Positions 1-64,000 of a stretch of 64,000 nucleotides of DNA are shown piece by piece. The stretch comes from Desulfurobacteriaceae bacterium (GTDB lineage: Bacteria > Aquificota > Aquificia > Desulfurobacteriales > Desulfurobacteriaceae), in NCBI GenBank assembly GCA_027075275.1, contig JALTBO010000083.1:4522-68521 (forward strand), read 5' to 3'. Made by a program: the position numbers and the translations under genes. The number at the start of each line of letters is the position of its first letter. Position 1 is the first letter of the stretch. A model generated the notes under the pieces. It made no database searches, had not been told where the DNA came from, and was given only the letters and a program-made list of their open reading frames with translations.

Positions 1-93
1 AACTATTCCAAAGAGCGTAAGAAATGTAAGGAGAGATAAAAGCAGCGTTTTAAAAGCTTCTGAGAATACGTATCTGTCTAATATCTTTACCAT
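1..93 (-). CDS. lptG: LPS export permease LptG/LptF family, N-terminus only (runs off window edge)
   Basis: Manual translation from ATG at 93: MVKILDRYVFSEAFKTLLLSLLTFLTLFGIV. 'ILDRY' start is typical of the family; overlaps lptF stop. Confidence 0.75.
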   Translation of the reverse strand, partial: MVKILDRYVFSEAFKTLLLSLLTFLTLFGIV

Positions 94-1166
94 CTCGTCC
101 CGGTGTTAATTGAGAGTTTCTCTTTTATTGCACCGTAGTAACCGACTGCGGAAAGAGCGCCAAAAATAATATCGGGAAGAAGAGAAAGAGCCGGATTTCC
201 CAATTTAACGGCAACTTTCTTTGACACCGTATAGAGGATGTAATAGAGCACAATCAGCAGAAGACCAAAAGCTATACCGGTTCCCATACTTCCTCTTGGA
301 AGTGATACTGCTACCGAAAAGGCAAGTATTCCAACTATTAGCGGAGAAAGAGATAGGCAGACTCTTTTAAGGAGCTCCGTTCTTCCTTCCACACTGTTAT
401 CTCGTATTAACTGAAATAGTGTTTTGTATTTCTCTGCACTGAACTTCTCCTTCTTTGAAAACCTGTAGAGCTCCACTGTGTAATCCTTGAATTTCAGCAG
501 CTTGAACTCTTCCGGCTTCTTCCAATTTATCAGCTGGGCGCTGCCGTTGTATATGTCAAGGAAAACCGTATCTCCTACAGTTCTTAAAGTTCCCTTTTTC
601 CCGAAAATTGTCAGTAGTTCACTCTTTTTCTGAAGGGAGACCATAAAGTTCTCTATGAGACCTTTCTCTGGAAATACCTTCTCAACGTAGAAGGTTACTC
701 CTGGGAAGTTTGATGAGAAGTTCTTGGGAGAAATGCTCATTGTTATTTTCTTCTTCAGGAGTTTCTCAAGCTCTTTTTTCATTGCAACGTTACTCTCAGG
801 AGCCAGAAACATTAAGGAGTAGAAAGAAAAGAGGGAAAACAGCAAACCTATAAAGAAGATAGGAACAGATATCTGTTTTACACTGATCCCGCACGATTTC
901 AGTGCCACCAGTTCGTTGTTGTTTCCCATCTGTATAAACAGAACAATAACAGATATGACAAAAGAGATAGGAATTACTATTCCGAAAAAAGCTGGTAGTC
1001 CTTTTAGAAGAACTGAAAGAAAGTCAAAGAAGGAAACTCCCTGACCTAAAACGGTTTCTGCTATTGTAGATGCTCTATCTACAAGAATTACAAAGAGAAA
1101 CAGGAGAAAGGAGATGAAAACAAGTTTTAGGAGTTCTCCAGAGATGTACCTGTATAAAGTTTTCAT
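87..1166 (-). CDS. lptF: LPS export ABC permease LptF/LptG family
   Basis: MKTLYRYI start, 'NELVALKSCGIS' motif, 3 TM + periplasmic domain + 3 TM layout. Confidence 0.85.
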   Translation of the reverse strand: MKTLYRYISGELLKLVFISFLLFLFVILVDRASTIAETVLGQGVSFFDFLSVLLKGLPAFFGIVIPISFVISVIVLFIQMGNNNELVALKSCGISVKQISVPIFFIGLLFSLFSFYSLMFLAPESNVAMKKELEKLLKKKITMSISPKNFSSNFPGVTFYVEKVFPEKGLIENFMVSLQKKSELLTIFGKKGTLRTVGDTVFLDIYNGSAQLINWKKPEEFKLLKFKDYTVELYRFSKKEKFSAEKYKTLFQLIRDNSVEGRTELLKRVCLSLSPLIVGILAFSVAVSLPRGSMGTGIAFGLLLIVLYYILYTVSKKVAVKLGNPALSLLPDIIFGALSAVGYYGAIKEKLSINTGTRW

Positions 1167-2050
1167 TTCTCCTTCTTAACGTATTTGTACCAGTCAACAA
1201 CTATTGCACTCGCAATAAAAATAGAGGAGTAAGTTCCGACTGTTATTCCAACTAACAGAACAAATGCAAAGTCGTTTATAACGCCTCCTCCAAACAGGTA
1301 GAGACAGAGAACAACGAACAGGGTTGTAAGAGAGGTGATTACCGTTCTTGAGAGTGTCTGGTTTATACTGTCGTTTACTATTTCCTCAAAGGGTTTGCTC
1401 CTTAACAGTACTTTCATGTTTTCTCTGATTCTGTCGTAAACAACTATAGTGTCGTTTATTGAATAACCTATTACCGTTAAAAGGGCTGCAATTACCGGAA
1501 GGCTGAACTCCCTTCCTACAGACATAAATATTCCTGTTGTTGCAAGGGCATCGTGTATTAGAGCCAGAACGGCACCGAAGGCGAATATAGGTTCAAACCG
1601 CCAGGCAACGTAGATGAGTATTCCTATTAGAGCGTAGATTATTGCCATTATCCCTTTTTCTCTCAGCTCTTTTCCAACTGTTGGGCCTATCATTTCCACT
1701 TTTCTTATCTCAACCTTGCCGTCAAACTTCTCTTTCAGGACTTTCCGTATTATCTTTACCGTTTTGTTTGGGTCTTTGTCTGCAGGTGCTTTTATCATAA
1801 AGTCGTTTTTCCCTTCTCCCTCAACGTTCTGAACCAAGACACCTTCAACTTTTCCTTTAAACAGTTCCCTCAGGGTTCCCGTATTTATTTGAGGTTCCTC
1901 TACTCTAACCTCAACTAAAACTCCTCCTGTAAAGTCAATTCCGAACTTTGGGCCTTTTATGAGAGCTCCGTAAACCCAGCTTCCGATTATGAGAGTCAGT
2001 GAAAGCAAGTAAGCCCAATATCTGTTTCCTATGAAGTCAAACTTTTTCAT
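1163..2050 (-). CDS. secF: Protein translocase subunit SecF
   Basis: GIDFTGG, GPTVGKEL, GYSINDTIVVYDRIRE motifs. Confidence 0.97.
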   Translation of the reverse strand: MKKFDFIGNRYWAYLLSLTLIIGSWVYGALIKGPKFGIDFTGGVLVEVRVEEPQINTGTLRELFKGKVEGVLVQNVEGEGKNDFMIKAPADKDPNKTVKIIRKVLKEKFDGKVEIRKVEMIGPTVGKELREKGIMAIIYALIGILIYVAWRFEPIFAFGAVLALIHDALATTGIFMSVGREFSLPVIAALLTVIGYSINDTIVVYDRIRENMKVLLRSKPFEEIVNDSINQTLSRTVITSLTTLFVVLCLYLFGGGVINDFAFVLLVGITVGTYSSIFIASAIVVDWYKYVKKEK

Positions 2051-2058
2051 CTCTGCTC

Positions 2059-3729
2059 CTAAACCCTGAAGATTTGAGGCTTGAACTTGACTAAAAGGTC
2101 AAGGAAGACTTTTGTAACGAAAACGGCTGTAAACATGCTTGAGAGGATACCTAAGGAGAGGGTTACGGCGAAGCCTTTTATGGGACCCGTTCCAAACTGG
2201 AACAGAACAGCAGCAGCAATCAGCGTTGTTACGTTGGCGTCAAGGATAGTACCCCAGGCCCTTGAAAAACCGGCCTCAACGGCTGAAAAGAGGTTCCGGC
2301 CTTTTCGGAGCTCCTCCCTTATCCTCTCAAAGATTATGACGTTTGCGTCAACCGCCATACCAACTGTAAGGATGAAGCCTGCAATGCCGGGCAGCGTGAG
2401 GGTTGCTCCTAAAACCACCATCATTGCCCACAGAAGAACTACGTTCATGAGAAGGGCGAGGTCTGCGATAACGCCGGCTGTTTTGTAGTAAACGGCCATA
2501 AAGAGCATAACGATTACAATTCCGGCTATTCCGGCCTTTATTCCCTTCTCTACAGACTCTTTACCCAAAGATGGACCGACTGTTGTCTCCTCAATTATCT
2601 TTACAGGTGCAGGGAGAGCTCCTGCCCTCAGAACAATTGAAAGGTCTCTGGCTTCCTGGTATGTAAACTGGCCTGTTATCTGTCCTCTCGCTCCAATTTC
2701 GCTCCTTATCACAGGTGCAGACTGAACTTTGTTGTCAAGGACGATTGCAAGCCTTGTTCCTATGTGGTTTTTGGTGTAGTTTGAGAATATCCTTGCTCCT
2801 TCGTCTTTTAGAACGAAACTTACTGCAGGCATTCCTGTTTCATCCTGGCTCGGGTAGGCGTCTTTCAGGTAGGCACCTGTGAGAATAGGCTCCCTTTTGA
2901 GGATAAAGAAGGTGTAGCCTACAACTTTCCCTTCTTTGTTCTTTATTTCCTCATAGAGTATCTGTTGGTCTTCAGGAACGTGGCCGCCGAACTTCTCTAC
3001 AAGCTCCTCTAAACTCTTAACTTTCAGCTCTTCTTCTTTACCGTTTCTGACTATAAAGAATTTGGGCCCTGAAGGAGAGGGTTTAACAAGAACTGTTGCA
3101 CCGTTTGGAATTGTCCCTCCCAATTTTGTTATCAGCTCGTCGGGAGTTCTGGCTGTATCAACAACCTCTTTAAACTCAAGGTTTGCAACTTTCCCAATAA
3201 CCTTTTTTGCCCTTTCTGGGTTTTTAACGCCGGGGAGCTCCACAATTATCCTGTCTTTCCCGTTTCTAACAATTACCGGCTCTGCAACGCCTAACTGGTC
3301 AATCCTGTTCCTTATGGTTTCAAGTGCCTGTTCTGCCAGCCTGTCTATCTCTTTACTCTTGTAAGAGGGCTTCATCTTCAGAACTATCTCTTTGCCTTTT
3401 GCTGTTATGTTGAACATTTGGCTGTAGTCTTCTTTTATGAGTGAAACAGTCTTTTCTGTGTAGTCTGGAGAGAGGAGCTCTATATCTATTTCTGTCCCTT
3501 TTCTTACGGCTGAAACAACCGGGATGTTTTCCTCCTCCAGTTTTCTCTTTATCTCCCTTAAGGCAGTAGAAGTTTCGTCTTCAAGGGCTTTTTCTGTGTC
3601 TATCTGGAGGACTAAGTGGGTCCCTCCTTTCAGGTCAAGTCCTAAGTTTATCGGTTTTGTCAGGTCAAGGTAGAGGGCTCCCAGAAATATTGCTACAACA
3701 AAGAGCAGCTTCCACTTCAGGTTCTTCAT
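2059..3729 (-). CDS. secD: Protein translocase subunit SecD
   Basis: LGLDLKGG, RIDQLGVAEP, GMAVDANVIIFERIREE. Start moved to MKNLK (3729), which has an AAGGGAG RBS. Confidence 0.97.
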   Translation of the reverse strand: MKNLKWKLLFVVAIFLGALYLDLTKPINLGLDLKGGTHLVLQIDTEKALEDETSTALREIKRKLEEENIPVVSAVRKGTEIDIELLSPDYTEKTVSLIKEDYSQMFNITAKGKEIVLKMKPSYKSKEIDRLAEQALETIRNRIDQLGVAEPVIVRNGKDRIIVELPGVKNPERAKKVIGKVANLEFKEVVDTARTPDELITKLGGTIPNGATVLVKPSPSGPKFFIVRNGKEEELKVKSLEELVEKFGGHVPEDQQILYEEIKNKEGKVVGYTFFILKREPILTGAYLKDAYPSQDETGMPAVSFVLKDEGARIFSNYTKNHIGTRLAIVLDNKVQSAPVIRSEIGARGQITGQFTYQEARDLSIVLRAGALPAPVKIIEETTVGPSLGKESVEKGIKAGIAGIVIVMLFMAVYYKTAGVIADLALLMNVVLLWAMMVVLGATLTLPGIAGFILTVGMAVDANVIIFERIREELRKGRNLFSAVEAGFSRAWGTILDANVTTLIAAAVLFQFGTGPIKGFAVTLSLGILSSMFTAVFVTKVFLDLLVKFKPQIFRV

Positions 3730-3772
3730 TGGAACTCCCTTTTCTAAACTTGAGTCTGAATAATACAAAATC

Positions 3773-4444
3773 TTACAGGTCTGTATCGTTAATTTTTAAA
3801 CGGAATTTAAATCCTAAAATCTGGCTGGCCCTTCTGCACATCTCCATTCTGGGCTGGAATATTGAAAAGTAGTCAAGAAGGTCTGAGATGGTTGTGTCTA
3901 TCTTCAGAACCAGTTTTATTATTTTCCTCTCTTTTTCCACCTCTAAGTTGCTGTAAAGAACGGCGTAGTTTACCCTGTCGTGGATATCTTCCCGTATTGT
4001 TTTTCTGCTCCTTACCCTTGTTCTGTGGACGTGGGATTTGTCCGCAATTACGAGGGCTGCTGCAACTTCTGTTGCAGGCTCTCCGGTTCCCTCTTCGTGG
4101 TTTCCTATGGCAAAGGTTATCTCTGTAAGGTCGTCGTCTAAGTACTCTTTGCCCTTAAGGAGCTGATAAGCAAGGAGAGCTCCGCTCTGGGCGTGGTCGT
4201 GCCGTGAAACTATGTGGCCTATGTCGTGCAGGAGCCCTGCCACTCCCGCAAGTTCTGAGAGCCGTCTGTCTTCCACCGTTTCCATTAAAAGCCAACGGGC
4301 CTTTTCTGCAACCCAGCCAACGTGTTTAATCCCGTGGTCTGTGTAGCCCATTCTCTCAAGGAAGTAGTCGGCCCTGTTTATGTAATAGAGGATACGCCTG
4401 TCTTTGAGGAGCTCCCTGTAGGTGGGAAACTCTATCTCTTTCAC
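3773..4444 (-). CDS. HD-domain phosphohydrolase
   Basis: H...LLHDIGH...H...IADK metal-binding motifs. Confidence 0.85.
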   Translation of the reverse strand: MKEIEFPTYRELLKDRRILYYINRADYFLERMGYTDHGIKHVGWVAEKARWLLMETVEDRRLSELAGVAGLLHDIGHIVSRHDHAQSGALLAYQLLKGKEYLDDDLTEITFAIGNHEEGTGEPATEVAAALVIADKSHVHRTRVRSRKTIREDIHDRVNYAVLYSNLEVEKERKIIKLVLKIDTTISDLLDYFSIFQPRMEMCRRASQILGFKFRLKINDTDL

Positions 4445-5133
4445 TTTACCTCCCTTATGCTGACGTCTCCTGAGAATAGTCTTTTTATTCCCTTTTCCGT
4501 CTCAACTATGAGGGCTCCCTCCCTGTCAATTCCCAGAGCTCTCCCGGTAAACGTTTCATCTTCCTTCTCAACTCTTATTTCACTTCCTATCAGCGGGCAG
4601 TTTTCTTCAAACAGTTCCACTTTAAACTTCTCTTCCTCAAGGAGCCGGTGGGCTTCAAGTATACTCTCGTAGAGTTCCATTAAAAGTCTTTCCCTGTCAA
4701 ACTCTATTCCTTCGGCCGAGAGGGATGTTGCTGGAACTGGAAAGAGGGAGAGTTCCTTTCGGGTGTAGTAGAGGTTTATTCCAACTCCCACAACTGTTCT
4801 GTCTTTCAGGCCTTCGGTTAGAATTCCGGCAACTTTCCTGCCGTTTATGTACACATCGTTGGGCCACTTAAGGTAAAAACGGTCTGAGAAAGCTGAAAGA
4901 CTCTTAAATACAGCCCACCCAAAGGCAAGGCTTGAGAGACTGACGTTTTTCTCTATAGGCCTCAGGAGAAAAGAGGCATAAAGCCCTTTATCCCTTTCGG
5001 ATAGCCAACGCTTTCCTCTCCTTCCCTTGCCTTCCGTCTGCTCTCTGGCAACTATGCAGAGGCCGTGACAGAACGGAACTCTCTTCGCTTCTTCGTTTGT
5101 TGAGTCAACCTTTTCCAAGTGGACCACAATCAT
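4441..5133 (-). CDS. birA: Biotin-[acetyl-CoA carboxylase] ligase (no HTH domain)
   Basis: DSTN, QTEGKGRRG, LKWPND, KVAGIL motifs. Confidence 0.95.
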   Translation of the reverse strand: MIVVHLEKVDSTNEEAKRVPFCHGLCIVAREQTEGKGRRGKRWLSERDKGLYASFLLRPIEKNVSLSSLAFGWAVFKSLSAFSDRFYLKWPNDVYINGRKVAGILTEGLKDRTVVGVGINLYYTRKELSLFPVPATSLSAEGIEFDRERLLMELYESILEAHRLLEEEKFKVELFEENCPLIGSEIRVEKEDETFTGRALGIDREGALIVETEKGIKRLFSGDVSIREVK

Positions 5134-5183
5134 GGCTCTTTATCTTATAACATTTCTGGTAAAGTGTTTATAATTCCACGGCT

Positions 5184-6032
5184 ATGAAGTGGACAGTTGG
5201 AAACCTGTTAAAGAGAGCTGCCGATATCCTGAGAGAGAGGGGAAGCCGCTCGCCGCGGCTTGACGCTGAGCTTCTCCTTGTTTACTCCTTGAATTTAAAG
5301 AACAGGGTAGAGCTCTACACCAACTTTGATAGGCCTTTAACGGATGAGGAGGTGGAGAACTACAGGCAGCTTATCATAAGGCGGGCAAAGGGTGAGCCGG
5401 TAGCTTACATAACCGGCAGAAAGGAATTTTACGGTTTTGAGTTTTACGTGGAAAGAGGCGTTTTAATACCGAGACCTGAGACGGAGCTCCTTGTTGAAAC
5501 GGTTTACGATTTCCTTAGGGGAAAAGAGAGTTTAACAGTTGTTGACGTTGGAACCGGAACGGGCTGCATAGCTCTAACCCTTTGTAAACTGACCGATGGG
5601 AAGCACCGATTTTACGGCATAGATATCTCTAAAAAGGCCCTTTCTGTTGCAGAGCTGAACAGGGAAAGGCTTGGGTGTAGAGGTGTCTCTTTTCTCAAAG
5701 GAGACCTTCTCTCTCCGGTTGATTTTCCTGTTGACGTTGTTGTTTCAAACCCACCTTACGTTCCGGTGGGAGATAACCGACTTGATAAAGAGGTTCTGAA
5801 GTTTGAGCCTGCCGTTGCTCTCTTTGGCGGAGAGACAGGTCTTGAGGTAATAGAAAAACTGGTAGTTCAGTCTTCAGAGAAATTAAAACCCGGTGGTCTC
5901 CTTGCCCTTGAGGTGGGAGAGGGTCAGAGTGGAGAGGTTAAATCTCTACTTGAGTCTTCAGGTTTCCACTCGGTTAAGGTTTTAAAAGACCTTTCCGGAA
6001 TAGAGCGGGTAGTGACGGGGGTAAAGAGCTGA
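5184..6032 (+). CDS. prmC: Release factor glutamine methyltransferase
   Basis: GEPVAYITG, LIPRPETE, DVGTGTG, SNPPY. Confidence 0.96.
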   Translation: MKWTVGNLLKRAADILRERGSRSPRLDAELLLVYSLNLKNRVELYTNFDRPLTDEEVENYRQLIIRRAKGEPVAYITGRKEFYGFEFYVERGVLIPRPETELLVETVYDFLRGKESLTVVDVGTGTGCIALTLCKLTDGKHRFYGIDISKKALSVAELNRERLGCRGVSFLKGDLLSPVDFPVDVVVSNPPYVPVGDNRLDKEVLKFEPAVALFGGETGLEVIEKLVVQSSEKLKPGGLLALEVGEGQSGEVKSLLESSGFHSVKVLKDLSGIERVVTGVKS

Positions 6033-7297
6033 TGGAGAAGTTCATTATAAAGGGTGGAAGGGAGCTCCACGGCAGAGTAAAGATCTCCGGTTCAAAGAAC
6101 GCTTCCCTTCCAATACTTTTTGCCTCTATACTTACCGGTGAGCTTGTTCTTTCAAACGTTCCCGACCTTATGGATGTAGCTACAACCTGTGAGCTTTTGG
6201 AACATATGGGATTTACTGTAAGTAGGGAGTCTGGCCGTGTAAAAGTAATAGAGAGAAGCGTTACTCCTGAGGCTCCTTACGAGCTTGTTAAGAAGATGAG
6301 GGCCTCTATTCTTGCTCTTGGTCCGCTCCTTGCCCGTTTCGGCAGAGCTAAAGTTTCCCTCCCGGGAGGGTGTGCAATAGGCTTAAGGCCGGTTGATCTT
6401 CACCTTAAAGGCCTTTCTAAAATGGGGGCAGAGATAGAGATATCCCACGGTTACATAGTGGCTTCCGTTAACGGCAGGCTTAAAGGTGCAGACATCACAC
6501 TTGACTTCCCTACAGTTGGGGGAACGGAGAACCTTTTAATGGCCGCCACCCTTGCAGAGGGAAGAACCGTTATAAGGAACGCTGCCAAAGAGCCTGAAAT
6601 AGTTGACCTTGCAAGGGCTCTAAAGAGTGCCGGTGCCTGTATAGAGGGTGAGGGGACAGACGTTATAGTTGTTGAGGGAAGGAGGGAGCTCTCTCCCATC
6701 GTTCACTCTGTAATGCCCGACAGGATAGAGGCTGGAACCTTCCTCTCGGCCGTTGCCACCGCCGGTGGAGATGTTGTTATAGAGGACTTCCCTCTTGAAA
6801 CCCTTAAGACCGTTACTGATAAGTTCAGAGAGGCCGGCCTTGAGATAGAGGAGCTCTCGCCTACAGAGGTAAGGGTCAGAAAGAGAGGGAGGCTCAGGGG
6901 GACAGACATAACCACTCAGCCTTATCCCGGCTTTCCCACCGACATGCAGGCCCAGTTTATGGCAGCCATGTGCACGGCAGACGGCGTCTCTGTGATTAAA
7001 GAGACCATATTTGAAAACAGATTTATGCATGCCCTTGAACTTCAAAGGATGGGAGCAGACCTTAAGATTGAGGGAAATACAGTTGTTGTTAAGGGAGTTG
7101 AGAGACTAACCGGAGCAAAGGTTACAGCAACCGATTTAAGGGCCAGTGCCTCCTTAGTAGTTGCTGGGCTTGGCGCAGAAAACACAACAGAGGTTTACAG
7201 GATATATCACCTTGACAGAGGATACGAGAGGCTTGAGAGAAAACTGAGAGCTCTCGGAGCTGAAATAGAGAGAGTTTCCAGTGAGCTTAACTACTAA
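6032..7297 (+). CDS. murA: UDP-N-acetylglucosamine 1-carboxyvinyltransferase
   Basis: SGSKNA, LPGGCAIGLRP, PGFPTDMQAQ, HLDRGYE. Confidence 0.98.
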   Translation: MEKFIIKGGRELHGRVKISGSKNASLPILFASILTGELVLSNVPDLMDVATTCELLEHMGFTVSRESGRVKVIERSVTPEAPYELVKKMRASILALGPLLARFGRAKVSLPGGCAIGLRPVDLHLKGLSKMGAEIEISHGYIVASVNGRLKGADITLDFPTVGGTENLLMAATLAEGRTVIRNAAKEPEIVDLARALKSAGACIEGEGTDVIVVEGRRELSPIVHSVMPDRIEAGTFLSAVATAGGDVVIEDFPLETLKTVTDKFREAGLEIEELSPTEVRVRKRGRLRGTDITTQPYPGFPTDMQAQFMAAMCTADGVSVIKETIFENRFMHALELQRMGADLKIEGNTVVVKGVERLTGAKVTATDLRASASLVVAGLGAENTTEVYRIYHLDRGYERLERKLRALGAEIERVSSELNY

Positions 7298-7308
7298 AGG
7301 AGCGAATA

Positions 7309-7950
7309 ATGGGTTATGAAACTGTAACTGTCGCCCTTCCTAAGGGTAGGCTTCTTAAAGAAGCTGTCAACTTTTTAATAAAGAGCGGTATAGACGCTTC
7401 AGAAACCCTTTCTGAAACCAGAAAGCTTGTCTTCAACTGGAAAAACTTCCGTTTTATTCTGGTCAAACCTATGGACGTTCCGACGTACGTTTACTACGGA
7501 ACGGCCGACGTTGGTATAGCCGGCAAAGATGTGATAGCGGAAAAGGGGTACGACCTTTACGAGCCTTTAGACCTGAAGTTTGGAGCCTGCAGGCTTTCTG
7601 TTGCAGAGCCTAAAAATATAGCTGAACCTTACGACCTTGACAGGCTTTCTTACATCAGAGTTGCAACCAAGTATCCCAGAATAACTGATGCCTACTTTAG
7701 AAATAAAGGTATACATCCTGAAATAATTACTCTGTACGGCTCTGTAGAGCTTGCTCCTCTGGTAGGGCTCTCAGACAGGATTGTTGACCTTGTTCAGACC
7801 GGAACAACCCTTAAAGTCAACGGTTTGAGAGAAGTAGACGTAATACTCCACTCAACGGCCAGGCTGGTTGTTAACAGAGCCAGCCTTAAAACCAAGTACT
7901 CTGTAATAAAGGGAATGGTTGATAGAATGAAGGAGTTCCTTAAAGAATAG
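7309..7950 (+). CDS. hisG: ATP phosphoribosyltransferase, short form
   Basis: ALPKGRL, RVATKYP, GSVELAP, IVDLVQTGTTL; 213 aa. Confidence 0.96.
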   Translation: MGYETVTVALPKGRLLKEAVNFLIKSGIDASETLSETRKLVFNWKNFRFILVKPMDVPTYVYYGTADVGIAGKDVIAEKGYDLYEPLDLKFGACRLSVAEPKNIAEPYDLDRLSYIRVATKYPRITDAYFRNKGIHPEIITLYGSVELAPLVGLSDRIVDLVQTGTTLKVNGLREVDVILHSTARLVVNRASLKTKYSVIKGMVDRMKEFLKE

Positions 7951-7992
7951 GTGGTAAAATAGTTAATGTTCAGCTCTTTACAGGAAGGAAAA

Positions 7993-8964
7993 ATGGCCAT
8001 ATCCTACTTACGGGTTTCCGTAACCGACAGGTGCAACTTCCGGTGTCGCTACTGTATGCCCGAGGGGAAAAAAGAGTTTATCCCTCATCCTGAAATCCTC
8101 AGGTATGAAGAGATTGCTGAAGTAGTCAGGGTCTTCTCCCAATTTGGAGTAACATCTGTCAGGTTAACCGGTGGAGAGCCGCTTGTGAGGAAGGGGCTGG
8201 AAAGCCTCGTTTACCAGCTTAAGGAAATAGATGGAATTAAAGAGGTTTCACTTACAACAAACGGTTTCTTTTTGGAAGAAAAGGCTGAAGCCCTGAAAGA
8301 GGCAGGACTTAACAGAGTTAATGTAAGCCTTGATACTTTAAACCCTGAGAAGTTTTCCTACATAACGAGGGGCGGAGAGGAAGCTTTTTACAGGGTTTTG
8401 AGAGGAATAGAGAAAGCCAGGAATGTGGGGCTTGTTCCTGTAAAAGTAAATACTGTTCTAATAAAGGGTTTTAACGATTCTGAAATTGAGGATTTTGTCA
8501 GGTTTTCTGCCAATTTCGGCGTAGAGGTTCGTTTTATTGAGCTTATGCCTGTGGGAGGGCAGTTTTTCAGCAGGGAGAACTTTATACCCATCTCTACGGT
8601 TAGGGAGCTCCTTGAGGAGAAGTTCGGTGAGCTCCAGCCTGTAAAAACCGTTAAAATGGGTCCTGCAAAGAGCTTCAGGGTTGGAGACACAGGAGCTGTT
8701 GTTGGTTTTATTCCTTCTGTAAGCCAGCACTTCTGTTCCGAGTGTAACAGGGTGAGGCTCACCTCAGACGGAAAACTGAGACTTTGCCTTATGTCAGACA
8801 GGGAAATTGACCTTAAGTCAGTTCTGCGCTCTCCAGAAGGTTATTCAGAGGAAATGCTGAAGAAAGTGATAGCGGGAGCTCTCCTCCTTAAAAAGAACGT
8901 TAACGGGATAGAGGCCCTTGAGTCTCTTGGATGTTCAAGGAAAATGTTTACCATAGGGGGATAG
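7993..8964 (+). CDS. moaA: GTP 3',8-cyclase (radical SAM)
   Basis: CNFRCRYC, TGGEP, FCSECNRVRLT...C, C-terminal IGG. Start at 7993 follows a GGAAGG RBS. Confidence 0.96.
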   Translation: MAISYLRVSVTDRCNFRCRYCMPEGKKEFIPHPEILRYEEIAEVVRVFSQFGVTSVRLTGGEPLVRKGLESLVYQLKEIDGIKEVSLTTNGFFLEEKAEALKEAGLNRVNVSLDTLNPEKFSYITRGGEEAFYRVLRGIEKARNVGLVPVKVNTVLIKGFNDSEIEDFVRFSANFGVEVRFIELMPVGGQFFSRENFIPISTVRELLEEKFGELQPVKTVKMGPAKSFRVGDTGAVVGFIPSVSQHFCSECNRVRLTSDGKLRLCLMSDREIDLKSVLRSPEGYSEEMLKKVIAGALLLKKNVNGIEALESLGCSRKMFTIGG

Positions 8965-8967
8965 TAG

Positions 8968-9222
8968 ATGGAACTTTTAATAACCATTGACCTTACCGTT
9001 ATTGCCCTCTGCTTTGTTGCTATAACCGTTGGAATTGTTGTCCTTTCAGTAATAGGCTATAGAGTCCTGAAGAAACTTGAGGAGAGCGTTGATACCGTTA
9101 ACAACCAGCTTAAACCGGCCGTTTTAGAGCTCAAATCTACAATCTCCTCAATAACAGAATCACTTCAGGTTGTTTCATCTTCCCTCTCATTCGTTAAAAA
9201 ATTGAAGAGAAAAAGAAATTGA
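8968..9222 (+). CDS. Small membrane protein, DUF948/YoxC-like
   Basis: N-terminal TM helix followed by coiled coil; sits next to a YtxH-like gene. Confidence 0.6.
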   Translation: MELLITIDLTVIALCFVAITVGIVVLSVIGYRVLKKLEESVDTVNNQLKPAVLELKSTISSITESLQVVSSSLSFVKKLKRKRN

Positions 9223-9225
9223 GAG

Positions 9226-9248
9226 TTCCCACTTCAGTGAAATGGGAA
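9226..9248. promoter_or_regulatory. Intergenic near-perfect inverted repeat TTCCCACTTCA-G-TGAAATGGGAA
   Basis: 11-bp arms with one mismatch and a 1-nt centre; no U-tract. Confidence 0.4.
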
Positions 9249-9289
9249 ATAGATTAACTAATCAGGTAGAACTTTAAAGGAGGGAGACG

Positions 9290-9589
9290 ATGAAAAAAGG
9301 TTCTTTAATGTTCATTTTGGGAACCCTTGTAGGTGCAGGAGCTGCTTACGTGGCAACAACAAAGAGGGAGGAGCTCCTTAAGAAGTTAGAGGAGCTTCAG
9401 GAACAGCTGAAAGAGAGTGACCTTCCTGAAAGGACAAAGTCTCTTGTAAGGGAGATCTCAGACTCTATAAAGCAGCTTCTTTCCTCCGGTGAAGAGGAGA
9501 TGTCCGACGAGGAGAAAAAGTCAATTCTTGAGGAGGTTGAAGCAAAAATCCAGAAACTTGAGGAGACCATTCAGAAGGAGGGAGAGTAG
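9290..9589 (+). CDS. YtxH-domain protein
   Basis: 'FILGTLVGAGAAYV' hydrophobic N-terminus plus charged coiled coil; strong AGGAGG RBS. Confidence 0.7.
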   Translation: MKKGSLMFILGTLVGAGAAYVATTKREELLKKLEELQEQLKESDLPERTKSLVREISDSIKQLLSSGEEEMSDEEKKSILEEVEAKIQKLEETIQKEGE

Positions 9590-9592
9590 TCT

Positions 9593-11020
9593 TTGAAACT
9601 CTCCTCTTTAGTTTCTCCTTTCGGATTTAAAACCGAGAGAGACCTTGAAATTAGAGGGATAACCGAGGATTCCCGAAAAGTGGAACCCGGTTATCTCTTT
9701 TTCGCTTTTAAAGGGACCTCTACAGATGGAAATTTGTACGTTGAAGATGCAATTAAAAGAGGAGCTGTAGCACTTTTCACAGATTCCAGAGAGACCTTCT
9801 TTCGCTACAGGAGGAAAGTTCAGGTTTTCTTTACGGAAACTCCCAGGAAGCACCTTTCCCTCATTTCTGCACGTTTTTTTGGAAATCCTGAGAGGGAGCT
9901 CTCCCTTATCGGCATAACAGGAACCAACGGAAAAACCACAACAGCTTACCTGATTTTCTCAGCCCTGAACCGTCTGGGAGAGTCTGCAGGGTTGATAGGA
10001 ACTGTTGAATGGGGAACCCACCAATGCCGATTCCCTTCGGAGAGAACCACTCCATCTCCCACACAGTTTTTTAAGCAACTCTCCTACCTGAGAAGTAAAG
10101 GTGTTAACTGGGTTGTTTGCGAGGTCTCCTCTCACGGCCTTGAGCTTGACAGAGTTTACGGTGTAAAGTTTAAGGGTGGAATCTTTACAAACCTTACTCC
10201 AGAACACCTTGATTTTCACAGGGATATGTTCAACTACTTTGCTGCAAAAGAGAAACTCTTTTTCTCGTCTGAAGTTTCGCTCTTTAATACTGATGATCCC
10301 TGGGGAGAGCTTCTATTTTCGCTGAGGCCTCTTTTTAAAACAGTTTCATCTTACGGTACTAAAGGGGAATTCAGAATAGAGTCTTTCAGTTCTAACGGTT
10401 TTGTTCCCGTTTCCTACAGAGGAGAAGTTTATAACGTTGAAACTTCCCTTAAGGGTTTTTTTAACTGCTACAACGTTGCTGCTGCTTTCTCTCTGCTGGT
10501 TCTTTTAGGGTTTTCTCCCGATAAGTTGAAGGACGTTTTTAGAGGAGTGAGGATTCCCGGCAGGCTTGAGGAGGTTTCACCGAGGGTTTTCGTTGATTAC
10601 GCTCACACTCCCGATGCGCTTGAGAAGGTTTTAAAAGCTTTAAGGCCCTTGACAAAGGGAAGGCTCATAACCGTTTTCGGCTGCGGAGGAGACAGGGACA
10701 GAGAAAAGAGAGCTCCCATGGGAAGAATCGCTTCTCTCCTTTCAGATCTTGTTGTCCTTACCAGCGATAACCCAAGAAGTGAGGAACCGGAAGCGATAAT
10801 CTCAGACATTTTAGAAGGAATTGAAGATAGAGAGAAAGTAACGGTTATTCCCGATAGGCGTTCTGCTATTGAGTGGGCACTCAGAGAGAAGAAGGAAGAC
10901 GATGTTGTTCTGATTGCAGGTAAAGGACACGAGAACTATCAGCAGTTCAGGGACTACTCAGTTCACTTCAGCGATAGGGAGGTAGTTGAGGAGTTCTATG
11001 GATGCAAGAAAACTGTCTGA
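9593..11020 (+). CDS. murE: UDP-MurNAc-Ala-Glu--diaminopimelate ligase
   Basis: GITGTNGKTT, EVSSH, DYAHTPD, FGCGGDRD, DNPR (DAP-type), AGKGHE. Confidence 0.96.
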   Translation: MKLSSLVSPFGFKTERDLEIRGITEDSRKVEPGYLFFAFKGTSTDGNLYVEDAIKRGAVALFTDSRETFFRYRRKVQVFFTETPRKHLSLISARFFGNPERELSLIGITGTNGKTTTAYLIFSALNRLGESAGLIGTVEWGTHQCRFPSERTTPSPTQFFKQLSYLRSKGVNWVVCEVSSHGLELDRVYGVKFKGGIFTNLTPEHLDFHRDMFNYFAAKEKLFFSSEVSLFNTDDPWGELLFSLRPLFKTVSSYGTKGEFRIESFSSNGFVPVSYRGEVYNVETSLKGFFNCYNVAAAFSLLVLLGFSPDKLKDVFRGVRIPGRLEEVSPRVFVDYAHTPDALEKVLKALRPLTKGRLITVFGCGGDRDREKRAPMGRIASLLSDLVVLTSDNPRSEEPEAIISDILEGIEDREKVTVIPDRRSAIEWALREKKEDDVVLIAGKGHENYQQFRDYSVHFSDREVVEEFYGCKKTV

Positions 11021-12302
11021 GATCGTTGGGGGGGAGCTCTTAGGAGAGAACCTGCCCTTTTCAGGTTTTCACTTTGATTCAAGGGAGATAAAACCGGGAG
11101 AAGTCTTTGTGCCTATCTCGGGGAAAAGGGATGGCCATCAGTTTGTAGAGGGAGCTCTCTCCAAAGGAGCTTCCGGTTTTCTCACTTCCAGAGAGATAGA
11201 ACCTCCCGAAGGTAAGTTTGCCGTTAAGGTTTCTGATACTTTTGAAGCCTTTAAAACCTTTGCCCTTTACAGGCGGTCAGAGTTTAGTGGAACTGTTGTT
11301 GGTATAACGGGCAGCGTTGGGAAGACAACAACGAAGGAGTTTCTTGCCCACCTCTTTTCTTCCTGTTCTTCCGTTTATTCCAACATAAAAAGCTACAACA
11401 ACATATTAGGACTTACCTACACCCTTTCAAACCTGAAAGACGTTCAGTTTTACGTTCAAGAACTTGGGACAAACGCACCAGGAGAGATAGGTGAGCTTTC
11501 CCTTCTTCTTAAACCAGACGTGGGAGTTATTACTGCAGTAGAAAGAGCCCACCTTCAGGGGTTTAAAACCTTTGAAAACCTTATAAAGGAGAAGTTCACA
11601 CTTACCAAATTTACAGGTATCTCCGTAGTTCCTGCCCACCTCTCTTCCTATTCAGAGTCTTCAGAAACAGTAACTTTTGGAGATGGTGGAGATGTTACCG
11701 TCACATACCTTGAAAGAACACCGGAAGGAACCCGGTTTGAACTGAGCGTTTTTAGAGAAAAGCTGGAGCTCTTTACTCCCGTTCCCGGTCTTTCTGTTGT
11801 AAACGCCTCTTTAATAGGGGGAGCTCTCCTTAAAGTTTTAGGATATCCTCTCTCTTTTCTCAAAGCTGTTGAAACCTTCCGCCCTCCCCGGATGAGAATG
11901 GAAATTTACCGCCTGCCTAAAGGTGTTCTGATAGACGACTCCTACAATGCAAATCCTGCCTCTTTTAGAAATGCTTTAAGCGTTCTCTCACTTTTTAACC
12001 TTCCAAAGGTCGTTATAGCCGGTGAGATGCTGGAACTGGGCCGCTTTTCTGCAGAAGAACACCGTTTACTGGGTGAGGAGATGGTAAAACACGGCGTTAA
12101 CGAGCTTATAGCTTTTGGAAAAGAGACGGCCGAAACGGTAAAGGTTTTTAAAGGAAAGGCTTACCACTTTACAGACAGAAAAGAGTTCCTTAACTTTCTA
12201 CTTGAATACTCCTTCTCTGGAAAGGCAGTTCTGGTAAAAGGTTCAAGGGGAAACAGGTTAGAAGAAGCGGTTAAAATAGTAAAGCAGAGGTTGGGAAAGT
12301 GA
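10998..12302 (+). CDS. murF: UDP-MurNAc-tripeptide--D-Ala-D-Ala ligase
   Basis: GITGSVGKTTTKE, DDSYNANP, GEMLELG, LVKGSRG; ATG at 10998 after GAGGAG. Confidence 0.95.
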   Translation: MDARKLSEIVGGELLGENLPFSGFHFDSREIKPGEVFVPISGKRDGHQFVEGALSKGASGFLTSREIEPPEGKFAVKVSDTFEAFKTFALYRRSEFSGTVVGITGSVGKTTTKEFLAHLFSSCSSVYSNIKSYNNILGLTYTLSNLKDVQFYVQELGTNAPGEIGELSLLLKPDVGVITAVERAHLQGFKTFENLIKEKFTLTKFTGISVVPAHLSSYSESSETVTFGDGGDVTVTYLERTPEGTRFELSVFREKLELFTPVPGLSVVNASLIGGALLKVLGYPLSFLKAVETFRPPRMRMEIYRLPKGVLIDDSYNANPASFRNALSVLSLFNLPKVVIAGEMLELGRFSAEEHRLLGEEMVKHGVNELIAFGKETAETVKVFKGKAYHFTDRKEFLNFLLEYSFSGKAVLVKGSRGNRLEEAVKIVKQRLGK

Positions 12303-13192
12303 AAGTTGCCGTTGTTTTTGGCGGTCCTTCTCCAGAATCAGAAATATCAAAAAAAAGTGCAGAGAGCGTCATATCTGCCCTTAAAAAGTTAGGACATCAG
12401 GTTTTTCCGGTAGAGCTCTCCGAAAAGCTACCGTTAGAGCTTTCCATCATTAAGCCTGACAAAGTATTCCTCGTTCTTCACGGTTCACCGGGAGAAGATG
12501 GAACGGTTCAGGGACTCCTTGAAATTATGGGAATTCCCTATACAGGTTGTGGAGTTGCTGCCAGCGCTATTTCCATAGATAAAGACCTGACAAAGAGGGT
12601 TTTAAAGAGTCACGGTATTCCCGTTCCGGCAGGCATAACCATTTATAGGGGAGAAACTGTAGAGTCTGACGAGCTTGAGTTCCCGTGTATTGTAAAACCC
12701 GCACGGGCCGGTTCAAGCGTTGGGGTTAGTCTGGTGAGATCCGAAAGCGACTTTGAAGAAGCTCTTAAAAAAGCTTTTCTTTACGATTCCAAAGTTCTGA
12801 TAGAGGAATACCTTGACGGTAAGGAGCTCACTGTAGGAGTTGTTAACGGTAGGGCACTTCCGCCTGTTGAGATACTTCCCAAAAGGGAGTTTTACGACTA
12901 TACAGCAAAGTACGAAGATACCAATACACAGTACCTTGTTCCTGCTCCAATTAATTCAAAACTTAAAAGCAGGTTAAAGTCAATTGCGGAAAAAGTTTAT
13001 AAGGTTCTTGAGTGTAGGGGAGCTATAAGAGTGGATTTCAAATTAAACCGTTACGGTTCCCCCTACGTTTTAGAGATAAATACGATTCCCGGATTGACAG
13101 AGAGAAGTTTGTTACCCAAAGCTGCAGCCTACAGCGGTATTTCCTTTGAAGAACTGATTGAGGAGATGTTAGGCAAACGGGGAGAGGGGTGA
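12299..13192 (+). CDS. ddl: D-alanine--D-alanine ligase
   Basis: GGPSPE, LHGSPGEDG, GSSVG, YDYTAKY, LEINTIPG. Confidence 0.97.
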   Translation: MKVAVVFGGPSPESEISKKSAESVISALKKLGHQVFPVELSEKLPLELSIIKPDKVFLVLHGSPGEDGTVQGLLEIMGIPYTGCGVAASAISIDKDLTKRVLKSHGIPVPAGITIYRGETVESDELEFPCIVKPARAGSSVGVSLVRSESDFEEALKKAFLYDSKVLIEEYLDGKELTVGVVNGRALPPVEILPKREFYDYTAKYEDTNTQYLVPAPINSKLKSRLKSIAEKVYKVLECRGAIRVDFKLNRYGSPYVLEINTIPGLTERSLLPKAAAYSGISFEELIEEMLGKRGEG

Positions 13193-13923
13193 GACTGAGG
13201 TGGGTTCTTTTATCTGCATTTTCCATTCTCGTAGCGGTTTTCGCCTACGGTGTGTTTACCGCTCCTTCAAAGCTAACTCAGGTTGAGTTCGTTGTTGTTG
13301 AAAAGAGCGGTCCCTGGAAGGCAGATATCAGTCAGTATGTTCTCTCTTATGTGCACGTAGGCCAGGACTTAACCCCTGAATTTCTTTCAAATCTAAAAGA
13401 GGAGATAGAGGCTCTTCCCTGGGTTAAAAAGTGTAAGCTTGAAGTAAACGGTGGGAAACTCACCGTTGAGATATGGGAGACACGTCCAAAGTTTGTTTTG
13501 ATTTCAGACAGAGAAACATTTTTAATAGGAGAGAATGGATTTGTTCTGAAAAAGGGAGTGGGAAGAAAAGAAGCGTATCCAGTTTTTTTCTATAGAGGGA
13601 AAACTTCTCCATTTACTGTGGTAAATGGGTTCTTAATGCTAAAAAAATCTGTTAAAATGGAATTAAAGCTGTTAAACTCAAAAATCAGTGAGATAGAGTT
13701 GGAAGGGAAAAAGCCGGAGATATCCCTGCTTGACAGTGGAGTTCAGCTGGCCTTCAAGTCTCCTCCAGTTCTTATCTACCTTGGAATAGGAGGAGATGCT
13801 TGGGACCGGTTCAGTGAAATATCAAAGAAAGGTTTCCTCAAACCGGGGGTATACGATTTCAGGTTTGAACAAATGATGGTAATAAAGGGGAGGCAAGAAA
13901 AATGCTCGGGCAAAAATTCCTGA
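13189..13923 (+). CDS. ftsQ: Cell division protein FtsQ/DivIB-like (divergent)
   Basis: N-terminal TM, POTRA-like 'IEALPWVK', position between ddl and ftsA. Confidence 0.75.
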   Translation: MRLRWVLLSAFSILVAVFAYGVFTAPSKLTQVEFVVVEKSGPWKADISQYVLSYVHVGQDLTPEFLSNLKEEIEALPWVKKCKLEVNGGKLTVEIWETRPKFVLISDRETFLIGENGFVLKKGVGRKEAYPVFFYRGKTSPFTVVNGFLMLKKSVKMELKLLNSKISEIELEGKKPEISLLDSGVQLAFKSPPVLIYLGIGGDAWDRFSEISKKGFLKPGVYDFRFEQMMVIKGRQEKCSGKNS

Positions 13924-15146
13924 CTTTGGATCTAGGAACAAGCTCTATTAGAGCTGCACTCTCTGTTCAGAAGGGGGATAGGTTTCATTTTACTATAAAA
14001 ACTGCCCCTTCAAGGGGGATAAGGAACGGAAACATTATAAATTTAGCCTCTGCTAAAGAATCTCTTAATTCTGCTCTTAACAACCTAAAGCTTGAATCTT
14101 CTGTTGCTCTACCCAACGAAGCTTACGTTTTAATCCCTGGAGGTTGTACATTAGGTTATCAGGTAGAGGCTTCCATAGAGTTCCCTGGAATTAAAACTAT
14201 TTCTCATAATGACGTTAACGTTGTTAAAAACAAAGCTAAAGATGAGCTTTTAAGGATAAAAGGTCAAACTGTTAAGAGCTACTATGAGGTTATACACGTT
14301 GTTCCTCAGGAGTTTATTGTTGACACTGTAGATGGGATACAGAACCCTATAGGTAGAAGTGGAAAAAGGCTTACAATGAGAGCTTTTATCGTTCTTGCCT
14401 CCCGATCTCACGTGAAGACTATTGCAGACCTGCTGAAAGAGCTCAACCTTAAACTGAAGGGAGTTGTTCTGCAGTCTTTAGCCTCCTCTTTCGGTATAAG
14501 GCAGCCAAATTCTTACTTTAACAACAATTTACTTCTCTATATGGGAGCAGGTAATACTGAGTTTATTTACTTTAGAGAGGATAAGCCTGTTCTATCACGG
14601 CATCTGCCTTTCGGTAGTGAAGACATACTTGAGTTCCTTATCAAAAAGTTAAAGGTAAGTAGAACTGAGGCTGAAAGGCTCTACAACGAATACGGTAGCG
14701 CATACGCTTTTAACGTTAATAAAGAGGAGGTTGTTCACGTAAACTACGGCAGTAGAACCATAAAAATTCCAAAAATTTTAGTATCTGCTCTAATTCATCA
14801 AAAACTGAAGGAAACTTTCAAGGATATTAAGTCTATTCTGTCTGAAGAGGATAGAGATTATCTTGAAAACCTTAGCGGTATATATCTGACCGGTGGACTT
14901 TCTAAACTTAGAGATATTACTGTTCTTGCAGAGAAAATATTTAAGGCGCCTGTAGTTATTCCTTCTCTTTCACATCCTGAGATTACTGATGTAGCGCTTT
15001 CTCCGATAGTAGGTGTTACGGACTACATTGTTTCCCTTTCAGATAGGAAGAAGCTGTCGGATATAAGGGAAGACCTTACAAAATCTTATGAAAAATCGGG
15101 AGGTTTTTTCGCTTCTCTATGGCGTTTTATAACAGATATTATTTAG
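13902..15146 (+). CDS. ftsA: Cell division protein FtsA
   Basis: [34 protein letters not shown]-terminal amphipathic helix. Confidence 0.92.
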
Positions 15147-15156
15147 GAGGTTTAAC

Positions 15157-16251
15157 GTGTTTGATATAGCTGATGATCTGTTTCAGGGTCCGGTCATAAA
15201 AGTTATAGGAGTTGGTGGAGGCGGGGGAAACGCCGTTTCAAGAATGTACGAGATGGGAATTGAGGGAATAGACTTTGTAGCTGTAAATACCGATGCCCAG
15301 GTGCTTTCTAAACTTCCTATCCCTATAAAGGTTCAGATAGGGGAAAAGCTGACCAAAGGCCTTGGAGCCGGCGGAAAACCTGAGATTGGAGAGCAGGCAG
15401 CCCTTGAAGATGAGCCCAAGATAAGGGAGGTGTTAGAAGGCGCAGATATGGTTTTTATAACCGCAGGAATGGGAGGAGGAACGGGAACGGGAGCAGCTCC
15501 GATAGTTGCCAAGATAGCTAAGGACATGGGTATACTGACCGTAGGGGTTGTAACGAGGCCTTTTGACTTTGAGGGAAGGCGCCGTCAGGAGTATGCAGAG
15601 GCAGGGATCAGAAGGCTAAAAGAGTTTGTTGATACCCTTATGGTTATTCCTAACCAGAAACTTCTTACAATTGCTCCAAAAGATATGAACATACTAAATG
15701 CTTTTAAGTTGGCCGATAACGTTCTCTATCAGGCAGTTAAGGGAATAACTGAAGTGATAACAAAACCCGGGCTCATAAACCTTGACTTTGCCGACGTTAA
15801 AACCGTTATGCACAGCGGTGGTTATGCCCTTATCGGGATAGGAGAGGCAAGTGGGGAGGACAGAGCTCTCACGGCAGCGCGAAAGGCTATAGACAATCCG
15901 CTCCTTGAGAATGTTCAGGTGGAAGGTGCCAGCAGGATACTTGTCAACATCAGCGGAGGTTCAGACCTGACCCTTGATGAGGCCTACGCTGCAGCCGGAT
16001 TGATAAAGGAGAGGGCGAAGAGAGACGATACAAACTTCTTCTTCGGAGTTACGGTAGATAACGAACTTGAAGGTTCTATTCAGGTAACTGTTATAGCAAC
16101 AGGGTTTGATGAGAAGGGGAGACCCATTGTTTCCGGCTTCTCTGAAATAGCGAGGAGCTCCAAGGCCAGCACTCCGTTTCAGACACAAGAAAGCGTTGAA
16201 ATGCTTGACATAGATGTGTCTGAACTCCTCAAAGAACTTAAAGAAGAGTAG
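15157..16251 (+). CDS. ftsZ: Cell division protein FtsZ
   Basis: [22 protein letters not shown]. Confidence 0.99.
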
Positions 16252-16269
16252 TTTATATAAATAAGGCTG

Positions 16270-16300
16270 GGGGAGCTCCCGCAGCTCCCCGCTCTTTTCT
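16270..16300 (+). terminator. Probable intrinsic terminator after ftsZ
   Basis: GGGGAGCT-cccgc-AGCTCCCC 8-bp stem followed by GCTCTTTTCT. Confidence 0.65.
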
Positions 16301-16341
16301 GTTGAATCTGACTAGTGATTCATAGTTCGGAGGAGGACGGG

Positions 16342-16863
16342 ATGGAGAAGGGACTGCTAAAAGAGATAAAAGAGCTTCTTGCTCTCATTGAATCTTTTAA
16401 GGATGAGCTTTCCAAAGTTTCCTCTAAAAGAGAGGGATTTAAAGCCGTTAATAAACATATAGACACGGCAATCAGCGAAAGCGAGGAAGCGACAAAGAAA
16501 CTGATTGAAGCTATAGGTGATTCAATGGAGAAGCTACGGAAGGCCGTTGGTATAGTTTCAAAGCTTGAGGGGGAAGGTAAAGAGGAGGCCATTTCCATCA
16601 TTCAATCTGTCATTAATACCCTTATGAATGCCCTTACGCTTCTTGAATTCCAGGATATTATGGCTCAACGGCTTTTAAAGGTGAGGGATTTCCTTCTTGA
16701 CCTTGAAAAGAGCATAGTTAGAGTTGCTTTAGTTGCCGGCCTTGAGGAGACAGAAAAGGAGGAGGAGAAAGAGGAGATAAAGAAGAAGCTTGAGGAACTT
16801 GAGTGGAAGAAAGAGGTTTCACAGTCTGAAGTTGACGAAATTATGAAGCAGTTCGGTCTTTAG
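16342..16863 (+). CDS. cheZ: Chemotaxis phosphatase CheZ-like
   Basis: 'LEFQDIMAQR' (DxxxQ) and C-terminal 'SQSEVDEIMKQFGL'; directly before cheA; GGAGGAGG RBS. Confidence 0.85.
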   Translation: MEKGLLKEIKELLALIESFKDELSKVSSKREGFKAVNKHIDTAISESEEATKKLIEAIGDSMEKLRKAVGIVSKLEGEGKEEAISIIQSVINTLMNALTLLEFQDIMAQRLLKVRDFLLDLEKSIVRVALVAGLEETEKEEEKEEIKKKLEELEWKKEVSQSEVDEIMKQFGL

Positions 16864-16871
16864 GAGAGAGG

Positions 16872-18857
16872 GTGATGAAGGTAGAGATTCCTGAGGAGCT
16901 CCAGGAGATACTTGAAGAATTTTTAGTAGAAGCAGAGGAGATTTTAGAGAACTTAGACCAGGATCTTGTTGATCTTGAGTCTAACCCTGAAGATAAAGAG
17001 CTCCTTAACAAAATATTCCGTGGAATGCACACTCTTAAAGGGGGAGCCGGTTTCCTCAACCTCACACCGGTTGTGGAGATAGCCCACAGGATTGAGGATA
17101 TTTTCAACAAACTGAGAAACGATGAAATGACCCTTACTCCCGAGATTATGGACGTTATTCTGGAGGGTATTGATAAGCTGAAGGAAGCCCTCCAGATGCT
17201 TAAGGAGAGTCAGGAGCTCCCCGACATGGAGGAGATAGAAGAGCTCCTCTCTCGTTTAGATGCTGTTTTAAAGGGAGAATCTCCTGCCTCTCAGGAAGGT
17301 GAAAAAGAGAAATCCATTTCACCTAAAGAAGAGGGAGAAGTAGAGTTCGTTGAGGGAATATCCGACAAGCTTAAAGAGCTGATACTTAAATATCCCGATA
17401 AAGACCTTGCTGGAATACTTGAGGAAATTATCCTGATGCCTCCCGATAAACGTCCTATGGACGTCATTCCCGAAATAGAGAAGCTTATAGAAGAAGGGAA
17501 AGATGTTAAAGACCTTATAAAGAAAAAAGAACCTGAACCCCAGAAGGAAGAAGAAAGAGAGGAGAAATCTGAAAAAGAGAAAGAACAGAAAACAACTGCC
17601 GTTCCTGCTTCGTCAACTTCTGGTTCAAAGTCTAAAACTGCCTCTAAGAAGGCCGAGAAAAAGAGTTCAGAGACTATAAGAGTTGACGTTGAGAGAGTAG
17701 AGAACCTTATGAACTTAGTCGGAGAGATAGTTCTTGACAGGAACAGAATCCTAAGAGTTACGCAGGACGTTGAAAAAGAGTGCCGAACGGAAGCGGTAGA
17801 GAAGCTGGTAGAGGCTGTAACGAGTCTTGACAGAACGGTAAGTGATCTTCAGGTCGCCGTTATGAAACTGAGAATGCAGCCTATTAAAAAGATATTCAGT
17901 AAGTTCCCCCGCCTTGTAAGAGACCTTGCCAGAAAGCTCAACAAGAAGGTCCAGCTCATTATAGAAGGTGAAGATACAGAGCTTGACAGGTCTATTCTTG
18001 ATAAGCTTGAAGATCCGCTCATTCACCTTGTAAGAAATGCTTTAGACCACGGTATAGAGCCGCCGGAGGAGAGGATTGCCAGGGGTAAGCCGGAGGTTGG
18101 AACAATAAGGCTTTTTGCTTACCACGAAGGAGACCATATAGTTGTTGGTATTCAGGACGACGGAAGGGGAATTGATCCGGAAAAGGTTAAGAGAAAAGCC
18201 ATTGAGAAAGGTCTTATAACCCCGGAACAGGCAGCACAGATGAGTGATAAAGAGGCTTATGAGCTCATCTTCCTCCCCGGCTTCTCAACGGCCGATAAGG
18301 TGAGTGATGTTTCAGGCCGGGGTGTTGGTATGGACGTAGTTGCCAGTACTATCCACTCCCTCAGAGGTTCTATTGAGATAGACAGTGAGCTTGGTAAAGG
18401 AACAACTATCCTTCTGAAACTTCCACTGACTGTTGCGATTATCAGAACCCTTATGCTGGGCTGTAACGGTCAGGTTTACGCTGTTCCCCTCCACTCGGTT
18501 GTTGAAATTGTCAGATATCAGGAAGATCAGGTTAAAGATGTTGGAAGCTTTAGAAGCTTTATGTTGAGAGATGAAGTTTTACCTCTCTTTTCCCTCAACG
18601 AGCTTCTGGAGGTTCCCGACAACAACGAGAAGGCCTTTGTTGTTATTGTTAAGGTAGGAGAGAAGTTAATTGCTGTGTCTATAGAGAAGCTCTTTGGAGA
18701 GGAGGAAATAGTTATTAAATCTTTAGGGGAGCTCCTTTCCGACATTCCGGGAATAGCCGGTGCAACCATTGCCGGAGATGGAAGGGTTGTCCTTATACTG
18801 GATTTGAATTCTCTCCTTTCAGACTACAGAACAAAACTTATCGGGGTTAAAAAATGA
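16872..18857 (+). CDS. cheA: Chemotaxis histidine kinase CheA
   Basis: Hpt 'FRGMHTLKG', 'HLVRNALDHG', 'SGRGVGMD', C-terminal CheW-like domain. Confidence 0.98.
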   Translation: MMKVEIPEELQEILEEFLVEAEEILENLDQDLVDLESNPEDKELLNKIFRGMHTLKGGAGFLNLTPVVEIAHRIEDIFNKLRNDEMTLTPEIMDVILEGIDKLKEALQMLKESQELPDMEEIEELLSRLDAVLKGESPASQEGEKEKSISPKEEGEVEFVEGISDKLKELILKYPDKDLAGILEEIILMPPDKRPMDVIPEIEKLIEEGKDVKDLIKKKEPEPQKEEEREEKSEKEKEQKTTAVPASSTSGSKSKTASKKAEKKSSETIRVDVERVENLMNLVGEIVLDRNRILRVTQDVEKECRTEAVEKLVEAVTSLDRTVSDLQVAVMKLRMQPIKKIFSKFPRLVRDLARKLNKKVQLIIEGEDTELDRSILDKLEDPLIHLVRNALDHGIEPPEERIARGKPEVGTIRLFAYHEGDHIVVGIQDDGRGIDPEKVKRKAIEKGLITPEQAAQMSDKEAYELIFLPGFSTADKVSDVSGRGVGMDVVASTIHSLRGSIEIDSELGKGTTILLKLPLTVAIIRTLMLGCNGQVYAVPLHSVVEIVRYQEDQVKDVGSFRSFMLRDEVLPLFSLNELLEVPDNNEKAFVVIVKVGEKLIAVSIEKLFGEEEIVIKSLGELLSDIPGIAGATIAGDGRVVLILDLNSLLSDYRTKLIGVKK

Positions 18858-19360
18858 GTGAAGAGAATAAAGAGAAGGAGCTCAGCGTTTTAGGTGTTGA
18901 GGAGCTAATAGGTGAAGTTCACGAAAAGGAAATTCAGGTAATAGCTTTCAGGCTCAATGAGGAGCTTGTCGGCGTTCCAATAGAGCAGATAATTGAGATA
19001 ACAAACAACAGGGATTTAACTCCTGTCCCTAAAGCTCCCTCTTTCGTAATAGGTGTTATGAACCTGAGAGGAAAGATCGTTCCCGTTATAAACCTGAAAG
19101 AACACCTGAAAATTCCCTATGAAATACCTGAAGATATTTACCAGAGGAATAAAATAGTCATTCTTGAGACGCCGAAGGGGGAAGTGGGGGTTATCGTTGA
19201 TGAAATAGTGGGTTCTGTAAAGTTTCCAGAGAGCGATATTCTTCCAGAGCCTATAGGAACTGTTGGTATTGACGTGAAGTTTATATCTGGTGTTGTTCAG
19301 CTTGATAGGGAACTCTTAATTTTATTAAATGTTGAATCAATATTTAATCAGGAGGAGTGA
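18854..19360 (+). CDS. cheW: Chemotaxis coupling protein CheW
   Basis: 'TPVPKAP...[13 protein letters not shown]'. Confidence 0.95.
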
Positions 19361-19361
19361 G

Positions 19362-21245
19362 ATGTTCTGCTCACGAGAGAGGAGGGAGATAGAACAGCTC
19401 AAAGGCGAGCTGGAGAGGTTAAAGATTGAGAATATGAAGCTTCAGAAGAAGTGTGAAGAGTGTGAGAGGGAAAAGAGCTCCCTTCAGGAGGAGCTGAAGA
19501 AGCTCTCACAGAGGAACCTTGAGCTGTCTAAGGAGGTTGAGTCTTACAAACAGAAGTTTGAACAGATGGATAACGATATCTACATGTACCAGCAGATTCT
19601 TGATTCCCTTATGGAAGAAGCTATATTCCTTGCAACTCCTGACTTTAAGCCGGGCCGTGCTGGAAATGAGATTGTCTATGCCAACAGGCGTGCCCTTGAA
19701 ATAGCAAACAAGTGGAGAGATGTTTTCGTCAGCGAGTTTGGTGTTGATCCGGATAAGCTTATAGGAACCAGTATTCACGTTTTCCACAAAGACCCTGAAA
19801 GGGTTAAGGAGCTCCTTAAAGCCACCCGTCCGGGAGAACACAAGAAAAACGCAGATATCCCGGTTGGTCCTTACGTTATGGCCTCTTACCGCCACGCCAT
19901 TGCAAACAGAGACGGTTCTGTAAGGTACTACATGGCAACCTGGAAAGACGCTACTGCAGAGAGAGAAATTGAGGAACAGCTTGAGAAATCAAGAAGAATG
20001 TTCCTCCAGAATTTAAAAGCGACAAAACAGTCGTTAGTTAACAACCTTGCAACTATTGTTGCCATCTCTGTAGCTATAAGAGAGTTGAAAGAAGTCCTTA
20101 GGCTTTCTGAAAACCAGATAGTTGCCACGGATGAAATAGAGAAAACGGTTAACAAGCTGGTTGAAGTGTCTAAAAAGCTCATGGAGAACTACCAGTTTGT
20201 TCTCTCAAAGCTTGAGGAAGCCGAGAAGAAGACAGTTGAGTCTATTGATCAGATGCAGTACATAAGGAACATTACAAAAGAGATGGAAGATGTGGTTAAG
20301 TCCCTCCAGCTTCAGACCGAGCAGATTGACAGAGTTGTTGAGGTTATCACCTCTATTACAGAGCAGACAAACCTCCTTGCTCTTAACGCTGCAATAGAGG
20401 CGGCAAGGGCCGGTGAGGCCGGTAGAGGATTTGCCGTTGTTGCCGACGAGGTGAGGAAACTTGCCGAGAGAACAAACAAATCTGCAACAGAGATCAGAGA
20501 AGTTGTTAAGAATATGAGAGAACAGATGGTTAAAACTGCAGAGATTACAAACAAGAGTGTTGTGGCCGTAGAAGACGGAATGAACATCTTTAAGGAGAAC
20601 CAGACAACATACGCTACTCTTAAGAGTTCTTCAGAGGAGGTTCTCAAAGTTATTAACGACCTTTCCAGAGTTGTTTCGGTTCAAAAGGGTAAGACAGAGG
20701 AAATTGTTGAGAATATTCACAAGGCTAACAACGTTGTCCATTCTGTTAGAGAGCAGGCCGATAAGGTTATTAAGATTGCTGAGAAGACAGATACAAGCCT
20801 TCACAAGATATGGGAGACCTTCTACATCTTCAAGTTGGGCGATGCTGCTGTTCTACTTGATAAACTTGCAGAGCTGGGTAACTTTACTGCAAAAGTCAAC
20901 GATGTTATTAAGGCCAAGTTTGTTGAAGACCTTAATCCCGACATTTCCCTTATCGCTGAGGTTGACAGCCTGATAAGGAGTCTCAGCTTCCAGAATAAAG
21001 ACATTGCGGAGCTCCTCCAGAAGTATCCTTCTCTCAGGGATGCACTTGAAGGCATTGAGGATGATCTCTTTGAGGTTAAACTCCTTCTCAAGGAGCTCTT
21101 TGTTGCCATGAACAACGACGATGTTGATGAGATTAAGGGCAAAGAAGAAGAAATCTCTAGTGTTGTTAACAGAATTACAGAGAAGTTGATAAAGGGTATA
21201 TCTGAAATCGTTCTTTCAAATCAAAAAAGTAATGAAAGGGCTTAG
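19362..21245 (+). CDS. Soluble methyl-accepting chemotaxis protein with PAS domain
   Basis: [34 protein letters not shown] hairpin, no TM helices, PAS 'IVYAN...FHKDP...TWKDAT'. Confidence 0.93.
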
Positions 21246-21247
21246 TT

Positions 21248-22216
21248 ATGGCGAAGAAGAAGGAGCTCCTTCCCAAGATACTTGAGACCGGTGCCAACGA
21301 GCTTGAGATAATAGATTTTAGGATGTACGAAGTCTTAGACGACGGTTCCACCTACGAGTGGATACTGGGTGTTAACGTTGCAAAAGTTAAAGAGGTGATT
21401 TTTCGCCCTAAAGATATTATTAAGGCTCCCGGTCTGCCCCCTGAAGCTGAAGGGCTTGCAAAGATCAGGGGGCAGATGGTTCCAATAATTAACCTTGCAA
21501 AATGGATGAAGATAAAGGAGCCCCCGAACGCCGGGCGTTACGTAATTGTTATGGAGTTCCTGAGGGAGATAGTGGGAGTTATAGTTCATGAGGCCAGAAG
21601 GATAAGGAGAATCAGATGGGCCGATATTAAGAGACCTCCCAAAAGTATTGATGAAAAATTAGGGGGGAAAGTTGTTGGAGTTATTGAAATAGAAGACAAC
21701 AAACTCCTTCTCCTTCTTGACTTTGAAGGAATACTTGATGAGCTTGGAATGATTAAGATCTTTGGAGAGGAAGAAGTCAAGAAGGATATAGAAGGTATAG
21801 AGAAGAAAGGCCACTTTAAGATACTGATACTTGACGACAGTCCTGTTGCCAGAAGAATCATAAGAAAGATCCTTGAGGCAGACGGACATACCGTTTATGA
21901 GGCTCAGAACGGAATTGAGGCCCTCCAGATGCTCCACCAGTGGCTTGAGGAGGCTAAATCTCAGGGTAAAGATATAACCGACTATGTTCAGCTTATAATC
22001 TCCGATATTGAAATGCCCGGTATGGATGGTTTAACCTTTACCCGTAAGGTGAAGGAAGATCCGGAGCTCTCAAAAATTCCCGTTATAATCAACACATCTC
22101 TCAGTGATAGGGCTAACGTTGATAAGAGTAAGTACGTTGGTGCAGATGCCCATCTTGTAAAATTTGACGCTCCAGACCTGATTAAGCTGGTTCACCAGTA
22201 CGCAATTACAAAGTAA
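21248..22216 (+). CDS. cheV: Chemotaxis protein CheV (CheW-REC)
   Basis: 'GVNVAKVKEV' CheW domain plus receiver 'LDDS...SDIEMPGMDG...VKF'. Confidence 0.95.
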   Translation: MAKKKELLPKILETGANELEIIDFRMYEVLDDGSTYEWILGVNVAKVKEVIFRPKDIIKAPGLPPEAEGLAKIRGQMVPIINLAKWMKIKEPPNAGRYVIVMEFLREIVGVIVHEARRIRRIRWADIKRPPKSIDEKLGGKVVGVIEIEDNKLLLLLDFEGILDELGMIKIFGEEEVKKDIEGIEKKGHFKILILDDSPVARRIIRKILEADGHTVYEAQNGIEALQMLHQWLEEAKSQGKDITDYVQLIISDIEMPGMDGLTFTRKVKEDPELSKIPVIINTSLSDRANVDKSKYVGADAHLVKFDAPDLIKLVHQYAITK

Positions 22217-22226
22217 GGAGGTTTAA

Positions 22227-22628
22227 ATGGCACTACCGAGTCAGGATATAAACATTCTCATTGTTGACGATATGGCTGCAATGAGAAAGATTCTGAAGAC
22301 CCTTCTTGCTCAGTTAGGTTATAAGAACGTTGATGAGGCGGAAGACGGGAAGCAGGCCCTTGAGAAATTACGTCAGAATCCAGATAAATACGGTCTTGTT
22401 ATTACAGACTGGAACATGCCCAACATGACCGGAATTGAGCTGGTTCAGGCTATAAGAAGCGATGAGAAACTGAAGCATCTTCCGGTTCTGATGGTTACTG
22501 CTGAAGCTAAGAAAGAGAACGTTCTTATGGCTATAAAAGCAGGAGTGAACAACTACATCGTTAAACCTTTTACAGCTGAAACCCTGAAGGAGAAGTTGGA
22601 GGCTATTTTCAGCTCCCTCAATAAGTAA
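22227..22628 (+). CDS. cheY: Chemotaxis response regulator CheY
   Basis: IVDD, TDWNMPNM, MVTAEA, YIVKPF. Confidence 0.96.
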   Translation: MALPSQDINILIVDDMAAMRKILKTLLAQLGYKNVDEAEDGKQALEKLRQNPDKYGLVITDWNMPNMTGIELVQAIRSDEKLKHLPVLMVTAEAKKENVLMAIKAGVNNYIVKPFTAETLKEKLEAIFSSLNK

Positions 22629-22632
22629 GAGG

Positions 22633-23079
22633 CTATTTCCTGAAACTTTCAAGTTTCTTAACGTATTCTCGGGGAAGTATCTCTCTTGCGGAGAGAAGGC
22701 GGTTGAGGTAATCGTCTGAAGGCCTCAGCCCTTCTCTCTTAAATCCCTCACATGCTACATAGGTCAGCGCTTCTATCACCTCTCCCTTTTCTGTCTGAAC
22801 TTTCACTTTTACCCTTCTGTAGTGGTGTGGAGCTCCCTCGTACTCATCAAGTATCTCTATTTGTTCTTCATTGAGGCTGTACAGGATACCCCATACTTCT
22901 TCCCCTTCGGCCGGTTCAACGTTTGCACACCCTCCTCTACGGGGAGAGATCTTGTTGAACTTCAGGGTGTGGTTTTTCAGGACTGCCGGTCCCAGAATTT
23001 CAATCCCTTCTCCTACTCTGCGTTTAAGTTGGTTAACGTCCATGTTTGAGCCGTAAGCAAAGTAGATAACCTTACCCAA
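22633..23079 (-). CDS. Gamma-glutamylcyclotransferase family protein
   Basis: YFAYGSNM and 'LDEYEG' motifs. Confidence 0.88.
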   Translation of the reverse strand: MGKVIYFAYGSNMDVNQLKRRVGEGIEILGPAVLKNHTLKFNKISPRRGGCANVEPAEGEEVWGILYSLNEEQIEILDEYEGAPHHYRRVKVKVQTEKGEVIEALTYVACEGFKREGLRPSDDYLNRLLSAREILPREYVKKLESFRK

Positions 23080-23782
23080 ACGTTACCTCCTCTATAACTG
23101 TTTTCAGTCTAACGTAAAACGGTTTGCCCTTTACCTCTTTTAACGGGTATGGGCCTATTTCCCTGACAGGGCAGATGTCTTCCCTTGCGCTTGTTATGAA
23201 TACTTCATCTGCTGATAGGAGCTCTTTTATCTCAAAGAAACCTTCAACAACCGGAACTCCCATGTCACGGCACACGTCTTTTATGAATTCCCTCCTTGTT
23301 CCAGGAAGGCATCCCGTTTTAAGAGACGGAGTAAATAGAATTCCATCTCTGAAGAAAAAAATGTTTGCAAATGCCGTTTCTGAAATAAATCCGGTGTCGT
23401 TAAACAGAAGAGCTTCGTCAAAACCTTTTCTCTTTGCCTCTTTAAGAGCATAGAGGGAGTCCATTATATCTATAGTTTTGTGGTATGAGAGCGTAGATAA
23501 ACACCGTTTTACAGAGTAAACCGGAAGGAGAGAGACTGATCCTCTCTTTATACACTCTCTCGTTTCTAACTCTATCTTTCCGCTCTTGAAAAGGGTAAGC
23601 CTTACCAGTTTTATTCCGTTTTTAGCGTATTCTGTTATTCTGTTTCTGAACTCTTTGAGTGACAGAGAAAAAGGCAGATTCAGGAGGCGGGAGCTCCGCT
23701 CCATCCTCCTGTAGTGATAATCAATTAGAACAGGTTTTCCGTTTTCCACTCTTACCGTTTCAAAAATTCCAAACCTTTCCAT
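23072..23782 (-). CDS. Aminotransferase class IV (aminodeoxychorismate lyase-like)
   Basis: GIFETVR, HKT (PLP lysine), ETAFANIF, GCLPGTRR. Confidence 0.85.
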   Translation of the reverse strand: MERFGIFETVRVENGKPVLIDYHYRRMERSSRLLNLPFSLSLKEFRNRITEYAKNGIKLVRLTLFKSGKIELETRECIKRGSVSLLPVYSVKRCLSTLSYHKTIDIMDSLYALKEAKRKGFDEALLFNDTGFISETAFANIFFFRDGILFTPSLKTGCLPGTRREFIKDVCRDMGVPVVEGFFEIKELLSADEVFITSAREDICPVREIGPYPLKEVKGKPFYVRLKTVIEEVTFG

Positions 23783-24972
23783 TACGGAGCGTCAAAGCCG
23801 GGAATTCTCGGAACTTTTTTCAGCTTACTGGCCTTGTAGTACCAGCCCCAGAGCTTCTTTAGAGAGTGTCCTATAAAGGGTAAAGGGATCATGAGGGATC
23901 TCCTGTCGTTTCTGTAGACCAGAGCTCCGCTCATCCAGCACGGTCCCATATCCATAAGGCAAACTATGTGAAGGTGATGTATGTACTCCTCTCTTTTTGG
24001 TTCTCCTTTCACCTTGTTTTCAAGGTTCCTTGCTACAATCCTTGCCATAACTTCAGCTATGTGTCCCTGTTTTGCCTTCCACTGTGGACCTTCAAGGGCA
24101 GCACTGTCTCCCACTGCCCAAACAGTTTCATCTGTTCCGGGAACGGCACAGGTCGGCTCTATCTTTACAAAACCGGCTTCGTTGAGGGGGAGGTCTGAGT
24201 TTTTGAATACAGGGTGTCCATCTGTGGCCGGAATAAACATCGTCAGGTCTGTCTTCAGGAAAGAATCGTCTTCAAATACAACTCCGTCGGGCTTAAATTC
24301 CTTTATCTTCTTCCCGAAGTGCCTCTTTATTCCCAGTTTATCAAGCATCTTGTAGGCTTTCTCTGCGTTTTTTTCTCCAAGCCTGATTCCCGGTTTGGGC
24401 ATAGGAGCAAAGAAGTGGAGCTGAAACTTATCCCTTATTCCCTTTTTCTTGAAGTAACAGTCTAAGTTAAAGACAAACTCAAATGCAGGTCCTCCTCTTA
24501 CACCGGAAGGGTCTTTCGGGTTTCCACCAAAACCTGCTGCTATTACTCCTCCTCCTTTCTCTATTAACTGGTCAATCCTTTCCCTTATCTTTATTGATTC
24601 TTCCGGCTTTCCGCATATTGAGAGGAAGTTTTCACTTCCCTTATGTTTCACTTTTGTTCCGCCTATGGCTATTACAAGGTAGTCGTAATCTTTGACAGTT
24701 CCGTCTGACAGGTAAACCCTTTTCTCGGCTGTTGATATTCTCTCTACCTTCCCTATTGTCAGTTTAAATCCGTTGACCTTTGCAATCTCCTCAAGTGGAA
24801 TAGTAACGTCTTCCCACTGGTACTCGTGGGTAGGTATCCAGATAGAGATAGGGTAAATGTAGAGATAGTCTCTCTCTGATATCAGTTCGACGTCAAAACA
24901 CTTGTGGCACAGAGCGAAGGCTGCTTCAACACCTCCTATTCCTCCACCTAAAACCAGAACTTTCGGTGCCAT
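23782..24972 (-). CDS. sqr: Sulfide:quinone oxidoreductase, probably type VI (SqrF-like)
   Basis: Rossmann GGGIGG, 'SICG', 'GNPKDPSGVRGGPAFE', 'KQGHIAE', 'IVCLMD'. Confidence 0.8.
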   Translation of the reverse strand: MAPKVLVLGGGIGGVEAAFALCHKCFDVELISERDYLYIYPISIWIPTHEYQWEDVTIPLEEIAKVNGFKLTIGKVERISTAEKRVYLSDGTVKDYDYLVIAIGGTKVKHKGSENFLSICGKPEESIKIRERIDQLIEKGGGVIAAGFGGNPKDPSGVRGGPAFEFVFNLDCYFKKKGIRDKFQLHFFAPMPKPGIRLGEKNAEKAYKMLDKLGIKRHFGKKIKEFKPDGVVFEDDSFLKTDLTMFIPATDGHPVFKNSDLPLNEAGFVKIEPTCAVPGTDETVWAVGDSAALEGPQWKAKQGHIAEVMARIVARNLENKVKGEPKREEYIHHLHIVCLMDMGPCWMSGALVYRNDRRSLMIPLPFIGHSLKKLWGWYYKASKLKKVPRIPGFDAP

Positions 24973-25030
24973 CTTTCCTTTCCTCTCTTTAATTGTTTTT
25001 TGCGAATCTATTTAAAATAGTATATCAGAA

Positions 25031-25675
25031 TTACCTGTCAGCTCTAAACTTCAGGTGTCTTTCAGCTGCCCGCTCTATCAGATTTAACCATTTAAAATTC
25101 TTCTTCTTCAGCTGTTCAAGTGGTTCTTTTGTTAACCTGTAGGCCTCTTCAGACACTTCCCTTTTCCAGATCAGGTCTTCTTCTCCTTTACACTTTTCAC
25201 AGACAACTCCTCCCTTTTCAACTGAAAAACCGGTAATTTTTCTTGAACCGCATTCAACACACCTGAAAAGCCTCGGCATTAAACCTTCAAGAAAGAGGAA
25301 CTTCATTAGAAAGGCTGTGTATGTAGGGGGAGCTCCTCCCTGGCCCATGTACATTTTAATCAGCCGGTAGGTCTTCCTGTCGGGAGGTAACTGAAGGGGA
25401 AGGATGGCTTTTGCCACTTTTGCCCTGTAGGTGAGCTCTTCCGTACTTTTCGGGAAGTTTTCTTTAACCAGCTTACTCTCTAAAACTTCCCACTTGTCTC
25501 CCTTCTGGTTTAACTTAAACAGCGTAAGTGAAAAGGGTTCGTACTTTAAGGGAAACTCTTTAGACAGAACTTTCACCAGTAAATCTATCTTTCCCAGTTT
25601 CTCCGTATAGACTGAGATGTGTCTCAGCCTGTCTCCTAAATCCCTGCTCCTGAGAACTATCCCTTCAGTTTCCAT
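25031..25675 (-). CDS. recO: DNA repair protein RecO
   Basis: 'TEGIVLR' OB-fold start; CxxC...CxxC zinc finger. Confidence 0.85.
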   Translation of the reverse strand: METEGIVLRSRDLGDRLRHISVYTEKLGKIDLLVKVLSKEFPLKYEPFSLTLFKLNQKGDKWEVLESKLVKENFPKSTEELTYRAKVAKAILPLQLPPDRKTYRLIKMYMGQGGAPPTYTAFLMKFLFLEGLMPRLFRCVECGSRKITGFSVEKGGVVCEKCKGEEDLIWKREVSEEAYRLTKEPLEQLKKKNFKWLNLIERAAERHLKFRADR

Positions 25676-26778
25676 TAAACGTTAAACCTGAAGTGGATTA
25701 TATCTCCATCCTGAACTTCGTACTCTTTACCTTCAAGTCTCATCAGCCCTTTCTCTTTACAGGCCTGAATGGAGCCTTCCCTTATCAGGTCTTCGTACTT
25801 TATCACCTCTGCCCTGATGAACCCTCTCTCTATGTCTGAGTGGATCTTCCCTGCAGCCTGAGGGGCTTTTGTTCCTTTTCTTACTGTCCAGGCTTTAACT
25901 TCCGGTTCTCCTGCCGTGAAAAAGGTTACTAGGTCAAGGAGCTTATACCCTTCCCTGATTACTGCGTTTAGTCCCGGCTCTTTCAGTCCCAGCTCCTTCA
26001 GGAATTCCTCTTTTTCCTCCTTCGGAAGCTCGCTGAGCTCGGCCTCAACCTTTGCACATATCTTGACAACGGGAGCTCCCTCTCCCTTTGCGTACTCCCT
26101 TACCTGTTTCACAAACTCGTTGTCCTCAAAGAGCCCTTCTTCATCAACGTTTGCCACGTACATTACAGGTTTGGCCGTTAACAGCTGGAGCTCCCTTATA
26201 ACCCTCTTTTCCTCATCTCCCAGCTCGTTTAAAAATGGGTGAAGTCTCCTTCCCTCTTCCAGTATACCTTTTATCCTTTCAAGGGCTTCAGCTTCCGCCT
26301 TCAGCTTTTTATCTCCACTTTTTGCCTGTTTCACAACTTTCTGAAATCTCTTTTCAACGCTCTCTAAATCTTTCATAACCAGCTCAAGGTTAATGGTCTC
26401 AATGTCCCTTACAGGGTTAACAGAACCGTCTACGTGAACTACGTTTTCGTCCTGAAAACATCTTACAACGTGGGCGATTGCGTCAACACTTCTAATGTTT
26501 GCAAGGAACTGATTTCCAAGACCTTCTCCCTTACTTGCTCCTCTTACAAGCCCTGCAATGTCAACGAACTCAATGGTTGTTGGAGTTATTTTCTTAGGCT
26601 TTACTATTTCGGCTATTCTGTAGAGCCTTTCGTCTGGAACTTCAACAACTCCAACGTTTGGTTCAATGGTGCAGAACGGGTAGTTTGCAGCTTCTGCCTT
26701 CATTGTGTTTGTCAGTGCGTTAAAGAGGGTTGACTTGCCTACGTTTGGAAGGCCGACTATTCCGCAGTTAAATCCCAT
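25675..26778 (-). CDS. ychF: Redox-regulated ATPase YchF
   Basis: [39 protein letters not shown]. Confidence 0.98.
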
Positions 26779-26891
26779 CTTCTCTCCTCTCCACTTCAGT
26801 TTTCAGGTTTTGAAATTTAGGCATTTAGCTGTGTTTCAACCACTTAGGTAGTTGACTAATATTTAAGTGGGAATACCCTAAAACTCTTAAT

Positions 26892-26900
26892 TGATATAAT
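26892..26900 (+). promoter_or_regulatory. Extended -10 promoter element for the HAD...bioW cluster
   Basis: TGaTATAAT 35 nt upstream of the ATG at 26936, followed by a GGAGGAG RBS. Confidence 0.55.
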
Positions 26901-26935
26901 GGCCGCCGTTATATCCAGACAGCTGGAGGAGAGAG

Positions 26936-27736
26936 ATGATAGGGTTTCTCCTTGATCTTGAAGGGACTTTAGTTAAGGATAAGAGCTACACTCCCTTCCC
27001 TGAAGCCCTTGAGTTTACCCGATACTTAGATGAGAGGGGAGTTCCCTGGATAGTTGCCACCAACAACTCAACTGAAAAGCCGGGAGTTCTTGTTGAGATA
27101 CTCAGGGAAAAGGGTTTCAACGTTAATAGAGATAAGCTCCTCTCTCCCTCTCTCCTTGCCGGCGATTTCCTGAAAAAGAGGGGAGTTAAGAGCATCTACT
27201 TTATGGGAACGGAGAAGGTTAAAGAGTTCTTCCGTGAGGAAGGCTTTGAGGTTAGAGACGACTACAGGGTTGACGCCGTTGTTGTTGGAAGGGACAGGGA
27301 GATAAACTACCAGAAGCTCAAAACAGCAACCTCTGCCCTCGTCCTTGAGGGAGCGGAGCTCTTTTCATTCCACAGGAACAGGCTCATTTTAGACCCGGAC
27401 GGCCTTGTGGGACCCAGTGTTGGAGCAATTGCTGAGGCCCTCTCCTACGCTTCCAATAAGCCTGTTGTTTCTTTTGGGAAGCCGTCTAAGGAGTATTTCA
27501 GCAGAGCCTTTGAGCTCCTTGGAATTTCTGACCCTGAAAAGGTTTACATGGTCAGTGACGACCCGTTTACAGACCTTGCAGAGGGTAAAAAGGTTGCCGG
27601 CTTTAAAACCGTTTTCGTTTTAAGCGGAAAATATAGAGATTTGTCTGTTCTGGAGAGTATTGAACCTGAGTTCCGTCCCGACTACGTTTTTAAACACATC
27701 GGGGAGTGCCTTCAGCTTTTAGAGGGGAACGGCTGA
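26936..27736 (+). CDS. HAD-IIA family hydrolase (NagD-like)
   Basis: DLEGT, TNNS, GKPS, 'SDDPFTDL' motifs. Confidence 0.88.
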   Translation: MIGFLLDLEGTLVKDKSYTPFPEALEFTRYLDERGVPWIVATNNSTEKPGVLVEILREKGFNVNRDKLLSPSLLAGDFLKKRGVKSIYFMGTEKVKEFFREEGFEVRDDYRVDAVVVGRDREINYQKLKTATSALVLEGAELFSFHRNRLILDPDGLVGPSVGAIAEALSYASNKPVVSFGKPSKEYFSRAFELLGISDPEKVYMVSDDPFTDLAEGKKVAGFKTVFVLSGKYRDLSVLESIEPEFRPDYVFKHIGECLQLLEGNG

Positions 27737-28605
27737 TGGGAATTGTTGGCCGTTTTAAGACCTATATGGAGCTTATAAAGGTTGAGCACACCATCTTTGC
27801 CCTTCCCTTTGCCCTAACTTCTGCCCTTATAGCTGCTAACGGTTTCCCTACCCTCTACCAGCTCTTCTGGATAACTGTTGCCCTCTTTGGAGCCAGAACG
27901 GCAGCAATGAGCTTAAACAGAGCCATAGATGCCGAAATTGACGCTAAAAACCCGAGAACTGCCGGTAGGCACATTCCCAGGGGAATTGTTAAACGCTCTG
28001 AAGCCTTTGTTCTGGCCTTTGTGGGTTTTGCAATTATGGTTTATGCCGCCTACAAACTCAATAAATTGGCTTTAGAGCTCTCTCCGGTTGCCATATTCAT
28101 TCTCACTCTCTACTCTTTTACTAAAAGGTTTACAGCTTTCTGCCACATCGTTCTTGGAGTTGCCGTTGCCCTTGCACCTTTAGGTGCCTGGGTTGCCGTT
28201 AGGGGAACCATTGACCTTCCGGCCCTTATACTTACCCTTTCTGTTGCCCTCTGGGTTGCCGGTTTTGACATCATCTACGCCCTTCAGGACCTTGAGTTTG
28301 ACAGAAAAGAGGGCCTCTACTCTATACCGGTAAAACTTGGTGAGAGGAGAGCTCTCCTCATCTCTCGTCTCTTTCACATTCTAACCCTTGCAGGACTTAT
28401 ACTGGTTGGTATCCTTGAACACATGGGCTTTTTCTACTATTTAGGCCTTCTTATCTCCACTTTCTTTATGGTGAAGGAGCACATTCTAGTCTCTAAAGAC
28501 AGGTCAAAGATAGGTTACGCCTTCTTTAACCTTAACGGCTACATTTCTCTGACCGTTTTCTTCTTTACTCTGCTGGACTTCCTGTTTAAATCCTGGAGGA
28601 AATAG
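27736..28605 (+). CDS. UbiA-like polyprenyltransferase (MqnP type)
   Basis: 'EHTIFALPF', 'NRAIDAEIDAKNPRT', 'FDIIYALQD'. Confidence 0.9.
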   Translation: MGIVGRFKTYMELIKVEHTIFALPFALTSALIAANGFPTLYQLFWITVALFGARTAAMSLNRAIDAEIDAKNPRTAGRHIPRGIVKRSEAFVLAFVGFAIMVYAAYKLNKLALELSPVAIFILTLYSFTKRFTAFCHIVLGVAVALAPLGAWVAVRGTIDLPALILTLSVALWVAGFDIIYALQDLEFDRKEGLYSIPVKLGERRALLISRLFHILTLAGLILVGILEHMGFFYYLGLLISTFFMVKEHILVSKDRSKIGYAFFNLNGYISLTVFFFTLLDFLFKSWRK

Positions 28606-29216
28606 TGTCACTTCTGAAGTTTGTTATATCTCTGTTGGTTATTTTAGATCCTGTATTTGCAGCTATAATGGTTGCAAGCCTTGTTGGGTCTACAAGAGAG
28701 ATAAAAAAAGTTGCTTTTAAATCCTCGTTAACAGTTTTTATAGCCTCCTTGATTACAGTTTTTTCCGGTGATGCGATTTTGAAACTTATGGGAGTTAATA
28801 TTTTTAGCATAAAAATATTTGGAGGCCTTATACTTCTTCACATGGCTTTTCAGATGCTTCAAGCAAAAGCTCCTAAAACGAAACATACAGAGGAAGAAAG
28901 TAGTGCTGCAGCTGAGAAGGATGATATCTCTATAGTTCCAATTGGAATTCCTGTTCTTTTCGGTCCAGGAGTTTTTACAACTCTTCTTATTTTTAGAGAG
29001 GAGATCAGGAATGTATTTCAGTTTGGGGAACTTCTTGTTGCTATTTTTATTTCTGTAGTTGTTACTTACATTACGCTTTCACAGTCTTCTTTCTTTGCAA
29101 GAAAACTTGGAACGACAGGAATAAACGTTACAGTTCGGATATTCGGCCTTTTTGTGGGAGCTCTCGGCTCCCAGTTTATAGTTGACGGCGTAAAACACCT
29201 TTGGTTTCAGGGGTGA
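28605..29216 (+). CDS. MarC family membrane protein
   Basis: 'ILDP', 'FGGLILL', 'VPIGIPVLFGPG'. Confidence 0.9.
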   Translation: MSLLKFVISLLVILDPVFAAIMVASLVGSTREIKKVAFKSSLTVFIASLITVFSGDAILKLMGVNIFSIKIFGGLILLHMAFQMLQAKAPKTKHTEEESSAAAEKDDISIVPIGIPVLFGPGVFTTLLIFREEIRNVFQFGELLVAIFISVVVTYITLSQSSFFARKLGTTGINVTVRIFGLFVGALGSQFIVDGVKHLWFQG

Positions 29217-29219
29217 GGT

Positions 29220-29666
29220 ATGAAAGCCTGTGTTCAGAGAGTTCTTTCAGGAAAAGTTGTTGTTTCAGGAGAAACTGTTGCAGAGATAGGTAAAGGCCTT
29301 GTTGTTCTGATAGGCTTTGAGAAAGGAGATCTTAAGTCTCACGTTGAGAAGATGGCAAAGAAGATCGTTGAGCTCAGGATATTTGAAGATTCCAACGGAA
29401 AAATGAACTTTTCGGTTAAAGATGTTGGAGGGGAGCTCCTCATCGTTCCAAACTTTACTTTAGCTGCAGACTGTCGGAAAGGGCGCCGTCCCAGTTTTCA
29501 ATCCTCCGAAGAGCCTTCAAGGGCAGAGGAGATGTTCAACCTCTTTGTTGAAAAGTGTAGAGAAGAAGGAGTCCCTGTTCAAACGGGAATTTTTGGTGCA
29601 GATATGAAAGTTCACATAGTTAACGATGGCCCTGTAACCTTTATACTTACCAGGGAGGACCTCTAA
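29220..29666 (+). CDS. dtd: D-aminoacyl-tRNA deacylase
   Basis: VQRV, PNFTL, KGRRPSF, NDGPVT. Confidence 0.96.
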   Translation: MKACVQRVLSGKVVVSGETVAEIGKGLVVLIGFEKGDLKSHVEKMAKKIVELRIFEDSNGKMNFSVKDVGGELLIVPNFTLAADCRKGRRPSFQSSEEPSRAEEMFNLFVEKCREEGVPVQTGIFGADMKVHIVNDGPVTFILTREDL

Positions 29667-30829
29667 TGGCTCGCCACTCTGCAGAGGCTTTGGCCACTTT
29701 AAAACAGAGTGTAATTCACACTATATCAACAACTTTTCCCTGGGTGAAGGTTGAGTACGCTCTTGCTCTCTTTTTCCTGATTCTGGCTTTTTTATCTCTG
29801 TGGGGCAGGCGTCTTATAAAAGCTTTAATTTTAAGAATAGCTCTGTTTGACAAGAAAATAACGAAGGCTGAAAAGATTATGATAAGTCTTTCGTCGTGGA
29901 TTTCCTATTTCTTTTTCCTTCTCTTCCTAAATCTTGCCATTATTCAGTTAGGTCTTCCTCCTAAAATAATGAAAATTCTGAACATTCTTTTCTTTATCCT
30001 TTATGTTTTCATAGCTACGTTTATCTCTATAAGGATTATAGACCTGCTTCTTGAGAAGTTTTCAGAGAGGGTTAAGAGAAAAGTATCTGTAAGAGAAGCT
30101 CCTCTAATTGATACTTATTACTCTATGGTCTCAAAAATAATCAATGTATTTATAATTTTAGTTGCTTTAATAGCTATTTTAGACAGGCTCGGTTTTAACG
30201 TTACCTCTCTGGTAGCTTCTCTTGGTGTGAGTTCCTTGGCTGTGGGCCTTGCAGCTCAAGATACTATAAAGAACTTTATCTCCGGAATAATGCTCGTAAC
30301 AGACAGACAGTTTAGAATAGGAGACAGGGTTTACATAAAGGACATTGATGTGGAGGGCTACGTTTACGATATAGGTTTGAGGACAACGAGAATTCTGACG
30401 ATTTCGGGGAATAACCTGATAACCGTTCCAAACTCTAAGCTTACAGAGGGGGTCATTGAGAACTCTCTCTATCCGGATCCTAAGGTGAAAGACTTTGTGG
30501 AAGTTGGAGTTGCATACGGTTCAGATGTTGAAAAGGTTAAAGAGCTCCTCCTTAAAGCTGTAGAGGGAGTTGACGGGATTCTTGATGACCCTCCACCTTC
30601 AGTTTACTTTACAAACTTTGGAGACAGTGCCCTCATATTTAAACTTATCTACTACGTTGAGAGAAAGGATATTGCCTTCGGCATAAAATCTCTCTTACAC
30701 GAAAGAATAAACCAGCTCTTTAGGGAAAACGGCGTTGAAATTCCGTTTCCTCAGAACGACCTCTGGTTTAGAAACCCTTTAAAGGTAGAGGTCAATGGCT
30801 CTCTTCAGCGTAAAGATGAGGAGCTCTAA
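29666..30829 (+). CDS. mscS: Small-conductance mechanosensitive channel family
   Basis: 'LAVGLAAQDTIKNFISG', 'IGLRTT', 'VPNS', 'IPFPQ'. Confidence 0.92.
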   Translation: MARHSAEALATLKQSVIHTISTTFPWVKVEYALALFFLILAFLSLWGRRLIKALILRIALFDKKITKAEKIMISLSSWISYFFFLLFLNLAIIQLGLPPKIMKILNILFFILYVFIATFISIRIIDLLLEKFSERVKRKVSVREAPLIDTYYSMVSKIINVFIILVALIAILDRLGFNVTSLVASLGVSSLAVGLAAQDTIKNFISGIMLVTDRQFRIGDRVYIKDIDVEGYVYDIGLRTTRILTISGNNLITVPNSKLTEGVIENSLYPDPKVKDFVEVGVAYGSDVEKVKELLLKAVEGVDGILDDPPPSVYFTNFGDSALIFKLIYYVERKDIAFGIKSLLHERINQLFRENGVEIPFPQNDLWFRNPLKVEVNGSLQRKDEEL

Positions 30830-31583
30830 AAACGGGCTCCACATTTCAGGTGCAGAGAGGATAGTTCCGGAGGAGAGGGTTAATCAGGTTGTCCTTTCCC
30901 TTTTAGACAGGGCCAGAAAACACTCTCGCGGCAGGCCGGATTTCATCTCTCTTAAGGTTGAGGAGTTGAAAGAGGAGCCGGTCTACCTTAAGGCCCTTCC
31001 CGTTTATGAGGTTAAGGGGGGAGCTCCCACCGAAACTCTGCTTGAGAAGCTCTTTTCTCTGTCTGAAGTTCCTGTCTCTTTAGGTCTCAGTTTTTACAGA
31101 CAGCTCCTTAAAGGCATCTCTCCTTCAGGTGGCGTGATGAGGGGGGCAACCATCGTTGAGGTCCCTTCGGGCAGAAGGCTTGAGCCCGATAGTGAACGGG
31201 GAGTCAGAGTCTCTTACATAGACATTACGGATGAAGCTGCTGAAGAACTGAAGAGAACTGCAGGTAACAAATATACAGAGAACTTTAAAGAGGCTCTTAC
31301 ACTCTCTACAAAGGTTTTAAACCACCCTGATGTTCTGGCGGAGCTCTGCATCTCTGATGATCCGGACTACACAACGGGTTATCTCTCTATTAAAAATTTG
31401 GGTTACTTTAGGCTTTTTAACCTGAAACCTTCAGGCTTACCTTTAGGTGGAAGGGTTTTTTTCGTTAGGAAAGGAGTAGATTTAAAAGAACTTATTAGTT
31501 ATTTTGAAACGAAACCTGTTATTGTTTCTTCCGTTTCTAACTACTCTTCTGTCTCTTTAGAAGAGATGGAAGATTTCAGATAG
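30795..31583 (+). CDS. bioW: 6-carboxyhexanoate--CoA ligase
   Basis: 'HISGAERI', 'HSRGRPDF', 'MRGA', 'ELCISDDPDYTTGY', 'GGRVFF'. Confidence 0.93.
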   Translation: MALFSVKMRSSKNGLHISGAERIVPEERVNQVVLSLLDRARKHSRGRPDFISLKVEELKEEPVYLKALPVYEVKGGAPTETLLEKLFSLSEVPVSLGLSFYRQLLKGISPSGGVMRGATIVEVPSGRRLEPDSERGVRVSYIDITDEAAEELKRTAGNKYTENFKEALTLSTKVLNHPDVLAELCISDDPDYTTGYLSIKNLGYFRLFNLKPSGLPLGGRVFFVRKGVDLKELISYFETKPVIVSSVSNYSSVSLEEMEDFR

Positions 31584-31921
31584 TTACCGCTTAAAATCTT
31601 TCCTTCTATGGAAGCTCCCGGCTCTACAGAGAGCTCTTCTGAAGAAATGTCCCCTTTTACTCTGGCAGAACGTTTCAGCTCAAGCCTTTCAGCCTCTATA
31701 TTTCCCTCAACACTTCCCATAATAACAACACTTTTCGCCTTCACATTTCCCTTTACTACGGACGACTCTCCAAATATTACGCACTCGCCGTTTACATCGC
31801 CCTCAACGGTTCCGTCAATTCTTATCTTTCCTTCAGAAATAACGTTTCCCTCAATTTTCAGTCCTTCTGCTAATATGCTTTTAACCTCTGCTGTTTCTTC
31901 TTCTCTCCTCTTTTTTAACAT
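31541..31921 (-). CDS. Bactofilin (polymer-forming cytoskeletal protein)
   Basis: Repeated (I/V)xGx(V/I) beta-helix units. Confidence 0.92.
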   Translation of the reverse strand: MLKKRREEETAEVKSILAEGLKIEGNVISEGKIRIDGTVEGDVNGECVIFGESSVVKGNVKAKSVVIMGSVEGNIEAERLELKRSARVKGDISSEELSVEPGASIEGKILSGNYLKSSISSKETEE

Positions 31922-32801
31922 TCTTTAGGGCCTCCAAGAATATTTGGGGATTTACTATTTTACCTTTAAACTTTACCGCGTAGTGGAGGTGGGGGCCTGT
32001 GCTTCTTCCTGTGCTTCCCATAAGTCCTATTATCTCTCCTCGTTTAACTCTTTCTCCCCTGTGAACCAGAATCTTTGACAGGTGACCGTAGTAGGTCTGT
32101 ATGCCGTTTCCGTGATCAATCTCAACGCATTTTCCCATCAGACCGCAGTACCCTGCTCTTACAACCTTTCCGTCTGCCGGCGTTCTTATTGGTGTTCCCC
32201 ACCTATTGGCTATGTCAACGCCAAGGTGAAATTCCGGTTTTCCCGTTATGGGATTTATTCTAAGTCCAAAGGGGGAGGTTATTCTTCCGTAGGTTGGGTA
32301 ACCTACCGGAACTGTTTTGAACTCTTTAATCATTCTGTCAACCTGAGGAATGAGTGAGCTGAGATCTACGTTAACACTGCTGTCGGTTAGGAGTTTTGTT
32401 AGTGGAATGGCGGTTCCTCCTTCACCTTCAGACGTGTCAACTTTCAGACCAACCTTTTTCATAAGGGAGTTTATTATCTCTAACCGCTTTGCCAGTTTCT
32501 CAACGGTTTCTCTCTTCTCCTCTCTCAGCTGTGCTACTGTCTCTTTCAGCTCTGCGTTTTCTCTCTTTGTCTGAGAAAGTTCCAACTCCAGGCGGGATAT
32601 TTCGTCTCTCAGGTTGCCTTCAGACTTAGAGAGCTCCATCAGTTTAGATGCAGCGTATATAGAGAAGATGGAGAGGAAAACCAAGAATACGCCGAAAAGA
32701 GTTCCTGCTGTTACTATTAATCTCTTTGAAACGCTAAACCTTCTGTAGTTTGCCAGGTTGTCCTTTACCACTATCAGCTGTATTCTGTCGTTCTTTTCCA
32801 T
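31881..32801 (-). CDS. M23 family metallopeptidase with TM and coiled coil
   Basis: HxGVD, YGHL, STGPHLHY. Confidence 0.93.
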   Translation of the reverse strand: MEKNDRIQLIVVKDNLANYRRFSVSKRLIVTAGTLFGVFLVFLSIFSIYAASKLMELSKSEGNLRDEISRLELELSQTKRENAELKETVAQLREEKRETVEKLAKRLEIINSLMKKVGLKVDTSEGEGGTAIPLTKLLTDSSVNVDLSSLIPQVDRMIKEFKTVPVGYPTYGRITSPFGLRINPITGKPEFHLGVDIANRWGTPIRTPADGKVVRAGYCGLMGKCVEIDHGNGIQTYYGHLSKILVHRGERVKRGEIIGLMGSTGRSTGPHLHYAVKFKGKIVNPQIFLEALKNVKKEERRRNSRG

Positions 32802-32807
32802 TTCACT

Positions 32808-34208
32808 CTATTTCCCTATACAAAATCGGGAAAAAATAATATCATACATATCTTCTGTAGTCACCTCTCCAACTATCTCTCCTAACGATTTCAGTGCATC
32901 TTCTATGTCCATAGAGAGAAACTCCGGAGACTCTATGCCTGACTCAAGGGTTTTGACTGCCTTTTCCAGGCTTCTTTTGGCTCTTTCAAGGAGCTCTCTG
33001 TGTCTTTCAGAGGTGATAACAACTTCATCTCCACCAACAACCGCTTCAGGTTCAAGCATTACAAGGTCTGTTATAAGTTGGGCAAGTCTCTCTATTCCCT
33101 CTCCTGTTTTTGCACTTATCTCAACGCACCGTTTAAAACCGGAGTTTTCCGCCTCCTTACAGCTGAACTTCAGTCCGAGGTCTTTCTTGTTTACAACCAG
33201 TATTACGTTTTCTCTGTTCTCTATCCAGTTGAGTATTTTTCGGTCTTCGCCGGTAAAACCCTCTGAACCGTCAACTATAAAGAGAACAACATCTGCCTCT
33301 TTCAGTTTCTTTAAACTTCTTTCAATTCCTATTCTCTCAACTCTATCTACTGCTTCTCTTATTCCTGCCGTGTCAATGAGCCTGAGAGGAAGTCCTTTAA
33401 ACGTTATTGTCTCCTCTATTACGTCCCTTGTTGTTCCTGGAATCTCTGTAACTATTGCCCTTTCCTCTTTTAGAAGTGCGTTGAGGAGTGAGGATTTACC
33501 TACGTTGGGCCTTCCTACAATTGCTACTTTTATTCCTTCTCTTATCAGTTTTCCTTCTCTGTAGGTTTTAAGAAGTTCCTCAATTTTCTCTGCTGCCTCA
33601 ATCAACCTTTCCTTTACCTTTCCGCTTTCAATTATTTCTACCTCTTCCTCGGGAAAATCTACTGCTGCTTCTACGTATGCCCTTGTTTCCAGTATAAAGT
33701 CTCTTATTTCCCTTATTTTTCGGGAGAGAGCTCCCTCAAGCTGTTTCAGCGCTACCTTTGCAGAGAGTTCACTTTTTGCTTCAATAAGTTCATTTATGGC
33801 TTCGGCCTGTGTTAGGTCTATTCTTCCGTTTAAGAAAGCTCTCATTGTGAACTCTCCTGGTTCTGCAAGGCGAGCTCCTCTGCCTAAAACCTCTCTTAGT
33901 ATCTTCCTTACAACAACGATTCCTCCGTGGCTGTGGATCTCAACAACGTCTTCTCCCGTGAAGCTCTTTGGCCCTTTCATGTAAACGGCAAGGACCTCAT
34001 CTATCGGCTCTCCAAACTGGTCAACGATGAGTCCGTAGTGCATTCTTCTCTCGTCAAACTGCTCTTTTACCTTTCCCGATTTTGTTCTGAACATCTCCTT
34101 CAGAATTCTCAAAGACTCTTTTCCTGAAATTCTTACTATTCCTATTGCTCCTTTGCCTATGGGAGTTCCTATCGCTGCAATTGTATCTTCGCAGAGTAAG
34201 TCCTTCAT
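32808..34208 (-). CDS. mnmE: tRNA modification GTPase MnmE
   Basis: DTIAAI, GRPNVGKSS, DTAGIR, C-terminal FCIGK; start at MKDLL (34208). Confidence 0.98.
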   Translation of the reverse strand: MKDLLCEDTIAAIGTPIGKGAIGIVRISGKESLRILKEMFRTKSGKVKEQFDERRMHYGLIVDQFGEPIDEVLAVYMKGPKSFTGEDVVEIHSHGGIVVVRKILREVLGRGARLAEPGEFTMRAFLNGRIDLTQAEAINELIEAKSELSAKVALKQLEGALSRKIREIRDFILETRAYVEAAVDFPEEEVEIIESGKVKERLIEAAEKIEELLKTYREGKLIREGIKVAIVGRPNVGKSSLLNALLKEERAIVTEIPGTTRDVIEETITFKGLPLRLIDTAGIREAVDRVERIGIERSLKKLKEADVVLFIVDGSEGFTGEDRKILNWIENRENVILVVNKKDLGLKFSCKEAENSGFKRCVEISAKTGEGIERLAQLITDLVMLEPEAVVGGDEVVITSERHRELLERAKRSLEKAVKTLESGIESPEFLSMDIEDALKSLGEIVGEVTTEDMYDIIFSRFCIGK

Positions 34209-34271
34209 TGGTCTCTCCTTCTGCTGGTATACTTCAAAAATAAAATCTAATCGGCACAAGGGGGAACTCTT

Positions 34272-36101
34272 ATGTGTGGAATTGTAGGCTACATCGGGAA
34301 AGATAACGCAAAAGATGTAATCATAGACGGTTTAAAGAGGCTTGAATACAGAGGTTACGACTCGGCCGGTATTGCGCTTATTGTTGATAGTGAGATTTTT
34401 ACTTATAAAAAGCAGGGGAAAATAAGGAATATTGAGATAGAGCTCCGTAAGGTTCCTGTTTACTCAAACATCGGAATCGGTCATACCCGTTGGGCAACCC
34501 ACGGAAAACCGGATGATATAAACGCCCATCCTCACCTTGACTGCACTAAGAAGATTGCCCTGGTTCACAACGGAATAGTTGAGAACTACGCAGAGCTCCG
34601 CCGGGAGCTCCAGACTAAAGGGCACACCTTTCTATCTCAAACCGATACAGAAGTTATTGTTCACCTTATTGAGGAAGAGTTAAAGACCTCTCCCGACTTC
34701 TTCACCGCTTTTCTCTCGGCTGTAAAACGGCTTCAGGGTTCTTACGCCATAGCAGTTATAACACTTCATCAGCCCGATACTATCTTCGTTGCAAGGAAGG
34801 ACAGCCCCCTTGTTATAGGTCTCGGAGAGGGCGAAAACTTTGTTGCCTCAGATGTTCCAGCTTTTCTCTCTTATACGAACAGGGTCATCTTCCTTGACGA
34901 TTTTGAAGTTGCAACTGTTAATTCAAACAGCGTTTCAGTTTTTAACACTGATGGAGAAAGGGTAGAGAAAAAGGTGGTAACAGTTCCCTGGTCTCTTTCC
35001 CAGGCTGAAAAAGCGGGATACAAACATTTTATGCTGAAAGAGATAAACGAACAGCCAAGAGCTGTTGCCGACACAATTAGCGGTAATCTCAGCTGGTTCC
35101 GTGGAGAATCCTATCTTGAAGGTATAGACCCTAACTCTTTTAGCAGAATTCAGATAGTTGCCTGTGGAACCTCTTACCATGCAGGACTTATAGCCAAATT
35201 CTACTTAGAGAACTTTGCGAAAGTTCCCACCGAGGTTGACTACGCTTCTGAATACCGCTACAGAGAGCCGATAGTTGATGAAAATACTCTCGTTATCTCA
35301 ATAACCCAGTCTGGTGAAACGGCAGATACTCTGGCTGCAATGAGACTTGCCAGAGAAAAGGGGGCAAAACTTTTAACTATCTGCAACGTCATCGGGTCAA
35401 CGGCAACGAGGGAGGCCGATACGGTTATCTACACCTACGCAGGACCCGAAATAAGCGTTGCCTCAACAAAAGCTTTTACCACTCAGCTTACGGCCCTTTT
35501 CCTCTTTACTCTTTATCTTTCAAGGGAAAGGAGAGCTCTTGCTTCTGATGAAGTAGATAGCTACCTGAAAGAGCTCTTGGAGCTCCCATCAAAAATAGAA
35601 GCCTTCCTGAACCTTGAGAGGGAAAAAGAGGTTGTTAAGAAAATAGCCCTTGAGTTCTATAGGGCTAAAGATGCCCTTTACCTTGGAAGACACGTTAACT
35701 ACCCCATTGCCCTTGAGGGAGCCTTAAAGCTGAAAGAGATCTCCTACATTCACGCAGAAGGTTATCCGGCCGGTGAGATGAAACACGGCCCCATTGCCCT
35801 AATTGATGAGAATATTCCTGTTGTAGTTGTGGCAACCAGAGGAAAGGTTTTAGACAAGATCGTTTCAAACGTTGAGGAGGTAAAGGCAAGAAAGGGAAGG
35901 GTAATAGCTGTAACGAACCCTTCTGTTAAAAAAATCGGAGAGCTTGCCGAATTTCTAATAGAAGTTCCTGAGGTTAACGAGTACCTCTCACCTATTGTTA
36001 ACGTTGTTCCCCTGCAGCTTTTTGCCTATTATATCGCTGACTTTTTAGGTTACGACGTTGACCAGCCGAGAAACCTGGCAAAGAGCGTTACTGTAGAGTA
36101 G
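34272..36101 (+). CDS. glmS: Glutamine--fructose-6-phosphate aminotransferase
   Basis: MCGIVG, GHTRWATHG, PRNLAKSVTVE. Confidence 0.99.
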   Translation: MCGIVGYIGKDNAKDVIIDGLKRLEYRGYDSAGIALIVDSEIFTYKKQGKIRNIEIELRKVPVYSNIGIGHTRWATHGKPDDINAHPHLDCTKKIALVHNGIVENYAELRRELQTKGHTFLSQTDTEVIVHLIEEELKTSPDFFTAFLSAVKRLQGSYAIAVITLHQPDTIFVARKDSPLVIGLGEGENFVASDVPAFLSYTNRVIFLDDFEVATVNSNSVSVFNTDGERVEKKVVTVPWSLSQAEKAGYKHFMLKEINEQPRAVADTISGNLSWFRGESYLEGIDPNSFSRIQIVACGTSYHAGLIAKFYLENFAKVPTEVDYASEYRYREPIVDENTLVISITQSGETADTLAAMRLAREKGAKLLTICNVIGSTATREADTVIYTYAGPEISVASTKAFTTQLTALFLFTLYLSRERRALASDEVDSYLKELLELPSKIEAFLNLEREKEVVKKIALEFYRAKDALYLGRHVNYPIALEGALKLKEISYIHAEGYPAGEMKHGPIALIDENIPVVVVATRGKVLDKIVSNVEEVKARKGRVIAVTNPSVKKIGELAEFLIEVPEVNEYLSPIVNVVPLQLFAYYIADFLGYDVDQPRNLAKSVTVE

Positions 36102-36111
36102 TGGAGGTTGT

Positions 36112-36963
36112 ATGGAAACTGCCACACTTTTGATCTCCTGCCCCGACAGGAAGGGGATACTTGCTGAGGTTACAGGGTTTATAGCCAAGAACAACGGAAA
36201 TATCATCCATGCCGACCAGCACATAGACTCCCAAAACTCTACCTTCTTTATGAGGATTGAGTGGGAGCTTGAAGATTTCAGACTTCCCAAATCTGAGATA
36301 GAAAAGGCTTTTAGACCTATAGCAGAGAAGTTCCGTATGGATTACCAGCTCCACTTCAGCTCAGAGGTTCAGAACGTTGCCATATTTGTTTCCCGTTACG
36401 ACCACTGTCTTTACGACCTTCTCTACCGGTTTAAGGCAGGGGAGCTCCCCGGCAACCTGAAACTGGTTATCAGCAACCACACAGACTTAAGGCCTGTTGT
36501 TGAGATGTTCGGCGTTCCATTCTACCACTTTCCCAAGACGAAGGAGAACAAGCTTTCAGTTGAGGAGAAGGAGATAGAACTCCTTGAAAAGGAGGAGATA
36601 GATCTGATTGTCCTTGCCCGTTATATGCAGATACTGAGTAATAAGTTTGTCAGCAGGTTCAGGAACAGGATAATAAACATTCACCACTCATTCCTTCCGG
36701 CCTTTGTAGGAGCCAAACCCTACCACAGAGCTTACGAGAGAGGAGTGAAGATAATAGGAGCTACCAGCCACTACGTTACGGAGGAACTTGATCAGGGACC
36801 CATAATAGAACAGGATGTTGTTAGGGTGAGTCACAGGGACAGTGTTGAGGATATGATAAGAAAGGGGAGGGACCTTGAGAAAGTGGTTCTTTCAAGGGCA
36901 GTTAAATGGCATTTAGAAAATAAGATTTTAGTTTACAATAATAAAACTGTTATCTTTGAGTAA
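36112..36963 (+). CDS. purU: Formyltetrahydrofolate deformylase
   Basis: ACT domain 'CPDRKGI', LARYMQIL, INIHHSFLP. Confidence 0.97.
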   Translation: METATLLISCPDRKGILAEVTGFIAKNNGNIIHADQHIDSQNSTFFMRIEWELEDFRLPKSEIEKAFRPIAEKFRMDYQLHFSSEVQNVAIFVSRYDHCLYDLLYRFKAGELPGNLKLVISNHTDLRPVVEMFGVPFYHFPKTKENKLSVEEKEIELLEKEEIDLIVLARYMQILSNKFVSRFRNRIINIHHSFLPAFVGAKPYHRAYERGVKIIGATSHYVTEELDQGPIIEQDVVRVSHRDSVEDMIRKGRDLEKVVLSRAVKWHLENKILVYNNKTVIFE

Positions 36964-37026
36964 TTATTAATTGTTAAATAGTATGATTTAAATCTAAGTT
37001 AAACTTAATGTAACTTGGGAATTGCA

Positions 37027-37045
37027 TATAATTGTTAACTAACAA
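37027..37045 (+). promoter_or_regulatory. -10 box with adjacent dyad upstream of first TetR gene
   Basis: TATAAT at 37027-37032 abutting TTGTTA-AC-TAACAA at 37032-37045. Confidence 0.5.
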
Positions 37046-37064
37046 ACGAGCTCGGGGGGAAAGG

Positions 37065-37631
37065 ATGAAAGAGAGAATACTTAAAGCCGCGGAGGAAGTA
37101 TTCTCCGAAAAAGGCTACCACAACACAAAGGTGTACCAGATCGCTGAAGCTGCCGGTGTATCTGTAGGAACCATTTACCGTTTCTACGAGAGCAAGGAGG
37201 AGCTCTACGCAGACGTTATAAAGACGAAACTCAAAGAGCTTGAAAAGAGAGTAAGCAGAGCTATAAGGGGAAAAGAGCCGGAGGAAGCTCTCAGAAGCTA
37301 CATTGAAACGGTGATCAAATTTTTTGAGGATGAGAAACGATTCTTTGAACTCTTTATGAGGGAGGTTGGAAGCCTGGTTATTCCCAACGAGGAGAGGTTA
37401 AACCTTTCAGAGTGGTATGAAAGGTATACAGCAAAACTTTCTGAAGTAGTTGAGAGGGGAATTGAAAAAGGGATTTTTAAAGATTTTCACCCAAAGGCAG
37501 TTATTCTGATAATATCGGGAGCCCTGAAAAACCTTCTCTACGCTTCAGTTAAAGGTTTCATTGACCTGAAACCTGAGGATATCAAAAAAACCCTGATTGA
37601 AGTTGTAGAGAGGGGGATACTCAGAGCTTGA
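37065..37631 (+). CDS. TetR/AcrR family regulator
   Basis: 'ILKAAEEVFSEKGY...IAEAAGVSVGTIYRFYESKEEL' HTH. Confidence 0.93.
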   Translation: MKERILKAAEEVFSEKGYHNTKVYQIAEAAGVSVGTIYRFYESKEELYADVIKTKLKELEKRVSRAIRGKEPEEALRSYIETVIKFFEDEKRFFELFMREVGSLVIPNEERLNLSEWYERYTAKLSEVVERGIEKGIFKDFHPKAVILIISGALKNLLYASVKGFIDLKPEDIKKTLIEVVERGILRA

Positions 37632-37660
37632 AGTCTTCAGATTTTCTCCGGTTTTGAGTG

Positions 37661-37716
37661 TTGAATTCCCTTTTACAGGGAGTTATACTCTTTTATGTAA
37701 GTAACTGCTTACATAA
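37661..37716 (+). promoter_or_regulatory. Sigma70-type promoter with overlapping operator palindrome
   Basis: TTGAAT(37661)-17 nt-TATACT(37684); TTATGTAAG-N6-CTTACATAA at 37693-37716 spans the predicted +1. Confidence 0.75.
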
Positions 37717-37727
37717 CCGGAGGGAAG

Positions 37728-38288
37728 TTGACTGCCAGAGAGCGAATTCTTGAGGCAGCCTACAGCTGTTTCTCCCGTAAGGGTTATTTTGGGACTACCA
37801 CGAGGGAAATATCTCAGGCTGCCGGCGTTTCAGAGGTTACCCTCTTCAGGCTTTTTGGTAGTAAGAAGGAGCTTTTCCGGGAAGTTTTAATTAATTACTC
37901 AATAATTCCTGATATCAGAGCAATTTCCGTTCCTGAAGGCTCGGGAGAGGAGGTTCTGATTGATATCGGTTTGAAGCTTTTCTTCTCTTTAAGGGAGAAG
38001 AAAGAGTTCCTGAAAATCCTCCTTTCGGAGGTTACCGGTTTAACCGAAGAGGTTGAGGAGGTTTACTCCCGGTTTGTTGAGACCCTTGAGGAACTCCTCG
38101 GGAGAGTTTTCTCCTCTGCCCTCTCCCTTTCAGAGGGTGAGAGCAGAACAAAGGTAAAGGTTTTCAGATCTGCCCTTTTCGGTTTTTTTATCTCTGAGGA
38201 GGTGTTTCAGGGAAGGGAGCTCCCCTACGAAGATGTGATCCGTTTTGTAAAGTCCCTTTCTGCAGCTGTTTCAGGAGGTAGAGGTTGA
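37728..38288 (+). CDS. TetR/AcrR family regulator
   Basis: 'ILEAAYSCFSRKGY...ISQAAGVSEVTLFRLFGSKKEL'; TTG start after GGAGGG. Confidence 0.92.
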   Translation: MTARERILEAAYSCFSRKGYFGTTTREISQAAGVSEVTLFRLFGSKKELFREVLINYSIIPDIRAISVPEGSGEEVLIDIGLKLFFSLREKKEFLKILLSEVTGLTEEVEEVYSRFVETLEELLGRVFSSALSLSEGESRTKVKVFRSALFGFFISEEVFQGRELPYEDVIRFVKSLSAAVSGGRG

Positions 38289-39550
38289 AACGGCTCGTTA
38301 CACTTTTGGGAGCTCTGGCTATTCTTCTCATTACCCTCTGGTTTCTCTGGTTTATCTATCAGAGGTACGTTTACGTAATTACAGACAACGCTTTCCAGAA
38401 GGCAGACATTGTAAACGTCTCTCCTGAAGACGTTTCCGGGTATATAGTTAAACTCTACAAATCAGAATTTCAACCTGTTAAAAAGGGAGAACCTCTATTT
38501 AAGGTTGACGATTCCACTTTGAAAAAGGAGCTCTCCTCTTTAAAGTTTCAGATAGCCTCCCTTGAGGAAGACAGGAGGGAGCTTGAGGTCAAACTTTCCC
38601 GCCTTGAAAAACAGCTTCCGGCATCTGTAAAGTCGGCAGAGCTCCGCCTTTCAGCTGCAGAAAATGAGGTTTCAGCCCTTAGATCCCAGTTAAAGGAAAC
38701 AGAAACTCTCTATAAAACTTCTGTTTCTAAATCCCGTTCACTCTTGAAGGCTGCTCAGTCCTCACTTCAAGCTGCAAAAGTGGACCTTAAAAGAATGGAA
38801 AACAGGTTTAACCGTTTTAAAAACCTGTACAAGAGAAGAGTAATCTCACTTCAGCAGTTTGAGGATGTTAAATCTGCCTACTACAGCGCAAAGGCCCGGT
38901 ATAAAGGAGCTCTCTCTAACTACCAGGTCTCTCAGGAAAACCTTAAGGAAGCAGAAGCTCTCAAATTGAAAGTCCTTTCTCTGAAGGAAAAACTCCTCGC
39001 TTCGGAAAAGAGGGTTGGCCAGTTGAGAGAGGACCTAATTTCTCAGAGAGCTTCCCTTAAACAGATAGGGGAGCTCCGCCACTCAATAAAGAGCCTTTCA
39101 GAGAAAATTAAATCGTTAAAGGAGAAAGAGGAAAAACTTAAAATCCTCATATCTCATACCCTTGTCCGCTCTCCTATTTCCGGTTTTGTCGCCAAGAAGT
39201 GGCGTGAGACGGGAGATTTTGTCTCTCCCGGCCTTACGGTCTACTCAATCTACAATCCGAAAACCTTCTACGTTCTTGCCTGGGTAGATGAGGATAAGCT
39301 TCCCTACGTGAAGGTGGGGGCTCCAGCAGAAGTTGAGCTTGATGTCTGTGGAAAATCCTTTAGAGGAAAGGTATTTCAGGTGGGAAAATCAGCCGGTTCC
39401 GTATTTGCCCTTATTCCCCGTGATACCTCTCAGGGTGAGTACACAAAAGTTACCCAGAGGGTGCCGGTAAAAATTAGACTCTCTGACGTTCCGTTGAACT
39501 GTATAAAGCCAGGAACCAACGCCGTTGTAAAGATAAGGAAAGAAAGATGA
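38285..39550 (+). CDS. EmrA/HlyD family membrane fusion protein
   Basis: 'TDNA', long coiled coil, 'FALIP...YTKVTQRVPVKI'. Confidence 0.9.
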   Translation: MKRLVTLLGALAILLITLWFLWFIYQRYVYVITDNAFQKADIVNVSPEDVSGYIVKLYKSEFQPVKKGEPLFKVDDSTLKKELSSLKFQIASLEEDRRELEVKLSRLEKQLPASVKSAELRLSAAENEVSALRSQLKETETLYKTSVSKSRSLLKAAQSSLQAAKVDLKRMENRFNRFKNLYKRRVISLQQFEDVKSAYYSAKARYKGALSNYQVSQENLKEAEALKLKVLSLKEKLLASEKRVGQLREDLISQRASLKQIGELRHSIKSLSEKIKSLKEKEEKLKILISHTLVRSPISGFVAKKWRETGDFVSPGLTVYSIYNPKTFYVLAWVDEDKLPYVKVGAPAEVELDVCGKSFRGKVFQVGKSAGSVFALIPRDTSQGEYTKVTQRVPVKIRLSDVPLNCIKPGTNAVVKIRKER

Positions 39551-41130
39551 GCAGCAGGCTCTACTTTATGGGAGCTCTCATAGTTGCCGGAATGTTTATG
39601 ACACTCCTTGATACGACTATCGTTGATATAGCCCTTCCCCACATGATGAGCACATTTGACGCAGAGCCCGACGATATCCAGTGGGTAATTATCTCCTACA
39701 TGGTTGCTTCTGCCGTTGCGATGCCCGTTGTTGGATGGCTTGGAGGTAAACTTGGCCACAGAAATACCTACCTTTTGGGTATTTCGCTCTTTACCCTTAT
39801 GAGTGCCCTCTGCGGTTTTGCCACCAGCTTAGACCTTATGGTTGCGGCAAGGGTTTTCCAGGGAGTTGGAGAGGGGATTGCCGTTCCGATGACCATGACC
39901 CTTCTCTTTGAGCTCTTTCCCCCTGAAAAGAGGGGAGTTGCAATGGGGATGTTTGCCCTTGGGGCAACGTTTGGCCCCTCTTTAGGGCCAACTTTAGGTG
40001 GATACATAACAGAGCACCTCAGCTGGCGATGGATTTTTTACGTAAATCTCCTTCCGGGAATTCTGGTTGTCTATCTTCTAACCCTTTTTATGGAAGACGA
40101 CAGACACCTCCACAGAGATGATAAACCGTTAGACTTTATAGGTCTTCTCCTCCTCGCCCTCTCTTTAGTTTCACTGATTGTTGTCCTTTCTAAGGGAAAC
40201 AGCTGGGGCTGGAAATCCCTGAAGTCAGTCTCTCTCCTCTACGTCTCAGCTGTCTCTTTCGTCCTTTTCTTAATCCACCAATTGAAAACTGAACATCCCC
40301 TTTTAAACCTATCCCTGTTTAAATACCCGTTTTTCCGCTATCCCGTTCTGTCTCTGACAGTTTTTGGGATGGGCGTTTACGCCTCTTACTTTCTTCTTCC
40401 ACTATACCTTGAGAAACTGAGAGGTCTTCCAACGATAACTGCCGGTGAAATCCTGTTCTGGCCCTCTATGGGAACCGGTTTCTTCAGTATGGTTGCAGGT
40501 ATTCTGATAGATAAAAAGGTTTTAACCAAGAAAGCTTCCATAATAATTGGAACAACCGTATTTATTTTTGGAACCTACTTTCAACAGAAGCTCAACCTGG
40601 ATATGACAAAGGCAGAGATAGTTGCCTACCTGATGCCCTGGGGAATCGGAATGGGATTTTTCTTCCCTGCCCTTTCTCAGATTTCACTGGGGAGTTTTAA
40701 GGGGGAGCTCCTCCGTCAGGCCTCCTCCATTCAGAACCTGATGAGACTTGTTGGCGGAAGCATTGGAACTGCCGTATCAACCTACATTCTCCTCTCGTCT
40801 CAGCAGGTTCACTTTGTCCACCTGACAGAGAGAGTTTCAAGCTCGTCTCCACAGGTTTTCTACTTTTTAAAGAGGGCTGAAGACTTCTACCACTACTTCA
40901 GGGGAGAAACCCCGCATACGGCAAAGCTAACAGCTAAGGCCCTATTAGCCCAGCTCTACTCACAGCACGCATTCTGGCACTCCTTTGCCGACGCCTTCTT
41001 CTTTGCAACCATCTGCGGCGTTTTAACCCTTATACCAGCCTTTTTGCTGGAGGAGAGAGATGAGACTTTTGATTCCGGTTTTACTTCTGATTTTCCTTCT
41101 GCCTGTGAACCTGAGGGCAGGAGAGATTGA
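39547..41130 (+). CDS. DHA2 (EmrB/QacA) MFS efflux permease
   Basis: 'LDTTIVDIALP', 'GPTLGGYIT...WRWIFYVN', about 14 TM helices. Confidence 0.93.
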   Translation: MSSRLYFMGALIVAGMFMTLLDTTIVDIALPHMMSTFDAEPDDIQWVIISYMVASAVAMPVVGWLGGKLGHRNTYLLGISLFTLMSALCGFATSLDLMVAARVFQGVGEGIAVPMTMTLLFELFPPEKRGVAMGMFALGATFGPSLGPTLGGYITEHLSWRWIFYVNLLPGILVVYLLTLFMEDDRHLHRDDKPLDFIGLLLLALSLVSLIVVLSKGNSWGWKSLKSVSLLYVSAVSFVLFLIHQLKTEHPLLNLSLFKYPFFRYPVLSLTVFGMGVYASYFLLPLYLEKLRGLPTITAGEILFWPSMGTGFFSMVAGILIDKKVLTKKASIIIGTTVFIFGTYFQQKLNLDMTKAEIVAYLMPWGIGMGFFFPALSQISLGSFKGELLRQASSIQNLMRLVGGSIGTAVSTYILLSSQQVHFVHLTERVSSSSPQVFYFLKRAEDFYHYFRGETPHTAKLTAKALLAQLYSQHAFWHSFADAFFFATICGVLTLIPAFLLEERDETFDSGFTSDFPSACEPEGRRD

Positions 41131-42355
41131 AAAACTTATTTCACTTGCCCTTGAAAATTCAAAAGAGATTCAGAAAGTAAGGGCTGATTGTAAGATCTCT
41201 GACCTTCTCTACAGGGAGGCCGTTTCCTCATACTTTCCAACTGTTAACCTCTTTTACAGGAAAACAAATCTGACAGACGTTCCAACCTACTCCTTCTCCC
41301 TTCCTGGTTTTCCATCTGCAACCTTTTCACTCTTTAACAGCAACTACTACCAGTTTGGCGTAAACCTTTCACAGCCAATATTTACAGGAGGGCAGATAAC
41401 CTTCTCGGTTAGACTGAGAGAGAAACAGAAGAGGGCCTCTTACTACTTCTTTAAAGAGACGGTTAACAGAGTCGTTTTATCAGTTAAGGAAGACTACTAC
41501 AACCTTTTAAAGGCAAAGGCCTCAGTTGAAACTGCAAAAGCCTACCTGAAAGCGGCTAAGAAACACTACAGAGACGTTAAAGCCTTTTTTGATGAAGGGA
41601 TAGTTCCGCGGAGAGACCTCTTAGAAGCCGAGGTTAAGCTGAGAGACGCAGAGGAGAAGCTCACCTATGCCCGGGCTCTCTACAGGGTAGCCCTTGAGAA
41701 ACTGAAAACAGATGTAGGAGTTCCAGATATTGACTTTGTCCCGGAAGGGGAGCTCCACTTTGAGCCGGTGAAATTTAAACTGGAGGAGCTCCTCAAAACC
41801 GCTTACTCATCAAGGCCTCTCCTCAAATATGCTCGGATGGTTAAAAGGGCTGCCGATGAGGGAGTTAGACTCTCTGCTTCTGCCTTTTCTCCAAAACTGT
41901 TTTTAGGCGTCAACTACCAGAAGACAGACCAGTACCCGGGGGAGACCTACTCCTCAACTGCTGTTTCTTTTACCCTCAACTTTCCCCTCTTTGAAGGTGG
42001 CAAACGGTTCTTTGAGGTTGAAAGGGCCAGAGAGGAGCGCAGAAAGGCTGAGATTTCACTCAAAGACCTGAGGGATAGGGTAAGACTTCAGGTTGTTTCC
42101 GCCTATACAAAACTTTTATCTGCCCAGGCAAGGGTTAAAACTGCCCGTTCAGAGGTTAAGGAAGCAGAAGAACTCCTTCGGGACTCAAGAGAGCGCTACA
42201 GAGAGCACGTTGGAACTTCAACCGAAGTTGTTGACGCCATCGCCTACCTTTACTCTGCCAGAAACTCCCTCAACTCTGCCCTTGCAGACTACAACATTGC
42301 CCTTTCAGAGCTTGAGTTTGCCGTGGGAAAGCCCCTTTTGAGAGGTAGAAAATGA
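41060..42355 (+). CDS. TolC family outer membrane efflux protein
   Basis: Signal peptide, two OEP repeats ('QPIFTGG', 'FPLFEGG'). Confidence 0.9.
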   Translation: MRLLIPVLLLIFLLPVNLRAGEIEKLISLALENSKEIQKVRADCKISDLLYREAVSSYFPTVNLFYRKTNLTDVPTYSFSLPGFPSATFSLFNSNYYQFGVNLSQPIFTGGQITFSVRLREKQKRASYYFFKETVNRVVLSVKEDYYNLLKAKASVETAKAYLKAAKKHYRDVKAFFDEGIVPRRDLLEAEVKLRDAEEKLTYARALYRVALEKLKTDVGVPDIDFVPEGELHFEPVKFKLEELLKTAYSSRPLLKYARMVKRAADEGVRLSASAFSPKLFLGVNYQKTDQYPGETYSSTAVSFTLNFPLFEGGKRFFEVERAREERRKAEISLKDLRDRVRLQVVSAYTKLLSAQARVKTARSEVKEAEELLRDSRERYREHVGTSTEVVDAIAYLYSARNSLNSALADYNIALSELEFAVGKPLLRGRK

Positions 42356-43524
42356 GGTTTTTTATCCTTTTTATAACAGTTTCCCTTTTCCTTTCAGGCT
42401 GTTTTAACCAGAGAAATGGAAATACCCTCTACATAAACGGCCGGATTGAGGGAGACCAGTACGACGTTGGAACAAAATACGGCGGTAAGATTGTTGCTGT
42501 TTACCACGATGAGGGGGATAATGTCAGGAAGGGGGAGCTCCTTGCCCGGATAGACTCCTCTGAGGTGAGGGCGGAGCTCTCTCAGGCTGAAGCAAACTAT
42601 AGAGCTTCCCTCTCTGCTGTGAGCGTTAAAGAGAAAGAACTTTCATTCTACAAGGAAAAACTTTCTGCCCTGAAGTTTAAACTCTCAGAGCTCAGAAAGG
42701 GAGTGGATATAGGAATAGAAACTGCAAAAGACCGCCTGAAGGCTGCCCGTTATCGTCTTCTCTCTGCAGAGGCCGGCTATCGTAAAGCAAAGGCTGCCTA
42801 TGAAAAGGCCAGAAAAGACTACATTAGGTTTAAAAACCTCTATGCCCGCAGGGTAATTTCAGAGAGCAGGTTTGACGCCGTAAAACTTGCTTATCAATCT
42901 GCAAAATCTGACCTTCAGTCTGCCAGGGAGCTCCTCAACACTGCAAAGGTCAACCTGTCGGCTTCAGAGAAGGAGCTCCAGCTTGCAGAAAACAGGAAAA
43001 AAGAGATTCTCTCTTTAGAGAGGGAAGTTAAAGCCCTTGAAGAAACGGTTGCTGCAAAGGAGAGGGAGGTTTCCCTATACAGAGAAAGGGCTGCTGCTGC
43101 TCGCTCGCTGGTTAAAAAGGTTGAATCAATCCTTAACAACCTGAAGATAACCTCTCCGGTAGATGGAACTGTTACTGAGAAATTGGTTGAACCGGGAGAG
43201 GTTGTGGCTCCCGGTCAGAGGCTCTTTACCCTCTACAACCTTGATAACCTTTACTTTGAAGGTTACGTTCCTGAAACAGAGGTTGGACTCATTCATATAG
43301 GGCAGAAAGGGTACATAACCGTTGATGCCTATCCCGGCAGAAAGTTCCCCGTTGTTCTTACTTACATCTCCTCCCGTGCAGAGTTTACCCCTAAGGATGT
43401 TCAGACCAGAGAGGAAAGGGTAAAAGAGGTCTTTAAGGTAAAACTGAAACTCCTTGAGAACCCCAACCACGTTCTAAAACCGGGAATGCCTGCAGACTGC
43501 TACATTCCTTTAGGTGGAAAATGA
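42352..43524 (+). CDS. YbhG-like HlyD family adaptor (lipoprotein-like N-terminus)
   Basis: 'LSGC' lipobox, 'NGRIEG', 'AEFTPKDVQT', 'KPGMPAD'. Confidence 0.9.
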   Translation: MRFFILFITVSLFLSGCFNQRNGNTLYINGRIEGDQYDVGTKYGGKIVAVYHDEGDNVRKGELLARIDSSEVRAELSQAEANYRASLSAVSVKEKELSFYKEKLSALKFKLSELRKGVDIGIETAKDRLKAARYRLLSAEAGYRKAKAAYEKARKDYIRFKNLYARRVISESRFDAVKLAYQSAKSDLQSARELLNTAKVNLSASEKELQLAENRKKEILSLEREVKALEETVAAKEREVSLYRERAAAARSLVKKVESILNNLKITSPVDGTVTEKLVEPGEVVAPGQRLFTLYNLDNLYFEGYVPETEVGLIHIGQKGYITVDAYPGRKFPVVLTYISSRAEFTPKDVQTREERVKEVFKVKLKLLENPNHVLKPGMPADCYIPLGGK

Positions 43525-45377
43525 AGCCCGTTGAGTGTGAAAACCTCAGGATTACTTACAGGAGAGGAAGAACCGTTGCGGTTGATAACCTTTCATTTAC
43601 TGTAGGCTCAGGAGATATCTTTATCTTCATAGGGCCAGACGGAGCCGGGAAGTCCTCAACTTTTAAGGCTGTTTGTGGAGTTCTCACCTACGATTCAGGG
43701 AAACTCCTTACCTTTGGCGTTGACCCAAACGACGAAAAAGCCTTTGAGCCTGTAAAGGAAAGAATTTCCTTTATGCCCCAGGGGCTTGGGCAGAACCTCT
43801 ACAAAAAACTCTCTGTTGAGGAGAACGTTGACTTCTTTGCCGACCTTTACGGCGTTACGGGAGAGGAGAGGGAGAAAAGGAAGAAACTCCTTTTGAAAAC
43901 CACAGGTCTCTGGGAGTTCAGGGATCGGCCTGCCGGGAAGCTCTCCGGCGGAATGATGCAGAAGCTTTCCCTGTGCTGTATACTGATTCACAGGCCGGAG
44001 TTCCTCGTTTTAGACGAGCCTACAACCGGCGTTGATCCGGTTTCCCGTAGGGAGATCTGGAGACTTCTTTACTCCTTCAACCGTGAAGGTCAGACGGTTC
44101 TTGTTTCAACTTCCTACTTAGACGAGGCCGAGAGGGGGACGGAGCTCCTCCTGATGAAAGACGGTAAAAAGGTAGTTTCAGGCTCCTACGAAGATGTTGT
44201 TAGAACGGAATCTCAGGCCTTTCTCATAACCTCAGACGACCCCTACGCCGTTTACCAGAAACTCTGGGATATAACGAACACCCCAAGGCTTAAGGGGAAT
44301 ACTGTCAGAGTCCTTATTCCCCCCGAAAAACTTAAGAATTTCAGGGAGCTCCAGAAGAAAATGAGCTTCTCTGCTCAGCCCGTTGAACCGGACCTTGAAG
44401 ACCTATTCGTTGAGAAAGTTGGGCTCAGGAGAGTTGTTCTCCCTCCTATCTTTAAGCCTAAAACAGAAGTTCCAGAGAACGCCGTTGTTGTTGAGAATGT
44501 TGTTAAGAAGTTCGGAGACTTTACCGCCGTTGACGGAGTTTCCTTCACAGTTAAGAGGGGAGAAATTTTCGGCCTTCTGGGTCCAAACGGTGCAGGGAAA
44601 ACCACACTAATAAAAACCGTCTTAGGTCTCTACAGTCCAACTTCAGGGAGAATTTCTGTTGCTGGAAAGCCCGTTGGAAAAGATGTTAAGAAACTCATAG
44701 GCTACACCTCCCAGAAGTTCTCCCTCTACTACGACCTGACGGTTCTTGAAAACCTCGTCTACTGGGGAAGCGTTTACGGGGTTTCCCCTTCTACTGTTAA
44801 ATCGTTAGTCTCTCAGGTGGCTCCGGTTTTTGAGCTTCAGGAGTTTCTAAACAGACAGGTTGCGGAGCTCCCCTTAGGGATAAAACAGAGGGTTGCACTC
44901 CTCTCTGCCCTCCTCCACTCCCCGCCGATTCTCTTCTTAGACGAGCCAACCTCCGGCGTTGATCCCGTTGAGAGGGACGTCTTCTGGCAGGTTATAAGGG
45001 AGCTCTCTAAAAAGTTCGGCGTAACCGTTCTCATTACAACCCACTACATGGACGAGGCCGAATACTGCGACAGGGTTCTGCTGATGAACAGGGGAAAGGC
45101 CGTTGCCTTAGGCTCTCCCCGTGAGCTAAAGGAGGAGCTGAGAAAGGAAATGGGAAACGCCTACCTCATCTACACCGATGAGCCCTTTGACCTTGAGGAG
45201 AAGCTGAAAAGTCTGGGCTTTAAAACCGCTCTCTTTGGAAGGAAGGTAAAGGTTTACTCGTTAAAACCCATAACGGAAGACTATCTCAAAGAGTTGGGAG
45301 TTCCGTTTAAAAAGCTCAAACCTTCTTATATAACAATGGAAGACGTTTTTGTTTTCAGGGTTTTAAGTGATGTTTAG
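43521..45377 (+). CDS. ABC ATP-binding protein with two NBDs (YbhF-like)
   Basis: GPDGAGKS and GPNGAGKT Walker A motifs, LSGG, two LDEPT motifs. Confidence 0.92.
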   Translation: MKPVECENLRITYRRGRTVAVDNLSFTVGSGDIFIFIGPDGAGKSSTFKAVCGVLTYDSGKLLTFGVDPNDEKAFEPVKERISFMPQGLGQNLYKKLSVEENVDFFADLYGVTGEEREKRKKLLLKTTGLWEFRDRPAGKLSGGMMQKLSLCCILIHRPEFLVLDEPTTGVDPVSRREIWRLLYSFNREGQTVLVSTSYLDEAERGTELLLMKDGKKVVSGSYEDVVRTESQAFLITSDDPYAVYQKLWDITNTPRLKGNTVRVLIPPEKLKNFRELQKKMSFSAQPVEPDLEDLFVEKVGLRRVVLPPIFKPKTEVPENAVVVENVVKKFGDFTAVDGVSFTVKRGEIFGLLGPNGAGKTTLIKTVLGLYSPTSGRISVAGKPVGKDVKKLIGYTSQKFSLYYDLTVLENLVYWGSVYGVSPSTVKSLVSQVAPVFELQEFLNRQVAELPLGIKQRVALLSALLHSPPILFLDEPTSGVDPVERDVFWQVIRELSKKFGVTVLITTHYMDEAEYCDRVLLMNRGKAVALGSPRELKEELRKEMGNAYLIYTDEPFDLEEKLKSLGFKTALFGRKVKVYSLKPITEDYLKELGVPFKKLKPSYITMEDVFVFRVLSDV

Positions 45378-46485
45378 AGTAAAAAGGGTCTTCTCAATTG
45401 TCAAAAAGGAGATAAGGGAACTCCTCAGAGATAAAATCTCCCTCATTACTGTCCTTGCCGTTCCCCTCTCTATGATGCTTGTTTTTGGATACGGCCTTAA
45501 ACTTGAGATAAAACACGTTCCCCTTGGAGTTCTTGACTACGATAACTCTTACTTCTCACGGGAAATCCTCTCTAAACTTATATCAAACGGAGAGTATTTC
45601 TACGTTAAGCGCTACTTCTCATCTGAAAAGGAGCTTGACAGAGCTCTCACTTTTGGTGAGGTTAGGGGAGCTCTCCTGTTCCCTTTCAACTTTGAAAAGG
45701 ACTTCAAAAAGGGTCAGGGCCGTTTCCAGCTTTTGATTGACGGAACTTTCCCCTACAGGGCAGAGGTTATAAAGAGCTACGTTAACGCCGTTGTTTCCCT
45801 TGAGAACCTTAACCTTATGGAGAAAAAAGGCCTGAAACTTCCCGTTTCAGTTAAGCCCCGTTACTGGTTCAACGAGTCTCTGAACCAGGACTACGTTGTT
45901 GCCGTTGGAACTCTGGCAGTTGTTTTAGCAATAGCTCCTGCCGTTTTTTCTGCACTGCTGATAGTTAAGGAGAAGGAGTCTGGATCAATCTATAACGTTT
46001 ACGTTTCATCAATAGGAAAGTTTGAATACCTTTTGGGAAAACTGCTAACAGGATTTTTAGTCTCTTCATTTAATCTGGCCGTTCTTTTTGTACTTCTCTT
46101 TTTCCTGTTTCAGGTTCCCCTTAAAGGGAGCTTTCTCCTTCTGATCCTCTCATCACTCCTCTTTATTTCTGTTTCAACTGCATTTGGCCTTCTCCTTTCA
46201 GTCTTCTTTACCTCTCAGGCTGCAGCTTTCATAGGAACTGTTATCCTTACTGTTGTTCCCTCTATCCTCTACACCGGCTACCTGACTCCTGTTTCCTCCA
46301 TGGGAAAAGGAGCTCTCCTTACTGCTCATCTGATCCCAACCTTCTACTATATGAGACTTCTGAAGAACATCTACTTCAAGGCCTCGCCTTTTAAATATCT
46401 GTTTCCAGACCTCTTAACCCTTATGGCCTTTTTCTTCGTTCTCTTTTCGCTCAACTATCTGTTCTTTAAAAAGAGGGAGAGATGA
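45370..46485 (+). CDS. ABC-2 permease (YbhS-like)
   Basis: 'KKEIRELLRD', 'YWFNESL', 'VKEKESGS'. Confidence 0.88.
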   Translation: MFRVKRVFSIVKKEIRELLRDKISLITVLAVPLSMMLVFGYGLKLEIKHVPLGVLDYDNSYFSREILSKLISNGEYFYVKRYFSSEKELDRALTFGEVRGALLFPFNFEKDFKKGQGRFQLLIDGTFPYRAEVIKSYVNAVVSLENLNLMEKKGLKLPVSVKPRYWFNESLNQDYVVAVGTLAVVLAIAPAVFSALLIVKEKESGSIYNVYVSSIGKFEYLLGKLLTGFLVSSFNLAVLFVLLFFLFQVPLKGSFLLLILSSLLFISVSTAFGLLLSVFFTSQAAAFIGTVILTVVPSILYTGYLTPVSSMGKGALLTAHLIPTFYYMRLLKNIYFKASPFKYLFPDLLTLMAFFFVLFSLNYLFFKKRER

Positions 46486-47567
46486 AATTCTTAATCCTTC
46501 TCTACAAAGAGGTGGTTCAATTCCTGAGGAACAGAGGACTTCTCATTTTTGCCGTTTACGCCTTCACTTTAGACATCTACCTTGCTGCAACGGGAATAGA
46601 CCTTACACTGAAAAACGCCTCCTTCTACGCCCAGGACTTTGACAACTCCTACACTTCAAGGGAGCTCCTCTCAAAATTTCCAGAACCTTACTTCCACTTT
46701 AAGGGCTACCTTCTCTCAGATAAATCTGTTGAAGACGTTCTCTTAAAAGACAGAGCTGTTGGTGTTATTAGAATTCCCTTCAACTTTGAGAAGAGGCTCA
46801 AAAAGGGAGACAGAACAGAAGTTGCCGTCATAGTTAACGGAGCGGAAGTCTCTGCCAGCTACCTTTTCTCAGCATACGCCACTCAGATAATCTACAACTT
46901 CATTACGGGGCAGTTCTTTAAACCACCTGTAGAGGTTGTTCCCAGAATCTACTTCAACCAGAACGCCTCAAGTAAACTTTTCATGGCCTACTCGGAGCTC
47001 CTCACAGTAATAACCCTCTTTCTCCTCCTCCTTCCAGCTGCTGCCGTTGTCCTTGAAAAGGAGAGGGGAAACGTTGAGATGCTTACAGTCTCCCCGCTTC
47101 CAAATATCGTCTTCATGGTTGCAAAGTCCGTTGCCATGGGGCTTATAGTTCTTCTCTTTACCGCTTTTGCTCTGTTTTTTACAGTTGAAAAGGTTGTAGC
47201 AGTTCCTTTTAGAGGAAATGAGTTGGACTTTCTCCTTCTAACTCTCCTCTACGTTTTTACAGCTTCTGGCCTCTCAATGTTTATAGCCTCCCTTTCAGAG
47301 AATATGCTCCAGGTCTCCCAGCTTACAATTCTCCTCCTTATTCCAATCCTCTACCTCTCTGGAAACTGGACTCCCATTGAGGCTATGCCAAAACTTCTCC
47401 AGTGGCTCTCAGTCCTCTCACCCCTCAAGTACTACATAGACGGAGCTCTCGCTATAGCTATCAAGGGGGTTCCTCTGAAAGAGCTCACTTCCGACATATT
47501 GGCCCTTACCTTGCAGGGGGGAGCTCTCTTTGCCCTCGGTAACTACTTCATGGTGAGGAGAATTTAG
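46482..47567 (+). CDS. ABC-2 permease (YbhR-like)
   Basis: 'KEVVQFLRN', 'EKERGNVEML', 'LSGNWTPIEAMP'. Confidence 0.88.
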   Translation: MKFLILLYKEVVQFLRNRGLLIFAVYAFTLDIYLAATGIDLTLKNASFYAQDFDNSYTSRELLSKFPEPYFHFKGYLLSDKSVEDVLLKDRAVGVIRIPFNFEKRLKKGDRTEVAVIVNGAEVSASYLFSAYATQIIYNFITGQFFKPPVEVVPRIYFNQNASSKLFMAYSELLTVITLFLLLLPAAAVVLEKERGNVEMLTVSPLPNIVFMVAKSVAMGLIVLLFTAFALFFTVEKVVAVPFRGNELDFLLLTLLYVFTASGLSMFIASLSENMLQVSQLTILLLIPILYLSGNWTPIEAMPKLLQWLSVLSPLKYYIDGALAIAIKGVPLKELTSDILALTLQGGALFALGNYFMVRRI

Positions 47568-47643
47568 TAAAGGTCATTCTTGCCGTTTCAAGCTGTCTTT
47601 TCACCTTCTTCACAAACTTCTTGTTGAATCTCAGCATCAACTG

Positions 47644-47985
47644 TTATTTCAGGTATATGTCCTCTTTCTTAAACTTCTTTACAAGGAGTGCGTAAAAGAG
47701 AGCTCTGTACTTCCTTTTGAGTTCTTTTAGTTCTTTACAAACTTCCTCTATAGCTTTGTTTAGAACCTCATCAGGTTCTTTCAGCCCTAACTTTTTCTTA
47801 AGGAAGTTTTCCCTCAGTCTTTCAAGCTCAGACCTGTCTGAGCAGGCTACAGTTTCAGAGTCTTTGTTGTAGATTGACGGCCCCAGTCCTCTTGTAACTG
47901 CTTCAATCAACTCGTCACTGAGCTTTAGCTTAAACTTTTTAGCCGTTTCTTTGTAGAGAGCAATTTTTTCATCTAATTTACTCAT
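47644..47985 (-). CDS. DUF2853 family protein
   Basis: 'GLGPSIYNKD...SELE...NFLKKKLGL...KYRA.FY' pattern, recognised from memory. Confidence 0.75.
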   Translation of the reverse strand: MSKLDEKIALYKETAKKFKLKLSDELIEAVTRGLGPSIYNKDSETVACSDRSELERLRENFLKKKLGLKEPDEVLNKAIEEVCKELKELKRKYRALFYALLVKKFKKEDIYLK

Positions 47986-48083
47986 GGTTTCCCCCTCTGT
48001 TATTTATTCCCAGTATAACCAAATTTTCTCGGTGAAGTGTTAATGGTCATTAATATTCAATATGTTTGTTATTGTTGACTTAG

Positions 48084-48097
48084 TTGACTTATATCAA
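48084..48097. promoter_or_regulatory. FNR/CRP-family-like box TTGAC-N4-ATCAA
   Basis: One mismatch to TTGAT-N4-ATCAA; lies in the divergent intergenic region. Confidence 0.4.
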
Positions 48098-48163
48098 AGC
48101 TTGAAATGTAGGAGAAGGCCTATATATTTTTAACTTAAAATAACCCAATAATTTGAGGGGGAA

Positions 48164-48520
48164 ATGCACGGTATTCTGAATTTAGAAGCTTTAAAGAATA
48201 AAGTCTCCTCTTTTGTTAAGGAAAACTGTCTTGATGGTGTTCTAATTTTAGACTCTGAAGGGTTCCCTATAGTTTTTTACTCCCTCTTTTACGTAGATGA
48301 AGATAAGCTTTCGGCAGATCTGGCCTCTTTATTTTCTTTTATTGATATTAATTGTAACAACCCCCTTTTCTTTAAATTTAACAGAGGCTATGTTGTAGCA
48401 TCTTCTCTTGGTAGCGAGTACAAGCTTGTTATATTCGCTCCAGAGTCCGTAAAACTTAATAGATCTCTTGTCCTTCTTAGGGATTTGAAGTTGTATTTAC
48501 AACGATTTATGGATAGCTAA
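48164..48520 (+). CDS. Roadblock/LC7 (MglB-like) domain protein
   Basis: 'GVLILDSEGFPI...DEDKLSA' pattern; 118 aa; GAGGGG RBS. Confidence 0.65.
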   Translation: MHGILNLEALKNKVSSFVKENCLDGVLILDSEGFPIVFYSLFYVDEDKLSADLASLFSFIDINCNNPLFFKFNRGYVVASSLGSEYKLVIFAPESVKLNRSLVLLRDLKLYLQRFMDS

Positions 48521-48530
48521 AGAGATTCGT

Positions 48531-51927
<3,397 letters not shown>

Positions 51928-51938
<11 letters not shown>

Positions 51939-52611
51939 GTGTTCCTCCAAAGAGGAAGTTGACCCCTAAGAACAGGAAAATGACCAGCAGGCCGTTGAAA
52001 ACAACCATCAGTCTTGTGTGGTTTTTTAGCTTCTCATCGTATAGCGTATGGAAAACAAAGGCGCTGAACAGCCAGAAGCCTACTGAGAATATGGACTTCG
52101 GGTCTAACATAAAGATCTCTCCCCACGCCAGGAAAGCCCAGAGAGCTCCAAAGAGCAGTGAGACCGTAAAGAGGAAAAATCCCCATTTGAAGGGTTTTAT
52201 TACTTCTGCCTCTCTGCTGAAAAGGGCGAGCAACGAACAGCTCAGGAATAGTGCATAGGAGACTATGGCGCTTCCAACGTGAATGAAAAAGAGTGGAGTT
52301 CTAATAATTGGCGGAATGGATTTAACCTCTGTCGGCAGGAGGAGAGCTCCCCCGATAAAAACTCCCGATAGAACCCCTGACAGCCGAGGGTCAGCTTTTG
52401 AAAATACCGCCGTTATCCCGAAAACTGCTGCAAACAGGAGGAGTGTGTCAAAACCGTCAAATATGGGCGGGTAGCCGAAGGTGAAGCTCCTCCACACAAG
52501 AATTCCCATAACTACTGCGGCGGAAATGGTTATCAGAGTTCTGTTCCTGAGAACTCCTCCGGTAGCAGAGAGGAGAGCTCCCGCTCCGGTTAGAAGTTTT
52601 ACCAGCTCCAA
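51928..52611 (-). CDS. ccsA: Cytochrome c biogenesis protein CcsA-like
   Basis: 'FFIHV', '[10 protein letters not shown]....DPK', C-terminal '[10 protein letters not shown]'; TTG start after GGAGG. Confidence 0.8.
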
Positions 52612-52678
52612 CCTGATTCCTCCTTTTCAGATTGATACAATTAAACCTGTTCCTTCCATTCCTTTCAAGGAGGTTGCA

Positions 52679-53590
52679 TTGAGAACCATAGATGTTTCTA
52701 CAAAGTTTGATACTCTGAGAACTGCCAGAGCCGTCGGAAGAATCAGGCTTTCTCCGAAGACCGTAAAGATGATTTTAAACGGAGAAATTCCAAAGGGGGA
52801 CGTTCTTTCAGCTTCTCAGATTGCAGGGCTGATGGGAGCAAAGAAGACTGCCGAGTTAATGCCCTTCTGCCATCCCATTCCCATTGATCACATAGAGGTT
52901 AAAACCCGTGCAGGTGAAGACTACATAGAGGTTGAGGCTGAAGTTCGGGGAATCTGGAGAACAGGCTACGAAGTTGAGGCGATGAACGCCGTTTTAACTG
53001 CACTTTTAAACGTTTACGATATGTGTAAGGCCTTTGATAAGAATATGGTTATTGAGGAAGTAAAACTCGTTTCTAAGAGCGGTGGGAAGTCTGATTGGGC
53101 TGAGGACCTCTCCGGCTTGAAGGCTGCCGTTATTACCGTTTCAGACTCAACTGCCGCCGGTAAACGGGAAGATAAAAGCGGCCCTCTGGCGAAACAGATT
53201 TTGGAGGAGTTTGGAGCAGAAGTTGTCGGCTATACTGTTGTTCCAGACGATAAGGAGAAAATAAAAGAGGCCGTCTTAAACTTTAAAAAGCAGGGAGCAA
53301 ACGTTATCGTTACGACCGGCGGGACAGGTTTCAGCCCCAAGGATGTTACTCCTGAGGCCTCAGAGGAGCTCTTTTACAAGGAGATGACCGGCTTTTCTGA
53401 GGCTATGCACGTTTTAGGAGTTCGGTTTACCCCAAAGGCTTTAATGTCCCGTGCAAAGGCCGGCCTCCTCTCGCCGGAGTGCATTCTCCTGAACCTTCCC
53501 GGCTCCTCCAAAGGGGTTGAGCAGAACCTCAGAACCTTTGCTCCACTTTTAAAGCACGCCCTTAAAATGGCTCAGGGAGGTGGCCACTGA
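52679..53590 (+). CDS. moaCB: Bifunctional MoaC/MoaB-MogA molybdenum cofactor biosynthesis protein
   Basis: 'KGDVL...MPFCHP...TGYEVEA...KSGGKS' plus 'TVSD...TTGGTG...NLPGS'; TTG at 52679 after AAGGAGG. Confidence 0.93.
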
Positions 53591-54165
53591 TAACCGTGGC
53601 CGTTATGGCCGGCGGGAGGAGCTCCCGCTTCGGCCGAAACAAGCTCTCCGTTCCCTTCAGGGGGAAATTGCTGGTAGAGAACATAGTTGGGGAGCTCTCC
53701 GACTTCCCGGAAGTCCTCCTCGTTACAAAGAACCCTTTTTCCTTCACCTACTTAACCGGCAGATATCCTAACCTGCGGGTTCTTCCAGAGGCCTTTGAAG
53801 TCCACTCCCCAATCTGTGGGATTTATACGGCTCTCAAAAATGCCAGTTTCAGAAAAGTCCTGATGCTTCCGGGGGATACTCCCCTCATCAGAAAGAAAGT
53901 TGTAAAGATGTTTTCCAGTCAGATTCCTCCTGCCGTTCTAACTGAGAACGGAAGAATCCACTCCCTCTTTACTCTCCTCCTTAAAGACCACATTATTCTG
54001 GTAGAGGAGTTTCTTAAATCGGGGAAGCATAAACTTAGGGAGCTCCATTCCCTCTTAAACTCCCGTGAAGTTCCATTTTCACCCTTTGAGCCCTTTGACT
54101 ACAGGGGAAACTCACTTTTAAACGTTAACCGACTGGAGGACTACTATGAGGCCGTCTATAGATGA
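53587..54165 (+). CDS. mobA: Molybdenum cofactor guanylyltransferase
   Basis: '[12 protein letters not shown]', 'PGDTP', 'LNVN'; probable CTG start at 53587 (GTG at 53596 is the alternative). Confidence 0.85.
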
Positions 54166-54502
54166 GATTGTTGAAAAAGTTAAGAAGCGTTCAAACCCTG
54201 AAAACCTCGGGATGATTCTTGTTCACAACGGGGTTGTCAGGGGGAGTTCCCGCTCAGGGGATAAGGTTTCCGGGATGGAGCTCTCCTATAATGAGGAAAA
54301 GCTCAAGGAGATAGTTTCAGAGATTGAATCCCGTGAGGGTATTGAGGCCGTTGAGGTCTGGCTCAACTCAGGAAAGTTAAACGTTGGAGACGACATAATG
54401 GTCGTTGTAGTTGCAGGTCGCTACCGTTCAGACGTTCTCCCTGCATTTGAGGAGCTCATCTCACGGGTAAAAAAGGAGGTTGTCCTTGAAAAAGAGGTTT
54501 GA
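54146..54502 (+). CDS. moaE: Molybdopterin synthase large subunit family
   Basis: 'HNGVVR', 'LNVGDDIMVVVVAG..R'; Moco gene context. Confidence 0.85.
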   Translation: MRPSIDEIVEKVKKRSNPENLGMILVHNGVVRGSSRSGDKVSGMELSYNEEKLKEIVSEIESREGIEAVEVWLNSGKLNVGDDIMVVVVAGRYRSDVLPAFEELISRVKKEVVLEKEV

Positions 54503-54878
54503 CGACAGCCACCTGACGGACTTTGAGAAGTGGGTAATTTTCAAAAAGGGAACAGAGCCCCCCTTTAACAACAAATACTGGAACCACTTTGAAAACGGCA
54601 TTTATGTCTGTAAACTGTGCCGTCAGCCCCTCTTTAGGAGCTCCGCCAAGTTCCTCTCCTATTCCGGCTGGCCCTCCTTTGACGAGGCCATTCCCGGAGC
54701 TGTTAAGGAGGTTCCCGAGGAGTTCCCGGACGACCGGATAGAGGTTGTCTGCTCCCGGTGTGGAGCCCACCTGGGGCACGTCTTCTACGGAGAGGGTTAT
54801 ACTCCAAAGAACGTTCGCTACTGCATAAACTCTGCATCTATAGATTTCATTCCGGAGAGTGAAGTTGGCTCTGATTGA
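54486..54878 (+). CDS. msrB: Peptide-methionine (R)-S-oxide reductase
   Basis: GTEPPF, two CxxC, GWPSF, HLGHVF, RYCINS. Confidence 0.96.
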   Translation: MKKRFDDSHLTDFEKWVIFKKGTEPPFNNKYWNHFENGIYVCKLCRQPLFRSSAKFLSYSGWPSFDEAIPGAVKEVPEEFPDDRIEVVCSRCGAHLGHVFYGEGYTPKNVRYCINSASIDFIPESEVGSD

Positions 54879-55554
54879 GCTCAGAAACATTAGAAAGGTT
54901 TACCGTCAGGGAGACCTTGAAGTAGAAGTTCTGAAGGGAATAGACCTTACAGTTGAAAAGGGAGAGTTTATCTCAATTGTAGGTCCTTCGGGTTCTGGTA
55001 AGTCAACCCTTATGTATATTCTCGGCTGTTTAGACAGGCCTACCTCCGGTGAATACTACTTAGACGGTAGAAACATTCTGAAACTGCCGGACGATGAGCT
55101 CTCTAAACTCCGTGCAGAATACATCGGTTTTGTCTTTCAGGCTTTTTACCTGATTCCCTACTTAACGGTTCTTGACAACGTTCTCCTTCCGGTTGAATAC
55201 CTCCCAAAGGAAGAGAGGAAAAAGCGTTTTTCAGACAAACCGCCACAGAGAAAGGCTGTGGAGCTCCTTACCCGCCTCGGGCTTGGAGATAGAATCGGTT
55301 TTAAACCGGAGGAGCTCTCCGGCGGCCAGAAACAGAGAACTGCCATAGCAAGAGCTCTCATCAACTCCCCTGAGATAATCCTTGCAGACGAACCGACAGG
55401 CCAGTTAGACACAGAGTCAAGCCGTGAGGTTATGAGGATTTTTGGAGAGCTCCACTCCGAAGGAAAGACAGTAATCGTTGTTACCCACGATATGGAGATT
55501 GCAAAACACGCCCAGAGAATTGTGAAAATCAGAGACGGAAGGATCGTTGAATGA
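54859..55554 (+). CDS. ABC ATP-binding protein (MacB/LolD type)
   Basis: [25 protein letters not shown]. Confidence 0.93.
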
Positions 55555-56741
55555 GGGGTTTCCTCTTGAAAGACCTCATCCTCTCGCTCCTTCACAATAA
55601 ACTGAGAACCCTCTTTGCCCTTCTTGGAGTTCTCTTTGGTGTTGTCTCCTTGGTTCTCATTGTTGCGGCGATTGAGGGGAGCTCCCTCCTTGCAAACAGG
55701 GTTATAGAGAAGTTGGGTCCCGATTCCGTTCTTATTATTTCAGGCTCAATAAAGAAAGGACCCAGAAGCGGTTTTCAGAACCTTACACTAGAAGACGTTA
55801 GGGAAATTGAAAAACTTGAGGGAATTTTTGCCCTCACCTACGGCGTCGTTAAACCGATGACAGTTTCGGATATATCAACGTCTAAGTTCACAACGGTTTT
55901 TGGAGTAGGCGAAAACTGGCTCCTTTCTTGGAACTACAGAGTTGAAAAGGGAAGAGGGTTTACAGATTCAGACTTTAAAGACCTTAGAAAAGTTGCTGTT
56001 GTGGGCCACGATGTTGCCGATTTCTTCTGGCCGGGGCAGAGCCCAATCGGGAAAATTATCCTCATCGGAAAAGTTCCGTTCAGAGTAATAGGCCTCTACG
56101 CCAAAAAGGGGAAAACGCCAAACGGCCACAACTTAGACGACAGGGTTTTTATACCTTTTCCCGTTTTTGACAGGTTAGTTGAGAAAACCTACGGCCACAT
56201 CAGTATAATCAGGTTTAGAGTTTTCAATATGAATGAGTACAACCAGATAGTTAAAGAGACCCGCCAGATACTCCTGAAACGCCACAAGCCCGACGACTTT
56301 ATGGTAATTACTCCCGTTGTTGTTAAGAAGTTCCTTTCAATGCTCTCTGCAACCCTTGCCTTTTTCCTGGGAATTGCTTCAACAACAGCTTTAGTTGTCG
56401 GCGGTTTTGTCCTCTCATCTATCTTCTACATCAACATCTACGTTCGCCAGTGGGAGATAGGGTTGAGGAGAGCTCTGGGAGCCACTAAAAAAGACATTCT
56501 GAAGCGGTTTCTCTATGAGGCCGTTCTCATTTCCCTTTTTGCCTCTTTCCTTGGGAACATTCTGGGAGTAGCAGCTATAAAGTTCACTCTGCCCCTCCTG
56601 AAAATTCCCGTTGTTTACCCGGTTAAAGCCTTTGTTGTTGCAACTCTCTTTACGCTTGGAGTCTGCCTCTTCGCCGTCTACTTCCCTGCAAAAAAGGCCG
56701 CCTCTTTTGAACCTGTTTCAGCCCTCCGGAGGAAGGCTTGA
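55551..56741 (+). CDS. ABC permease, MacB/FtsX family
   Basis: 'NKLRTL..LLG', periplasmic domain, '[10 protein letters not shown]'. Confidence 0.9.
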
Positions 56742-57931
56742 TGGTGGGAGCTCTCCTTGCCTACGCCAGAGAGAACAAGAAACGGTTTCTCCTCTCTCTC
56801 ATTGGCGTTTCAATTGGTGTTTTTGTTCTTACGCTTATGCTTGGGATAACAAACGCAATGAAGCTCAAGCTTGAAAAGGCCATCGGGAAGATGGGCTCCT
56901 ACGTTCTTGTAGTTCTTCCCGGAGAGGTGAAGAACCTCGGCGGGAGAACGATTCAGCTCTCTTTCTACCCAACTCTAACTTTAGACGATGCAGAGGCTAT
57001 AAAGGAGAAGTGTCCGGACGTTTCGGCTGTTTCCCCTTTTAAGAAGGTTTCTCCAAATGTTCACTACGGCGGAAAGTCAATCTCTGCTTCTGTTAGAGGT
57101 GTCTCCCCTGATTACTTAAAAATCTCTGGCCACTCGCTCCTCTGCGGCAGGTTTCTGACAGATTCAGATATTAATAACATCTCAGAGGTTGCCGTTCTGG
57201 GCTACAACGTAGCAAAAAAACTCTACGGAGAGACCTGCCCTGTAGGAAAAACTATCTACCTCTTTAACGCTCCCTACCGTATTGTTGGCGTTATGGAGAA
57301 GATAGGAACAGACCTCAGCGGGGAAGATCTTGACGACAGGATTTACATTCCTATAACTTCTGCTGTTAAGAGGATCTCAAACGTTGACTACATAGACGGC
57401 ATCTACGTTCTTCCCGTCTCTCCTGAAGCCTTTAAACCTGCTAAAGAAGAAGTTTACTCGCTTCTCCTTAAACGTCACGGGAAAAAAGACTTTTCAGTTA
57501 ACTCTTACGCCGACCTTGTCAACACCCAGAAGCAGGCCATGGAGATATTTACAAAACTCTCTATCATTGTTGCCGTCATCTCCTTCGGCGTTGGTGCCCT
57601 TGGAATTCTGGCCGTTATGACCCTTTCTGTTTACGAAAGGCTTGTTGAAATCGGTGTGAGGAGGGCTTTTGGAGCTCCCCGCTCTGCCATTTTCCTTCAG
57701 TTTCTCCTTGAGTCGGCTCTCCTCTCTCTTACAGGCGCCTCTGCCGGTGTTGTTCTTGCAGTCCTCATAGTTTTCCTTATCTCCTACCTTGCCCACTGGC
57801 CCGTTTACCTTCCCTTTAGAGAGGCTTTCCTCTCCTTTTCCCTCTCCTTCCTGATAGGCCTTCTCTCTGGGATCTACCCTGCGGTAAGAGCTCTCTCTTT
57901 TGAGCCTAAAGAGATCCTTAGAGAGGAATAA
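56738..57931 (+). CDS. ABC permease, MacB/FtsX family
   Basis: 'SVYERLVEIGVRRAFGA', 'GIYPA'. Confidence 0.9.
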   Translation: MMVGALLAYARENKKRFLLSLIGVSIGVFVLTLMLGITNAMKLKLEKAIGKMGSYVLVVLPGEVKNLGGRTIQLSFYPTLTLDDAEAIKEKCPDVSAVSPFKKVSPNVHYGGKSISASVRGVSPDYLKISGHSLLCGRFLTDSDINNISEVAVLGYNVAKKLYGETCPVGKTIYLFNAPYRIVGVMEKIGTDLSGEDLDDRIYIPITSAVKRISNVDYIDGIYVLPVSPEAFKPAKEEVYSLLLKRHGKKDFSVNSYADLVNTQKQAMEIFTKLSIIVAVISFGVGALGILAVMTLSVYERLVEIGVRRAFGAPRSAIFLQFLLESALLSLTGASAGVVLAVLIVFLISYLAHWPVYLPFREAFLSFSLSFLIGLLSGIYPAVRALSFEPKEILREE

Positions 57932-58024
57932 AGTTTGACCAGATTAAAAATTTTCTGTTTATGGGACATATTTTGACCTATTCTAGTGCTAATATGAAAA
58001 TAAATTAATCCTCAGGAGGGAGAG

Positions 58025-58219
58025 GTGAAGCGTTTAAACAAACTGGCCTTCTTTGATTATCCGGATTTTCTTGTCTTTGTTGACAGGTTTTGCCCTTTGT
58101 GTGGAGCTCCCGTCTCCGTAAAAATCGTAAACGGAATGGAGGTTGAAACCTGTCTTAACCCGGAGTGCCCTTACCTGCAGGTTAGAGAAAAGGAGGAAAG
58201 TTCCAGGAACAGCCATTAG
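58025..58219 (+). CDS. Small putative zinc-ribbon protein
   Basis: CPLCG...CLNPECPY; strong AGGAGG RBS; fills the intergenic gap. Confidence 0.6.
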   Translation: MKRLNKLAFFDYPDFLVFVDRFCPLCGAPVSVKIVNGMEVETCLNPECPYLQVREKEESSRNSH

Positions 58220-58233
58220 CAGTAGAATATTTC

Positions 58234-59691
58234 CTAAACAGTTTCCGGTGGAGCTCCCTCTTTACTCTCGTTATTCTCGTTTTCTGAAAACAGCGCCTCT
58301 ATAAACTCCTCCGGGTCAAACTTCCTTAAATCTTCTATCCTCTCTCCTACTCCTACAAACTTTATAGGAATTTTCAGGTCGTTGCAGATTGCTACAACGA
58401 TTCCTCCCTTTGCCGTTCCGTCAAGCTTTGTCAGGGCTATCCCTGTAACGTCTGTAATCTCCTTAAAGGCCTTTGCCTGAGAGATGGCGTTCTGACCTGT
58501 GTTTGCGTCCAGAACTAAGAGAATCTCTGCCGGCTGGCCGGGAAACTCCCTTCCAATAACCTTCTTTATCTTGTGGATCTCCTTCATTAACCTCTCTTTG
58601 TTGTGGAGCCTTCCTGCCGTGTCAACGATCAGAACATCCTCTCCCTTTGCCTTTATACTCTGAATTGCGTCAAATACAACTGCCGCCGGGTCGGTTCCCT
58701 CCTGTCCCTTAACTATCCTGACTCCTGCCCTCTCTGCCCACACCTCAAGCTGTTCAATTGCCGCAGCCCTGAACGTGTCTGCTGCCGCCAGAACTACAGA
58801 GAGGCCAGAGTCTTTTAACTGTTTTGCCAGTTTCCCTATGGTTGTTGTCTTTCCAACTCCGTTTACGCCCAGAACCAAAATTACAGAGGGCTTTTCCGTT
58901 AGGTTCAGCTCTCCGTTGCACTGCCTGAGGAGCTCCTTCAACCTCTCTTTCAGAATCTTAAGGAGCTGGTCGGAGCTCTTTATCTTCCTCTTCTTCGCCT
59001 CGTTCCTCAAGTACTCAATCAGCTCTAAAGTTGTACTTACTCCAACGTCTGCAAGGATTAACCTCTCCTCAAGCTCCTCAAACAGACTCTCGTCAACCTT
59101 TCTCCCTGCAAAGTCTGAAAGCCCTAAGGCATCTCTTGTCTTCTTCAGCCCTTCCTTAAAGCTCTTTAAAATCTTTGAACCTGTTAATCCTAACTTCTCC
59201 TCAACCTCTCTCTTCTTAACTGTAAATTCCAGCTTGTAGTTTTCTGGAACTTTCTCCTCAACCTCTTTCAGGGCTTTCAGTGCAAGGTCGTAAAGCCCCT
59301 CCTTTATGTAGAGGTTCGCTATGTGGTAGTTTGCAAGGAATGAGAGCTTCTCGTTCTGGCTGTTCCTTGCAACGTCGTAGAGATTCCTGGCCTTCTGTAA
59401 GTTCCCCTTGTACTCCTCAATTAACCCTTTAAAGAAAGAGGCGTAGTCCTTTCCGAGTTCTTTCTCTAACTTCTCCGTGTAGGGCTCAAACTCCCTGTAT
59501 ATTGCAAGGTTCCTTACTATCTTAGCCGCTTCCTCTACAAGCTCTCCTCTGCTGTATATAAGGGCGTTTGCCACTGCCTCGGGAGCTCTCCTCTCGCTCT
59601 CCTCTGCCAGCTTCAGCCACTTCTCCGGCTGGTTCGGGTTTTCTCTGAGCTCCTCCTCTAAACCCTTCTTCTTCCTGAAAAAGCCGAACAT
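58234..59691 (-). CDS. ftsY: Signal recognition particle receptor FtsY with TPR-like N-terminal domain
   Basis: GVNGVGKTT, DTFRAAA, DTAGR, TKLDGTAKGG; start at MFGFF. Confidence 0.96.
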   Translation of the reverse strand: MFGFFRKKKGLEEELRENPNQPEKWLKLAEESERRAPEAVANALIYSRGELVEEAAKIVRNLAIYREFEPYTEKLEKELGKDYASFFKGLIEEYKGNLQKARNLYDVARNSQNEKLSFLANYHIANLYIKEGLYDLALKALKEVEEKVPENYKLEFTVKKREVEEKLGLTGSKILKSFKEGLKKTRDALGLSDFAGRKVDESLFEELEERLILADVGVSTTLELIEYLRNEAKKRKIKSSDQLLKILKERLKELLRQCNGELNLTEKPSVILVLGVNGVGKTTTIGKLAKQLKDSGLSVVLAAADTFRAAAIEQLEVWAERAGVRIVKGQEGTDPAAVVFDAIQSIKAKGEDVLIVDTAGRLHNKERLMKEIHKIKKVIGREFPGQPAEILLVLDANTGQNAISQAKAFKEITDVTGIALTKLDGTAKGGIVVAICNDLKIPIKFVGVGERIEDLRKFDPEEFIEALFSENENNESKEGAPPETV

Positions 59692-59728
59692 TTCTACTCC
59701 TTCCACATTTTTTGAGAAAAACTATCTG

Positions 59729-60760
59729 CTACAGCTCGTTTGTCAACTTAACCAGTTTACACAGGAGCTCGTAGGGTCTCCCCTCCTCCATCGCCTTAAC
59801 TGCCATCTCTATTCCGTCTTCAACCTTTTCAACCTTTCCACCTGCAACGAGGGCAAACCCTGCGTTTAAAGCCACAACGTCCCTCTTTGCCCCCTTCTCT
59901 TCTCCCGTCAGAATTCTCCTTACAATCTCTCTGTTCTCCTCTAACGTTTCTCCCCCCTTGATTTCTGAGAAGGGAGCTCTCCTCAGCCCAAAGTCCTCAG
60001 GCGCCACAATGTAACTCTTTATCTCTCCGTTTCTTATCTCCGTTACCTTCGTCGCCTCGCTTATCGTTATCTCGTCTGTTCCGTCTTTACCGTGAACGAT
60101 AAAAGCCCTCTCTGTTCCAAGTTTCAGGAGAACTTCTGCCAGCTTTTCTGTGAGCTTCTCGTCGTAAACTCCCATCAGCTGGCGAACAGCCCCGGCCGGG
60201 TTTGTCATAGGCCCCAGAACGTTGAAAATCGTCCTTATCCCTAACTCCTTTCTCGGTCTTACAACCGTTGCCATTGCAGGGTGGAACTTTGGAGCAAACA
60301 TAAACCCGAATCCCAGCTCCTCAATACATCTTGCAACCTGCTCCGGCTCAAGGTCTATCTTCACTCCGAAACTCTCTAAAATATCTGCACTTCCGCACCT
60401 GCTTGAAACAGACCTGTTTCCGTGCTTTGCAACGGGAACTCCGCAGGAAGCCACAACTAATGCAACTGTTGTTGAGATGTTGAATGTTCCCTTTAAATCA
60501 CCTCCTGTTCCGCAGGTGTCAACTACCCTCTTTCTCAGCTCTTCACTTAAAGGGACTTTCCTGCTCCTTTCCCTCAGAACCTCCGTTGCCCCTGTTATCT
60601 CCTCAACAGTTTCCCCTTTACACCTGAGGGCTACCAGAATCCCGGCTATCTGAACGTCTGAGAGCATCCCTTCCATAATTGAGCTAAAGAGCCTGTAAGT
60701 CTCCTCTCTACTCAGATTTTCCTTCTCAACCAGCCTGTTCAAAACCTCTCTCACTTCCAT
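59729..60760 (-). CDS. trpD: Anthranilate phosphoribosyltransferase
   Basis: DTCGTGGD, NIST, KHGNRSVSS, RTIFN. Confidence 0.97.
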   Translation of the reverse strand: MEVREVLNRLVEKENLSREETYRLFSSIMEGMLSDVQIAGILVALRCKGETVEEITGATEVLRERSRKVPLSEELRKRVVDTCGTGGDLKGTFNISTTVALVVASCGVPVAKHGNRSVSSRCGSADILESFGVKIDLEPEQVARCIEELGFGFMFAPKFHPAMATVVRPRKELGIRTIFNVLGPMTNPAGAVRQLMGVYDEKLTEKLAEVLLKLGTERAFIVHGKDGTDEITISEATKVTEIRNGEIKSYIVAPEDFGLRRAPFSEIKGGETLEENREIVRRILTGEEKGAKRDVVALNAGFALVAGGKVEKVEDGIEMAVKAMEEGRPYELLCKLVKLTNEL

Positions 60761-61176
60761 TTCTCCAGCACCTCTCCTGCACTTAATATTTCTGCACCCA
60801 GCTCTTTAGCCTTTTCCCTTTCAGATTCTAAACTTCTCAGCCTGAAAAGGTGACTTTCACAACTGCAGTCTGTTGCTCCAAAACCTGAAACCGGCTCGTT
60901 CTCCTTTAAACTCTCTGCCAGTTTACATTCAAACTCCTTGTCTCTGAATACCCACACCTCAACAGGTTCAAACCGGATATCTGTTGTTATGAAATCAATG
61001 TGCCAGTGGCGTTTCTTCTCCCTTTTCAGGTGCCTCAACACCCTCTTTTCAAGGCTTCCCATCGCTGAACCGCAGTAGCAGTAAATTCCCTTCTTCAGCT
61101 CAAAGGTTTTCCCGCTTCTTACCCTTACGGTTAAATTTCCTTTAAGACTGAACACCAAGCCGTAGCTTCCTTTCAG
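60751..61176 (-). CDS. DUF123 / GIY-YIG (Uri) family protein
   Basis: 'GIYCYCGSA', 'HWHIDF', 'FGATDC.C.SHL'; probable CTG start at 61176. Confidence 0.8.
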   Translation of the reverse strand: MKGSYGLVFSLKGNLTVRVRSGKTFELKKGIYCYCGSAMGSLEKRVLRHLKREKKRHWHIDFITTDIRFEPVEVWVFRDKEFECKLAESLKENEPVSGFGATDCSCESHLFRLRSLESEREKAKELGAEILSAGEVLEKWK

Positions 61177-62162
61177 GTATTCACCTCCTCTAAAGACATT
61201 CTGGGGAGAGCTCCCACATCCAACGAATCTCCACCTTCTAACAGAAACCGCCTGTATCCCACGTAGGCAACCATCGCCCCGTTGTCTGACGTAAACTCCA
61301 TCTTCGGCAGGAAAACTCTGTATCCCTGTTCCTGGAGTTCTTTCAATTTCTCTCTCAAAAGGCTGTTTGCAGAAACTCCCCCGGAAACGGCAATCCTCTT
61401 AACTCCCGTTTCCTTCAGTGCCTTTTCCAGTTTTCCAATCAGATACTCAACTGCCGTCTTCTGGAAAGAGGCTGCAACCTGCTCTGACGGATAGCCATTC
61501 TCAATCAGCCGTCTTACTGCCGTTTTAATTCCGCTGAAGCTGTAGTTGAAGCCCTTTACCCGGGGTTTTGGGAGCTCCAAATACTTTCCCTCAAACTTCC
61601 TGTAAATTCTGTCTATTACAGGTCCTCCCGGATATCCGAGGCTCAGCATTTTCGCCACCTTGTCGTAAGCCTCTCCAACTGCGTCGTCCAGCGTTTTACC
61701 GATTACTCTGTACTTTCCAAACTCCTCTGCCAGAACTATTAGCGTGTGGCCTCCGCTTACAACCAGCCCTAAAAACGGGTATTCCGGCTCGCTCCCTATA
61801 AATGGAGAGAGCAGATGTGCTTCTATGTGGTGAACTCCCTTGAACGGTATCTCCTTCCAGAAAGCAACTCCCTTTCCAAACGTGAGCCCGACTAAAAGGG
61901 CAGGTAAAAGGCCGGGAGCTCTGGTAACAGCCACAAGCCGTATATCGTCTACCCCAATTCCTGCGACTCTTAAGGCTTCTTCAAATACAACGTCTATGTT
62001 CTCTGCGTGTTTCCTTGCTGCAACTTCCGGAACAACCCCTCCAAATGGCCGGTGGAACTCATACTGGGATGAGACTATGTTGCTTAAAACCCTGTTCCCG
62101 TGCCCGTCGTAAACGGCAACAGACGTATCGTCGCAGGAGGTATCTATTCCAACTACTATCAC
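61173..62162 (-). CDS. tsaD: tRNA N6-threonylcarbamoyltransferase subunit TsaD
   Basis: GIDTSCDDT, HHIEAH, VSGGHT, DDAVGEAYDK, DNGAM. Confidence 0.97.
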   Translation of the reverse strand: MIVVGIDTSCDDTSVAVYDGHGNRVLSNIVSSQYEFHRPFGGVVPEVAARKHAENIDVVFEEALRVAGIGVDDIRLVAVTRAPGLLPALLVGLTFGKGVAFWKEIPFKGVHHIEAHLLSPFIGSEPEYPFLGLVVSGGHTLIVLAEEFGKYRVIGKTLDDAVGEAYDKVAKMLSLGYPGGPVIDRIYRKFEGKYLELPKPRVKGFNYSFSGIKTAVRRLIENGYPSEQVAASFQKTAVEYLIGKLEKALKETGVKRIAVSGGVSANSLLREKLKELQEQGYRVFLPKMEFTSDNGAMVAYVGYRRFLLEGGDSLDVGALPRMSLEEVNT

Positions 62163-62398
62163 TACTCAACCTCTAAATCCCAGTAGATTTCCGGCCTGTG
62201 TCCTAATCTCTCCTCAAAGCTTCCGGCTATCTCAATGATCTTGTCTGCAACTGTTCTCTTAACATCTTTACTCTCTGCAACCACTTTTAAACAGGCGTCT
62301 ATGTATATCTCGCATACGGGAACGACCTCAACTCTTTTAACTCCCGGTATTTCCTCAACTTCCTCAACTATCTTCTTAACGAAGTCCATCTCCTCCAT
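62162..62398 (-). CDS. Small acidic hypothetical protein
   Basis: 78-aa ORF tightly coupled to both neighbours; AGGAG RBS. Confidence 0.65.
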   Translation of the reverse strand: MEEMDFVKKIVEEVEEIPGVKRVEVVPVCEIYIDACLKVVAESKDVKRTVADKIIEIAGSFEERLGHRPEIYWDLEVE

Positions 62399-62401
62399 CT
62401 T

Positions 62402-64000
62402 CTACTCCTTTTTCAGAACAACTATCTGATTCCTGAGGGTTTTAACTGTTGTGTTAAAGAGCTCCCTCAAGTCCTGATACTCATCAACAGGAACGACGTT
62501 CTTGTTGAGAACCATCTGTGAGTGGAAGTGGAGCTCCCTTCCATTAACTTCCCACTTGATTGAGAAGCTACCAACTCTGTTCCTGAAACTGTAGTTTTCA
62601 GGCTTCAGGTAGAGTGAATACCCTGCTGGCAGTTCTAACTTTACGTCTGAAACCTTTTCCATCTTATAGCCAACAACGTAAGGATACCTTCTGTTCTTTG
62701 CCGCAACTAAACTCACGAGCCTGCTGTAGTCTGGAGCCGGAAACTTGGCAAGTAGGTAGTGGGAGGTTATTGTTCCGTAGTTCCTGTCCTTTCCCTCAAT
62801 CTTAATCCATACGTCTTTCTCGTTTAAGTCCCTGTAGTTTGAAATCTCATACTTCTCAACGTCAAACCCGGGGGAGACCTTTGCGGCAAGCTCCTCAACG
62901 TGCCTTTTAATCTGTTCAGTGGGAGCTCCCGTAAGCCTTGCCCTCTCTATAACTCCGTAAATTCCTGTATAGTCAAACTTAAACTTACCTTCTAAGCTTC
63001 CAAACGGCTTAAGAGTGAAATTACCGCTGAATCCTTCAACGTTAGCATCTGGCGGAAACACAGGTGTTTCGCCAACTGTTCCTTTCTCCTTCTTAACATC
63101 AACAATCAGAACTTTTCTTCCCTGGTCGCTCGGAGGTAGATAGCCGAAGGGAACAAAGTCTGAAGTTGTGTCCATAAAGAACCACTTCCCCTTCCACTTA
63201 ACTGCCGCTATTTCGTGGTTGAACGCCGTGGGCATCGGCATTTCGGGATCCATGTTTGCCCTGCTGAGTGTAGGAATGAGAACAGGATATCCCTTGACAC
63301 CTATAACTTTCAGCATTGCAATCAGCAGAGTTGCGTGGTCTTTGCAGTCTCCATATCTGTTCCTGAGAATTTCTGATGCCCTGTGGGGTTTATACCCGTT
63401 TATCCCGAACTCCATTCCCACATACCTTATGTTCTGGGCAACAAAGTTGTAGATAGCCCTAATTTTCTCTTCTTCTGTCTTTTTTCCCTTAACAACTTTC
63501 AGTGTGGTTTCCTTTACAAACTTGTCCGGCTTAACGGCCTCTTTAGCAAGGTCGGAATACCACTTTGCAACTTCCTGCCAGCTCTTTAGAGATGTTATGG
63601 CAACCCTTTTTGCTACTTCTTCAAACGGGGGCATGTTAGGTTCTTTAACTATCGGCGGAACGTTTTTCACTACCCAGGAGAGCTCCACAAACTTCCCTAA
63701 GTCCTTTCTTACTGGACGAGACTCCTTTTCACTCATGTTGTACGTTTTGAACCTGTAATACTTTCCCTTTGGAATCAGCACTTTAAACACTGCTTCTTTA
63801 ACGGGATACTCATCCTGCAGGAAATCCGTTTCCCAGAACTGGTTTTTCATGTAGGGTTTAACGGTTTTCAGAACATAGGCATACTTGATTACAGAGCCGA
63901 TTCTCACTCCCGGCATTGAGATAGTTCTGTACTTGAGGTCTGAGTAGATTGGAGCCTCTGATACAAACGGCGGATAAACGGTATTTATTGCCCTTTTCCC
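62402..64000 (-). CDS. DUF3857/transglutaminase-like domain protein (5' part outside window)
   Basis: 'YGDCKDHATLL', 'FNH', 'FMDTT' triad; frame is open to the window edge. Confidence 0.85.
   Translation of the reverse strand, partial: GKRAINTVYPPFVSEAPIYSDLKYRTISMPGVRIGSVIKYAYVLKTVKPYMKNQFWETDFLQDEYPVKEAVFKVLIPKGKYYRFKTYNMSEKESRPVRKDLGKFVELSWVVKNVPPIVKEPNMPPFEEVAKRVAITSLKSWQEVAKWYSDLAKEAVKPDKFVKETTLKVVKGKKTEEEKIRAIYNFVAQNIRYVGMEFGINGYKPHRASEILRNRYGDCKDHATLLIAMLKVIGVKGYPVLIPTLSRANMDPEMPMPTAFNHEIAAVKWKGKWFFMDTTSDFVPFGYLPPSDQGRKVLIVDVKKEKGTVGETPVFPPDANVEGFSGNFTLKPFGSLEGKFKFDYTGIYGVIERARLTGAPTEQIKRHVEELAAKVSPGFDVEKYEISNYRDLNEKDVWIKIEGKDRNYGTITSHYLLAKFPAPDYSRLVSLVAAKNRRYPYVVGYKMEKVSDVKLELPAGYSLYLKPENYSFRNRVGSFSIKWEVNGRELHFHSQMVLNKNVVPVDEYQDLRELFNTTVKTLRNQIVVLKKE

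Follow-up and report, generated by a model that had tools for sequence, protein, structure and literature searches.

A dispersed octamer in part of the Desulfurobacteriaceae as a candidate DNA uptake sequence

Described genome-wide words and the motif GGAGCTCC

Chi and KOPS are strand-polarised chromosome motifs, and the CtsM site of Campylobacter jejuni is RAATTY. The uptake sequences of the Neisseriaceae (DUS) are read by ComP, and those of the Pasteurellaceae (USS) have ComN/PpdA as their predicted reader; the DUS and USS described so far are not palindromic (PMC1939737). Xu et al. set the bounds for HIPs, as octamer palindromes, at more than 0.2/kb and an observed/expected ratio (O/E) of at least 16. 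Few groups are known to carry selected genome-wide motifs as dense as about one copy per kilobase, and the function of HIP1 has been open for three decades.

The window analysed here, a stretch of 64,000 nucleotides from a member of the Desulfurobacteriaceae, carries many copies of the octamer GGAGCTCC. This word resembles DUS and USS in its thousand or more copies, random spacing, lack of strand bias and lineage dialects. It differs from them in its unrelated sequence, shorter and more degenerate core, lower fold-enrichment and occurrence in another phylum, and in that its main dialect is palindromic and only sister variants are asymmetric, whereas DUS and USS have a non-palindromic consensus of 9–12 bp. 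With HIP1 (GCGATCGC) and alternate HIPs such as GGGATCCC it shares the form of an octamer palindrome, occurrence between genes as well as in every reading frame, lineage variants, and conservation of sites and codons beyond controls (in one genome pair, 248 genes). Its density is ~0.9/kb here as against 0.2–2.7/kb for HIP1, and its O/E of 16 on the same measure lies at the lower end of the values for HIP1, so that in this genome GGAGCTCC lies within both bounds of Xu et al.; the values are 16.0 for this genome, 18.5 for the congeneric G004 and 4–13 for the other motif-bearing groups. The motif is nevertheless not HIP1: its sequence is different (GCGATCGC occurs once in 1.48 Mb), no associated methyltransferase was found, its variants are non-palindromic, and it is confined to part of one family. 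The R...Y palindromic form and a proposed link to self-DNA uptake are shared with the CtsM system, and with Chi and KOPS it has in common being a short, over-represented, lineage-specific octamer.

No published description of the motif was found (REBASE and subscription papers could add methylomes or word surveys), nor a published transformation study of the Desulfurobacteriaceae. Signals for uptake or recombination of self-DNA have so far been described in few bacterial groups, and GGAGCTCC is likely of this kind. Should the word prove to serve uptake, the development of genetic tools for the family would gain a practical starting point.

Copy number and excess over null models

Dispersed, unstranded copies of the motif extend from 371 to 63685 of the window, comprising 154 GAGCTC (one per 416 bp; base composition predicts 12.3 and an order-2 Markov model 37.1), 133 RGAGCTCY (one per 481 bp) and 56 GGAGCTCC, the last with starts spanning 371 to 62922. 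The earlier note had estimated about 150 hexamers by hand against about 12 expected, and both figures are accurate; its spacing of ~420 bp for RGAGCTCY fits GAGCTC instead. The 12-fold excess that its counts imply holds against composition and falls to ~3-fold under codon shuffling, which is the fair figure because GAG CTC encodes Glu-Leu in common codons: the window genes hold 145 hexamers versus 42.2 ± 5.9 (maximum 67) in 1,000 synonymous-codon shuffles. For the octamer the same shuffles give 4.7 ± 2.1 (maximum 13) versus 49 observed, and the true unit, carrying the strong signal, is GGAGCTCC rather than GAGCTC. The hexamer occurs in 57 of the 64 called genes of the window on either strand (frame split 95/46/6), as had been claimed for nearly all genes, and the copies sit mostly in housekeeping genes (sec, mur, fts, che, glmS, ligA, ftsY, trpD, efflux).

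Genome totals are 3,018 GAGCTC and 1,361 GGAGCTCC (0.92–0.95/kb; 1.48 Mb). Within genes there are 1184 octamers versus 105 after protein-preserving codon shuffling, an O/E of 11.2 rather than about 1, and on this null GGAGCTCC ranks first among 62,935 octamers. A search for comparably enriched unrelated words reached only 3.4, for the top octamer palindrome without an AGCT core. AGCT in other flanking contexts shows no enrichment, and GATC-core hexamer palindromes are fewer than expected.

A codon-pair or composition artefact, arising from Glu-Leu pairs, purine/pyrimidine runs of thermophiles or avoidance of TCGA, is largely refuted, and we consider it highly improbable. The Glu-Leu frame does hold 1813 of the 2729 genic hexamers and the excess does shrink under stricter nulls, but GGAGCTCC is still 6.1x and 4.3x over junction-preserving nulls and in excess under those keeping every codon-plus-two-base 5-mer. 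Its excess is largest in the other frames (real/shuffled by frame 169/28, 112/4 and 903/74 in genes of the whole genome) and persists in intergenic DNA (29 versus 1.5 expected), and all purine4-pyrimidine4 words pooled are enriched only 1.1x. The GC-matched relatives G022 and G009 are without the motif (2 vs 16 and 23 vs 31), and other families avoid TCGA yet lack it too. This avoidance (one TCGA in the window, 176 in 1.48 Mb) also bears on the palindrome CTCGAG, offered earlier for comparison: it is indeed absent from the window, but is an invalid control given that its own core is avoided.

Two intergenic copies in the window illustrate the non-coding sites. One, at 16266..16285 (unstranded), lies just 3' of ftsZ (15157-16251) in the middle of a GC-rich inverted repeat with imperfect arms, which by its sequence may form a terminator-like hairpin; the other is an unstranded GGAGCTCC at 58103..58110 between a convergent ABC permease gene (56738-57931, + strand) and ftsY (58234-59706, - strand). 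Of two sites previously listed as intergenic, 16273 is so, and 37048 falls inside an ORF at 37032-37631 (TTG start as called).

Retention between genomes and lineage dialects

Gains and losses were compared between this genome and G004 (one pair, 248 genes). Of the aligned GGAGCTCC sites 169/228 are kept in G004, and for the eight main codons synonymous conservation is 0.86–0.95 within the motif versus 0.56–0.80 outside. At test sites, positions where a single synonymous base completes the octamer, the transition class has 446 complete in both genomes, 40 in one and 7 in neither, with loss of 0.084 versus 0.34 in controls (~4-fold slower) and gain of 1.45 versus 0.43 (~3-fold faster); the transversion class is 514/2/0, versus 76% in controls. 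Two-state arithmetic, which assumes equilibrium and is conditioned on intact flanks in both genomes, gives S ~2.6, from which gain x2.8 and loss x0.20 are predicted and x3.4 and x0.25 are seen. For the hexamer pooled over all flanks loss is lower and gain is not raised (0.33 vs 0.43). Slower loss together with faster gain is what selection or biased gene conversion would produce; gain-only repair is disfavoured since it would leave loss unchanged.

The shuffles, the intergenic excess and these gains and losses bear out the earlier proposal that the motif is genome-wide and frame-independent, has HIP1-like density and is both made and retained by some process. That this process is a neutral mutation or repair bias, in which a Vsr-like or mismatch-repair ratchet (Elhai's model) keeps making a functionless word, is improbable. 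Words one base away from the octamer are for the most part no commoner than expected, and MutS1 and MutS2 are present, as such a bias would have it, but the ~4-fold cut in loss, the near-complete intolerance of transversions at all positions and frames, and shifted peptide frequencies all speak against it, as do the absence of Vsr from the five genomes searched (0/5) and the finding that the commonest variants are the C-to-T/G-to-A changes that a Vsr would remove. It is conceivable that one repair system creates the sites and also shields them from loss.

Repeating the counts across relatives and other families, as the earlier note had suggested, located GGAGCTCC in 14 of 27 sampled family members and in 0 of 32 sampled genomes of other families. 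Density reaches 1.0 octamer/kb in G005, whose assembly is 99% complete. Two sister lineages carry non-palindromic words in place of GGAGCTCC: RGAGCTTC in G026, which is accordingly read as bearing a variant and not as a decayed state, and GGGGATTT in genus g7, which to judge by its letters may be homologous to the main word. As such, the palindromic nature on which the earlier note had built looks incidental. Candidate dialect words for g6, G022, G009, G012 and G013 were set aside, being 2–4-fold enriched in samples of 20–140 kb and chosen from many words. The anchor for fetching relatives and for the tree was glmS (34272..36101, + strand), which has no part in the mechanism; a homologous-locus search gave distant phyla only, which served as outgroup. 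The GlmS tree leaves genera unresolved and thus does not tell a single origin of the motif from repeated ones. Close relatives within the family form a natural gradient, in which the motif is strong, moderate, shifted to another word or absent, apparently without a methylase, so that the reader should be findable by covariation and the question of uptake versus nucleoid binding is directly testable.

That question concerns binding sites of an abundant chromosomal protein (a nucleoid organiser, topoisomerase, or repair or recombination loader) under weak per-site selection, with specificity drifting by lineage. Selection on intracellular protein sites yields the same gain and loss arithmetic, the motif has a graded profile 10–12 bp wide with purine flanks, the coding and template strands of G026 are equally enriched in its variant, and such a role has been proposed for HIP1 (PMC5861425). 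Against this, spacing is irregular and Poisson-like (CV 0.98; mean 4.50 and variance 4.34 in 5-kb bins) with no motif-free domains seen, and no candidate protein was found. Roles of the Chi or KOPS type are opposed by the absence of strand polarity, the main word being palindromic and the G026 variant unpolarised (351 forward versus 349 reverse over 22 tiles, balanced in most). HIP1 has a periodic spacing of 10–90 kb; in 422 kb of G026 a period of 26 kb reached only p=0.03 when a uniform distribution served as a naive null (the assembly of the present genome is too fragmented). We regard chromosomal binding as the main rival reading, possible but unlikely, and between the two an uptake or recombination signal is favoured.

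Methyltransferases, competence genes and uptake hallmarks

A solitary methyltransferase or other modification could mark the site, with methylation-dependent uptake or repair enriching it in the manner of HIP1 or Campylobacter. The palindrome, the density and an O/E at the HIP1-rich threshold would suit this; methylated HIP1 improves transformation (10.1101/2024.09.10.611283), and C. jejuni tells DNA apart by its methylation (PMC12378983). C. jejuni, however, needs a conserved solitary enzyme, and none was found here: no DNA methyltransferase is common to the motif-rich genomes among the five informative Pfam families searched (for MT-A70 the controls were blank). C5 enzymes occur in 0/7 genomes of g1 and 0/3 of g9, and enzymes of the N4/N6, D12, Eco57I and type I families have a scattered distribution; the motif-rich G005 lacks any C5, N4/N6 or D12 match, its one hit being a type I-like M gene. 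The sole clear DNA methyltransferase of this genome is an N4/N6 enzyme adjoining a DpnII nuclease; the genome's Eco57I-model and D12-model matches read as RNA methyltransferase-like and RsmD-like respectively and were rejected. Graded non-palindromic variants are also a poor fit to a type II methyltransferase site. The motif is probably not methylase-made, and marking by modification has a low probability. The earlier proposal of an AGCT/GAGCTC methyltransferase coupled to biased repair finds no support, there being no shared methyltransferase among the families searched, no Vsr in the five genomes, flank-dependence of AGCT and a bias in losses too; of the partner genes suggested for correlation, the methyltransferase families searched do not track the motif, Vsr was not found and competence genes do not discriminate.

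We put at about an even chance the reading that GGAGCTCC is a genome-wide signal acting at the DNA level and preferentially kept between relatives, one that likely lets cells recognise self-DNA for uptake in natural transformation. On this view R-G-A-G-C-T-C-Y would be favoured by a competence protein at the surface or in the periplasm; better-matching fragments would be taken up and recombined more, and the word would spread into all tolerant positions. As the reader changed, so would its favourite word, to RGAGCTTC in G026 and GGGGATTT in g7, the palindromic form being one dialect that by chance is identical on both strands. More tentatively, this could be a third uptake-sequence system after those of the Neisseriaceae and Pasteurellaceae, evolved independently of them, not dependent on methylation and without precedent in a thermophilic phylum of deep branching. 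Its reader would have drifted via purine-then-pyrimidine dialects (GGAGCTCC, RGAGCTTC, GGGGATTT), one of them palindromic. If true, HIP and DUS would be linked, both arising from a single process driven by transformation.

Competence genes are present, as in DUS and USS bearers: ComEC in 27/30 genomes (it was not found in this genome's assembly, which is 87% complete), pilins in 30/30 and DprA in 5/5; they also occur in relatives without a clear motif and are not discriminating. The ComP family (PF16732) has no match over cut-off in 30 genomes, the search controls likewise being without a match. This genome has six pilin-type genes. A basic pilin-type protein (L330:2418-2966), which has no name in databases, was considered as a possible reader and set aside; it is present in 22/30 genomes and resembles a type II secretion pseudopilin; an acidic pilin was rejected as ComP, its match being sub-threshold and confined to the N-terminal part.

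Further likenesses to DUS and USS concern hallmarks reported for uptake sequences in PMC2817400, PMC3630211 and 10.1101/2025.10.24.684340. Peptides that the motif can encode are doubled (1380 versus 713 expected; 630 reversed), and motif sites fall at less conserved residues (0.718 versus 0.803). Intergenic copies number 1.19/kb in convergent, 0.81 in tandem and 0.20 in divergent regions, with those 3' of genes often within terminator-type hairpins, and three foreign-looking contigs are nearly devoid of the motif.

Abundance and anatomy of the octamer

Word counts give 154 copies of GAGCTC in the window, bearing out an earlier hand count of about 150 in 64 kb, and 3,018 in the 1.48-Mb host assembly (136 contigs, completeness 87%), with 133 and 2,623 copies of RGAGCTCY and 56 and 1,361 of the palindromic octamer GGAGCTCC, respectively. 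Genes were called with a custom open reading frame and codon-score script (1,408 genes), and 1,306 genes were shuffled synonymously, preserving each protein and its own codon usage. The octamer excess survives this check, suggested in the earlier note, with 1184 copies observed and 105 in shuffled genes (rank 1 of 62,935 words) and an excess in every reading frame (169 vs 28, 112 vs 4 and 903 vs 74), while that of GAGCTC is merely 3.0-fold. Under stricter nulls preserving all codon-plus-one-base or codon-plus-two-base words the octamer is still 6.1- and 4.3-fold enriched, and it likewise ranks first across the 37 kb of DNA between genes (29 vs 1.5), where the motif had also been reported from reading alone. 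An artefactual excess is highly improbable.

The AGCT core is 3.0-fold enriched with G..C flanks, and not with others (0.5–1.3). G is favoured over A at the outermost base (GG|CC 12, mixed 3–6, AG|CT 3.4), a weaker purine preference reaches two bases beyond the octamer, and most inner substitutions are no commoner than expected, G-to-A at position 4 being the exception. Spacing is Poisson, save for a shortage of gaps below 25 bp. Between genes, copies are commonest towards gene ends: convergent intervals have 6 in 5.0 kb, tandem intervals 21 in 25.8 kb and divergent ones 2 in 10.0 kb. Many of these intergenic copies lie at the centre of GC-rich inverted repeats. Three contigs, C57 (locus L320), C26 (L319) and C128 (L321), are nearly free of GAGCTC (0, 1 and 1 copies in 7.6, 10.7 and 3.9 kb) with TCGA plentiful; they encode a 1,050-aa primase-polymerase, a hydrogenase/antiporter-like operon and a polysulphide-reductase-like (NrfD) pair, and either recent transfer or contamination of the bin could explain them.

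CTCGAG, offered earlier as a same-composition palindrome that had not been noticed, is absent from the window, yet fails as a control because TCGA is avoided genome-wide. TCGA (176 copies) and CTAG (177) are near-absent from the 1.48 Mb and CGCG and GCGC are scarce, as in many relatives; no TaqI-like enzyme to match the TCGA scarcity was found in the 87% complete assembly. GGAATTCC (2.2-fold) and TTGCAA (2.1-fold) are mildly enriched in host coding DNA, the former sharing the G-G-A-R-Y-T-C-C shape of the octamer and recurring in several relatives.

Gain, loss and effect on proteins

Retention was measured in a single genome pair, the host and its congener G004, over 248 orthologous genes (239 kb, fourfold-site identity 0.66). 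The congener keeps 169 of 228 octamers, with conservation per frame of 0.84, 0.61 and 0.72 vs 0.43, 0.34 and 0.34 for all words, and codons making up the motif are better kept within it than elsewhere, a test that the accessible text of PMC5861425 describes for HIP1. In a two-state model of synonymous sites completing the octamer, which assumes equilibrium and conditions on intact flanks, transition sites have an occupancy of 0.95 vs 0.55 in controls, a loss of 0.084 [0.051–0.163] vs 0.34 and a gain of 1.45 [0.94–2.99] vs 0.43; at transversion sites the motif base is present in both genomes at 514 of 516. The hexamer pooled over flanks has no raised gain. These rates fit selection or biased conversion, with a strength of ~2.6 by our own arithmetic from the two-state rates, and misfit gain-only or protection-only processes; that a neutral repair bias generates the word is unlikely.

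The motif also shapes proteins. Peptides that it can encode number 1380 in the host vs 713 expected (reversed peptides 630), and 175 vs 153 (reversed 126) in relatives lacking the motif, and residues beneath host sites are less conserved in the sister-lineage genome G026 (0.718 vs 0.803).

Distribution and related words in sister lineages

In samples of 13–60 kb per genome, the recurrence across Desulfurobacteriaceae that the earlier note proposed to check is partial: the octamer is enriched in 14 of 27 members (genera g1 6/6, g9 3/3, g10 3/4, g5 2/3), weak in G026 and not enriched in 12, the GC-matched G009 and G022 among them. It is absent from samples of two sister-family genomes and 30 genomes of three further families, as well as from 80 loci totalling 1.31 Mb in other phyla. 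A GlmS tree leaves the genera unresolved. The word is real, lineage-restricted and under selection or biased conversion.

G026 carries the non-palindromic RGAGCTTC, its 7-mer numbering 633 vs 196 in 384 kb of coding DNA, with an excess in each of the six combinations of frame and strand, no strand bias (351 vs 349) and 19 vs 3.9 copies between genes; GGAGCTTC reaches 216 vs 75 under the strictest null. The word of genus g7, GGGGATTT, was found at 30 vs 2.6 in a 107-kb discovery set, and whole-genome counts bear it out, with 480 and 407 copies where the reversed word has 58 and 43, against 55–218 vs 19–165 in the other 28 genomes. From their likeness and mutual replacement, we infer that these words and the octamer form one system; no firm case can be made for the weaker candidates of other genera. 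In G022 (loci L095, L192, L322, L323) GAGCTC is depleted (2 vs 16–21 expected; GGAGCTC once in 80 kb) and related asymmetric words are ~2-fold enriched, possibly through restriction avoidance or a shifted dialect. An AGAGATA-type word is 2–3-fold raised in genus g6 (G016–G019), mostly in a single frame, and is therefore probably a coding effect.

Enzymes, competence genes and possible function

The methyltransferase of AGCT or GAGCTC proposed earlier finds little footing: outside G..C flanks AGCT shows no enrichment, and no family searched (C5, N4/N6, D12, Eco57I, type I-like) is common to motif-rich genomes, a negative that leaves aside MT-A70, whose search controls were blank. C5 enzymes occur in 6 of 30 genomes, none of them in g1 or g9; N4/N6, D12 and Eco57I enzymes are sporadic, and type I-like enzymes match strongly in 2 of 5; Vsr, put forward as a correlate, is in 0 of 5. 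The accessible part of PMC4752239 records a SMRT run of a Desulfurobacterium strain, which may not carry the word, with 0 motifs at 158x coverage, and that of PMC8259958 a type III CACC motif in another family member. A modification-based system is improbable. An N4/N6 methyltransferase adjoining a DpnII-family endonuclease (L001:1417-3161, host contig C98), between hisZ-like and unknown genes, is likely a GATC restriction-modification pair.

By analogy with the uptake sequences of Neisseriaceae and Pasteurellaceae (DUS/USS), the word could well be an uptake or recombination signal, a reading that we hold at about even confidence. As reported for those sequences, its gain and loss follow a selection-type pattern, it is indifferent to strand and frame, randomly spaced and split into dialects, the peptides that it can encode are doubled, copies lie in hairpins, and foreign-looking DNA nearly lacks it. 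A chromosomal protein site is a more tentative possibility. The word behaves like DUS/USS and falls within the statistical range of HIP1, yet belongs to neither family. Competence genes, the other correlate suggested earlier, are indeed widespread (ComEC 27/30, pilins 30/30, DprA 5/5 genomes), as is MutS (28/30), but all are too general to discriminate motif-rich genomes from others, and no reader protein was found among pilin-type genes or in a ComP-family search, for which controls were blank. The earlier note knew of no such motif in Aquificota, and among the matches listed, with most subscription papers outside their scope, none reports the octamer, or an iterated motif of any kind from Desulfurobacteriaceae; the word is apparently new to the literature.

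Tandem pilin genes followed by an ABC transporter (L289:1501-2724, host contig C66) have close homologues only in genus g1 among the loci examined. At 37032-47567 of the window, two adjoining TetR-family genes precede an EmrAB-TolC-like and RbbA-like ABC efflux cluster.
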